Shown: piece after piece, positions 1 to 64,000 of the stretch
How positions within the stretch are numbered: the first letter of the stretch is position 1
Layout: each line of letters opens with the position of its first letter
NCBI GenBank assembly: GCA_043228905.1
Contig: JBHGNT010000011.1
Location: 6,014,001-6,078,000, forward strand
Source: Azolla caroliniana
Lineage: Eukaryota; Plantae; Polypodiophyta
Length of the DNA: 64,000 bases
Direction of reading: 5' to 3'
The notes under the pieces: generated by a model
Seen by the model: only the letters and a program-made list of their open reading frames with translations
What the model was told of the DNA's origin: nothing
Database searches by the model: none
Translations under genes and position numbers: made by a program

Positions 1-2514
1 CTCGACAAGCGTCGTCAATGGGTTGATGACACTGATTTGGCAGGATTGAGTAGGGAGAAAACGAGACAAGCAAAAGTGGCTGAGCCGACCAAACAAAGCA
101 ACCCAGAAGAAACGAAAATTGATGATGACATCATTGAAGAACTACTGAAGAAGTTCAAGACGGTCACGCTAGCCAACATGAATCGTCGGGGCCCGAAAGG
201 AAAAGAACCCTTTAGATGTGCATGGTGTGACAACGTGGACCACATGAGAAGGGATTGCGCCAGCCTTCGAGAAGCCATTCGACAGAATATTGTGTACATG
301 GATGGAAACATGATTTGCTCAAATTAAACTAAAAGACCCAAAGAAGAATGGAACATTAAGGTTCATACAAGATCTTCACCCAGTGAATAAAGTGACGATC
401 CGCAATGCCAAGATCGGTCCAAGTATCGATGAGTTCGTAGAAGCATTTGTAGGAAGGTCCATTTATTCTCATTTGTACCACACATGGTGAATGCCATGAA
501 CAAAGTACTAAGATATTGCATCCCAAATATTACGATGCCTTTCCTCGATGAATCAGAAAAGCATGAGTCTTTATATCAAGATTGATGTCGAAGATTTGTT
601 TCAAACCATATTGAAGACTATGAGAGAGTGCTACAAAGACTAGAAGGAGCAGGGCTCACATTCTCTGGAGAAAAGTCGGCATTCAGCCAACGTGAGGTCC
701 TAGTATTGGGACATCTTTGCGGACGATATGGACGAAAACCCTCTCTAAGAAGGTGAATGTTATTCAAGAGATGCGAGAAGAATGTATATATCCCAGACAA
801 AGGTGCAAAGATTCTTGGGAGTGTGTGTCTTTTACCATATTTGGATTCTGCACTACACTCATGTCATTGAGTCATTATATGAATTGCTAAAGAAATGGAT
901 GAAGTTTGAATGGCGAGAGGAGCATACAAATGTGATACGAAGATTGAAGAAACTACTTCTTGAATCTCCAACACTAAGAAAGGCCAACTATACCAAAGGA
1001 AAGCCGATTTATGTGACTGTGGATATGAGCCCAACCGGAATTGGTTGGGTCATCAACCAAGAAGGAGAAGATAGTGCACAAGTGTCGAAACGGGCGGAAT
1101 CATGGTGGTCTCGAACCTAGGAGCCAGTGGGAGTAGGAAGGACCGGGTCAGAGTCCGGATGGCTTCGCCAGATTGGTTTCCCGATGTGTCTTGATCCGGA
1201 ACGGTTCTCGGATACCGACCGGTTAGCACACGGGATTGAAGGAGAGAACTATTCCTGGCAGGATGTTGGGAAACAACAATAATAAGCCCACAGGCATGCA
1301 GACACAGATGTGCACACAATAGAAACAAGAAGGAACAACACAGTAATGTCCGTACGCAAGGAAAGACTAGGCAAAACACCAACGATTATCAGAGAAGAAG
1401 AGATTACAACTGGATTCAGCTGGCGACAAGCTGTGAGCTAAACACACCCACACAAGATAGAATGATGAACCTCTGGTTGGGAGCACATGGCTTCCACCGC
1501 GAGCAAAGGCTTGAACTTCTTCCTAGAATAAGTATAGCGCATGACACAAAGAGAGAGGAGAGAGAGAGATAGAGAGAGAGCTCGGCACTCAAACCTAGAT
1601 ACCCCAACCAATCTCAAACCTCCCCTTTTATAGAGCAAGGGGAGACCATTACATCACCATAAAGACATCCGTTTTCGGGCAGAGATTTCCGTTGATTTAC
1701 TCCATCGAATATTATTCTTATTCTCTACGTGTGTGGGACTTAAAGTACCCATTAAAACCTACTACCTAGTACTTACTAGTCCTATGTGCTTGTACATTTC
1801 CGTGTGCATCCTTGCACACCCCCGTTCATGCACATCCAGCCCCTTTTCTCCTCGTAGCCGGAATCCCTCATGACAACGGTATGTTATCTAGTTCGGAGCA
1901 AAGGTCCTCAGCGAACGACGGCAAGGATGCACCCAAGTTAAGCGGGAACTTTGGGGTACTGTGTCTGTGGTGAAGCTAGATAAAGATTACCTGAGGGGGT
2001 TGAAAGTGATAATTGAGACGGATTGTCGCCCAATCCTTGGGATGATCTTAGGATGTGCGGCACCAGATCTAGCTATGCTAAGGTGGATCGCCTATATCAA
2101 GTCTTTAAACCCAAAGATCCGCCACATTGCAAAAAAGAAGATTGCCATAGTTGACATGCTATCAAGGGCAAGATTCGAGAATGAAAGTGTCACCCTGGAC
2201 TTCTTCAAGATGGCCCGACTATCGGTGGAAGACAAGGGTACAGTAACCCTGCACACCTTCAACGAGAACGAGTACAATGGAGAATGGTTGTTGATTGGTA
2301 GATTCTTTAAATTAATGACCGTGGATGCTTCGTGGATGAAGGAGGAGGCTCTACAAATCCGGAAGAAAGCTTACCAGGACTTTTTGAAGGGAGGATTCCT
2401 CTAGCAGCACACGTCGAGAAGGGCAGGAATGCCACATCAAATAGTGATGAAGAGAGAGGATCAAGCAACACTGATGTCTTAATTCCACAAGAGTCCTTGG
2501 GCAGGTCATAGAGG
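1..2514 (+). mobile_element. Degenerate Ty3/Gypsy internal region (gag zinc-knuckle fragment joined by deletion to RT, RNase H and start of integrase); outermost host of the nest
   Basis: 37..327 has CAWCDNVDHMRRDC; PKKNGTLRFIQDL from about 337; RFLGVCVFYHIW and VTVDMSPTGIGW in 782..1120; IETDC..MLRWIAYIKSL in 1961..2404; WAGHRG near 2500. Homologous to the pol at 59689..63156; many stops and frameshifts. Confidence 0.88.
1083..1875 (-). mobile_element. Probable solo LTR inserted in the RNase H region of the host Gypsy
   Basis: TGTCG...CATGACA termini; host reading frame resumes at 1876 (NQEGEDSA / RYVI.FGAKVL); TATA-like box on the minus strand near 1626; TSD degenerate. Confidence 0.65.
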
Positions 2515-4412
2515 TGACAGGAAATATGCAGAATGGTGCTTAGCCACAACCGAGTCTTCGATTACTTAATGATAATCAAACACAGAAAAATGAGAAATGG
2601 AAGTAAGTACACACACAGAAGAGAATGCACAGGATGTTAACGTGTAAAACCCTAAATAGGAAAAACCACGGGAGTTCACAAACTCCAACTATCACTATGT
2701 CAAGAGGAATACAACAGATAAGCACGGAGGCAGTGACCTCGTGCTCACAATCTTCGCCTTGCAGCGGTTACAACAGAGACTCACTCTGTCTCTTTGTCTC
2801 TCTTTCTCTCTTTCTCTCTTTCTCACTGTTACGTTGTGTACAACAGTTACACCAATAACTCTATACAAAATAATGACAACAACATGATATTGTTTGCCCT
2901 AGGTCATATTTATACTAATATGACTTTCGGGCTATTTACAAATATAGCCCAGTAGGCTCTCTGGAACATATTTACATATATGTCCCTTCATCCGGTGAGA
3001 GGTTCTCACTGGGCCTGTAACATCCGGTTCTCACTGGGTCTTCCTTGCCGGGTACTCATCATCCGGTTCTTACCGGGCCTTCATCATCCAGTTCTCACCG
3101 GTTCTTCCTTGCCGGGTACTCATCATCTGATTCTTACCGGGCCTTCATCATCCGGTTCTCACCGGGCCTTCATCATCCCATCTGGAGGGATCGAAATCCT
3201 CACAAACTCCCCCTTCACTCCAGCATGGGATGTCTAGTTAGTCGAATTCACTTCCGGCATACGTCCAGCTTGTCGGCTGTCAGCACCGTGGTCAACATAT
3301 CTAACCCATTCTCCTCCGTGTGGATCTTTGTCAACACGAACTCTCGATCTTCCACTCGCTCCCGGATCCAGTGGTACGTCCGTTGGATGTGCTTTGTCCT
3401 AGAATGATACGTCGTGTTCTTCGCAAGGTGGATGACACTTTGACTGTCGCAATAGAGCCAATATTCCTCTTGTCAGATCCCTAACACTCTGATGAAGTCC
3501 TTCATCCATAATATTTCCTTGCCATGTACTCCGCTTCCGTGGTTAACAACGCAACCATCTTCTCCAGCTTCGACTGCCACGAAATAGCTCCCCTTGCATA
3601 TGTCATGACGTATCCAGATGTTGACCGGCTGGTATCCACATCAGCCGACATATCCGAATCGGTGAAACCGTCAAGTTGGGGTTTACTGGAGCCAAATTAG
3701 AGACACATACTTGAGGTGCTTTTCAAGTACCAAAGTATCCATTTTACCGCATTCCAGTGCTCCTTGCCAGAATTGCTCATAAACCGGGTCACCACTCCGA
3801 CTACGTATCAGATATCCGGTTGGGTACACACCATTGCATATATTAAGCTCCCGATGGTAGAGGCATATGGTATCTTCATCATATCCACCTTCTCTGCCTT
3901 CGTCTTCGGGCTTTGCTTACCAGATAATCTGTAGTTTTCCGGGAGTGTCGATCCGACCAATTTTGCTTCTGACATGTTGAACCGTTGAAGCACCTTTGTC
4001 ACGTACTTCTCCTGTGACAGCCACAATTGCTTCTTCGACCGGTCCCGGATGATATGCATCCCCAGTATCTGTCTTGCCGGACCCAAGTCTTTCATTGCGA
4101 AGGTCAGGTTGAGGGCCTTCTTCAGATTCCCGATTTAGATTCGGTCCGGGAAGATGATCAACATGTCATCCACATACAACAAGAGTATCATGAAGTCTTC
4201 TCTGTTGAAATCGATCACAAATACACAGTGGTCAGCTTGAGTCTTGTGGTATCCCTGGTCGGTCATGAGGGAGTTGAACTTCCGCTACCATTTTTGGGGA
4301 GCTTGCTTCAGTCCGTATAAGCTCTTCTTGAGCTGGCATACCAGGTGCTCCTTCCCTTTCTTGACAAATCCCTCCGGCTGTTGCATGTATATCTCCTCTT
4401 TGAGGTCACCGT
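2515..4412 (-). mobile_element. Degenerate Ty1/Copia 3' portion (RT/RNase H, PPT, 3' LTR 2515..3204), relative of the Copia copies at 30352 and 44618
   Basis: MKDLGPARQILGM, LKKSLYGLKQAP and HGDL on the minus strand; PPT complement ctcccccttc right after 3204; LTR begins TGTGAGGATTTCG on minus, compared with TGTTGGGATTTCG in the relatives. Confidence 0.88.
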
Positions 4413-5063
4413 TGTTGCAGACAGAAGAAATAAACGAGTAGAGATTGAGTAAATAGTTATCATCAAGATGTGACAAGATAGGATGTAGAATGATAATTGA
4501 GGGAATATAAGAAATTTCAAATTATTTCATGAAAGAGTTATAAAATGGTTGCGAGCGTTGTTGAATCGTCGAACTTTGTCTCACAAGGTAGTCACACTTC
4601 TCTTTCTTGATAGTAGACCACACTCTTCCCTTTTATCTTTTGATGAGGATAAGACTTGAACCTCCAACTTTTCATTGCGAGTTGAGCACCGCCGCCGCCA
4701 AGCTAGGTCTTTTCTTTTCTTTTGAAGATTGTGTATCACGTTTACCTTCTCTCCCTCTTTCTCTATTATAATATCTCTTACAATATAATTTCGCTCGATT
4801 CCAAACAATAATTTTATTCAATATGATTGATTGATTCCTTGATATCCCTTGTGACCATACGCCCTTCTCCTTTTATAGGGAAGTGATGGTTCTAGATGTG
4901 GGCCATGTGGTGCACATGTAGAGAGGCTCTTGCATGTGTGCTATATCGTGCACATGGAGAGAGGCTCTTGCATGTGTGCTATATGGAGCACATGTAGTAA
5001 ATTTCATAGTTTAAACCATACAATATGTTATTCCTTAGGGCCGGACAATGGCCTAACACAAGG
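4413..5063 (-). mobile_element. Gypsy LTR fragment related to the LTRs at 21055 and 51229
   Basis: Starts with TG exactly where the Copia HGDL codons break; shares gacagaag..gagtagagat.gagtaaatag..gacaagataggat and further blocks with 51310-51600. Confidence 0.7.
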
Positions 5064-5470
5064 TGTCTACGAAAGACACTTCACCAAAGGGGTGCTACGG
5101 CGAGATAACTTAGGACTCAACGATTAATCAGGCTTTAATTGGTTGCTTAGCAATATGGCATTAGACTTGATACACGCGTATGATAGAACAATTAGGATAG
5201 AACGGTAATCAACACTTAAAGATAAAACAAGAAGCTCTATTAATTATCCATGAAAGTTTTACATTGTAACCGGGCCTTTATATAGGTCACCGGTGCTGAG
5301 TACAAAACGGTGCCAACCGGCACCTGTTCGGAACCGGTCCGTCCATTCACGTCTCATAAACTACTTAATTATAATAGATTCTGAATATACAATCCCTTTC
5401 ACATTCTGGTCTTCAACTCCTTTGCCGGCCGTGTAAACATCGCACGCCCGTGGGACAATACCTTGTACGT
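5064..5470 (-). mobile_element. Fragment of another LTR-like sequence (left boundary uncertain)
   Basis: TG start and cctttatatagg TATA context at about 5275; interrupted at 5471 by the next element. Confidence 0.4.
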
Positions 5471-6760
5471 TGTCATGTTGTTACGCTCGTGCGTGTAGAA
5501 GGGGCGGGACCACGGGGGTCTTAGACGAGGGAGAAAAGGGAAGCCAAGAAACCCGACACCGGACACGACCCGAATGCAGCCAAACACGAGAGAGAGAGAA
5601 AGGAGAGGGAGAACATGCGCGCGACACCGACTTTTAGAGGATGGAATTGGAAGAAGACGACTTCGCACAACTTTTTGTCGAAGCGGTGAGGGAGTTTGGA
5701 TGGGCAACTGCAAGACGAGAGACGGCGCCACCAAATATGTCACGTTGTTACGCGCGTGCGTGTAGAAGGGGCGGGACCACCGGGGTCTCGGACTAGGGAG
5801 TAGAGGAGAAAGAATAAGATATGTTTTGGAAGCTTAGCTCAAGAGTAGAAGAAGAAAGAATAAGACCATGACATAGAAGGAGAGATTGGCCGAGGCAAGA
5901 TGCTCAACAAGTTATATTAAAACAAACGAATGATTACAACAATAGTGGCCGCGTGGGCCGCACCAAACGACTATGCAAAAACCCTAACCGAGGATGAATA
6001 AGGAACCTTAAAAGAAACCCTAACCCTAAAACGGGTAAGAACTCTAGACTAGGTGATATACCTTTCATACGCAAAATAGGCAACCCCTTCATAAGTGACC
6101 CCTCCCTTCCTTTTATAGCCCAAGGAGGGAGGGACCTTACAATGTGGGATAAAATTTCCCCTCTTATTTCTATACACCATTTCCTAGTATACGTGTGCAC
6201 ATGTTGCACACCACCAACTTGCCCATTCCACCCTGGTTTCCCCCTATGGATGAAAATCTTCACGACATCCGCCCCAATTGCCGATTAGGAACATGGTCCG
6301 CGGTCAGTCCTTCGACCTAGACCTCCAAGTGGTTGTGGAACAACAAATAGGCATCTATGCGTAATGCGTAGGGGAATGTTCCCTGTAACCTATCAGCGTA
6401 TAAGGGAGACGACTACAACCGACTCCTTATCAAGGGTTACACTTACATTCTTACACGCTCAAGTATTCCAGACACACAATGGATTAGCCGTAGCTATCCA
6501 CAGACTTTCAAAGAAGATGGAATTCTATTATGATACGTTTCTTTACATTCCCAAAATTACACGCTCCCTCTATCCGAGGTTTTCTGCCCTTTATATACGC
6601 AGGGTCTATCTAGCCATTCACGCTTCCTGCGTGAACCATTACATGCGTTATGATCTTATATTATTTCTTATTGCTACGCTCTTGTCCGTCGGTTACTATT
6701 CCAGCAGACAACACTTGGCATGCCTGTGGGACAGTGCCCTGGCATGTCGAACCCATCCCG

Positions 6761-8988
6761 TTAATCCTCTTCCAAAATGGCCCGGATGTTTGGCTCTGCT
6801 GCGGTGTCCACATCCGGAGGCGATGTAGGGCCCGTAGGTGCATCGTGGTGTAGCTCCCCTGTTTGGTCGGACTGGTTTCTCCCGGTGTCGCAGTCGTTGT
6901 GTGTGGGCGGTCCAGGTACGTGGGGCTCTTCTTGAGCTAGTGGGTTGGGCTCCGCTGTCGTCGTGCTTGCAATCGGCTGCGACTTTGTCTCAATCGTTAC
7001 TTCTTCCTCCGTGGTGTCGACTGTCTTTGTACGTTCCGGGGAGTGGGGCGGCGATTCCGCCTGGCCCACACCATTCTCCGTGTGGTTCAATGATAGCGTG
7101 GGTTCGTGCAGATGAACCTCCTCTTGGGCAGTGGTTTCGCTGTCTGGTACTGTGGGGGACTCCGCTCGTCGATCCGCACTGTTCACCATCGTTGTAATTT
7201 CTGGTGATTGGGCCTGAGGTTCCTCTTCTTCGGCCGTGCCCGGAATTGGCGTCGTGTTGGATTCTTCGTTTGTTCGCATGTTGCCGGCTTGTGTGATCTA
7301 GTGAAATAGCTCCTCCTGGCTTTCACCTAAATCATTTAAGAGCTGCGCGAGTTCTTTAGAGTGTTGGTCCGCTAGCGCACGATAGTCTTGTGCTAGGTCC
7401 TCTCGTACGGTCGCAATGCTCTCCTCATTTAGTTTATAGAAATCTTGGTCGTCTTTTCGCCAGTTCTCCCAGTCCGCACTATACACGTGCAATTCCGCTG
7501 CTTGGGTTGCCAACGCCATCCAACCTTTGTCCAGCACCATTTTCAATTGCACTGTGCACCTCTCTTGATTTGTTTGTAGAAGGATACACACGTTATCTGT
7601 GATGGCCAACGGTTGCGTGCGTTCTCCATCGACTTATGGAGGTTTGCAATTTCTTGTTGTTTAACCGCCGCCACTTCTTCGTACGTGGCCTTCAGGCCCG
7701 CCCACAGTTGGGATTCCTTTGCATGTTGTTCTTCTAATTTCCCCATTTCATTGTTTAGGCGGATTTCGAGTTGATGCCTTCTTTCTTGTTCGACCACCAG
7801 CTGCTCGTCGAACCATACCTTCTTTTTCTCTAATAAGGCCTGGAGTCCCGCGATTGCCACCTCCGATTTCTTCGTGTCCTCTCGTAATTGGGCATTTTCG
7901 TCTTTTTTCTGGATGTGTTGAGCTACCTCCGTAGCGAGTTTCTCTTCCAGGGTTTTTACTTCCTTCTGGCCGTTAGCCCGTATCTCCTTTTCTCTGTCTG
8001 AGGATTGGCGTAGTTCAGCTCGAAGGCGGTCAATTTCTGATTCCGCTAGTTGCACGATCCTTTTCGCGTTTGAGGCGATGGCGGTCTGAGCCTCAATTTC
8101 TTCTTTTAAAGCGTCGATGGCATGGTTTGGTGGCGGAGTTGCGTGTTGCGCCGTAGTTGCGTCAGCTTCCAACTCCGCAATGCGTTCGTTGGCTTTTTGC
8201 AGTTCGGCTTGGGTCAATTTCACCTTCTTCCAGACATTCTTATTTTTAATGGCCATCTCCTTGGCGCCCGTGCCGACCTTTGCCAATTCCTTATGAACTT
8301 TGACTAGGGCCGTGCTTAATGGGGGTATCTCCATCCCCACTCGGCGTACCCCGACGTTCCTCTGTCTGCCGACCCTGGCTAACCGGTTCTCATCGTCGCT
8401 CTCCGCCGTTTGTGTTAGGGCGCGCTCGATCATCTAGCGTTCCGCCAACTCTTCGGCCATTCGTTGGGAGGCTTTTACCTGTTGTGTTGCCAGGAATTCC
8501 ATGAGCTCAAAAGAAGTTTCGAACTGGAAGAGGGCGCTGAACTCATGGGCCGTATCCGGGATATCCAGATATGCCAAAACCTCGCTTTCCGTCGTGAATA
8601 CGGCTTTCCCTTGTTGGGACTGGGTCGTAATGATCGGTCGTGGCTTCCGGATGATTTCGAAGGTGGTATTGGGTTCCGTAGCTGCGGAGCCATCGCCTTT
8701 GGTCAATGTCTCTATCGCCGTGGGGACGTCTTTGACCAACCCCCGCCCATCTTTCCTGTCCAATCTACGCCGTTCACGAGCCATCAGCGTAAGGCAGTAG
8801 AGATGAAGATCAACATCGCGAGAACACCGGTGGTTGCGGTGGGTTGAAGCTTTGTGATAGGATGGAGGAGAAGGTGAGGGGGAGGAGCGATGGGAGCGTT
8901 GATAGCTAGAAGATGCGTTTCTATTTTGTGCAGAAAATCTTCTACTTCCTTCCTTTTGTGGCTTAGGGTTCATTGGGCGGTGAGCCAT
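6761..8988 (-). pseudogene. Extra sense ORF downstream of pol: basic N-terminus, long coiled coil, acidic/Pro-rich tail
   Basis: 8434..8988 and 7543..8433 are in frame across one stop; continues in 7298..7609 and 6761..7279; E/K/Q/A heptad-rich. Confidence 0.65.
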
Positions 8989-9148
8989 CGTGGTGCCGCA
9001 TGTTCTTGAACTAGGAGTTTGTGCATGGCTTTAGTCGTTTTAATAGTCGCTATCTTCTCTTTCTTTTTTTTCTTTCTTTTTTTTCTTTTTTTTCGTAACG
9101 GTTATCTACAACCTATTTTTACATTATGGTACAAGTAGGGCCGTCCAT

Positions 9149-12100
9149 TTACGTTGCGGGTTCTCCGGCTCTGTCTTGTTCGGCGGTGAATGGGTTAGGT
9201 GGTGTAGGGCCCAAGTAAGGTTTGAGCCGAAACCCATTCACCTTTTGCCGTACTACTTCCACGGCCAGCGTACCTAGTTGGAAGTGCCTTGTTCCGCTCC
9301 AATTATCCAATATGGGCCAGTCCAGTGGAATCGTAACTTCCCTGGCATATGGCCCATGCGAGTTTGGAAAACCAGCACCGCTCGACCCACGACGAACTCC
9401 TTTTCCCTTGCGTTCCGATGTCAATCCACAAACGCTTTACGTCATCGCTGTTCTTGCTCCAACACAGCCATGCTGTGTACGCGTTTTTCCCCGAGTTCGA
9501 GGAGTTGGTGGAGCCGTATGTCCTCCGACTTGGCTTCTGATAGTCGGTTCCGTACCAGAATTCGCAAACTGGGTACTTGAAATTCGACCGGCATCACAGC
9601 CTCCAGCCCAAACACTAGTCGAAACGGTGTTGACTGTATGCTTGTTTTGTAGTTGGTTTTGTACGCCCATAACGCACTCTATAATTTGGTATCCCAATCC
9701 GTTCTATTTTCATTGACGATTTTCTTCAAAATGGTCTGCAACATCTTGTTGGTGGATTCTGCTAACCCATTCGCCTGAGGATAATATGGCGTACTCTTCT
9801 TATGAACTACGACGTAATGATGTGTTAGTTCCCGAACCACCGTATTGAGAAAGTGACTCCCCTGGTCATTGGTGGGCTCAATCAGACAGCCGAACCGGCA
9901 CTAGATGTGCTCGTAAAGGAATCTGGCTGTGACGGCCGCCGTATTTTCACGTAGTGCCTTTGCTTCTACCCACTTGGTGCAATAATCCGTGGCTACCAAT
10001 ATGTATTTATTGCCCATACGGGCTGTCGCCAGTGTGAAGGGGCCCACAAAATCCAATCCCCACTTTTGGAAGAGGTCTAGCGGTAATATGGGCTGGTGTG
10101 GCATCCTTGCGCCCTCCGTGGGCTGGCCCATCCGTTGACACAAATCACACTTTCTACAATACTCGGCTGCGTCCTTCTACGTTGTTGGCCACCATAAGCC
10201 CACCTGCCATACTTTCTGGGCTGTAACGTCGCCCGCGTAATGGCTGCCTACCGTGCCACAGTGTGCCTCCCGTAAAACTGCTTCCTTCTCATCCTGACGT
10301 ACCCCGCGTCGCCAAATGCCGTCACTTCCTTTGTGATATAAAACGCCTTCGACGAGGCAGAAGTGACGGCTTCGGACGGCTAGTCATTTCTTCTCGTCCG
10401 TGCATAATTGTGTTGGAGACAGTCCCGTAGTCCAAAAGTACGTCATTTCCATAAGCCACCGGTCCGGAAAGGTCGATTCCGTTCTTTCTGCTAGTGCTTC
10501 TACCCGCAGGATGTCGGCGTCCGGAAAATCGTCGTCATCTTTCTGTATTGTTTCTCCATTCTCGAGTCTGCTCAAAAAATCCGCCACTGTGTGTTGCGTC
10601 CTTGGTCGGTGCTGGATTACGAAATCGAATTCTTGGAGCAGCAGCATCCACCACGCCAATTTCCCTATCAGGGCTTGTTTCTCCACCAAATATAGCAGCG
10701 CCAAATGATCCACGTGGAACGTGAATTTCCTTCCTAGTAAATAATGCCGGAATTTATTGATGCTATAGATCATCCCTAGCGCCTCCTGCTCTGTTTTGGA
10801 ATAGTTACACTATGTTGTTGATAATTTGCGACTATCGTAGTATACTGGCTGGTACCAGTTGGTTCGGTGAGCTACATTAGTGCACTTTCTATTGCTATGT
10901 CTGAGGCGTCGACAAACACCTGGAATGGCTTCGCCCAAATTGGTGGTTGTACGAAGGGGGTCTGTGTGAGCATTATCTTAAGTGCCTCATAGGCCTTATC
11001 CTCCATTGCAGTCCATTGGAAAGGAGTCCGATGTACGATAGCATGTAACGGCGTGGCAAAGTCCGCCAAATACCGTATCATCCGACTATGCCACCAACTA
11101 GCGATTTGACGTTTGTTGGAGTTTTGGCTTGCGTAATCACGAAGATCTTGTTCGGATCAACCATTATTCCCTCCTTGCTGTCTATATGGCCCAGGAGAGT
11201 CCCGTTGGTCACATCGAAAGCACATTTCGTTGGATTCAGGCTTAAGCGTGCGATGCGGCAACATTCCAAGCACAATTGTAAGTGCGTAAAATGGTCTATT
11301 GTTCTCTCATATACGGCAAAGTCGTCTAAAAAAACTTGCATGAACGCCGGAATGTATTCGCCAAAGATCTCCGTAATTGTCCGTTGAAATGTTGCAGGCG
11401 CCGTCTTTAGCCCGAACATCATGACGACTGCCACATATACTCCCCAGTCCGTGACAAATGCCGTCTTTTCTTGGTCCTCGGGATACATGCGTACCTGGTT
11501 ATAGCCATTGAAGCCATCTAAAAAAATGTACATCTTATGTCCTGCGACGGCGTCTAGTACGCTATTGGTGAAGGGTAAGGGAAATGCGTCCGTAATGGTT
11601 ACGACGTTTAATTTTCGGTAATCTACGCATACCCGTATTTTGCCGTTTTTCTTTGGAACGACAACTATCAGGCTTAACCATGTCGCTTGTTTAACTTGTC
11701 GAATGAACCCCGCCTTCAGGAGCTTGTCAATTTCTTCTTTCACACAGGTCGCGTAGTTCGGGTTCATGCGGTAGCGACATTGCTGGACGGGTTTCGCGTC
11801 GGTTGCTAAATTGATCTTATGCTGATAGAACTTGGGATCTAGCCCCTTCATGTCCTTGTGAGCCCAAGCGAACACATCCTTATATTCCGTGAGTAGTGTG
11901 ATCATCGTGTTTCTCTGGCCCGGCCTTAATTCCTTTGCGATGGAGAGGAAACGGGGCTCCGATTCCGTACCCACATTTACCTCTTCCAGGGCGGAAGTGG
12001 TGACCCGTCGTGAAATCTCCATTTCCCTTTCGAATGCCACCCGTGCTCAGCTGAGTTCCAATATGGACTCTGGGTTTGGTTCGTAAGCCTCGTCGTGGAG

Positions 12101-13305
12101 AATAGTGCTCGTGGCATATCCTGCTGCGGTTGCGATGACGTCGATTTCGAACAGCAGAATGATCCGTGGGTGCTCATCTAGGTATGCCTGTAATTCTGCA
12201 TCCTCCACCCCAACCAACATATTTATATCTTCTGCGTATAATGGTGTTATACCCTTGGGTTGTGGCGTGCTTCCTTCCGTAGGTACGTGAACCTTGGTGC
12301 GTCCGTGTCGGAAACTGATACACTTGTGTTGCCAGCTTTGCTTGATATCTGTTACCTGAAGCCATGGTCTGCCGAGAAGCACTGGGTACGCCCCTGGGGC
12401 GTCCAAGGTGAGGACGACCGCCGAGATGTTGAAGCGGTGTCAACGCACGATAATGCCTATTTTGCGAATTAGCCCCAATGGTCGTACTGAGCGGGTATCT
12501 GCCATTCGGAGCCAGAATGGGCAAGCCTCCCATTCTGAAATGCCTAACTGCTCGCAAGTTTTCGTGCTAATTACATTGACGCCTGAGCCGTCGTCGATTG
12601 CACATCCAAGAATTTCCTGCCCGTGTAATATTAATGTAATAGTTGGGTTGTGTTGATCCACTACCGGCGGTCCGTCGCTAACGTCTGTAAGGTTTGTACT
12701 GACATTCACCCCGGGTATGCCTGTCACCTATTCTTCCCTGGTCTAGCGGAAATGTGGGACTAGTTGCAACAGTTTCTCCATGGTTAATGTTATCTCACAG
12801 CCCGCTAACGCCTGCCAAATGGGGTCTGGGACCGGTCTTTCGTCCTCTGCTCGCTCCCTCGCGTTCGCAGACTCCTTTCGCATGCGCTCTGTATTGGTCG
12901 TGTTTGCTTTTTCCACCCATGCTTGGGCTTGTCGGCGTATCACCTCTTGCACAACCCAATTAGCCATTTTTGTTTGCTGGCGTGTCGTGACTTGCTGCAC
13001 TTCTGCCGTAATCGTATTGACAGCGGGCCCCTTTCCCTTGCATGTTGGGCATTGCGTGGCATAATGTCCGGGCTGCTGACAAATAAAACAATGGATGCTT
13101 GATTCACCCTTCTCGGCTCCAGGTGGTGTGTGCCGCTCCCCTCGTGCTACTTGCTCCTCGCGGTCCGGCCTCGTTTGTCAGAACATATACGGTGGTTGGT
13201 ATTGGTCCCGTCGTTGTTCCTGGTGTCGCTCATCTCCCAAGCTTTCCTCGTAACGCCGGTGATCTCGATATTGCCACGGCTTACCACGATAAGCATTGAA
13301 GCCGC
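9149..13305 (-). pseudogene. Gypsy gag C-terminus plus pol (protease, RT, RNase H, integrase), disrupted
   Basis: Zinc knuckle CFICQQPGHYATQC near 13050-13095; protease CAIDDGSGVN; RT VCVDYRKLN and FLDD; RNase H FHVDH; integrase WGLDFVGP and GPY-like C-terminus. Confidence 0.9.
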
Positions 13306-16300
13306 TGTCGTGAAGAAAACCGTCCACAAGCGGAATCGGTGCACCGGAGGGTAGGAACCGGCTCTTCAAGCACGTACGCCTTATGTTGTACATAAGAGAG
13401 AATTAGGTACATAGGAGATCCTAGGTAGGTAGATTCGGTAGGTAGGAAGTTAATGGGAAACGGCTCCTTCCTTGCCTATAAAAGGAGGGAGACGAGGAAG
13501 GCGGTGAGTGTGGGGGGGGGAAGTGTTGTCGGGTTGTCGGGAGAAGGCTTCTCTCTCTTCCAAACTCTGTAGCTTCTTTCTATGCAAGTTTTCGGGAGGC
13601 TCGCGCTGCTCTGAGGAATGCCCGAGTGCTTCCGGCAGCACCTCCAACCTACTCCTTTCTTTCTAAGCGTTTACGAACAGGCATTGGCATCTGTTCGCCG
13701 GCCTGTTCGGTTGTAACCGACTTCGTGCTTCTTGTTGTTTGTCCTTGTTAATATATATATATATATACATACATTCGTGTCTCTCTGCGTCGGTGTCCCA
13801 CTCACGTCTTTGTGTCGAAGGGCCGTGCCCCTGTGAATCTACGCCCACGCGAGGTGAACCCGACGTGAAAGAGGCGGCAGAAGAGCAGAAGATGAAGGGG
13901 TCGGATCTTGCGGAGGCCATGGCTTCGGCTGTGGATCGGGTATTGAGCGCACGCGAGGGCACCGGCGCCCTCGACAGAGCCATTGAGGTGGTAGTCGGTA
14001 CGATCGGCCGGTTCAGCGGGAAGGATGCCATGAAGTATTTGGCGTCCTACGGGGCAGAAATGCTGATGCGGGACATTCCGGAAGAGAGGCGTCTTGCCGG
14101 GTTCCCTCGAGTGGCGATGCCGAGCATCCATGCGGAGGTGCTCGAGGTACGGGCGAAGAGCCGTACCTGGGAGGAGTTCGAAGGCCGACTCCTAGAAAAA
14201 TACGGGTTGGACGACGCGCTCCGGCTTTCGAAACGGGACTTCATGGAATGGGTGGAGTCCTCCGGCAAGGGAAGAAACGCGTCGGCACTCCTCCGGGAGT
14301 TTGAGGAACGCTTTGCCCACCTTTCGGCGCTTGACCAAACCGTTCTGGATATGAGCCGGGTCCTACTATTCGTCAAGTCGGTGGACGAGCGGGACCAGGA
14401 TCAAGTCGGCTCCTTGCTAGAAACCGAAAACGGGCTGAAGACCAACTGGGCTGCGGTTAAGAGAGTCTGTGGCCGTTTCGACAAACGGCGAGAATGGGCT
14501 GACAACGGGGCGGCCGGTGCGGGCTCTGTCACAGCAAGGAGGCTTGAACCGGCACCGCAAGGGCGAAGGGCAGAGACCCGGGAGTGGCTCGAAACCGGGT
14601 CGGCTCCGACCGGCATGGTCAATGACTCGTCCGGAGGAGCAGCGCTGGAGGAGTTGACACGGGCGATAAAGGATCTCTAGATCGCCCAGACTCGAAGGGA
14701 AGGCGGCGAACCGGCTCGTGACCGACGGCCGGTAGCAGGGAACAGGTGCATGTGGTGCGACTAGGTCGGCCACATTCGGAAGGACTGCGGCGATTTCGCA
14801 GAGGCGTTGAGGAACCAGGTGGTGTACCTATGGGAAGGCCGGGTGCATGCTAGCGATACCAGAAGGGCCCTAAACCGGAACGACGGGTGAGGAGGTATGA
14901 AGAGACTAATGGAAGAGGCAGCGGCCCGACACGTGGAGGCCATCCTCTACTCGGCGTCGGCCGGTATTCGGGTCGGGGGCAGCGAGGCCCGAAAGGAGAG
15001 CAAAGACGGATTCTGGTCGGCAATGCTGGAAGGCCTCGCCGGCACACGGCTGAGGAAAGATGAAGCGGATTGCGCTGAGAGACGGGTCCAGGAAATAACC
15101 GGGTGGAGCGACCCGGTCGAGGTGAAGACGAGCTTCGTAGAAGCCGCCTGCCGGAACTACGAGGCTCTGGTAGAAGACAAACGAGTGGGGAAAGCCAGAG
15201 CGGCCGGGCCCTCACAACGATACGAGACCCGATTCGGGCAACGGCGGAACGATGCCGGTGGGTCCAGCGCGCAAGATAACCCCAGGAAGGGCGGATACGG
15301 ACTGGGGACGGAAATAGAAAGGACCACGGACCTATGAAAGGTCCTAGAAGAACGGATCCTCGACAGCAAAGTGGAGCTGTCATTGCGGGAGGTGCTAGGG
15401 ATCGCTAAGAAGGAGTTCCACAACTCCATTGTGGACTTGGTGAAGCGGAAGAGGCTGTCAACAGAGATGGAACCAGAAAGACCGGTGGAGGTGCGGACGA
15501 CGCACATCGACGACTTGGCGCTGGAAGATGAGTGGGCGGAGAGCCACTATTCGAGGCCACACTAGGCCCGAGCAACCACGGAGACCCCGGTAAAGATCGG
15601 AGATGTTCAGGAACCGGTGGTGGCATTGGTGGACCACGGTTCGGAAATAAACCTGATGTCCATGGACTTCTATAAGAAGGGAAAGTGGCCGATCAACACC
15701 AAGCACGGGTGGAAGATACGGGCGGCGACGCGCGCCACCGAGGAACTGCACGGGCCTGCCCGAACGTGCGAGTCAAGATCGGCGACGTCGAGGTTGACCA
15801 ACACTTCATCGTACAAGAGACGTCCTCGCACCCGGTCATATTAGGGGAACCATACATCACGGCGGCGCGGATGGAGACCAAGCTGCTAGACAACGGTTCA
15901 GCCTACGCGAGGGTCAAAAGCCAGGACGGGCGCCATTCGGTTCAATTTCTGACGGTGCGACCGAACCACGAGCGAAACCGCGAATCCCTCGGTGGCGAGA
16001 ACTGGGAGGATTTTTAGAGAGGGCTGCCAAGGCGTGGGGCCGAGACAGTCCGGACACTCGGGAAAGACCCCACAGCTGTACGATAGAGCCGAAACCGAAG
16101 AAACCTTGTACGATAGGTAGAAAATTTTGCTTCTCCAACAACGGAGGGTGTATGATAGTCGGCATCGTTGGCCGAGAAAAGGCAAGGGCGGAGGAGCGAC
16201 TTCGAGAGTGCGGAGTTCGCGTGCGGAGTTCTCAGCGGAGCCGTGGAGGCGGTCTCCTTCGACGACACCTTGGGGATGCTGAGGAAGGTAGCCGGAGAAG

Positions 16301-19300
16301 ACCTTAACGAAGACCGGACGATACCGGTATGTTCCGAAGAGATGTACGAAGTCATCGCGAACTTCAGTCAGGGGCTCGGGTCGGATCAGACGGCCCGAGT
16401 TAGCACGAAGTACAAGACTGTGGACCGGAAGGTAAGGCCAGTCGCGGCACCCTTACCGGAGGGCAGCGAGTCCCGAATCAGAGGGGTTGCGTCGGACCCC
16501 AGTTTACGAGATCCGGTCTGCATAAGACACACCTTCACTGACGGGACGCTCCGGGAGCTCAAAATCGGTGGGGGCGGGTTCCTACTGCCGGCGGAGGAAA
16601 ACCGGTTTCGGAGAATGCTCGGAAGACACGGGAAAGCCTTCGCATTCTCACCAGAAGAGATCGGGTGCGTAGACCCGACAATCGTGGAGGCGATGGTGAT
16701 ATTCACGGTACCGCATGTGCCGTGGAATCTCAAGCCGATTCTAGTACCGAGAGCTCACATCCCGAAGTTGATGGAGCTATTGAGGCAGAAAGTCGATATG
16801 GGCATTCTCGAACCATCGAGTGCCCCATACTCGAACTGATGGTTTACCGTACCAAAGAAAAACGGAACATTGCGCTTCATTCAAGACCTACAGCCGGTCA
16901 ACAGAGTGACCATTTGGAACGCAGGAATCGGACCGACCATAGACGAGTTCGCGGAGGCCTTCGCCGGAAGGTCGATTTACTCGGTCGGTGATCTGTACTC
17001 GGGGTACGACAAGTTCCAGCTAGCCTTGGAGAGCAGAGACATTACGACGATACGAACTCCCCTCGGCCTAGTGCGAATGTGTACCCTGCCACAAGGAGGG
17101 ACCAACTCGGTGGCCCACATGGTGAATGCAATGAACAAGGTACTGAGGGATTGCATCCCGGACATCACCATGCCATTTCTAGATGACATCCCGATCAAAG
17201 GGTGCCCGGTGGAAGAGAAGGACGAGACACTTGGGCCGGACGGGTGCCGGCGATTCGTGGCAACACACATCAACAACTGCAAGAAGGTGCTACAAAGGTT
17301 AGAGGATGCGAGGCTCACCTTCTCCGGGGAGAAATCGGCCTTCGGGCAATCAGAAATCCTGGTGGTCGGACACCTATGTGGACCATATGGCTGGAAGCCG
17401 TCTCCGACAAAGGTAGAAGCCATCTCCGCGATGAAGACCGACTGTAGCTCGGTTAGGGAGGTTCAAAGATTCCTGGGGGCGTGCGTATTCTACCACATAT
17501 GGATCCCGCATTACGCCCACGTTGTGGAGCCGCTATACGGGTTGCTAAAGAAGGGGCAAAAATTCGAGTGGCGAGACGAGCACACGGAGTCGGTCCGGAA
17601 GCTGAAGGAAGCTCTTACGGCAGCACCGGCGCTCCGGAAGGCTGTCTACGGGAAGGGTACCCCGATATACATAACGGTGGATACGAGTCCGACCGGGATC
17701 GGATGGGTCGTCAACCAAGAAGACAAGGACGGCATTCGGTTCCCCATCAGATTCGGCACGAAGGTCCTCAATGAGCGACAGTGAGGGTACGCCCAGGTTA
17801 AACGCGATTTTTGGGGTATCATTTCGGCAGTAAAGGCCGACAAGGACTACCTGATCAGGACAGAAGTGATTATCGAGATGGATTGCCTCCCAATTCTCGG
17901 CATGGTTTCCGGATGCGTGACACCGGACCTGGCGATGCTCAGGTGGATAACGTACATCAAGTCCCTGGACCCGGAAATACGACACATTTCCGGAAAGGAC
18001 AACGCCATGGCCGACATGCTTTCGAGGGCGAGGTTTGATGACGAGGGAGGCATGATTTCGGAGGACGAAGAAGTCGGCATGGACTTCTTCGAGGCGGCGT
18101 ACGTGATGACCGATGGGACAAGCACTCCGGCACTTAACGGCTTCAACGAGAGCAAGTACGACGGCGAGTGGCTACGGATCGGTGGTTTCTTGAGGACAAT
18201 GACGCCGGATGCGTCATGGACGAAGGACGAGCCCTACCGGATCCGGAAGAAAGCATACCGATTCTTTCTCCGAGACGGATACTTATGGAAGCACCCGAAG
18301 AAGAGGAACGGAGTCCCGCTCCGGGTGGTGGCGATGAAGGAAGAACAGGAGGAGCTGCTGACGGCCTACCACGACAACCCTTGGGCTGGACACCGTGGAA
18401 CGTGGGCCACGTTCGAGAAGATAAAGAGGAAGTATTGGTGGTCGGGACTGTACCGGGACGTGCATCGGTTCGTGACAACTTGCGAGAGCTATCAGATGCA
18501 CTCCATAGTCCGACATCGGGACGAGCTTCCCCCTACGTACCCTCCGACCATCCACTTCAAATGGATGGTAGATCTGGTGACGATGCCGATGAGAGTAGGA
18601 CAGATGCGGTATCTGGTCCTGGCTTGGGAGGATCTGACGAACCAGGTGGAAGGCCGAGCCCTTCACAACAAAACGACCGCGGTTGTATGTTGGTTCCTGA
18701 TCGAGGACGTGATTTGCCGGTACGGGTGCGTCGGGAAGATCGTGGCTGATCACGGGTAGTTGGACGCCGAAGAGGCCGAGGAGCTGTTCGACCGGCTAGG
18801 AGTCAAGCTCTCTCTTACCACTGCGTACAATCCGGAGGCGAATGGGAAGGTGGAGCGCGGACACGGACCGATTGTCAAGGCGTTAGTTTGGGCATGCGGA
18901 GGGCAAGTCGAGAACTGGTCGCGGCTGCTGCCTTACGCGTTGTGGGCTGACCGAACTACGCATAGTTCGGTAACCGGATTCATGCCGGCAGAGCTCATGT
19001 TTAGGCAGAAGCCGATCATGCCGATGGAACGTACGATCTCCTCATGGGCAACCGTGGACTGGAGAGACGAGATGAGCCGGGAGGAACTGTTGGCGGCGCG
19101 CATACGACAGCTCGAGCGAAGACCGGAGGACGTGGAGCAGGCTGCGGGAAAGCTTCGGGTGGCAAGGACGAGGAACAAAGCCCGGTTCGACCGGACGCAC
19201 CGGCTCCGACCAAAGAAGATCGAGGAAGGCGACTGGGTGCTAGTCTACGACAACAGCCTCGACAACCAGCACCGAGCGACATGGAAGTTCGCAAGAAGGT

Positions 19301-20117
19301 GGTTCGGGCCTTACGTGGTACAAAGCGCCAACGAGAACGGGACGTACCATCTGGCGGAACTTGACGGCACGAGAATGGCGATACTGGTAGCTGGGAAGCG
19401 GATCAAAGCGTTCAAGAAGCGTCACGATGACAAGCCGGATCCGGTTAACCTGGACCGCGACGACGAACGATCAGAAACCGAGGAAGAACCGACGGGCGGG
19501 GAATGAAGGCTGGACCGGTTTTCTCCGTCCCAACTCAATTTGGCGCATGCCGGTGGATGCGCGGTTAGGTGGGGGCGGATGTCATGAAGAAAACCATCCA
19601 CAAGCGGAATCGGTGCACCGGAGGGTAGGAACCAGCTCTTCAAGCACGTACGCCTTATGTTGTACATAAGAGAGAGTTAGGTACATAGGAGATCCTAGGT
19701 AGGTAGATTCGGTAGGTAGGAAGTTAATGGGAAACGACTCCTTCCTTGCCTATAAAAGGAGGGAAACGAGGAAGGCGGTGAGTATGGGGGGGGGAAGTGT
19801 TGTCGGGTTGTCGAGTGAAGGCTTCTCTCTCTTCCAAACTCTGTAGCTTCTTTCTGTGCAGGTTTTCGGGAGGCTCGCGCTGCTCTGAGGAATGCCCAAG
19901 TGCTTCCGGCAGCACCTCCAACCTACTCCTTTCTTTCTGAGCGTTTACGAACAGGCATCGGCATCTGTTCGCCGGCTTGTTCGGTTGTAACCGACTTCGT
20001 GCTTCTTGTTGTTTGTCCTTGTTAATATATATATATACATACATTCATGTCTCTTTGCGTTGGTGTCCCACTCGCGTCTTTGTGTCGAAGGGCCGTGCCC
20101 CTGTGAATCTACGCCCA
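13306..20117 (+). mobile_element. Full-length Ty3/Gypsy element, LTRs 13306..13847 and 19580..20117, tRNA-Trp-type PBS
   Basis: Direct repeats of about 540 bp; PBS-like aggtgaacccgacgtga at about 13852; PPT gggggcgga before 19580; inserted in the host gag. The exact LTR 3' end and the TSD are ambiguous. Confidence 0.93.
13892..19506 (+). pseudogene. gag-protease and pol (RT, RNase H, integrase) with multiple premature stops and indels
   Basis: ALVDHGSEIN protease; FIQDLQPVN and FLDD RT; integrase HHCC-like region and D,D35E core; stops at 14678, 14762, 15335, 15563, 16837, 17782 and 18757. Confidence 0.92.
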
Positions 20118-20890
20118 CGCGTAGTGGGTCCCTTCCCTTCTCCTTTGTCTCTTGCTCTTCGGTACAAGACCCCCGAGGCCCCGCCTCATTCCACGCATGC
20201 GCGAGGAAAACCTCGACACCGCCCCGTTTGTTTGTTGGTCGGTGATTCTCGTAGCGCCGACCCCCTTTAGCATAACTCGGATGTCCACGATAATCCTCGT
20301 CCACTGGTTTGTCCTCCTCGGAATCGTTGTGATTTCGGCGATTCCGGTGGTGCCGGTCATCCCATGGGTTGTGATCCCTATACCGTGGTCGGTCTTCTTG
20401 CCTCCTTTGTTCTGTCCGGTGTGGTGGACGCTGGGTGTCCATGCTGCGGACTGCGGGAGTGGCTTTGTTCAACATATTGTATTCGCATTGGTCGACTGTG
20501 TGAGCCTTCAAGTGGCAGATTGGGTAGTGGATTCGCATATTGTAGTCCACTGCGGAATGCCCCAAGTTCAAGCAAATCGTGCACTGGATTGCTTGACGAA
20601 ACTGGCGTTCCTCGTCCTGGGGTAATGCTTGTGGTAAGGAGGACATAGAAAACCTTTCCTCCTCCTCGTCCAACTCGAGTTCTAATGCTCGTTCAATGAC
20701 CATATCCGTCGTTTCCCCTTTCACGCTATTGTTGTTGAGCGTTGCCCGGATGGGTCGGCGTAATGCTGCCAGAAATGTTTCTCGAGCCTCGTCCGCCTCA
20801 GGGCTCCATTCTAGTTTCCGCTGCAAATTTTGGAAATGTAAGCTAAAGTCTACTATCGTCTTGGTCGGCAATTGCTTAATCGTGTAGAAC
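20118..20890 (-). pseudogene. gag N-terminal/central part of the 5471..21054 Gypsy
   Basis: ORF 19945..20871 with CTIC..GH..CHLKAH..C knuckles; joins in frame across the 13306..20117 insertion (DPLR-GFN). Confidence 0.75.
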
Positions 20891-22409
20891 TATCCAAGGA
20901 TTTCGCGTTGTGGAACCCTCCGATGGAAGAACCACAAGAAAGTGGATTGCAGCTGATCAAAGGTTGTTATTGCTGGTAAATCCATCTGTGAATGCCAAAA
21001 CGCCACTCACCCATCCAATGTTAACCCAAACTCCATCATTTTCGACTGGTGCGTTGTCATGGCGTCGCTTGCCTAGAAGCGTAGCGTTGCGTAGACAAAA
21101 GATATTGTGAAAGTGAGGAAGGAATCACTGGGATTATGGATGGAAGAAACGAAAGAGTAGAGATAGAGTAAATAGAGATCAACAATATATGACAAGATAG
21201 GATATTGAATGATATTTGAAGGAATAAAAGAGATTTATAATTTTTTTTATCAAAGAGTTACAAAAGTGGTTGTAACCATCGTTAATCCTTCGAACTTGGT
21301 CTCACAAGATAATCGCTCTTCTCTTTCTTGATAGTAGGCCACAACAATCTTCCCTTCAATATTTTGATAAAGATAAGGCTCGAACTGCCTCCCTCTTGTT
21401 GAGAGTTGACCACCACGATCGCCAAGTTAAAGCTCCACCTTTATGTTGAACTTCTTCCTTTCTTTCTCTATTTTATGGTATAGGTGCCCCCATGCATATG
21501 ATGCATTGGAGGGTACAAATATATGGCATAAGAATAAACATGAAAATATAGTTTTACAAACAAAGGACCTAGCCTAATGGTAAGTTTGTTGACTTTGGTA
21601 TATGAGGTTGTGGGTTTGAGTCTCTCAAACATTATTGAATTTACAACATGTAACATCGTTTTTATATCATGAAGCAAATCCTTTATTTTATATATATTAT
21701 TAGTATAGAGTAAATGGTAAGATTTGAAAGTCATAGGGTGGGGTTATTGGTTCAAGTTCTCTCTTGTTCGTGTAATATAATATATTTATATATAGTATTT
21801 TTCTTTACATATATATAATATTATCATATGTGTTGTTAATATTATCTTTATATATAAAACATTGGGTCGAAGCACGCTACGGGGTACCAAAAAAGTACTG
21901 TTTTTGGCCACAAAAATTGTCAGTACTTTCAATACTGTTAGTACTGAATAATTCAGAAAAAAAATTAGAGAAAAAGAAAATCGATTTTGGAGAGTGGGGT
22001 GACTGTAGTACAAGTGTCATTTACTGTAGAAGGAGTGGGGGGAACACGTGAGGAGATGTTCTTCCATTTTGGGGGCTATTTTCCCCTCACGTCGATTTTG
22101 GCGCTTCCCCTCACGTCGTTTTGGCGATTCCCCTCATACTGTTCTTCCTCTATCTCTCTGAGCTTTTCATCACAGACATCCATGTCACGTTTCTGATTTT
22201 CCTTCAATCTAAATCTCAGACATCCATGTCTGGTTGGAGAGTTTGAGTTGAGGATTTCTGATTTTTTTAGGGTTTCTGTTTTTGTTAGGTTTCGGTTGAG
22301 GTACAGAGACTGTTCTGAGGGTTTAGGTAGCAGCCAATAGTCACTTCTTTGACAACGACTTTCGTACTTCCACCGATTGCAGTTGATGTCGTGGTGATTT
22401 GGGGCTTTT

Positions 22410-23205
22410 TCCACCAAATCGAGGCGGCATTGGAGGTTCCTTCCACCAAATCGAGGCGGCATATCCAACGCTCCCTCCACCATTGGAGGTTCCTTCCACC
22501 AAATCGAGGCTGCATATCCACGCTCCCTCCACCATTGGAGGTTCCTTCCACCAAATCGAGGCGGCATATCCAACGCTCCCTCCACCATTGGAGGTTCCTT
22601 CCATCCTTTTTTTTATTTTCAGTACTAAAATGTTTCATTTCTTCATATTTCAGTACTAAATTTTTAGAATTGACATTTGCCATATTTGATATGTAATTCT
22701 AATGTTTGAAACAAAATATTTCTCACTTTGCAGGCCACATTTAAAAACATTTGATTGTGTTTTCTTGGTTGAGTCTATATATCCACGCTCCCTCCACCAT
22801 TGGAGGTTCCTTCCATCCATTTTTTTCATTTTCAGTACTAAAATGTTTCATTTCTTCATATTTCAGTACTAAATTTTTAGAATTGACATTTGCCATATTT
22901 GATATGTAATTCTAATGTTTGAAACAAAATATTTCTCACTTTGCAAGCCACATTTAAAAACATTTGATTGTGTTTTCTTGGTTGAGTCTATATATCCACG
23001 CTCCCTCCACCATTGGAGGTTCCTTCCATCCATTTTTTTTCATTTTCAGTACTAAAATGTTTCATTTCTTCATATTTCAGTACTAAATTTTTAGAATTGA
23101 CATTTGCCATATTTGATATGTAATTCTAATGTTTGAAACAAAATATTTCTCACTTTGCAGGCCACATTTAAAAACATTTGATTGTGTTTTCTTGGTTGAG
23201 TCTAT
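22410..23205 (+). repeat. About 3 x 52-53-bp units followed by 3 x 212-bp units upstream of the transposase
   Basis: ccaccaaatcgaggc.gcatatcc.acgctccctccaccattggaggttcctt units; 212/213-bp period (22582, 22794, 23007), each unit with two AGTACT. Confidence 0.9.
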
Positions 23206-23262
23206 ATAACATTAACTACTTTCGCAAGACACTTAATTTTTGTGGATAAATCTAGTGACCGA

Positions 23263-26200
23263 ATGGGGGTTCCTAACGAGAGTGAGTTGTCAAGTAACTC
23301 ATGCATATCTGAAAGGACTAAGAGACGAGTGGTTCTTCACATAGTTCGTTATTTGGTAGAAATAACGAAGAGATTTAGTGAAGAGGATCGTAGGGATATT
23401 ATTTGTAGAGTGTTACACCATCAAAGTTTGAATGAAGACATGGAGAGAATAAAATTTAGGGACCAATGTGTTTCAGAAGAGATTGTGGAGTCTATGAAGT
23501 CATCCCTAGACTTAGTGAAAGGTGTAGAGAGCTTAGACAAACTTGCTGCAAAGAGGGCAGCCCTACACATGGTTGTGAATGGTGTGAGAGAAAAAAAATA
23601 TAGTGATACTAAAGTTGCCTTAGCCCTGGGTATTCAAAGAAGGAACTTGAGGAAACATCGCCGAAATATACACTCAAGCAAATTCAAGTGGCTGGGGTCG
23701 GGACGTAGACGACGATGTGATGCCTTATCTCAAGAGATTATTGAGAAAGTGGATTCATTTTGGGCCAAAAATACGCGTGTCTCACCAAATAAGAAGGACG
23801 TGTGTAGACAACGAATAAGTCAGGGTAAGTACCAGATTCACCCTAGACACTTCTTGGAGATGACAGAGGTATTCCATTTTTTTATATCAATTCACATTCC
23901 ATAACTTTGTGTTTTGACCAAGTGTATATTAATGTTTGCTATATATATTGGTTGATGTAGGCTGAATTGTACATGAACTTTAAAGACCAACATCCAAGCT
24001 TGACTGTCGGATTCCGCAAGTTCCAAGGTTTGAAACCATTTTATGTTAGAAAATTAAATGAGAGGAATACATGTTGTTGTGTGTACCATGTGAAGATGGA
24101 CATGTTAAGGGTTTCTGTGAATGCAATGCGTACTGATTCTAAGGGTATACATGGGGAATTATGTGTCTGCACTTGTGAGATTTGTAGACCAAATGGGGAG
24201 GATAATAGGTGTAATGCACGAAACATGACTTATGCATCCGTTTCTGAGCTATGGAGGTCTTGTGTTTGTGAAAAAGAACCATCGTGTGAGTGGCATCGTC
24301 GTACATGTCTATTAAGAACATGTAAGGTTTGTCCGCTACCATTATTTTGTAGGCAGGAGCTTGATATGGGAAATAGTCATATCTTGAAATGGAAATATTT
24401 GGAGTATGTGACTGAAAATATTGGCAAGGGAGTTGTAACTAAGCGTATCAAGGAAGTATATAAGGAGACATGTGCTGCTACCCTTGTCTCAGAATTTAAG
24501 AAACAACTTGGGGAGTTTATTCCACATAACTTCCGGAGTTATTGGCAAAATTCACAGTTCAAGGAATGTATTAATAACTTACCAACGGGTGTCATTGTAT
24601 CCGTTATTGATTTTGCAGAAAACTATACATTTAAAGTTCAAAATGAGGTTCAATCAATGCATTGGTACAATGATCAATGTACAATACTTGTACATATTTG
24701 CTATTGGAGGCAAGACGGTGAGTTACATAAGAAATCAATATTTTACATTTCAGATGATAAAAAGCATGATACACTATTTGTTCAACATTGTTTTAAGCTT
24801 CACCATGCAGATTTATTTTCTCTAGGGTTAACCTTTAACCGTCATTGGGTTTGGTCTGATGGTGCTGCCTCGCAGTTTAAGGCGGCACGATCGTTCTACT
24901 TTACCGCCAGGTAATTTTTAATCCATATGTTTAATACTTATCATGCAATGTGTAAGGAAGTAAATCTTGTGTTAGTGGATGCATACTAATTATGTTTGTA
25001 ACTATTAACAAACAGTACTAGTCACATCGATGCATACTAATTATGTTTCTAACTATTCGAATCTTGCACTTGTGAATGGATGCATGCATACTAATTTTGT
25101 TTGTATTATGTTGTACTAAGTAACTTTTAATCCATGTGAAGTGTTCTCCATAGACACATTGTACTATGTTGTGTGTTGGTTCTGTACTATGTTGTGTTTA
25201 CAAAAGGATGTAAAGTACTCATCTTGTACTCATAGTATTGTCCGTCCTTAAGAGAATTGTACTAAGTATCGATTAATCCATGTGAAGGGTTCTCCATAGA
25301 CACATTGTACTATGTTGTGTTTACAAAAGGATGTAAAGTACTCATCTTGTACTTATAGTATTGTCCGTCCTTAAGAGAATTGTACTAATTATGTTTTAAT
25401 CCATGTGAAGGGTTCTCCATATACACATTGTACTATGTTGTGTGTTGGTTCTGTACTATGTTGTGTTTACAAAAGGATGTAAAGTACTCATCTTGTACTT
25501 ATAGTATTGTCCGTCCTTAAGAGAATTGTACTAATTATGTTTTAATCCATGTGAAGGGTTCTCCATAGACACATTGTACTATGTTGTGTGTTGGTTTTGT
25601 ACTATGTTGTGTTTAGAAAAGGATGTAAAGTACTCATCTTGTACTTATAGTATTGTCCGTCCTTAAGAGAATTGTACTAATTATGTTTTAATCCATGTGA
25701 AGGGTTCTCCATAGACTCATTGTACTATGTTGTGTGTTGGTTTTGTACTATGTTGTGTTTACAAAAGGATGTAAAGTACTCATCTTGTACTTATAGTATT
25801 GTCCGTCCTTAAGAGAATTGTACTAATTATGTTTTAATCCATGTGAAGGGTTCTCCATAGACACATTGTACTATGTTGTGTGTTGGTTCTGTACTATGTT
25901 GTGTTTACAGGAGGATGTAAAGTACTCATCTTGTACTCATAGTATTGTCCGTCCTTAAGAGAATTGTACTAAGTATCGATTAATCCATGTGAAGGGTTCT
26001 CCATAGACACATTGTACTATGTTGTGTGTTGGTTTTGTACTATGTTGTGTTTACAAAAGGATGTAAAGTACTCATATTGTACTTATAGTATTGTCCGTCC
26101 TTAAGAGAATTGTACTAATTATGTTTTAATCCATGTGAAGGGTTCTCCATAGACACATTGTACTATGTTGTGTGTTGTATCTGTACTATGTTGTGTTTAC

Positions 26201-27210
26201 AGGAGGATATAAAGTACTCATCTTGTACTCATAGTATTGTCTGTCCTTAAGAGAATTGTACTAAATCAGTATTTACTCATGTTGTACTCATAGTATTGTA
26301 CTCATCTTGTACTCACCAAAGTAGGTATTTCTCCTTATTCAATATTCGTATGCAATGGAATTACTTCGGGTCTGGACATGGAAAAGGAGAGCATGATGGC
26401 GCGGGGGCTGTGATCAAACGTGCCCTTACAAGTGAGCAGTTGGATAATAATGGCGCTAAGTTACAAAATGCACATGATGTTGTGCAGTGGCTAACATGGA
26501 AGATGTCAAATGATGGTAAGAACAGATTGTTTGTTGAAGTTCGCGCTGATGAGGTCGATAGAACTAAATCATATGGTTGTAAAACCGTGAAAGGGACACG
26601 CAGCACCCATTGTGTGTTAGGGTTTAGCCGCAAGGACACAACCCAATTGTTACTCCGTAGTTTATCATGCTTTTGTTCCATGTGTCTAGATGAAGCTTGG
26701 GATAAATGCATCAACCTATCAATCGTGGAGCCCTGGAAGCTGCAGAAGCTTGAGCCTGAACTACAAGATGATATTGAAGAGGATGTGCATTCAAACGATA
26801 TTGTATACTACAACCAAAATCAAGACTTGGCAGTTTTATTGGAAGTTGGAGATCATTTTGCAGTGCTCAAATATTCTCAGAATGAAGATTTAGAAGACTA
26901 CTACATTGTGGTGTGCAAGCAAGGAAAGACATTATTGAAAGAAGTGGTGAGGGATGGTTGGGGCAACAATTTCAACGTTGGTGAGTCTGTCGTGTATGGA
27001 AACTATTATGCAAAGTTGCCGCAGTGCAAGAACACATATGCATTACTAAAAGAAGCACCCATCGCAATAATCTACGCTGATGCCATTCTTGCGATCAAAT
27101 TCAATATGACTCAAGCAAAGCACAAGGTTAAGGGATACAACACTGTCTACAAGGTCCCCCAAGAGGTTCATGAGCACATATTAGGGGAGGTCTCTCTATT
27201 TAATGCTTGA
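23263..27210 (+). CDS. Sola2-like DDD transposase, 3 exons (23263-23868, 23961-24910, 26325-27210), about 813 aa, intact
   Basis: GT-AG introns in matching phase; motifs DFAENY, WSDGAASQFK, GHGKGEHDG; Cys-rich region; the exon 2/3 junction FYFTAR|YF aligns with the unspliced FYFVGRYP of element B. Confidence 0.87.
25127..26265 (+). repeat. 8 tandem units of 146 bp (one 123 bp) in transposase intron 2
   Basis: atccatgtgaag recurs at 25130, 25276, 25399, 25545, 25691, 25837, 25983 and 26129; about five GTACT per unit. Confidence 0.95.
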
Positions 27211-28324
27211 AAGTCACCCTATCAATACATTGTACTAGAAAACTGAAAAACATCCACTTGGAGTTCACTATTAATTTTGATGATTGACAAATGAATTGAT
27301 ATATTTCGTCTTTCTTCCAAAGGGTTTATGCCTCTCAACCACTTGTACTTATCTTTCATAATATATTAGTTGTTATCAACAGGACTTGGATTTCTTCATT
27401 GCCGATATTGCTCATGTTTCCTGATGTTATTTGAGCATAGGAGTTTTGTAGAGTTGGTGTGTCCTCTGTTGGCACATAAATCTGCTCTTCTTTTGCTACC
27501 AAGAGAAGATTGTTAGTTGAATTCATTAAAGACTTTAATATTGTAAGATTTTCTACTGTAAGTTCATTTTTCAAAGGGGGCGATGAATTCTGTGAAGACA
27601 ACAATGAAAATTATTCTCTCAGAATCCTTTTTTGTTTCATGATATGTCCTGTGAAGCCATCTGAGTTTTTACTTCTTGTATATAAGTCCTGAATATCCAG
27701 GCTATGGATTTTAAAGTACAAACCTTCCTTTCCTTAACAAAATAATCCAACTTCTGAAACAATAATTTGTGATAGCTCAAAAAGGTAAGTGTTTCCTTAC
27801 TACTGTTAGTGGATGATTCATCCTTTGGGATGATATCATCAAAATATGGCCCACATTGCTTCAACAATTTGCACACATTCTGGTTACCGTCCAAATGGGA
27901 TTGATGAAACAGTCTATACTTCAGGATATCTTCAATAACACCCGATACCCGATATTTTCTGTTTCTCATCATCAACACCTAAAAACCTAAATTTTCCTAG
28001 CAAGCTAAGAAGACTTTCAAGCATTTTATCTACAATAGACTGAAAGACTTTGCGAGGATTAGGAGATGATCTCAAAAAAGAAACAAAACGTTGTAAAATA
28101 AGAATACTTAGATCAAAAAGTATATTCCCATTGTTTTTGATATATGTTGATGAGCAAAATATAGAAGCAATCCTTAAACATGAACTTGATTTCACACTGG
28201 TATAACTATTTCAGATTCATGAACTGGATTTTTTACATTGGCAATTGAAACAGTATTTTGGTATCCAAATAGTTCAATTTCAGACATCACTAACAACTAA
28301 AGTTCAAGTACAATCGAAAGACAA

Positions 28325-31300
28325 TCAGGCACTAGAGGGTAACTTGGCCGATCTTGTAATGCGCTTGTTGTTGGTGCCAGATTTTTCTGATTTTACATTC
28401 TTCTTTATCTTAAAGCCTTTAGGTATGAGCTGACTAAGTGGCACTTCATCATCAGAGGCATCAGAGACAGGCGTGGATGCGCGGGCACCTTGTACTGGTG
28501 GCAAGCTTGAGAGAGCAACTATGTTTTCTGCAACTGCAATGCTTGTACACAAATCCACAAAGGTGCTGTCGATAGACAAATTATCACTCATCTCCTGAAT
28601 GCTTGTACTCCTAGCGATCTTTATTGCCCTATCATCATCACCGATGCCTATACACTCGTTCTTATTAGACTCCTGTATGTGGACCGTGGCAGTAGTCATG
28701 GTCAACTCCTCTTGTACGATGGATGTCACCTCATTCTTAAGACAACGTTGTTCGCTCTGAGTACAATCAGGCCCACCTTCATTAGTAACGTTGTTCACTC
28801 TACACTCCTCATGGGATTCTGTACAATCAGGCTTATCTTCAGGGAAAGCGATGTTCTTTCCACGATCCTCATGGGCTTCACAAGACACTACTAGCACATT
28901 CTCAGTACAATCAAGCTCCTCTTCATTACTAGCAATGTTCTTTCCATGATCCTCATGGGAATCTTTAGATAGTACTAGCACATTATCAGTACAATCAGTC
29001 TTCTTTTCAGCACTTGCCACATTATCAGTACAATCAGTCTTCTCTTCAGTACTTGCCATATTCTTTCCACACTCTTCATGGGCTTCAATCTTCTCTTCAG
29101 TACTTGCCATATTCTTTCCACACTCATAGGCTTCTTTAGACATAGTGTTGTTTGTACATGCCAGCTGCTCTTCACATATGAATGCTTCGTTTTTCTCACA
29201 ATCCTCATGTGTGGAAGATGTGCTTCTAGAATCTGCCTCCTTGCAAAGGTTAATTTGATTCTGACTCTGATGGGAATCTGATTCTGCACTTGTGCTCCAT
29301 GAAGTTCCCGATTCATTTGATTGCAGTTGGGAATCAGACTGCTCTTGTAAACCTAATTAATGGGATTCCAAAGAATATTGGTATGAACTCACATACTCAA
29401 AAGTTTGCAAACAATGAACATAGGGTTTAGGGCCACATTTTTACCTAATGTTACATCGTCATACTGTACAGCCGTAGATACCCCATTGCAAGTGGTGGGC
29501 TCGGTCATCTTCTCCACAACATCTAGGTGCTCAACAGTGTTGTTATGATCTATAATAACAACAAGAATAGGGTTGTTATGAGCTAAATCATTGTTTTCAA
29601 AGTCTGGCTTTTGACGTGTACCTGGGAGTGTGATAAATTCGTCTTCATGATCAGGTTTTGGACTCGTATCTCCGTCACCAAATATCATTTCATCATCAGC
29701 TAGTAACACAAGTACATGGTATTAGACAATGGATTAGGTTGACAATGCTCCAGACAGGTGAGAACTTATATGACTCACCATTGCATTCAACTTTGCCTTT
29801 CTTGCCGTTTCCATACAACATTCTTGCAGCATTTCTCTTCTTACTGGGCTCTATTTGTAAAGAAACTGCATTTCTCTTCTTAGTGGGCTCTATTTCTTGA
29901 TGTTGACCGGAGCTTGGGGAATTTGTTTGTAGAAGCATATGTTCCACTGCTCCAATGGCCCTTCTCATACATTCATCCTCATCATAAAAATCATAGGTTA
30001 TTGGTAATGATGGTCCCTGAACCTTGGAATGTGCAGCAGATATTGAGGGTTTAGGCATAGGGGCTGGTTGTTCCATTACCTTCCCTGGCGTGGAGTTGCT
30101 TGACACTACAACATTCATTGCAAGAAACAAAAAAACCTTGATTGTTAGTACCATCATCTAAAATATATAATGTAGGTCACAAGAGCTGCTTCCCATTTTA
30201 CACAATGTACCAGTCATGAACAATGTACTACTCACATAGTTCCTAAATTATTGAACTAGTACTAATAAGGAACACTGTACTGCTCACTTAGTTCCCAATT
30301 TACACGATTAGTACTAATCATGCACAACATACACAAGTAGTACTAATCATGTGTTGGGATTTCGGTCCCTCCGGATGGGATGTCCGGAGATGAATGACGG
30401 CAAGCCCGGAGGCTGTTACGGAACCGTAGGATGAAGAGTACCCGGCATGAAGCCGGATGAAGAGTACCCGGTTACGGAGCCGGTTGCTGAAGACCCCGGT
30501 TACGGAGCCGGATGCTGAAGACCCCGGTTACGGAGCCGGATGCTGAAGACCCCGGTTACGGAGCCGGATGACGTATGTACCTGGAGAGAGATCCGGATGC
30601 GGGGACATATCTGTGAATATGTTTGCCAAGGGCCCTTGAGGCTATATTTGTAAATAGCCCGAAAGTCATATGTGTATAAATATGACTTAGGGCAAACAGT
30701 TGTTGTTGTTGCTCATTTTCTGTTTTCCCACTAAGAGGGAGCGAAGTGAGAGCAGCCGAGAGAGAGTGAGAGCGAAAGAGGAAGGAAGAGGTCGACGCCT
30801 CTGTGTAATACCGCCGCCTGTGGCGAGGACAGCGAGCTCAAGGTCGTCGCCTTGCAGCTCGCCATTGTACATTCCCGCGTATAGTGATAGTTGGAGTCTT
30901 GCACTCCCGTGGTTTTTCCCATTTAGGGTTTTCCACGTAAAACATCCAGTGTACCCTTCTCTCTATTGTTTTTTCGTGTATTGTTGTATTTCCCGTTTTC
31001 TGTGAATCGATCCTGTTCCTCGGTTGTGGCCGAGCACGGAATTCCGACAAAGTGGTATCAGAGCGACGGTAACACAGAAAATGGAAGGCGGCAGCAGCGG
31101 GCAGCCGGGGATGATGGTGCTGAATGCGCAGAACTACGCCGACTGGAAGATCAAGATGGAGGACCTTCTGATTGTTCGGGACCTGTACGAACCGATTGAC
31201 AGGTCGGAAATACCGAAAGGGGTACTTGAGTCGGAGTGGAAGCTCCTGAACCGGAAAGCCGTAGCGACGATCCGACAATACGTCGACGTGAGCGTCCTAC

Positions 31301-34300
31301 AACATGTGGCAAACGACACCAACGCATATGAGATGTGGAAGAAGCTGTCGGGCCTCTACGAGAGGAAGAATGCGTTGAACCGGACCTCCCTGATGAGGAA
31401 GATAGTGAACCTCAAGTACCGGGACGGCGAGAGTATGGTGGAACACGTAAGCACGTTCATGGGATTCGTGAACCAGCTTGCGGCGATCAAGTTCCCGTTG
31501 GAGGATGCAATGCAAGCCATCATCCTGATGTGTACATTGCCGGACAGCTGGGAGAACTTGGTGGTGACTCTCAGCACCTCCTGCACCGAAGATAACTTGT
31601 CCCTACAAACGGTAAAGACAAGTATTTTGAACGAAGAAGCGCGTCGGAGAGATAAAGAACCGGCCTCCGACTCGAAGGCGCTGCTTACCGAATCGGAACG
31701 GGGAAGACAATGGAACCGGAGTCCGCAAAGACGGGAGAAGTCGGGGACCCGGTCGCAGTCAAGAGGAAGACCCACATGCTTCCACTGTGGGAAGCCGGGG
31801 CACTTCCGGAAGAATTGTCGGCATTACCGAAAAGACAACGGAGCCGACGACACCGATTCGAAGAAGTCACCGGAGAGAAACGGTGCATACCGGGGAGCCA
31901 CGGACCGGAGAGGTCCGGATCGGCGAGGGCAGGACCGAAAAGGAACGACGGCACTCACGGCAAGTGAAGAGGAGATCATGCTCATCACCGAAGAAGGTGA
32001 ACTAAACATTGCCGGCGATGAGACGACCTGGGTGGTCGATTCCGGAGCGTCGTTCCACCTGACCCCGGAGAGAAGATACTTTTCATCCTACACAGCCGGC
32101 GAGCATGGCTGTGTTCGGATGGGAAATGAAGGTACGTGCCGGATTGCCGGCATCGGAGACGTGTGGTTGACAACCCCGACCGGATGCAAAATGCTGCTGA
32201 AGGATGTCCGTCACGTTCCGGAGGTTCGATTGAACCTGATTTCGGCCGGGAGGCTAGACGATGAAGGCTACACAGGTAGCATCCGGAACGGCGTAATGAA
32301 GTTTAGCAAGGGGAGCCTGATAGTGGCTCGGGCCCGAAAAGTCAACACACTGTACCTGATGAATGCCCGGTTATGTCCGGAAGAGCTGAATGTGGCAGCC
32401 GACACTGCCGGTGAGCTGTGGCACAAGAGACTGTGCCACATGAGTGAGAAGGGGATGAAGAGGCTTGCAGAAGACAACCTTATCCCAGTGAAGCATGTGC
32501 ACCTGGAGAAGTGCACCGATTGCCTGGCCGGTAAGCAGAACCGAACCTCCTTCCACTCAAGGTCACCGACGAGACGTAGCGCACCATTGGAGTTGGTGCA
32601 CACTGACGTGTGTCAGGTAGAGACGAAGTCACATGGCGGAGCCCAGTACTTCGTAACATTCATCGATGATCATAGCCGAAAACTGTGGACGGCACCGATG
32701 AAGACAAAGGACCAAGTATTGTCCGTCTTCAAAGAACTCCACGCGAGAGTGGAAAGAGAATCCGGCAAGAAGCTGAAAGCGATACGAGCGGATAACGGAG
32801 GAGAATACCGAGGGCAGTTCGCGGAGTACTGTCGCTCGAAGGGAATCCGGCTCGAGTTTACTGTGCCGAAGACGCCGGAACTGAACGGGCTGGCCGAGAG
32901 GATGAACCGGACCATAATGGAGAGGGTCCGGAGTATGTTGGCGCATGCGAAATTACCCAAGGGATTTTGGGCTGAGGCAATGTCGACGGCGACATATGTG
33001 ATAAACAGATCACCCTCAGTACCGTTGGACGGAGACACGCCGCAGAGAGTGTGGACCGGTAGGGAAGTATCCTACCGGCATCTGAAGGTGTTCGGGTGTC
33101 TCGCATACGTGCATGTGGCAAAGGACCGGAGAGGAAAGCTAGATCCAAAGACCCGGCCATGCATATTCCTCGGTTACGGCGATGACGAGTTCGGCTACCG
33201 AGTATGGGACCCGGTCGACAAGAAGATATTCAGGAGTCGAGATATCATCTTCATGGAGGACAAGACACTCGCCGACTGGGAGTCGGAGAAGAAGATGAAG
33301 AGCTCCAAGTCGACCGGTGAGGATCAACTCTACGAGGAGCAGTCCCGACCGGAAAGGGACCGGTTAGCACTCGAGGATCCGGCCGAAGACGGTGAAGAAA
33401 CAGAACCGGCCGAAGAAGATGAAAACGATACCGGAACCGGCCCCGATCCCGAAATGGATTCGGATGAAGAAGAATCGGAAGAACCGGTTACCGAAGCTCC
33501 GGAACGGAGATATCCTCTAAGAGAGAGAAGGGCCCCCCGGAGATTTCCGGAACCTGAGCACGTGCTGCTGACCGACGAGGGGGAGCCGGAGAGCTTTGAA
33601 GAAGCAAAGCATGACACCCAGAGCCGCAGGTGGTTGAGTGCCATGCAGGACGAGATGGATTCCCTGCATGAGAACCACACATATGAACTTGTGGAGTTGC
33701 CGAAAGGAAAGCGGGCACTTCGAAACAAGTGGGTGTTCAAGCTGAAACCGGGAGATGCCGAAAACCCCCCGAGATACAAAGCCAGGATCGTGGTGAAGGG
33801 GTTTCAGCAGAAGAAGGGCGTCGACTTCGACGAGATATTTGCCCCGGTAGTGAAGATGACCTCAATCCGGACGGTGCTGAGCATAGCGGCAAGCATGGAC
33901 CTCGAGGTAGAACAGATGGACGTGAAGACGGCATTCCTTCACGGTGACCTCGAAGAAGAGATCTACATGCAGCAACCGGAAGGATTCGAGAAGAAAGGGA
34001 AGGAGCACCTGGTATGCCGGTTGAAGAAGAGCCTTTACGGACTGAAGCAGGCTCCCCGGCAATGGTACCGCAAGTTCGACTCCTTCATGACCGACGAAGG
34101 GTACCACAAAACGCAGTCTGATCACTGCGTGTTTGTGAAGAAGTTCGAAGGAGGAGACTCTCTAATACTCCTCCTGTACGTGGACGACATGTTGATCGTC
34201 GGACGGGACCAGGTCAAGATACGGATGCTGAAGAAGGCTCTTCACCGAACCTTCTCAATGAAGGACCTGGGTCCGGCGAGACAAATATTAGGGATGCACA

Positions 34301-37300
34301 TCATCCGGGACCGGAAGAAGAAGCAGTTGTGGATGTCACAGGAAAAGTACGTGACAAAGGTGCTTCAACGGTTCAACATGTCGGAAGCAAGACCGGTCGG
34401 ATCGACCCTCCCGGCAAACTGCAAGCTGACCAGCAAGCAAAGTCCCAAGACAAAGGCCGAAAAGGAGGATATGATGAAAGTGCCGTATGCCTCAGCCGTC
34501 GGGAGCTTGATGTACGCCATGGTGTGTACGAGACCGGACATCGGATATGCAGTCGGAGTGGTGAGCCGATACATGAGCAATCCCGGCAAAGAGCATTGGA
34601 ACGCGGCCAAGTGGATACTCCGATACCTGAAGGGTACGGCAAACGTGTGCCTCCGATTCGGCTCCGGTAAGCCCGAACTCGACGGCTTCACCGATTCGGA
34701 TATGTCGGCTGATGCAGATACCAGCCGGTCCACATCAGGGTATGTGATGACGTATGCAGGTGGAGCTGTTTCATGGCAGTCGAGGCTGCAGAAGACGGTT
34801 GCGTTGTCAACCACGGAGGCGGAGTACATGGCGGCTGTTGAAGCCGGCAAGGAAATAATATGGATGAAGGACTTCATTAGAGAGCTCGGTATCCGGCAGG
34901 AGGAGTACCGACTCTACTGCGATAGTCAGAGTGCCATCCACCTTGCGAAGAACGCGGCCTACCATTCCCGGACGAAACACATCCAGCGAAGATATCACTG
35001 GATCCGGGAAAGGATAGAAGACAAGGAGTTCGTGCTGACGAAGATCCACACGGACGAGAACGGGTCGGATATGCTGACCAAGGTGCTCACACCCGACAAG
35101 CTGGAAGCATGCCGGAAGAGGATCGGGTTGGAGAGACATCCCATGCCGAAGTGAAGGGGGAGTTTGTTGGGATTTCGGTCCCTCCGGATGGGATGTCCGG
35201 AGATGAATGACGGCAAGCCCGGAGGCTGTTACGGAACCGTAGGATGAAGAGTACCGGGCATGAAGCTGGATGAAGAGTACCCGGTTACGGAGCCGGTTGC
35301 TGAAGACCCCGGTTACGGAGCCGGATGCTGAAGACCCCGGTTACGGAGCCGGATGCTGAAGACCCCGGTTACGGAGCCGGATGACGTATGTACCTGGAGA
35401 GAGATCCGGATGCGGGGACATATCTGTGAATATGTTTGCCAAGGGCCCTTGAGGCTATATTTGTAAATAGCCCGAAAGTCATATGTGTATAAATATGACT
35501 TAGGGCAAACAGTTGTTGTTGTTGCTCATTTTCTGTTTTCCCACTAAGAGGGAGCGAAGTGAGAGCAGCCGAGAGAGAGTGAGAGCGAAAGAGGAAGGAA
35601 GAGGTCGACGCCTCTGTGTAATACCGCCGCCTGTGGCGAGGACAGCGAGCTCAAGGTCGTCGCCTTGCAGCTCGCCATTGTACATTCCCGCGTATAGTGA
35701 TAGTTGGAGTCTTGCACTCCCGTGGTTTTTCCCATTTAGGGTTTTCCACGTAAAACATCCAGTGTACCCTTCTCTCTATTGTTTTTTCGTGTATTGTTGT
35801 ATTTCCCGTTTTCTGTGAATCGATCCTGTTCCTCGGTTGTGGCCGAGCACGGAATTCCGACATCATGCACAATATACTACTCACTTAGTTACCAAATTAC
35901 ACAAGTACTAATCCCGAAAAATGTACCACTGACTAAGTCAAATTAATAAGTAGTACTAATCTTGAACAATGTACTACTCACTTATTTCCTAAATCACTGA
36001 ACTAGTACTAATCCCGAACAACGTAATGCTCACTTAGTTCCCAATTTACACAAGTAGTACTAATCATGCACAATATACTACTCACTTAGTTAGCAAATTA
36101 CACAAGGAGTACTAATGCCGAACAACGTAATGCTCACTTAGTTCCCAATTTACACAAGTAGTACTAATCATGCACAATATACTACTCACTTAGTTAGCAA
36201 ATTACACAAGGAGTACTAATCCCGAACAATGTACTGCTCACTTAGTTCCCAATTTACACAAGTAGTACTAATCATGCACAATATACTACTCACTTAGTTA
36301 GCAAATTACACAAGGAGTACTAATCCCGAACAACGTAATGCTCACTTAGTTCCCAATTTACACAAGTAGTACTAATCATGCACAATATACTACTCACTTA
36401 GTTAGCAAATTACACAAGGAGTACTAATCCCGAACAACGTAATGCTCACTTAGTTCCCAATTTACACAAGTAATACTAATCATGCACAATATACTACTCA
36501 CTTAGTTACCAAATTACACAAGGAGTACTAATCCCGAACAATGTACTGCTCACTTAGTTCCCAATTTACACAAGTAGTACTAATCATGCACAATATACTA
36601 CTCACTTAGTTAGCAAATTACACAAGGAGTACTAATCCCGAACAATGTACCACTGACTTAGTCAAATTACACAATTAGTACTAATCCTGAACAATGTACT
36701 ACTCAACAATGTACCACTGACTTAGTCAAATTACACAATTAGTACTAATCCTACAAAATGTACTACTCACTTATTTTCTAGATTACTGATCTAGTACTAA
36801 TAAGGTACAAAACTAGTACTAATAAGGAACAAAGTACTACTCAGTTCCCAAATTACAAAACTAGTTTTAATCATGAGCAATGTACTAGTAACTTAGTTCA
36901 CAAAGTACAGAACTAGTACTAATCATGAACCATGTAGTACTTACTAAGTACTAATCCAACAAATGTAGATTGGTATTTTGCACACAAGTAATACTAAACA
37001 TGATATGTCTTCTACACACCTAGTTACATAACTTGTACTAATTACACCAACAGTATTAATCTTGAACAGTATTAGTACTAAACGTGATATGTGTTTGACA
37101 CACCTCATTTCCAAATTACAATAATTGTACTATTATTCAACAATTTACTATACACCTTGTTCCCAAATTACATTACTAGTACTAATTCCCAAGTTACACA
37201 AACAATCTTAACAGTCAACAGTGTACTATAAGTATAGTGTTTACTAAACTAATACTAGGCAAGTTGCAATATAGATTGGACGATGTTGTACCTGGTTCCC

Positions 37301-38850
37301 TTTTAGTACTACTAATTGTGGAAAATATCCCTTCAGCTACACATACCAATTATATATTAAGAGTACTGCCAATACTAACCCACATAATTAGGGTTCCACA
37401 TAATAGTTGTTAGAGATTACACTAAATTTGAAGTATGAATTGTGGCATACACTAGTTCTAGTCCAAATGTTAATTGACATCATATAATACAAACAATAGA
37501 ATAGTAGAGCCACATACCGTACGGGTGTACTTTTAAACCCCAAGCATAGTACCACTCAGCCGCAATTGTAGTTTTACAGTCCATACATGTATTCTCTTTC
37601 TCAAAATGATACTTAGCACATAGCACATGATATGTGTGCAAGCATGGTGTAATCACAACATCCATAGCCTCCAGCTTGAATCCGAGGCCACAAAATATAC
37701 ACCTAGAAGATTGCAAACACAAGTTATAATATATTAGTTGCTCACTTATTTATACCAAAGAAGTAGAAATAAATAACTTTTAAAGCCAATACCGTGATAT
37801 AGCTATACTAATAATGGTACTTTCTATACCACTTGGGTGCTCAATTACAGATGGACACAAAGTATCAAAACCATTTTGTTTTAAATCCTGCATCAAGCAT
37901 GCAAGGTTCTCAGAATGCAACTTTAAGGCTGACAACTTATTATCTATTTCTTCATGTGCATTCCTGCAAGTATCAAGGTCTCTCATCTGTGAACCTAATT
38001 GAGTGCCCATATTGTTTAGCTCTTTCTTCAACTCCTCTTTCAAGACCTCACTTTCTGAATTTTGGATTGTCGATGCAATCCATTCATATGTAGTTTTTAT
38101 TGAAGAAAATTTCTTTTCTGCCTGTATCTCAGCTGATTTAACTGCTTCCAAATCAGCAAGTAGTGTTTGTATTCTTGAGCTCATAGAAGCTATGCAACCG
38201 GCCATCATCTGTTCATGCTTTTCAGTCATTGTGGCCCGTACCTTTGCCTCTAGAACTTGGTGGATAGGTGTTATAGCTAGAATATCCACATGAGAGGTTC
38301 CAGATGACTTCAAGCCAGTGTTGGTACTGGAGGACCCTTTGTAATGTTCTGACCGGTGCCGATTAAAATCTTCCCAATTTACGTCAATGCCACCTTGAAC
38401 TTCACATGCAAAAGCACGTGCAAAAACAGTACCCACCTCATTGTTAGTGATTTGATTTGTATCATAAACATGTTCGTATCTCGTCTTCAATAAATTCATG
38501 TATTCCCTCTTCAAACCACTTATGTGGAATCCTCGCCTTGTGTCGGGACGTGCTGACCCCCAGGTTTTTAACAACCACTCTCTCAGCTCTGGATACACGT
38601 CAGGTCGTGCTCGAAGGAAATAATTCCATCCAAGAGGTGTGTCTCGACTGATGGAGTGGTACATCTTCTTTCTCTGTGTTGATGAATTCATCACCCTTTC
38701 TCTTGTGGGTGTCTTCTTGCTTTCTTTCATGGGTGTCCTTCTTCCTTCCTTCACTGGTGTCTTCACTTTCTCTTTCATCAATGTCTTCTTTATGGGTGTC
38801 CTTCTCGTCATTGTCCTAGTCAACACAATTCTCAGGGAATGAATATGCAT
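28325..38850 (-). CDS. Element A accessory gene (multi-exon): unrecognised N-terminal domain, coiled coil, RING-H2, acidic repeat-rich tail
   Basis: Exon ending at 37793; intron 37792-37703; RING exon 37702-37518 (CIFC...PCLHTYHVLC...CMDC); phase-1 intron 37517-30106; further exons from 30105 to 28325. The 3' exons and degraded ORFs at 27356-28195 are uncertain. Confidence 0.65.
30440..30572 (+). repeat. 28-bp tandem repeats in the Copia U3 (also about 35255-35385)
   Basis: tgaagaccccggttacggagccggatgc units at 30488, 30516 and 30544, plus partial copies. Confidence 0.9.
31081..35154 (+). CDS. Copia gag-pol polyprotein (gag, CCHC knuckle, protease, integrase, RT, RNase H), uninterrupted
   Basis: CFHCGKPGHFRKNC, WVVDSGAS, WHKRLCH, YVDD, KHIQRRYHWIRE; PR-INT-RT-RH order. 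Confidence 0.98.
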   Translation: MEGGSSGQPGMMVLNAQNYADWKIKMEDLLIVRDLYEPIDRSEIPKGVLESEWKLLNRKAVATIRQYVDVSVLQHVANDTNAYEMWKKLSGLYERKNALNRTSLMRKIVNLKYRDGESMVEHVSTFMGFVNQLAAIKFPLEDAMQAIILMCTLPDSWENLVVTLSTSCTEDNLSLQTVKTSILNEEARRRDKEPASDSKALLTESERGRQWNRSPQRREKSGTRSQSRGRPTCFHCGKPGHFRKNCRHYRKDNGADDTDSKKSPERNGAYRGATDRRGPDRRGQDRKGTTALTASEEEIMLITEEGELNIAGDETTWVVDSGASFHLTPERRYFSSYTAGEHGCVRMGNEGTCRIAGIGDVWLTTPTGCKMLLKDVRHVPEVRLNLISAGRLDDEGYTGSIRNGVMKFSKGSLIVARARKVNTLYLMNARLCPEELNVAADTAGELWHKRLCHMSEKGMKRLAEDNLIPVKHVHLEKCTDCLAGKQNRTSFHSRSPTRRSAPLELVHTDVCQVETKSHGGAQYFVTFIDDHSRKLWTAPMKTKDQVLSVFKELHARVERESGKKLKAIRADNGGEYRGQFAEYCRSKGIRLEFTVPKTPELNGLAERMNRTIMERVRSMLAHAKLPKGFWAEAMSTATYVINRSPSVPLDGDTPQRVWTGREVSYRHLKVFGCLAYVHVAKDRRGKLDPKTRPCIFLGYGDDEFGYRVWDPVDKKIFRSRDIIFMEDKTLADWESEKKMKSSKSTGEDQLYEEQSRPERDRLALEDPAEDGEETEPAEEDENDTGTGPDPEMDSDEEESEEPVTEAPERRYPLRERRAPRRFPEPEHVLLTDEGEPESFEEAKHDTQSRRWLSAMQDEMDSLHENHTYELVELPKGKRALRNKWVFKLKPGDAENPPRYKARIVVKGFQQKKGVDFDEIFAPVVKMTSIRTVLSIAASMDLEVEQMDVKTAFLHGDLEEEIYMQQPEGFEKKGKEHLVCRLKKSLYGLKQAPRQWYRKFDSFMTDEGYHKTQSDHCVFVKKFEGGDSLILLLYVDDMLIVGRDQVKIRMLKKALHRTFSMKDLGPARQILGMHIIRDRKKKQLWMSQEKYVTKVLQRFNMSEARPVGSTLPANCKLTSKQSPKTKAEKEDMMKVPYASAVGSLMYAMVCTRPDIGYAVGVVSRYMSNPGKEHWNAAKWILRYLKGTANVCLRFGSGKPELDGFTDSDMSADADTSRSTSGYVMTYAGGAVSWQSRLQKTVALSTTEAEYMAAVEAGKEIIWMKDFIRELGIRQEEYRLYCDSQSAIHLAKNAAYHSRTKHIQRRYHWIRERIEDKEFVLTKIHTDENGSDMLTKVLTPDKLEACRKRIGLERHPMPK

Positions 38851-39359
38851 GTACTAGAAGAAAACTCAAGCAATTACCATCAACACATAGCAAATCATCT
38901 CATTGCATGTACAAACCATGTCAAACACACAATAACCCTAAATAGTCGGAAAAAAACTCCATTGTAAATCATCATAGCCAACTCCATCATTGTAAATCAT
39001 TGTAAATCATCGCATCGCATGTACAAGCCAACTCCATCACATCGTAAAACACACAAGCCAACTCCATCACAAGCCAACGAAAACATTGTAAATCATCATA
39101 GCCAACTCCATCACATCGCATGTACAAGCCATGTCAAACACACAAAAACCCAAAATAGTCGGAAAAACACTCATCCATGTCAAACTCACACAAAATAAAA
39201 CAGATGGACAAGAAACAAGAACAAAACGAAAACATAGCAACTCATCATAGCCAACTCCATTTACGTTGCATGTACAAACATGTCTAACACACAACCACCT
39301 CGATCAAAATATTTTCATACATTTTTAAAAGGAACACAGAGAAACACAGAGAAAACAAA

Positions 39360-39652
39360 AACACAGAGAATACCTGGAGGTTGTACAACTTGCAGAGGTA
39401 CCAGACCGTGTTGATTTCGACAAACGAGGCTGCTGCAGAGGAGACAAACGAGCATAGACAGAGGAAACAAACGAGCATACAGACAGACAGGAAACATTCA
39501 GAAAAAGAAAACATTGAGTATTGGGCATGCAACACAGAGAATACCTGGAGGTTGTACAACTTGCAGAGGTACCAGACCGTGTTGATTTCGACAAACGAGG
39601 CTGCTGCAGAGGAGACAAACGAGCATAGACAGAGGAAACAAACGAGCATACA
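39360..39652. repeat. Two copies of a unit with 171-bp period, upstream of the element A accessory gene
   Basis: acacagagaatacctggaggttgtacaacttgcagagg... at about 39361 and 39532. Confidence 0.9.
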
Positions 39653-39942
39653 CAAGGAAGGAAAATCAACAACACATACAACGAGCAGGGGAAACAAAAA
39701 TCTCTGCGTTCAGAGATCGAACCTGGCACAGAGGGGAACACAAGAACAGCTACGCGGGGAAACAGAGCATCGAAGGTGGAGTGAGAGAGAGAAACAGAAA
39801 GAAAGAAAGAAACAGAGCTTTGAAAGAAAAAAACAGAAAGAATCGAAGGTGGAGTGAAAGAAAGAAACAGAGAGATAGACCTGTAATATATATGTCGTCT
39901 TTCTTTAACTTTCTGCCACTGTCTGTCTGACAACTTCGAGAC

Positions 39943-39946
<4 letters not shown>

Positions 39947-39992
<46 letters not shown>

Positions 39993-40063
39993 GTGAGTGA
40001 GAGAGAGAGACATACCAATTGACACGTTCGACTACCCATACCAGAGAGAGAGAGAGAGAGAGA
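39947..40063. repeat. (GA)n microsatellites
   Basis: Long GAGA runs at 39947-40009 and 40043-40063. Confidence 0.95.
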
Positions 40064-40452
40064 TACTGAGACTGACCAACTGTCACAATGGATACCTTCT
40101 CCAGGTGTGCTTTCGTACAACTCTACCTAGGAGACTGGGGCAACAATTAATGTATTAAATATGGCCTAGGGACATTTCGAGTGTGACGTACAATATCTTT
40201 GTGCATTCGAGTGTGACGTAATGAATTTGTTTTTTGTTTTTTGAAACTTATTTACAATTTTTAATGTTTATTTTCTTCTTCGATTTAGTACTAAATTTTT
40301 GGCCAAAAGTTGGTACACCGTAGCATGCTTCGACCCCATTATCAAATGTTATTTTAGTTATGTATTTATCTGATTGTAGACTTTTAATGTGAAGCTTTTG
40401 TACTTCACGACATCCACCCTCTCTAGACCTGCACATCCTCCGGCATGTGCCA

Positions 40453-43400
40453 CTATCTTTCATCTTCATGTTGATCTATTGGAGGAGGTTCAAGCTCAAA
40501 CCTTTTCTTAAATACTTTTATCCTCTTTCCAGCTACCATGTTTAGGATTAGTGTCCCATCCAATTCACTAAGCTTATAAGTAAAGTTATCATATACTTTT
40601 CTTACTATATAAGGCCCAAACCATCTTTCAGCGAACTTGCGAACGGTGCTATGTTGATTATCTAAACTGCTATCATACACGAGCACCCAATCCCCTTCTT
40701 CTATCTTCTTATGTCGAATTCTATGAGTTTTATCAAAACGAATTTTATTCTTCAATCGAGCCTCCTTCAATCGTTGTGCTGCTAATTCGACATCTTTAGG
40801 CTGACGCTCTAATTGTTGAATTTGCGAAGCCAACAATTCTTCTCTGCTCAACTCTTCTCTCCATGGAATAGATGTCCATGACATAATTCATCCTTCTATT
40901 GGCATGATGGGTTTTTGGCCAAGTATCAATTCAGCTGGCATATATCCTGTTACCGAATTATGTGTTGTCTGATTTGCCCATAGTGCATAAGGTAGCATGC
41001 ATGGCCAATCTCTTATTTTACCTTTACAGCTTTTCACGATCGCCTTAACTATTGGGCTATGTCCTCTTTCAATCTTTCCATTGGCTTCTGGATTATACGC
41101 AGTTGTAAGTGATAATTTGACCCCTATTCGGCTGAAGAATTCTCTAGCTTCATCAGTGTCGAGTTCTCCTCTATCTGCAATTATTTTACCAACACACCCG
41201 TAACGACATATTACATCTTCTAACAAAAATTTACATACAGCTCTAGTTGTTTTTTGTTGTAGTGGTCTTCTTTCTACTTGGTTTGTAAGGTCTTCTCTTG
41301 CTAGTACTAAATATCGCATTTGTTGTCACTAGATCGACCATCCATTTATAATGCATTGATGATGAATATGTTGGTTTTAGCTCATCTCGATACCGGATAG
41401 TTGAATACCTCTGGCAAACTTCACAGGTTTCCACAAATTTTGTTACATCTTTATACATATGTGGCCACCAATACTTTTCTTTCAACTTCATAAATGTCGC
41501 CCATATGCCTCTATGTCCTGCCCACAAACTATCATAGAATTCATTAATTAATTTTCTCTTAATGTCATCCTTACAAATGACTCGAAGAGGATTTTCGGTT
41601 GGCCTTTTTGGATGCCTCCATAAATGCCCTTCATGTAAAAAAAACTTGAATGCTCGTCTTCGAAATTCATTTAATTGTTTCTTTGACCATGATGGGTTGG
41701 CTTCTTGAGTCTTTAGAAAATTTCCTATTTCTAACCATTGACCTTCATACTCCACATCTTTGAACATTATACTTACATTAAACTCATCATGAGGCTTAAT
41801 AGATACTTGATGAGCAACTTGATGGCTTGTAGTTACCCAATTCTTATCTTCTGCTTGCATCACCCTTTCATTTATGAACCTTGCTCTTGACAGCATATCT
41901 ACGACTGGGTTCTCTTTGCCCTTTATATGCCGTAATTTTGCGTTCATGGTTCTAATGTATGCAATCCACCAAAGCATTGCAATATCCGGTGTGGTGCAAC
42001 TTGCTATCATTCCGATGAGTGGCAAACAATCTGTTTCAACCACTACATCTACTCCGATCAAGTAATCTCTATCTGTTTTTAATGCAGTAAGCAAACACCA
42101 CAATTCTCGTTTAACTTGCGCATAGTTTCTTTGTCTTTCATTCAATATGATAGAGAGGATCTGATACATGTGCAAAGTGTGGTAACCAAATATGATAAAA
42201 CACACATGCACCTAAAAATCTTCTCACCTCTGTTACCGATTCGCAAACCTCCTTCATATTTTGTATTGCATTAATTTTGATCAGTGATGGCTTCCTCCCA
42301 TACCAGCCACACATATGACCAACTATCAGAACTTCGTTCTGCCCAAAGCTTGACTTTGTTCCTGATAGTGTCAAATGTACCTGCTCAAGCTTATTTAAAA
42401 TACTTTCACAATCATTTATGTGATCCATCACAAACTTTCTGCAACCATTTCCAACCATAGTCTCATCTTTCTCTCTTTCTAAGCATCCCTTAATAGGAAT
42501 ATCATCTAAAAATGGCATAGTTACCTTTGGGATGTATTCATGTAGAACTTTGTTCATTGCATTCATCATATGAGCAACTGAATTCGTCGCACCTTGAGGT
42601 AGAGTGCACATTCGAACCAACCCAATTGGTGTTTTCATTGTTGTGATATTGCGACTATCAATTGCTAGTTGAAATTGGTCGTATCCTGAATATAGGTCTC
42701 CCACGGAGTAAATCGCTCTTCCAGCAAACGCTTCCGCAAATTCATCAACGATCAGTCCGATTCCCGCATTTCGGATTGTGACTTTGTTGACTAGTTGTAG
42801 ATCTTGAATGAATCTTAGAGAACCATCTTTCTTTGGAACTGTGAACCATCTATTGGAGTATGGTGCATTTGAAGGCTCTAAAATCTTCATTTTGACTTTA
42901 TCCTTCAGCAGCTCCAACAATTGAGGTAATCATGCTCTCGGTACTGTAATAGGTTTAAAATTCCAAGGAATATGAGGGATAGTAAATATTACCATTGGCA
43001 TTACCACCTTTGGATTTACACAACCAATCTCCTCAGCTTTGAATGTGAACGCTTTCCCATGCCTAAAGATCATTTCTTTGAAAGTCGCGATCTCTGATTG
43101 CAGAAGAAATTCACCCCCTCCGATTCTCAAGTTATTTATTGTCTCCGAAGTGAAGTGATGTATGATCTTCTCTATTGGTCGAAGCATAGGCTCGGTTGCT
43201 GCTGCCTCCATCTTCTCTTCACTACCAATAGGTAATGGTACTGTAACAGGTTTGACCTTTTTATCTATTGTTTTGTATTTTGTATTACATAAACTTTCTA
43301 CTTCTTCATATTTACAATTATACCTATCAATCTCATAATACATATCAATTGAGTTTACATGTATCTTTCTAACATTCTCATCATCTTCTTTCAAATACAT

Positions 43401-44612
43401 TTCTAACTCTTCTAAAGTATTTGCAAAAGAAATTTCTTCCATAACACTGTCAATCTGCTCTTCCATTTCAAGTACTCCATTATCCTTCAATGCCTGTTGA
43501 AACATATTAACATTCTTCTTCAAGTTCTTCTTGCATTCATACATCCTAGTCACACATATAGCACCACTTTCAGAAACATGAAATGACTTATTCATATGTT
43601 GTAATGCCCTATATGAGGGTCTTTTAATAATGGGACTATTGCAACCCTCACTCGCAACAGTCCTAGTCAAAAACCTGATTATCAAAATCATCATAGTCTT
43701 TTGGTATTGAATGATCACGAAGCTCTTGCTTGTTCCTGTCATGATTTGGGCGAACTGTCATAAATTGTACAGTTCGTCGTCCATCTTGGCTACGGATTTT
43801 CACATAGGCAGAACCATTGTCGAGGACTTTGGTCTCCATCTGTACCACTGTAATGTATGGTTGCCCCAGGATTATTGGATAGGTAGATCCTTCCTTCACA
43901 AAGAAATGTTGATCTACCTCTATATCACCAATAGTAACCTTTACATTTGGGCATGCACCAAATAAGTCTTCCGTGACTGATGTGGCAGCTTTTACTCGCC
44001 AACCATGTTGAGTATCAATTGGCCATCTACATTTCCTATAAAAATCAGCACTCATTATATTTATTTCAGAACCATGATCAATAAGTGCCATCACAGGGTC
44101 TGGAACATTTCCAATCTTCACATGATGCTCAGTAGTGACTCTTGCCCAACATTTGCGAGAGTAATGGCTTCTTACATGTATTGAATTTATCATTAAGGTT
44201 GATGCATGTTGAGAGTCAACAATGATATTGTTTGACTCGTTGCTCACCACTTCATAAGCCACCTTCGGATTTGTCTCTTTAACCTGCTCATTTACTTGCT
44301 TCTTTCTTCGCACAATATCAATTATTTCATCATGAAATTCCTTTTTTGCAATACCTAACACTTCTCTTAGTGTAAATTCTACTCGACTGTCTAGTATTCT
44401 TGTTTCTAAAACTTTCTTTAAATCTATATCTTTTTCAATATCAAACATTAATTTGAATGAAGGACCAAATTTACCGTTTTCGACCTTTGCGTCCATCTCT
44501 TTTCTTTTGCTATCTCTTGTCTCATGCTTTTTTGTTGAGACAATCTCATCATCCGGCCTTTTCCTTTTTTCTTCCACTATCACCTCATGCTGTTGGTGTT
44601 CTGCCATCTGAG
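40453..44612 (-). pseudogene. Gypsy protease, RT, RNase H and integrase of the 21055..52182 element, frameshifted
   Basis: ALIDHGSEIN, FIQDLQ, FLDD, WAGHRG, ADRGE, WFGPY; broken into several ORFs. Confidence 0.92.
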
Positions 44613-44617
44613 CATAG

Positions 44618-47600
44618 TGTTGGGATTTCGGTCCCTTTCGGATGGGATGGTCGGATATCTGAGATGGATGCCGACAAGCCCGGTTTCGGTTTCGGATCCG
44701 GATGACGAAGACCCCGGCTTCGGTACCGGATGACGAATGTACCCGGAGAGCGATCCGGATGCAGGGACATATCCGTGAATATGTTCGCTATGGGCCCCCT
44801 GAGGCTATAGTTGTAAATAGCCCAAAGTCATATAAGTATAAATATGACTTAGGGCAAACAGTTTTACTGTTGCTTCTCATTTTTCTGTTTTTCCACTCTA
44901 GAGGAGTGAAGTGTAAGCAGCCGTGAGAGAGAGAGATAGAGCGCGAGAGAGAGGAAGAGGTAGACGCCTCTGTGTATTTCCGCCGCCTGTGGCGAGGACA
45001 GCGAGCTCAAGGTCGTCGCCTTGCATCTCGCCATTGTATACTTCTCTGTATAGTTTGGTTTGGAGTCTCGCACTCCCGTGGTTTTTCCCGTATAGGGTTT
45101 TCCACGTTAATCCCTGTGTATCGTGGCTTTCTCTGTATTTCCTATTTTCTGCTGCATCGATTAGCAATTACTCGGTTGTGGCCGAGCGGAGAAGGTGAAT
45201 CGAAGCGTCGATTCCCAACAAACTGGTATCAGAGCGACTGTTGCAGAAAATGGAAGGCGGCGGCAGCGGGCAGCCGATGATGATGGTGCTGAATGCACAG
45301 AATTACGCCGACTGGAAGATCAAGATGGAGAATCTTCTGATTGTTCGGGACCTGTACGAACCGATTGACAGGTCGGAAATACCGAAGGGGGTACTTGAGT
45401 CGGAGTGGAAGCTCCTGAACCGGAAAGCCGTGGCGACGATCCGACAATATGTCGATGTAATCGTCCTACAACATGTGGCGAACGACACCAACGCATATGA
45501 GATGTGGCGGAAGCTGTCGGGCCTCTACGAGAGGAAGAATGCGCTGAACCGGACCTCCCTGATGAGGAAGATTGTGAATCTCAAGTACCGGGACGGCGAG
45601 AGTATGGTGGAACACGTAAGCACGTTCATGGGATTCGTGAATCAGCTTGCGGCGATCAAGTTCCCATTGGAGGATGCAATGCAAGCCATCATCCTGATGT
45701 GTACATTGCCGGAAAGCTGGGAGAACTTGGTGGTGACTCTCAGCACCTCCTGCACCGAAGATAACTTGTCCTTACAAACGGTAAAGACAAGTATTTTGAA
45801 TGAAGAAGCGCGTCGGAGAGATAAGGAACCGGCCTCCGACCCGAAGATGTTGTTTACCGAATCGGATCGGGGAAGACAATGGAACCGGAGTCCGCAAAGA
45901 CGGGAGAAGTCGGGGACCCGGTCGCAGTCAAGAGGAAGGCCCACATGCTTCCACTGTGGGAAGCCCGGGCACTTCCGAAAGAATTGTCGGCATTACCGAA
46001 AGGACAATGGAACCGACAACACCGATTCGAAGAAGTCACCGGAGAGAAACGGTGCATACCGGGGAGCCACGGACCGAAATGGTTCGGATCGGCGAGGACA
46101 GGACCGGAAAGGAACGACGGCACTCGCGGCAAGTGAAGAGGAGATCATGCTCATCACCGAAGAAGGTGAACTAAACATTGCCGGCGATGAGACGACCTGG
46201 GTGGTCGATTCCGGAGCATCGTTCCACCTGACCCCTGAGAGAAGATACTTCTCATCCTACACAGCCGGTGAGCATGGCTGTGTTCGGATGGGGAATGAAG
46301 GTACGTGCCGGATTGCCGGCATAGGAGACGTGTGGTTGACAACCCCGACCGGATGCAAAATGCTGCTGAAGAATGTCCGACACGTTCCGGAGGTCCGACT
46401 GAACCTGATTTCGGCCGGGAGGCTAGATGATGAAGGCTACACGGGTAGCATCCGGAACGGTGTCATGAAGTTCAGCAAGGGGAGCTTGATAGTGGCTCGG
46501 GCCCGGAAGGTCAACACACTGTACCTGATGAATGCCTGGTTATGTCCGGAAGAGCTGAATGTGGCAGCCGACACTGCCGGTGAGCTGTGGCACAAAAGAC
46601 TGTGCCACATGAGTGAGAAGGGGATGAAGAGGCTTGCAGAAGACAACCTTATTCCAGTGAAGCACGTGCACCTGGAGAAGTGCACCGATTGCCTGGCCGG
46701 TAAGCAGAACCGAACCTCCTTCCACTCAAGGCCACCGACGAGACGTAGCGCACCATTGGAGTTGGTGCACACCGATGTGTGTCAGGTAGAAACGAAGTCA
46801 CATGGCGGAGCCCAGTACTTCGTAACTTTCATAGATGATCATAGCCGAAGACTGTGGATGGCACCGATGAAGACAAAGGACCAAGTGTTGTCCGTCTTCA
46901 AAGAACTCCACGCGAGAGTGGAAAGAGAATCCGGCAAGAAGCTGAAAGCGATACGAGCGGATAACGGAGGGGAATACCGGGGACAGTTCCAGGAGTACTG
47001 TCGCTCGAAGGGAATCCGGCTCGAGTTTACTGTGCCGAAGACGCCGGAACTGAACGGGCTGGCCGAGAGGATGAACCGGACCATAATGGAGAGGGTCCGG
47101 AGTATGCTGGCGCATGCGGAATTACCCAAGGGTTTTTGGGCTGAGGCGATGTCGACGGCGACATACGTGATAAACAGAGCACCCTCAGTACCTTTGGGCG
47201 GAGACACGCCGCAGAGAGTGTGGACCGGTAGGGAAGTATCCTACCGGCATCTGAAGGTGTTCGGGTGTCTCGCATACGTGCATGTGGCAAAGGACCGGAG
47301 AGGAAAGCTAGATCCAAAGACCCGGCCATGCATATTCCTCGGTTACGGCGATGACGAGTTCGGCTACCGAGTATGGGACCCGGTCGACAAGAAGATATTC
47401 AGGAGTCGAGATATCATCTTCATGGAGGACAAGACACTCGCCGACTGGGAGTCGGAGAAGAAGATGAAGAGCTCCAAGTCGACCGGTGAGGATCAACTCT
47501 ACGAGGAGCAGTCCCGACCGGCAAGGGACCGGTTAGCACTCGAGGATCCGGCCGAAGACGGTGAAGAAACCGAACCGACCGAAGAAGATGAAAATGATAC

Positions 47601-49936
47601 CGGAACCGGCCCCGATCCCGAAATGGATTCGGATGAAGAAGAATCGGAAGAACCGATTACCGAAGCTCCAGAACGGAGATATCCTCTAAGAGAGAGAAGG
47701 GCCCCCCGGAGATTTCCGGAACCAGAGCACGTGCTGCTAACCGACGAGGGGGAGCCGGAGAGTTTTGAAGAAGCAAAACATGACACTCAGAGCCGCAGGT
47801 GGTTGAGTGCCATGCAGGACGAGATGGATTCCCTGCATGAGAACCACACATATGAACTTGTGGAGTTGCCGAAAGGAAAGCGGGCACTTCGAAACAAGTG
47901 GGTGTTCAAGCTGAAACCGGGAGATGCCGGAAACCCCCCGAGATACAAAGCCAGGATCGTGGTGAAGGGGTTTCAGCAGAAGAAGGGCGTCGACTTCGAC
48001 GAGATATTTGCCCCGGTAGTGAAGATGACCTCCATCCGGACGGTGCTGAGCATAGCGGCAAGCATGGACCTCGAGGTAGAACAGATGGACGTGAAGACGG
48101 CATTCCTTCACGGTGACCTCGAAGAAGAGATCTACATGCAGCAACCGGAAGGATTCGAGAAGAAAGGGAAGGAGCACCTGGTATGCCGGCTGAAGAAGAG
48201 CCTTTACGGACTGAAGCAGGCTCCCCGGCAATGGTACCGGAAGTTCGACTCCTTCATGACCGACGAAGGGTACCTCAAAACGCAGTCCGACCACTGCGTG
48301 TTTGTGAAGAAATTTGAAGGAGGAGACTTTCTAATACTCCTCCTGTACGTGGACGACATGTTGATCGTCGGACGGGACCAGGTCAAGATACGGATGCTGA
48401 AGAAGGCTCTTCACTGAACCTTCTCAATGAAGGACCTGGGTCCGGCGAGGCAAATACTAGGGATGCACATCATCCGGGACCGGAAGAAGAAGCAGTTGTG
48501 GCTGTCACAGGAGAAGTACGTGACGAAGGTGCTTCACCGGTTCAACATGTCGGAAGCAAGACCGGTCGGATCGACCCTCCCGGCAAACTGCAAGCTGTCC
48601 AGCAAGCAAAGTCCCAAGACAAAGGCTGAAAAGGAGGATATGATGAAAGTGCCGTATGCCTCAGCCGTCGGGAGCTTGATGTACGCCATGGTGTGTACGA
48701 GACCGGACATCGGATATGCAGTCGGAGTGGTGAGCCGGTACATGAGCAATCCCGGCAAAGAGCATTGGAACGCGGCCAAGTGGATACTCCGATACCTGAA
48801 GGGCACGGCGAACGTGTGCCTCCGATTCGGCTCCGGTAAGCCCGAACTCGACGGCTTCACCGATTCGGATATGTCGGCTGATGCAGATACCAGCCGGTCC
48901 ACATCAGGGTATGTGATGACGTATGCAGGGGGAGCTGTTTCCTGGCAGTCGAGGCTGCAGAAGACGGTTGCGTTGTCAACCACGGAGGCGGAGTACATGG
49001 CGGCTGTTGAAGCCGGCAAGGAATTAATATGGATGAAGGACTTCATTAGAGAGCTCGATATCCAACAGGAGGAGTACCGACTCTACTGCGATAGTCAGAG
49101 TGCAATCCACCTTGCGAAGAACGCGGCCTATCACTCCCGGACGAAGCACATCCAGCGAAGATATCACTGGATCCGGGAAAGGATAGAAGACAAGGAGTTC
49201 GTGCTGACGAAGATCCACACGGACGAGAACGGGTCGGATATGCTGACCAAGGTGCTCATACCCGACAAGCTGGAAGCATGCCGGAAGAGGATCGGATTGG
49301 AGAGACATCCCATGCCGAAGTGAAGGGGGAGTTTGTTGGGATTTCGGTCCCTTTCGGATGGGATGGTCGGATATCTGAGATGGATGCCGACAAGCCTGGT
49401 TTCGGTTTCGGATCCGGATGACGAAGACCCCGGCTTCGGTACCGGATGACGAATGTACCTGGAGAGCGATCCGGATGCAGGGACATATCCGTGAATATGT
49501 TCGCTATGGGCCCCCTGAGGCTATAGTTGTAAATAGCCCAAAGTCATATAAGTATAAATATGACTTAGGGCAAACAGTTTTACTGTTGCTTCTCATTTTT
49601 CTGTTTTTCCACTCTAGAGGAGTGAAGTGTAAGCAGCCGTGAGAGAGAGAGATAGAGCGCGAGAGAGAGGAAGAGGTAGACGCCTCTGTGTATTTCCGCC
49701 GCCTGTGGCGAGGACAGCGAGCTCAAGGTCGTCGCCTTGCATCTCGCCATTGTATACTTCTCTGTATAGTTTGGTTTGAAGTCTCGCACTCCCGTGGTTT
49801 TTCCCGTATAGGGTTTTCCACGTTAATCCCTGTGTATCGTGGCTTTCTCTGTATTTCCTATTTTCTGCTGCATCGATTAGCGATTACTCGGTTGTGGCCG
49901 AGCGGAGAAGGTGAATCGAAGTGTCGATTCCCAACA
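44618..49936 (+). mobile_element. Full-length Ty1/Copia element, LTRs 44618..45220 and 49334..49936
   Basis: 603-bp LTRs with about 5 transitions; TSD CATAG; tRNA-iMet PBS at 45224; PPT gaagggggag. Confidence 0.98.
45250..49323 (+). pseudogene. Copia gag-pol with a single premature stop (CGA to TGA at 48415)
   Basis: Near-identical to 31081..35154, which has CGA (Arg) at this codon. Confidence 0.95.
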
Positions 49937-49941
49937 CATAG

Positions 49942-51161
49942 ACCGTCATAGCATCCACTGGAACATCCCATCTAGTGTTTCTCCTAACAAAATCTCCGGC
50001 AACACGAAGGTCTTCCATCTTCATCATTTGCTTTTGTGCGGTACTTACAACCTTCTCCCAGAATGATGATCGGGATGGCATGTCATTGAGGTGCATTCCT
50101 GTCGTTGCCAAGTAGTACATTGCGGAAGCCTTCTTTGCTTCAACTTCTTCAAATTTAACTTTAACACCACCATCACCAAAGTTCTTTGTAAGTGGATTTC
50201 TAGTTTCAATTAAATAAATGTTACCATTTTCCCAATACACCAAGTCTCGATTTTCCATGTCTTTATATTCCGCACAATCACGTAATCGATGTTCGAGATT
50301 ATCACACCACATGCATCGAGGTCGAAATGGTTCCCTTGACCTCGAAGTCTGACCATTCTCAAGATTTGCCACTTTAATTGTTAGATCTTTCATACTTTGA
50401 ACCAAATCATCAAGCAAAGACTCACTTTTGGTTTGGATCATTTCTCGTGGTTGATGGACCATTTCATGTGATGGTTCTCGAACAAGTCTTTGAACTTAGA
50501 TGTTTTGCTCAAGACGATTTGTGATTCCCACATGTGGTATTTGTAGCATTGCACCATTCCTTTGCATTCTTTTCATAAATTTATTACAAACATTTGTTAC
50601 CTCATTCCAATCTGCAATTATACCAGCCTCAGTATTTGGTACTTCAAGCATGAATTCCAATTCTTTTCTATATCTCTTGTCAACTACCTACAAAAATAAA
50701 GCAACCTTTTGCCAAGACAAATAATTTCTTTCTTCTGGCTTTAGGTGTCCATACATCCTATCAAACTCTTTTTTTGTGTCAGACACAGATAACCCTTTAT
50801 CTTCTTTTAAGATCCATTCATGAAATGAACACATAGTAACTCGAGAGAAATCCTCACGAGCATGTTCAGACACAAGTGCTGCTTTGAATGCATTCCAATC
50901 CAAACTATGCCATGCTTGTATTTCATGAATTCTATTTCTTAATTCCATGTCCACTAATTTATAAAAGTTTGCTATCATATTGACATCATTTATACCAAAC
51001 ATTTCCATTTCATCATAATACATATTCACATACTTCGAAATATTTGTGCCATCAAACATACCAATCTTCTCTCGGACTTTTCGTAAGGCATGAAATAATC
51101 GATCTTGATTCAACTTTTCAATAAACAACATTACTGGATCCATTGTACTCGTACTTGCCAT
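49942..51161 (-). pseudogene. Gypsy gag of the 21055..52182 element
   Basis: IGMFDGTNISKY and CMWCDNLEHRLRDC; homologous to 13892-15300; interrupted by the Copia. Confidence 0.85.
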
Positions 51162-51890
51162 GTTGATGTTGATCTTTACTTTAGATGTCTCTTCTACTTC
51201 CCCGTTTCATGTCGGGTTCACCAAATTGTGTCGTGGTGTCGCTTGCCTAGAAGCGTAGCGTTGCGTAGACAAAAGATATTGTGAAAGTGAGGAAGGAATC
51301 ACTGGGATTCTGGACAGAAGAGACGAAAGAGTAGAGATAGAGTAAATAGAGATCAACAAGATATGACAAGATAGGATATTGAATGATATTTGAAGGAATA
51401 AAAGAGATTTATAAAAAAAATTTATCAAAGAGTTACAAAAGTGGTTGTAAGCGTCGTTGATCCTTCGAACTTGGTCTCACAAGATAATCACTCTTCTCTT
51501 TCTTGATAGTAGGCCACAACAATCTTCACTTCAATATTTTGATGAAGATAAGGCTCAAACCGCCTCCCTCTTGTTGAGAGTTGACCACCACGATCGCCAA
51601 GCTAGAGCTCCACCTTTATGTTGAACTTCTTCCTTTCTTTCTCTATTTTATGGTATCTCTTATGTAATATATATTTGATTGATATCTCATACTTCTTCTT
51701 TCATCTTCTCTTTCACCATTTTAATAGGTGCCCCCATGCATATGATGCATTGGAGGGTACAAGTCATGCATGTAGTGCATGAAATGCATGTGATGCATGA
51801 TAGGCATCTCGCTCATTTGAGCTTTCATGTATGAAAAATATACATAGCATAAGAATAAACATGAAAATATAGTTTTAAAAACAAAGGACC

Positions 51891-52080
51891 TAGCCTAATG
51901 GTAGGTGTGTTGACTTTGGTATATGAGGTTGTGGGTTCGAGTCTTTGAAACATTATTGAATTTACAACATGTAACGGCGTTTTTATATCATGAAGCAAAT
52001 CCTTTATTTTATATATATTGTTAGTATAGAGTAAATGGTAAGATTTGAAAGTCATAGGGTGGGGTTATTGGTTCAAGTCC
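51891..52080 (+). promoter_or_regulatory. Two tRNA-like Pol III A-box/B-box modules in the Gypsy LTR (copies at 21570-21759)
   Basis: TAGCCTAATGG (51891) with GGTTCGAGTCT (51934); TAGAGTAAATGG (52027) with GGTTCAAGTCC (52070); start-to-start spacing 43 bp in both. Confidence 0.5.
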
Positions 52081-52739
52081 TCTCTTGTTCGTGTAATATA
52101 ATATATTTATCTATATATATATATAGTATTTTTCTTTACATATATATTATATTCTCATATGTGTTGTTAATATTATCTTTATGGGTAAAAGCATGCGAGT
52201 GGAAACACTATTATAGCTAATTAGCTACTAAAATGGCCATATCTAATTAGCTATTTGTTTAGCTAGTCTTTTTTGTGGGAAAATCAAATATTTGAAAAAC
52301 TAATTTATGAAAAAACTCAAATATTTGAACTTCTGTTTCAGACATAGTGGAACTTGGGGAATAGCACCATCATCTGAGGTCGACTTCAATGTCATCAATT
52401 TCCTGTTTAGCCTAAGTCTGATTTTGAACGCAGATGGAGTACTCAGAGCACGAACGCAGACGTAGCTCCCGCAACAGTAGAAAATCGACATTGCAGATTG
52501 AGAGCTACAACACAGAACCCGCTCGATCATCATCCAGGTATGTTTCAGTTACAGAAACCCCAAACATTTGTTTTTTCTTTTTGACTACTGTCTGAACTTT
52601 CGTGCCGATTCATATTTCCCCAAAATCGAATAGGGCGAAGTCCTTGGAGTCCCATACAAGGATGTCTCGCAAATCGGGGAGTAGCAACAGGTGTGTTTAT
52701 ATTACTTTTTTTGTGTTTAATCCTGTCTTTAGTGATGAT

Positions 52740-53210
52740 TGGGGTTTCTGATTGAAATTTCTGATTAGGGTTTTTGTTTATAAATTTCGCATTAGGGTTT
52801 GTGATTGAAATTTCTGATTAGGGTTTCTGATTGAAATTTTTTATTAGGGTTTTTGATTATAAATTTCTGATTAGAATTTCTGAATAGGGTTTCTGGTTAC
52901 AAATTTTGATTACAGATTAGAATTTTTGAATAGGGTTTTTGTTTATAAATATCTATTTAGGATTTCTGATTAGGGTTTGTGATTGAAATTTCTGATTAGG
53001 GTTTGTGATTGAAATTTCTGATTAGGGTTTTTGATTATAAATTTCTGATTAGAATTTCTTAATAAGGTTTCTGGTTACAAACTTCTGATTACAGATTTTG
53101 ATTAGGGTTTCTGATTTCAAATTTCTAAATACAAATTATGATTAGGGTTTCTGATTTTCTAAGTTAAAGATTTTGCACCATTTTTGTTGTTGTTGATTGG
53201 GGTTTCTGAT
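52740..53210. repeat. About 26-bp degenerate tandem repeats with telo-box TAGGGTTT in a likely 5' intron
   Basis: About 11 TAGGGTTT copies embedded in ctgattgaaatttctgat units; acceptor CAG just before ATG 53263. Confidence 0.85.
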
Positions 53211-53262
53211 TCTCACATATTCTGATTTTGCACTATTTCTAATTTCTGAAATGATATTTCAG

Positions 53263-56200
53263 ATGGCTCGTTCCTCCATATACGAGACTGCTAAACTTCG
53301 CAAAATTTTGTGAGACAAAGGAGGACTTCCACAACACCTATGGTCTATCACTCGAGGGTGTTGACCCTGCTGTCCTAAGTGATAAATTGATCAGTGATGT
53401 AGACTGGATGACAGTATATACAGTGCCTAGAGTCAAAGGCAAGGTCAAGCTGAAGCATGTACGAGCCGACTTGTACGATGACTGCATAAGACTGCACCAG
53501 AAAGTTCATCAGGAGATCCCAGTCAACAATGAGTTGTTAGTTTCATTTGCTAGAGCATTTGCATATGAGTGCTGCAAAACAACGAAGGAATCCAGAGACC
53601 CTGAAATGTATAGGGTAGCTTGGGTAGTCTATGGTGAGGCATCGGTAAAAAGATGCTGAAAGATGGGGACCTTGGCACAAAAAATAGACAGATTTTGGAG
53701 CATGGCAACTGTTGATGCAACTACCGACTCCCAACAAGACCGGGGGCATACACCACATTGACACCCAAGGAAAGCCAATGCCGATGATACAGGTGAGACA
53801 TTGGCTAGCTATATGCAAAAAAAATTCCATGAAGCCTGTGAGACATTGGCATTTTTTAAGACTGATTTAGAGAAAGCCACAATGGCTTCTGCAATGGAGA
53901 GCAAAGTTACTTCCGTTGTTACAATGATTAGAAATAAGATTCAGGTAACTATTGTTTTATTGGTATGTGATTGTGTTATAAATAACTTTAAGGGTAAAAT
54001 GTGCTAATCAAGCATTATCTAGAATAGGTTGCGCAACAGTAGCTTGAATTAGAGGGGCCACTGGATCCCCAGTGTAAAATACAACTGCAAATAGAGATCC
54101 AGGTTCTTTCAATGAACCTGGACCTTCTAGGTGTAAATACTGTTGCAGATTACAATTTGGATAAGCTTCAAGTAAGTTAACGATTCCTGACCAAAGTTGG
54201 TGTATCTTTCAACAACAGGAATAATTAATCGGTAAATTTCTCTGTTGCATTGAAGGAACAATACATTCATCAAGAACAGGTAGTTAGCTGCCTTAAGAAG
54301 CAGCTACATTTTGTGGAGGGAATGGTAAGGACCAGACATGATTTGGACCTGAACATTCTTGCTCCCTTACCAAATGAAGCAGAACCAGAAAATGATTTAT
54401 TGACAGTTCAAGCACATTGCATCGCTTGCGGGTTAGGTGTGGAGGACAAAACTGCGTCTTTGTTGGTTTACTTACAACCATGCAACCACACATACCATCT
54501 GCTTTGTTTTCAATATGCCTGTTGAATTGCTACATTCTGTTTGGGAGATTGCAGTACAGCTCTACCAAATGAGTGGAGAAAACTAACAGGTATACCATAC
54601 TGTAGCTAATAAGCTTAGTCTTTTCTAATTAGCTATCCTACTAGCTAATTAGCTACTGGCAACTAATTATCTATCCTACTAGCTAATTAGCTATCCTAGT
54701 AGCTAATTAGCTATTGGCAACTAATTAGCTATCATAGTAGCTAATTAGCTACTGCCATAGTTGTGTAAAGTAGCTAATAAGCTATCCTAGTAGCTAATTA
54801 GCTACTGGCAGCTAATTAGCTATCCTAGTAGCTAATAAGCTATCCTAGCTACTACATACTTGAGAAAGTAGCTAATTAGCTATCCTAGCTACTACCATAG
54901 TTAGTAAGTAGTAGCTAATTAGCTATCCTAGCTTCTACCATAGTTTAGTAAAGTAGCTAATTAGCTATCCTAAATAGCTACCATGTTATTGTAGAATCTT
55001 GTGGATTAAGGACGGCACATGATGTGTCTGGTGCTGATGACGCTACAACAGATGAGGATACTGCTGCCAACGTGGCTGAAAGTAAGAGTCCTGCTATCAC
55101 ATCTCCTTCAGATCAGCTCCACCCTATTCTTTTGGAACAGTGTACTGAATTAGGCAACGATGTGAATTGCCATGAAATAGTGGAAACAACATGTAACACT
55201 GAGGCTCACAACAACAGTGTTTATGAACACTTGATGCAACATTTCTTCGAATCTCAAGACCTTGATTCCACCCCACCGAGCCCAACTACTGAAAATGTCC
55301 AAACAGATCCCTCTGTACTTGAAAAGCTAGTTCAAGAAACGGCTGATGTGCAATTAGCTGCTGAGGCGATGGGAAGGTTGTCGGAGTAGGACACACTTGC
55401 GCATTGGGTGAAAGAAGCAAGGCTAAATGGGGAACCGACCAAAAAAAGGCTGAAGAAGGGGCCACGATCGAGAACAAGACCAGTTACTCGGTCAAGGGGC
55501 CCAGACGTAGTGGAGCGAAATACTGTTTAGTTGGATATGATTGTTAGCTTAGGGATTTTGCTAGGGTTTTATGAAGTTTTACTATCCTGTTGGACAAGTA
55601 AAACCTCAAATTGGTTGTTGCTTGATCCACATTATGTAATGGAACTCTATGATGTTTTTCCAAGATAATTTGAAGAGTGTTGTTCTATGACTGAAACTCT
55701 TTGATGTTCAGGATGTTGTTTTGTGAGACTGTTAGTTACTTTGTGAGTGTGAATATGTTGGTGTTTTTCGATGTTGCAGAGTCTAAAGGGTTTGATTCTA
55801 TTGCTCGTAAGGCCAATGGCAGTGTGGATACTGTTGATGTTGCGGCATGTTTAAAGGGCCCCATCTTGAAAGTAGATGTAGCAACTGACACAAGTGATCT
55901 GGTCACACAAGTTGATCAAGCATGTTGCACGGATGACTTGGTGTTGCAGGTAGATGCAGCATGTGATACCAGTGGACTGATATCGAGCAGATCAGTAGCT
56001 ACATGCACCGAGGTAATCCCAGGATTGATAACTAAGTCGACAAAACAAGAGCATCAGAATGTGAAGCCAGGCCCAACACAATCGACTAGGGGTTTGAAGA
56101 GGAAAAGGACGCCAGTTGTGTCGGCCAAACCTAAGCTGATTGAGATTGATTGTATCCTACCAGAAAATGGTGTAACAACGGCTCAGTTTCAGGAATGGAA

Positions 56201-56750
56201 ACCTAAACCACTAGAAGTTGAAAGAAGAGCCTTGATCTTGGAGCTTGATAAAGTCTTGATGAGTGTGAGATATATGCAGCCAAGGAGGGACATGAATTAG
56301 TTTCTAGAGTGGGCTATGCAATACTTTGATTTGTTTATTTGGAGTGAAAAACCAAAATCAGATGTGTGGAAGTGTTTGGCAAGATTCTTCCCAAAATGGC
56401 GAAGTCGTTTTAAAGGTCAATGGGCACGAGAAAATTGTGAGCAAATGGAAGCTGCAAGATTCAAGAGAATTTCTGATTTTTGGGCTACTTGGCCTGAATA
56501 TAATGCCGACAATACATTGATTTTGGATACAGAACATTTCCGGCACTACTTCAATATTCGGAGATGCTGTCTCATTCTACCTGAGGAAATGCCTGAACAG
56601 TACCTGGTGCAAACAGTGAGCTGCCAACTAGGTGCATGGTTGTGGACTCCATACTGAGCTCGATATGCGGATAATATATGTAGACTCGTTCCACTGACTA
56701 GCAAGAGCTTAGCTGTTTATAGGAGATTTGTAGACATTTCCAATGGTAAT
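53263..56750 (+). pseudogene. Element B accessory gene: NNE..FARAFA.E domain, coiled coil, RING-H2, acidic region, FCP1/NIF HAD-like domain; multiple stops
   Basis: NNELLVSFARAFAYE; CIAC...PCNHTYHLLC...CLGDC; phase-1 intron 54590-54994; LILELDKVL, FIWS and NTLILD motifs. Confidence 0.65.
54600..54982. repeat. TAGCTAATTAGCTA palindromic repeat array in the accessory-gene intron
   Basis: Repeated tagctaattagcta(tcc/ctg) units fill intron 54590-54994. Confidence 0.92.
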
Positions 56751-57120
56751 TTATAAATATGTAAAGAGATGACATTATTCAATGAAGAATTTAATTACTT
56801 GTTTCCACTGTACTTATCTATTGTGTAATTTGAGGAATATGTTGCAGATTGTTGATTTCATGCTATTGATGACTATTTAGCTATTGACAGCTAATTAGCT
56901 GCATTTGTACAACTAATTAGCTACTGGTGACTATTTCGCTATAACTTATAACTTAAAACTTAAAACTTAACAAAAAAGACATGATTTTATTGAGAAAGAA
57001 GCACAGAAAGCAGACTGTATACAAGAAATTGATTCTCAAACGAATTTATTTAACTGTTTTCGCGAAATACATGTTTGTTTTACAAGAGAACATGGTAAGT
57101 GCTACTTGTAGCTACAAATT

Positions 57121-58775
57121 CTATGGCATACTATTGTAAATACATTCATACACATTAGCACCAACAATGTATAAACCTGAGCAGCTATTGTATTCTGACA
57201 TTGGGACGTTGATGCACCTGACCAAATGAGAGTACATGTACGCCGTTGGTTTGTCTTCTAACAGCCTGTACACATATTTGTAGTCATCTAGTTTTGCATA
57301 AAAAATGCCTTTGATGTAGAATGTCTCGGTAGATACAAAATTTCCCCATGCATCTACAATATTCTGCCTTGCCCACTGTTTACTAACCGTGCACTTTAAT
57401 ATATAGAAATCAGCACCCTCTGAATTGCCTTCTTCAGCATTTACAGCGAAGTTATCCCCAACGTTCAGGACATCACTCAAAGTATCTCCAAGTCCCTCAT
57501 ATGTGAAGTCAGCATTCTGCCCTGTTTCTCCATCAACTGCTTCCTTATCATTCAGAGTGTGATACTCCCAATTCTGAATGCATGCTTTGTTTAGACAATA
57601 TCTCCAATTTCCCTGCACACAATGGAAGCAAAAACAAGTCAACTCTCTAACCGCAATACAATGATCATCCAACCTGGAATAACCTCGAACAACATGCAAA
57701 AATCGTAATTCGGGAATTCCGTGGCACTCCCAGGTCTTCTCCCTATTTACTTCATCTATCTTCACTTCCCAAAATTCACATTTGATATCTCGGACTTGCG
57801 AGGAATAAACACCTGTGGCACTCATTGACATATTTGCTGTTAAAAATTCAACTACATGTGATGCACAATTCATGTGCACACCATCTGTCTTTAGTTGTTT
57901 ATGGGTAAGTGCTCGCTTTATAACAGCCCCTGCACCATCATGTTCACCTTTACCATGGCCAGACCCAAAAAAATTCCATCTCATCTCCAAACCTGTTATG
58001 GCAGGATACCTCCCCACAAAATAAAATGGACGTCGAGCCTTGAATTGTGACGCAGCTCCGTCAGACCAGACCCAATGTTGAGTAAGCTCCAAACGTTGAG
58101 CTAATAACCACTGCCAATGTAACTTAAAACAATGTTGGACGAACAAGGTATCATGCTTCTTATCATCGGAAATAAAGAAATGAATTACTTTTTTAACATC
58201 ACCTGAAACTCGAAAATATGTTATGTGCACAAAAATGGTTACCTGAACTGAACACCAATGCATAGATTGAATTTCATTCTGCTGCTTGAAAGTATAATTC
58301 TCTGCGAAATCTACTACTGAGACTACAACATCATTTGGGAAATCAGATATGCAAGTCTTAAACTGATGGGCCTGCCATGAATAAATGAAGTTGTGTTTAA
58401 TGAACTTTCCTAGAGATACTACAAACAGAGACACCAAATCCCTTGGTTTAAGCATCTTCCGAACTAGATCCTTTCTTTTACACACCTTTCCTTCGAAATT
58501 GGTGTTCACTGACTCAAAGAACTTCACAGAGATCAATATTTCACTCCTCAATTCATTTGGACACCACCTAAATCTAGTAGGGCCACAATCTTGACATAAA
58601 CCCATGACACATTTATGAATATGGAAGATAGCGTCAGTTTCTCTCGGACACAATATTGAATCTAATAAATAACTCATGGAAGAGATAACATGCTCAAATG
58701 ATTTACACTCCTCTTGCGGGCTTGATCGACAGATTGGGCACCCACATGTGCAAACTGTATTAGTTAGGGATGCGC
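57121..58775 (-). CDS. Sola2-like transposase of element B (C-terminal about 550 aa; N-terminus cut off by a Gypsy insertion)
   Basis: DFAENY, WSDGAASQFK, GHGKGEHDG; the ORF-track N-terminal residues come from the LTR. Confidence 0.87.
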
Positions 58776-59426
58776 TGTCGTGCCTTTCGGCTCCGGATCG
58801 TTGCGTGAGTCGGGTGGGAACCACAGAGGTCTTGGACTAGGAGGAAGAAGCTCGTGAGATAGAGATTAATTATGAGTAAATAGCAAAGAGAAAGATAAGA
58901 AACTCGTGAATCACACGAGTATACTATATTAATTGGTACTTAGGGTGTTAAGAGAGAAGTAGATGTATAAATCGTGAATCCCACGAATAATTTTTGTATT
59001 GATTAATACTTAATCCAAATAATCAACAACTCTTTACATATTTCTCTCCTCCTTATATAAGGAAGGAAGAGCTAAGCATGGCTTCATGCTTTTTTTTTTA
59101 TAAAAAGTGTTCATGTCCACTAAATGTGCATGTGATGCTTTTTTATTTCCTAAGTATAGGGCTCATGCACGCTAGATGTGCATGAGTTATTTTTAGTGTC
59201 TCGTGTTTTTTCTTTTTCATATATTAAAAAAATACACGATTTACCTTTTAATAAAGGTATGCATAAATAAAGGTCTTATACGTATTAAATCTATATTTAA
59301 AACACATAAGATAAGTTAATGTAATGGTAAGGTTGGGGTTTGTCAACGTGGAGGTGCAGAGTTCGAATCACGCCCTGCGCAGTAGTGAGTATTTCCTTAT
59401 TTTTACATTTATGTCTCTTTATCCGG

Positions 59427-59622
59427 CTCTTCCTTGCCGGTATGCCGTTTTCTTCCTTGCCGGTATGCCGTTTTCTTCCTTGCCGGTATGCCGTTTTCCT
59501 CCTTGCCGGTATGCCGTTTTTTTCCTCCTTGCCGGTATGCCGTTTTCCTCCTTGCCGGTATGCCGTTTTTCCTCCTTGCCGGTATGCCGCTTTCCTCCTT
59601 GCCGGTATGCCGTTTTCTTCCG
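59427..59622. repeat. About 8 x 22-25-bp tandem repeats in the LTR U3
   Basis: ttcc(tcc)ttgccggtatgccgtttt units. Confidence 0.93.
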
Positions 59623-59688
59623 GTTCTCACCAAGCACTCCATTCTCTATCCGGAGGGACAAAAATATAATTTCCACATAGTGTGCAAC

Positions 59689-62600
59689 CTACACTACGAC
59701 ACTCGCCCCCTCCAAACCCGCACATCCTCCGGTATGTGCCGAAGTTCTTGATTCTTCGTATCCGTCTTCATCCGAAGCTTCCTCCGAATCTCCCCTTATG
59801 TCGACTATGAGTTGTAATCCACTTTCTTCGCTTCCCGCATCATTGTGGTCTTCGTCCGATTGCTCCTCGTTGTCGGCCTCGACTTGGATCACATAAGGTT
59901 TGTCGTCGGTCCGCTTCTTGAAAATCTTCACCCGCTTCCCGGCTATAGGCACTCGTAGTATTGTTCCATCCAACTCGGACAGTCGGTACGTCCCGTTGTC
60001 GAAGACCTTCCGAACCTCGTACGGCCCGAACCACCTTTTCGCGAATTTCCGCATCGTTGTATGTTGATGGTCCAAGCTACTATCATAGACGATCACCCAA
60101 TCTCCTTCTTCAATCCTCCTCGGTCGTAGTCGGTGCTTTGTGTCGAACCGGCTTTTGTTCCGGAACCGTGCTTCTTGTTGTCGGCGTGACGCTTCCGCTA
60201 CATCTTTCGGTCTTCCCTCCAGTTGTCGTATCCGGACCGCTAGTAGTTCTCCCTGACTCATCTCTTCCTTCCACGGTAGTATTGTCCATGTCGCGATTGC
60301 GGTTTCCGTTGGCATTACCGGTGCTTGTCCGGTCATGAGTTCTGCCGGCATGTAACCGGTCACGGAGCTATGCGTCGTCCGATCCGCCCATAGTGCATAC
60401 GGAAGCATTTGTGGCCAATCCTTCACCCTTCCGTCGCATGCCTTCGCAAGTGCTTTCACGATCGGACTATGTCCTCGTTCGATCTTCCCGTTGGCCTCCG
60501 GATTGTAGGCCGTTGTCAACGTTAACCGAACTCCATGTTTGGCGAAGAATCCCCTAGCTTTGTCCGAGTCGAGTTCTCCCCGGTCCGCAATCACTTGTCC
60601 TACGCAGCCGTACCTACAAAACACTTCTTCCAAAAGAAATTGGCACACCGCGGCACACGTTTTCCTCCGAAGCGCTCGACCTTCAACTTGGTTTGTGAGA
60701 TCTTCTCGAGCTAACACCAAGTATTTCTTTTGTCCAATCCCGGTCGGCATAGCTACAATGTCGACCATCCACTTGAAGTTGATTGTCGGTGAGAATGTCG
60801 GATGCAGCTCATCTCGGTGTCGGACCCCGGAGTAGACTTGACATTTCTCGCAGCTTTCTGTGAACTCCGCGACATCTTTATACATGTTCTTCCACCAATA
60901 TCTTTGCTTGATTTTCACAAAAGTTGCCCATGTTCCTCGATGTCCAGCCCAATCGGATTCGTGGAACTCGGACATTATCCGGTTTCGTTGCTCTTTCGCC
61001 CCGACTACTCGAAGTGGTATCCCATCCGGTCTTTTCGGCGTCCTCCATATTAAACCGTTTTCCAAGAAGAACTTTTGGACTTGCCTCTTCTTCCTTCGGA
61101 TCTCGGCTCTCCTTTCTTTATCATTGGTTGAATCCTCGACCTCTTGTAGCATCTTCCCGATCATCAAGGTTTCCCCCTCGTATTCTTCTTCCCGGAATTC
61201 TCGGATCACGTTCACTCGGCATATGTGTTCTGACGTGAAGTAGTCTTCGGAAACTTCTTCATTATCTGATTCGGTTATGTCGTCTTCAAACCGCGCCCTC
61301 GATAACATGTCCGCTACCGCGTTGTCCTTCCCCGAGATGTGTCGAACCTCCGGATTAAGTGACTTGACATATGCAATCCACCTTAGCATAGCCACATCCG
61401 GTATCGTACAACACCGCATCATCCCGAGTATCGGAAGACAATCCGTCTCGATCACCACTTCAGCTCCGATCAAATAATCCCGATCCGATTTTATCGCCGA
61501 CACGACTCCCCACAATTCTCTTTTGACTTGTGCATATCCGCGTTGCCTTTCGTTGAGGACCTTTGCTCCAAATCGGATCGGATACCGCGAACCATCCGAG
61601 TCGGCTTGATTGATGACCCACCCGATACCGGTTGGACTTGTATCAACCGTTACTATGATTGGCCGCTCGTAGCTTGGCTTCTTAAGTGATTCCGCCCTCC
61701 ATAGTGTCTTCTTGAGCTTCCTCATGGCTTTAGTGTGTTCCGGTTTCCACTCGAATTTCTTACCTTTCCGCAACAAGTGATAGAGCGGGTCCGCTATATG
61801 TGCATAGTGCGGAATCCATATGTGATAGAATGCACACGCACCCAGAAACCTTCGGACTTCCGATGTTGACTCACATACTTCCTTCATAGCTTGAATCGCA
61901 TCGATCTTTGTTGGTGACGGTCTTCGGCCGTAGGGTCCACATAGATGTCCGACCACCAATATTTCTTCTTGCCCGAATGCCGATTTCTCCCCGGAAAGTG
62001 TTAGGTGCACATCTTCTAGCTTTCGCAACACTTTCTCGCAATCATGAATATGGTCGACCACGAACTTTCGGCATCCCCGATCATCCATAGTCTCATCTTT
62101 TTCTTCCACCGCGCATCCTTTCATCGGAATGTCATCTAGAAACGGCATCGTTATCTCCGGGATGCAATCTCGAAGCACCTTGTTCATCGCGTTCATCATA
62201 TGTGCAACCGAGTTTGTCGCTCCTTGTGGTAGTGTGCACATTCGAACTAGTCCTATCGGTGTCCGCATGGTAGTGATGTCTCGGCTCTCCACGGCTAGTT
62301 GGAATTGGTCATACCCCGAGTATAGGTCCCCGATGGAGTATATCGCACGTCCGGCAAAAGCTTCCGCGAATTCGTCCACTATCGGACCGACTCCCGAGTT
62401 CCGGATCGTGACCTTGTTCACCGGTTGCAAGTCTTGGATGAATCGGAGCGACCCATTCTTCTTCGGAACCGTAAACCATCGATTTGAGTACGGAGCACTT
62501 GATGGCTCTAGAATCCCCATCGCCACCTTCTCCTTGAGCAAGTCGATGACTTTCGGAATATGCGCCCGTGGCACCGGAATCGGCTTCAGGTTCCACGGTA

Positions 62601-63297
62601 CATGATCAATCGTGAAAATCACCATCGGCTCCACTATCTTTGGATCAATGCATCCGATCTCCCTCGATGTGAACGCGAATGCTTTGCCATGTTGCTCCAA
62701 CATCTCTCGAAACCGTTTTTCTTCTTCTTGTAAGAGGAACCCACCTCCACCGATCCGAAGTTTCTTCCGGGTCTCATCTGTGAAGGCATGTCCGATATCC
62801 ACGGACTTCCGAAGTGTCGGATCTCCCGAGACTTCTTTCTTCTTTTGTTCGCTATCGGCGGGTAGTGGTCCCGCGGCCGGTTTCACCTTCTTCTCCACGG
62901 TCTTGTATTTCGTACTTACCATTGCTTCTTCTTTGCGGAGCGCATCCGGCCCCATTTTCGCAACGATCTCGTACATCTCGACCGATTCCACCGGGACTAC
63001 CCGGTTCCCTTGGCTTTTATCTTCCGCAAGCTCTTCAAGCCGTTGTAGTGTATTCCCATAGAACACTTCCTCGATCACTCCCACGATTTCTTCGTCTTCT
63101 TTTATTATTGATGCCGACCGTAACTTATCCTCCACTTGTCGGTATTGTTTCTTCATTCCTCTGGTTACGGCCGTGTACGTAGATGCCCCATCCGGGCCGA
63201 TTCGTACTTGTTTTGCTCCGAGAGTTTTCTTCCTGTGTGGGGTATCAGGGCTTCTCGGACTATCACTTCCCCACTCCGCAATAGTCCGCTTTAAAAA
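59689..63297 (-). CDS. Gypsy pol (RT, RNase H, integrase), open from the predicted -1 frameshift site
   Basis: 1155-aa ORF 59689..63156; the same frame stays open upstream to the GGATTTT heptamer at 63300-63294. Confidence 0.93.
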   Translation of the reverse strand, partial: FLKRTIAEWGSDSPRSPDTPHRKKTLGAKQVRIGPDGASTYTAVTRGMKKQYRQVEDKLRSASIIKEDEEIVGVIEEVFYGNTLQRLEELAEDKSQGNRVVPVESVEMYEIVAKMGPDALRKEEAMVSTKYKTVEKKVKPAAGPLPADSEQKKKEVSGDPTLRKSVDIGHAFTDETRKKLRIGGGGFLLQEEEKRFREMLEQHGKAFAFTSREIGCIDPKIVEPMVIFTIDHVPWNLKPIPVPRAHIPKVIDLLKEKVAMGILEPSSAPYSNRWFTVPKKNGSLRFIQDLQPVNKVTIRNSGVGPIVDEFAEAFAGRAIYSIGDLYSGYDQFQLAVESRDITTMRTPIGLVRMCTLPQGATNSVAHMMNAMNKVLRDCIPEITMPFLDDIPMKGCAVEEKDETMDDRGCRKFVVDHIHDCEKVLRKLEDVHLTLSGEKSAFGQEEILVVGHLCGPYGRRPSPTKIDAIQAMKEVCESTSEVRRFLGACAFYHIWIPHYAHIADPLYHLLRKGKKFEWKPEHTKAMRKLKKTLWRAESLKKPSYERPIIVTVDTSPTGIGWVINQADSDGSRYPIRFGAKVLNERQRGYAQVKRELWGVVSAIKSDRDYLIGAEVVIETDCLPILGMMRCCTIPDVAMLRWIAYVKSLNPEVRHISGKDNAVADMLSRARFEDDITESDNEEVSEDYFTSEHICRVNVIREFREEEYEGETLMIGKMLQEVEDSTNDKERRAEIRRKKRQVQKFFLENGLIWRTPKRPDGIPLRVVGAKEQRNRIMSEFHESDWAGHRGTWATFVKIKQRYWWKNMYKDVAEFTESCEKCQVYSGVRHRDELHPTFSPTINFKWMVDIVAMPTGIGQKKYLVLAREDLTNQVEGRALRRKTCAAVCQFLLEEVFCRYGCVGQVIADRGELDSDKARGFFAKHGVRLTLTTAYNPEANGKIERGHSPIVKALAKACDGRVKDWPQMLPYALWADRTTHSSVTGYMPAELMTGQAPVMPTETAIATWTILPWKEEMSQGELLAVRIRQLEGRPKDVAEASRRQQEARFRNKSRFDTKHRLRPRRIEEGDWVIVYDSSLDHQHTTMRKFAKRWFGPYEVRKVFDNGTYRLSELDGTILRVPIAGKRVKIFKKRTDDKPYVIQVEADNEEQSDEDHNDAGSEESGLQLIVDIRGDSEEASDEDGYEESRTSAHTGGCAGLEGASVVV

Positions 63298-64000
63298 TCC
63301 ATTCTCACTTGGGACAAGAGTTCCCTCTTGTTCCTTTCGTGATTTGCCGGCACCGTTAGGAATTGGACGGATTTCCCTCCGTTTTGGCTCCGAATTCGCG
63401 CAAAAGCCGCACCACTATCGAGCACCTTCGTCTCCATCCGTGAAGCCGTGATAAAGGGTTGGCCGAGGATGACAGAATGTGAAACCTCATCCTGCACAAA
63501 GAAATTTTGGTCAATTTCGACATCCCCGATCTTTACCGTCACATCCGGACAAGCCGCAAATAGGTCTTCTGTCGTTTTCATGGCTGCCCGAATCTTCCAT
63601 CCATGGTTGGTGTTTATAGGCCACTTCCCCTTTCGGTAGAACTCCTTGGACATCAAGTTGATCTCCGATCCGTGATCAATCAATGCTAGCACGGGTTCTT
63701 TGATGTTGCCGATTCGGACCGGAGTCTCCGTAGTCGCACGTGCCCAGTGTGGCCTTGTATAGTGGGAGTTCGGAATTTCGCCTTCCACTTCGGTGTCGTT
63801 CATTGAAACGGTATTTGCATTCACCCTTGGAGCATTTTCCTCCGTACTTTGTCTCTTCCTTTTTACAAGATCCACGAGAAGATCGTGAAACTCCTTCTTC
63901 GCTATTCCGAGTAGTTCCCGCAGCGAAAAATCTACCCGGCTATCCAAGATTCTTTCCTCGAACACTCTTTTCAAGTCAGTTTGTTGTTCTATGTCCGAGG
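63291..64000 (-). CDS. Gypsy gag-protease ORF, C-terminal part
   Basis: HWARATTET and ALIDHGSEIN; ends MDF-stop. Confidence 0.9.
   Translation of the reverse strand, partial: SDIEQQTDLKRVFEERILDSRVDFSLRELLGIAKKEFHDLLVDLVKRKRQSTEENAPRVNANTVSMNDTEVEGEIPNSHYTRPHWARATTETPVRIGNIKEPVLALIDHGSEINLMSKEFYRKGKWPINTNHGWKIRAAMKTTEDLFAACPDVTVKIGDVEIDQNFFVQDEVSHSVILGQPFITASRMETKVLDSGAAFARIRSQNGGKSVQFLTVPANHERNKRELLSQVRMDF

Follow-up and report, generated by a model that had tools for sequence, protein, structure and literature searches.

To our knowledge, the way in which DNA transposons evade silencing without harm to the host has been worked out at the molecular level in very few cases, chiefly VANDAL with its VANC proteins and Spm with TnpA. 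VANDAL elements are Mutator-like, cut-and-paste transposons that carry an accessory gene and, as far as the available text of two accounts goes (PMC5735166; PMC10398659), short family-specific motifs that lie in tandem in non-coding parts and differ between related families, traits that return in the elements described below. Short family-specific words repeated near the ends also occur in hAT, CACTA and Mutator elements, where the accessible part of a preprint proposes the element's own protein as activator (bioRxiv 10.64898/2026.08.24.746577). In MAIN/MAIL1-PP7L, a helical domain of transposon origin goes together with a phosphatase partner and with specific DNA motifs that protect transcription (PMC7156037; bioRxiv 10.1101/2024.09.27.615353). 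Sola2 elements (Bao, Jurka and Kapitonov, 2009; PMC3627910) are large (10-14 kb) and may have a second, unrelated gene, as in the dictyostelid Sola2-Fanzor; they share with the present elements three transposase motif contexts, 4-bp target site duplications (TSDs) and short terminal inverted repeats (TIRs).

The 64-kb window, that is, the whole stretch of Azolla caroliniana DNA that was analysed, holds two such elements, A and B. A sequence-only reading had taken them for divergent elements with one architecture, a DDD transposase and a convergent accessory gene, and this arrangement stands in A and B and also in relatives. Element A, of Sola2 type, spans 21864-40336 and has 26-bp TIRs (29 bp in the relative L005): a CATT TSD at 21860-21863 precedes the left TIR, GGGTCGAAGCAYGCTACGGKGTACCA (21864-21889, plus strand), and the right TIR (40311-40336, minus strand) is followed by the second CATT at 40337-40340. 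The earlier placement of the end of A at about 30 kb has to be given up, as the right TIR and TSD put it at 40336, twice the implied length. Between these ends, a Copia LTR retrotransposon at 30352-35862, whose LTRs are 99.7% alike, splits A inside its 52-bp array and is a young insertion. The rest of the span 21864-58775 is taken up by a Gypsy body at 40453-51161 and by another Copia at 44618-49936. A repeat lying to the left of both A and B was considered as an element part and rejected, being the LTR of a Gypsy element into which both inserted. No tRNA genes were found in the 64-kb window.

Element B, likewise of Sola2 type, runs from 52183 to about 58870 with a left TIR only, its right end being absent, and is a dead, truncated copy: its transposase is cut short, and stops interrupt the reading frame of the accessory gene. 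The Sola2-like identity suggested earlier is upheld for both by the agreement of the three catalytic motifs (compared by eye), the 4-bp TSD and the TIRs. Against DFAEN, WSDGAASQFK and GHGKGEHDG of A and B, the by-eye counterparts are DFKEN, WSDGAKHFK and YHGKSDVD in Sola2_DFa-2 and CDFKEN, WCDNARHFK and YHGKSECD in Sola2_PPa-1, as published in the available part of the supplement of PMC3627910. The available text of the same paper gives 4-bp TSDs as the Sola2 rule; CATT flanks A on both sides, B offers its left end only, and a TSD was not evident at L005 or at another relative, L013. A metagenome scan with the A TIR returned 10 real ends, in as many further contigs each with its own flank and hence at multiple insertion sites, and 8 chance matches in G+C-rich bacterial contigs; B-family ends occur in four assemblies, each contig again with its own flank. 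Exons and ORFs were searched one by one, not as spliced proteins, and for the transposase exons Pfam yielded no family; in the N-terminal exon, a search for recognised DNA-binding domains gave nothing besides a weak HTH_8 match (14 bits). A and B represent two families of large Sola2 DNA transposons of autonomous type from a land plant.

Inwards from its left TIR, A has a subterminus (21890-23241, plus strand) with three AGTACT within 60 bp of the TIR and, inside it, a 53-bp array (22428-22603, plus); a 213-bp array (22566-23208, plus) has two AGTACT per unit. The transposase gene, on the plus strand, has exons 1 and 2 at 23242-23904 and 23967-24914, with the motifs LGIQRRN (HTH-like), TRVSPNKKDV, DFAEN and WSDGAASQFK, an intron at 24915-26295 with a 146-bp array of 6.6 units and 51 GTACT, and exon 3 at 26296-27210, with the third catalytic motif GHGKGEHDG. 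The accessory gene faces it from the minus strand: an exon at 37780-38850 encodes a basic tail, a helical N-domain with a FARAFACE motif and a coiled coil, and the RING-H2 exon (37480-37722) reads CxxC-x15-CxH-xx-H-xx-C-x10-CxxC, followed by the splice donor G|GTATGT. Within the accessory intron lie, at 35863-37479 (minus), a 52/104-bp array (35862-36941) and its degenerate tail, with 62 GTACT; the portion of the 52-bp array left of the Copia lies at 30190-30351 (minus), and ORFs downstream of the array, at 27637-30157 (minus), are the presumed 3' exons and have no NIF domain.

B is laid out in the opposite order. Its left TIR, GGGTAAAAGCATGCGAGTGGAAACAC, and subterminus (52183-52433, plus strand) include four TAGCTA at 52211-52433, and the accessory gene follows on the same strand, with 5' exons at about 52434-52535 and 52632-52687 (GT..AG joints in contigs of run X1), a large 5' intron at 52688-53260 with a telobox-like 13/26-bp array, an N-domain exon at 53261-53942 with an in-frame stop at 53657-53659, an intron at 53943-54025, and a coiled-coil and RING exon that extends from after 54025 to 54589, has a TGA at 54523-54525 within the RING and ends at the donor CAG|GTATAC. 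The next intron (54590-55023, plus) harbours the TAGCTAATTAGCTA array with 25 TAGCTA, and the 3' exons (55024-56657, plus) encode a NIF-like domain at 56301-56654 with motif I ELDKV. Across the convergent intergenic spacer (56658-57120), which has an 18-bp array at 56862-56923 and, over its whole length, three TAGCTA, lies the transposase ORF of 567 aa (58824-57121, minus strand), with DFAEN, WSDGAASQFK and GHGKGEHDG and without some 275 N-terminal residues, the N-terminal exon being absent.

Each element is strongly enriched in a family word in its non-coding DNA, TAGTACTA in A and TAGCTAATTAGCTA in B, and neither has the word of the other: A has 0 TAGCTA and B has 0 AGTACT. Counted on both strands of A, GTACT is dense in the transposase intron (37/kb) and the 52-bp arrays (38-41/kb), less so in the 213-bp array (18/kb) and at the left subterminus (12/kb), and low in the transposase exons (1-2/kb) and in the Copia (2.5/kb); TAGCTA reaches 57/kb at 54586-55023 of B, and the exons of B have 0-1 copies each. 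With arrays collapsed to one unit, 45 GTACT remain in A against 10.3 +/- 3.5 in dinucleotide shuffles, and 9 TAGCTA in B against 1.3 +/- 1.0; none of 500 shuffles attained the observed count in either element. The earlier description of non-coding DNA as saturated is too broad: the 5' side of the accessory gene of A has only 3 GTACT in 1.46 kb, and the large 5' intron of B at 52688-53260 has its telobox-like array and not TAGCTA. Likewise, the words were called palindromic, a description that suits A, B and the L001 type but not the other two of the five motif classes.

Enrichment extends, as predicted, to other family members, namely further copies of both families, and to three more lineages, each with a different word. 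TAGCTA arrays occupy both the transposase intron and the accessory intron of other B-family copies, and the AGTACT subterminus is kept in other A-family copies. Each family's word is 6-14 bp long; it recurs at the subtermini, and tandem arrays of it fill introns of the transposase and accessory genes and part of the convergent spacer. A k-mer analysis gave an excess of the word in each of these elements and no dominant word in L003, L004, L008 and L009, of which L003 and L004 nonetheless have arrays.

At the ends, the L005 word, GTACCACCT, lies inside the inner TIR, as does the core GTAC of A, and the word of B begins 5 bp past the TIR. Since the word or its core thus falls within the inner TIR of A and L005 and 5 bp beyond the TIR in B, the transposase is the favoured candidate reader, and from this placement it appears at least as likely as the accessory protein to read the word; transposases can activate cognate copies transcriptionally in a sequence-specific way, according to the accessible part of a preprint (bioRxiv 10.64898/2026.08.24.746577). 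The explanation that we find best overall, and to which we give about an even chance, combines binding of the word by a transposase-type reader with arrays that act as a cis platform. The word would be bound by a sequence-specific protein that the element itself encodes, the reader most probably being the variable part of the transposase N-terminal region, and the TIR tip may pair either with the HTH-like segment, which is conserved, or with the catalytic core. The tip, GGGTNRAAGCAYG, is identical in all families, and the LGIHRRN segment is likewise constant across motif classes; that this HTH-like segment does not track the word counts against the explanation. Intronic arrays would gather the reader in large numbers on cognate copies and no others, and the platform could keep both genes transcribed or buffer transposase dose. 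At these sites the RING/NIF-like protein may target chromatin or the RNA polymerase II machinery, and its phosphatase-like domain may bind rather than hydrolyse.

The convergent RING-H2-like accessory gene of the sequence-only reading is borne out by its conservation across distant relatives. In A and B its product has a helical N-domain of a new kind, followed by a coiled coil and a RING-H2-like finger. In full, the protein runs from a basic tail through the N-domain, of about 150 aa and not named before, the coiled coil and the finger to an acidic linker, and most lineages add a NIF/FCP1-like HAD domain, which the sequence-only reading had missed in B and which most relatives share. The module is present in L001, L005, L006, L007 and L010-L013, and the distant L003 and L004 have a RING-like ORF at the equivalent place. 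RING ligands are perfect in A (CxxC..CxH..H..C..CxxC), end in Cx4C in the L001 type and include a Cx3C and a stop codon in B; the best Pfam score, for zf-RING_2, is 22.9 bits against a cut-off of 27.3, and the RING part of the structure model is of low confidence. NIF (PF03031) exceeds its cut-off of 21.8 bits in L001 (38.2), L005 (36.1), L007 (34.9), L006 (28.9) and the annotated fern protein P0178 (44.4), whereas B scores 18.9, below that cut-off, and 27.9 bits with a family HMM. Neither Pfam nor the family HMM detected NIF over the 3' ORFs of A, and tblastx of that stretch against all relatives came back blank. Motif I departs from DxDx(T/V), with the nucleophile Asp intact and Asn in place of the second Asp (DxNGV); it reads LD(M/I/L)NGV in L001, P0122, P0124-P0127, P0178 and P0214, and ELDKV in B. 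In A, B and L001 the RING exon ends directly at a splice donor, and two annotated fern proteins, P0178 and P0214, have N-domain and NIF within one gene model; on account of this conserved donor and these two gene models, we favour a single gene that joins RING and NIF. Another fern gene model, P0122, is chimeric. Spliced contigs from three runs, presumed RNA, reveal three GT..AG joints, all within the 5' half of an accessory gene like that of B, and none of the contigs bridges the RING exon and the NIF exons. Besides RING and NIF, Pfam gave no family for the accessory protein, and literature searches returned no report of a transposon-borne protein that joins a RING finger to an FCP1-like domain.

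A VANC-like or Plant Mobile Domain (PMD)-like alternative, which we regard as doubtful, refines the proposal of the sequence-only reading that an element-encoded protein binds its motif and may ubiquitinate silencing factors. In it, the helical N-domain of the accessory protein would read the word, the protein would dock on the arrays, and its RING and phosphatase-like domains would remove or block silencing of cognate copies only. It accords with VANC, whose targets are, in the available text of PMC5735166, tandem, family-specific, non-coding motifs in VANDAL; with the PMD proteins MAIN and MAIL1, which work with the phosphatase PP7L and associate with specific DNA motifs; with the long basic N-terminal tail; and with the strong divergence of the N-domain, which is homologous among A, B, L005, L006 and the L001 clade and only 23-36% identical between motif classes. 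A confident model of the N-domain (pLDDT 89.7) is nearest in shape, in the ESM Atlas, to plant transposon protein clusters, Transposase_32 (TM 0.52) and PMD (TM 0.47), over 115-121 residues, but such values are weak, and Pfam with 18 N-domain sequences (E up to 10) gave scattered weak matches and neither PMD nor Transposase_32. Nor did the PDB offer a relative (Foldseek best E 1.6; VIA-align wide best Z 3.0); an Atlas feature search with the N-domain produced nothing usable, and a fold search with the full-length model had its list filled by coiled-coil matches. The accessory protein is not homologous to VANC, and the word or its core lies in or beside the inner TIR, where transposases bind. 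The co-variation of word and N-domain put forward as a check on the sequence-only reading was not clean, as B is sister to L005 in the transposase tree and shares its word core with the L001 clade.

Unlikely, in our estimate, is a neutral origin, by which slippage or unequal exchange would have expanded subterminal-like sequence in tolerant introns and spacers, the word reflecting shared descent from the element ends. The arrays are indeed recent and homogeneous: the 146-bp units of A are 95-98% alike, A and L021, a relative 97% identical to it, differ in copy number, and in the 52-bp array of A, which is too young, column conservation does not separate the word from its neighbours. The position of the array-bearing intron varies between families, the other large intron of B has an array unrelated to the word, and some relatives lack a dominant word. 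Neutral expansion accounts poorly, however, for a word shared within one element by array units that are otherwise unlike each other (those of 213, 146 and 52 bp in A; likewise the two array regions in L001), for the excess that persists after arrays are collapsed, or for a layout of transposase intron, accessory intron and subtermini that recurs in five lineages with five words. Silencing of the family by the host, through hairpins and small RNAs from read-through of palindromic intronic arrays, would suit the convergent genes and the palindromic arrays of A, B and the L001 type but is very improbable, with palindromes of 8-14 bp too short as Dicer substrates and two motif classes non-palindromic.

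This Sola2 lineage may offer a second case for silencing escape, in an unrelated superfamily and in non-seed plants, with a clear, testable layout made up of an accessory protein whose three domains are conserved and of short family words with rapid turnover. Its five word classes, including sister families with different words, are material for asking which protein co-evolves with the word. A more far-reaching proposal, which we consider improbable, is that the Sola2 elements of early-diverging land plants evolved a VANC-independent self-recognition, with one protein as PMD-like motif reader, RING ligase and pseudo-phosphatase docking on the phosphorylated CTD, a protein that intronic arrays of fast-evolving words recruit and that shields cognate copies only from silencing. 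Should the arrays prove neutral, annotation of an undescribed plant Sola2 clade would still be useful.

Set beside the systems outlined at the start, the family-word architecture, with its accessory gene and arrays, is a variant on known Sola2/VANDAL-like themes with a predicted mechanism. The passenger of Sola2-Fanzor is a Fanzor/TnpB nuclease, whereas the present elements pair a RING-H2-like/NIF-like protein and a new N-domain with land-plant hosts, and intronic arrays of family-specific motifs are not mentioned in the available text of PMC3627910. Similarity to MAIN/MAIL1-PP7L is confined to a weakly similar fold (TM 0.47); in the present elements the phosphatase-like domain is of the HAD/NIF and not the PPP type, is fused to the N-domain protein and has an altered motif I. 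In contrast to hAT, CACTA and Mutator subterminal repeats, the largest word clusters sit far from the ends, within introns of the transposase and accessory genes, besides those at the subtermini. Relative to VANDAL/VANC, finally, the system described here, known from sequence, belongs to a different superfamily, has a non-homologous accessory protein and places its word in or beside the TIR.

The stretch 21864-58775 is made up of nested transposable elements, and once two Copia LTR retrotransposons (30352-35862 and 44618-49936, with LTRs 99.7% and 99.2% alike, respectively) and a minus-strand Gypsy body (40453-51161) are excluded from the Sola2-like finding, the remainder is two DNA transposons, A and B. 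Terminal inverted repeats (TIRs) with the sequence GGGTCGAAGCAYGCTACGGKGTACCA, two matches to which were found in no shuffle, occur at 21864-21889 and 40311-40336, and their pairing, with a 4-bp duplication, CATT, bordering the ends, defines A as an 18.5 kb span, or 12.96 kb without the Copia inserted in one of its tandem arrays. The left end of B, GGGTAAAAGCATGCGAGTGG at 52183, is related to the A end; a second end was looked for and none is present, the transposase ORF (58824..57121) begins about 275 residues late relative to its relatives, the sequence past 58870 is unrelated, and stop codons interrupt the accessory gene in frame at 53657-53659 and 54523-54525. Judged by its sequence, B is a dead, truncated copy.

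Pfam holds no model that matches the transposase of A or B. Their acidic motifs (DFAEN, WSDGAASQFK and GHGKGEHDG) lie in the same contexts, in a comparison made by eye only, as the equivalents in Sola2_PPa-1 and in Sola2_DFa-2, where they read DFKEN, WSDGAKHFK and YHGKSDVD (sequences in the supplement of PMC3627910), a caveat under which the assignment of both elements to Sola2, a group described as having 4-bp AT-rich target-site duplications (PMC3627910), stands. The transposase has homologues in liverworts, ferns, conifers, Klebsormidium and echinoderms.

The sequence-only reading had held that the non-coding DNA of each element is saturated with its own palindromic motif, and the saturation is borne out by k-mer excess, array density and shuffling. 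The top 6-mers of A are GTACTA (95 observed, 15 expected) and AGTACT (51 and 9), with an extended word TAGTACTAAT and an array word TAGTACTA, while TAGCTA in B (34 observed versus 4.4 expected) extends to TAGCTAATTAGCTA, which is also its array word. Words reach 37-57 per kb in arrays versus 0-2 per kb in transposase exons, and their excess persists when the arrays are collapsed to one unit, the observed count being attained in 0 of 500 shuffles. Each element lacks the word of the other (B's in A, A's in B), and the A word is common to otherwise dissimilar array units of 213, 146 and 52 bp. Absence of the motif from other family members would, on the terms of the sequence-only reading, have refuted its proposed self-recognition system; the motif is present in copies of both families, and that refutation fails. 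Complete copies of the B family (L010-L013; 82-90% identity to B), found in four assemblies with differing flanks, have 44-58 TAGCTA per intron, in transposase and accessory introns alike, and around five at each end; the AGTACT subterminus accompanies A-family ends in ten further contigs, each with a unique flank, and one locus, L021, is a 97% copy of the left 3.5 kb of A. Three more lineages share the layout with other words, namely GGTAGCTACC (element loci L001, L002 and L007), GTACCACCTG (L005) and TGTGCTAT (L006). Palindromy holds for three of the five words; the other two are not palindromes. In L003 and L004, which are more distant, arrays occupy the same places but no word dominates, and at L008 and L009 neither the accessory gene nor a word was found. 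In both L003 and L004 the top k-mers include telobox-like words (L004 14282-14453), and in the large 5′ intron of B (52701-53260) a 13/26-bp array is based, not on the family word, but on TTAGGGTTT, the plant telobox AAACCCTAA. An identical 568-aa B-family transposase (the cluster of protein P0001) is called on 15 contigs, and the four assemblies with L010-L013 come from ENA, one of them with a coverage of 73; the B family looks to have been recently active in the plant or plants behind these samples.

The second gene converges on the transposase in both A and B. That of A, on the minus strand, comprises an exon at 38850..37780 and a RING exon at 37722..37480, together encoding a basic tail, a conserved domain, a coiled coil and a RING with a perfect C3H2C3 pattern that scores 22.9 bits against Pfam zf-RING_2, below the 27.3 cut-off. 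In public assemblies, L001, L005, L006, L007 and L010-L013 have the same helical N-domain, coiled coil and RING, all convergent with the transposase, and farther downstream on the strand of the RING a NIF/FCP1-like domain that passes the Pfam cut-off (28.9-38.2 bits versus 21.8). This domain is degenerate in B (18.9 bits with Pfam, 27.9 with the family HMM) and left no trace in the 3′ ORFs of A with either Pfam or the family HMM. The convergent gene with a RING-like pattern in A and B was rightly recognised in the sequence-only reading, which overlooked the NIF-like domain. Where other families have that domain, A has a minus-strand ORF run (27637-30157), which includes a 272-aa acidic ORF with ~40-bp repeats and matched no Pfam family and no relative. 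Motif I of the NIF-like domain is LDxNGV in all intact members, versus DxDx(T/V), and the domain may have little or no phosphatase activity.

A canonical splice donor ends the RING exon in A, B and L001, conservation among protein-alignment homologues (including contig ORFs that read past the exon end) stops exactly there, and two annotated Adiantum nelumboides proteins, P0178 and P0214, join the N-domain and NIF within one model; hence the N-domain, RING and NIF parts are read as one gene. Three GT..AG junctions are visible within the 5′ half of the B-type gene in contigs of the sequencing run X1, whose source is a relative with ~90-95% identity, and some B-type copy is on this ground taken to be transcribed and spliced; no contig bridges the 5′ (RING) and NIF halves. 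All searches were made with exons or ORFs taken singly.

The N-domain, ~150 aa and all-helical in a confident model (pLDDT 89.7, pTM 0.84), is homologous among A, B, L005, L006 and the L001 clade. A PDB search with the model found no relative, and in the Atlas its nearest clusters consist of proteins from plant transposons, Transposase_32 (TM 0.52) and Plant Mobile Domain (PMD; TM 0.47), a likeness for which Pfam gives no sequence support. Searched against 1.84 billion representatives, the N-domain profile matched 169 clusters only, mainly fragments and transposon-linked models.

Which protein reads the word is suggested by where the word lies. The first 13 TIR bases, GGGTNRAAGCAYG, are common to all families, as is an HTH-like LG(I/T)(H/Q)RRN in the N-terminal exon of the transposase (a weak HTH_8 match), and family-specific sequence starts just inside the TIR tip: the L005 word is TIR positions 17-25, the GTAC core of A is at positions 21-24, and the first TAGCTA of B begins 5 bp past the TIR. 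Because the word lies in or beside the inner TIR, the region in which the transposase binds in other cut-and-paste elements, this positional evidence favours the transposase as the putative reader, which would act through a variable N-terminal stretch. The arrays would then be an internal loading platform for the transposase, at which the accessory protein would act through its RING and NIF-like domains. Such a platform is made plausible by a preprint on Mutator (bioRxiv 10.64898/2026.08.24.746577), in which the transposase by itself reportedly switches on cognate copies with sequence specificity.

Possibly, the accessory N-domain is the reader instead, in the way that VANC reads the motif in VANDAL elements (PMC5735166) and that PMD proteins associate with specific DNA motifs (PMC7156037; bioRxiv 10.1101/2024.09.27.615353). 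B groups with L005 in the transposase tree, yet the core of its word is that of the L001 clade; words turn over fast, and the few families compared show no clean co-variation. A neutral origin of the arrays is also possible, given that they are young, differ in copy number among element copies, and lie in an intron whose position differs between families.

Several observations concern the surroundings of A and B. The two Copia are related (bodies ~94% alike, LTRs nearly identical) and, from their LTRs, are evidently recent insertions, one in the 52-bp array of A and the other in the Gypsy. One minus-strand Gypsy hosts A in its 3′ LTR and B in its 5′ LTR (21055-21863, 40337-40410 and 51229-52182), the LTR copies being 92-95% alike; A and B are inserted in opposite orientations at points 12 bp apart in LTR coordinates, and two different Sola2 families at one AT-rich LTR spot suggest a target preference. 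Both the right end of B and the initial ~86 bp of the Gypsy 5′ LTR are missing. Immediately beyond the truncation of B, a 23-bp tandem array of TCCTTGCCGGTATGCCGTTTTCC (59431-59621; 8 copies, 93% matches) adjoins a T-arm-like GAGTTCGAATCAC stretch in which ARAGORN calls no tRNA. Upstream of A, direct repeats 95.8% alike (13306-13851 and 19580-20121) flank a G+C-rich, Gypsy-like plus-strand stretch, and 13306-20121 has the look of a further LTR element.

No description of Sola elements with motif arrays, or with a gene of RING or NIF-like type, turned up in the full-text literature searched, whose coverage is incomplete. Two-gene Sola2 elements are known from dictyostelids (PMC3627910), where the second gene is Fanzor, whereas in A and B it is the accessory gene described above; family-specific motif repeats in non-coding DNA, as in A and B, are known in VANDAL elements (PMC5735166).
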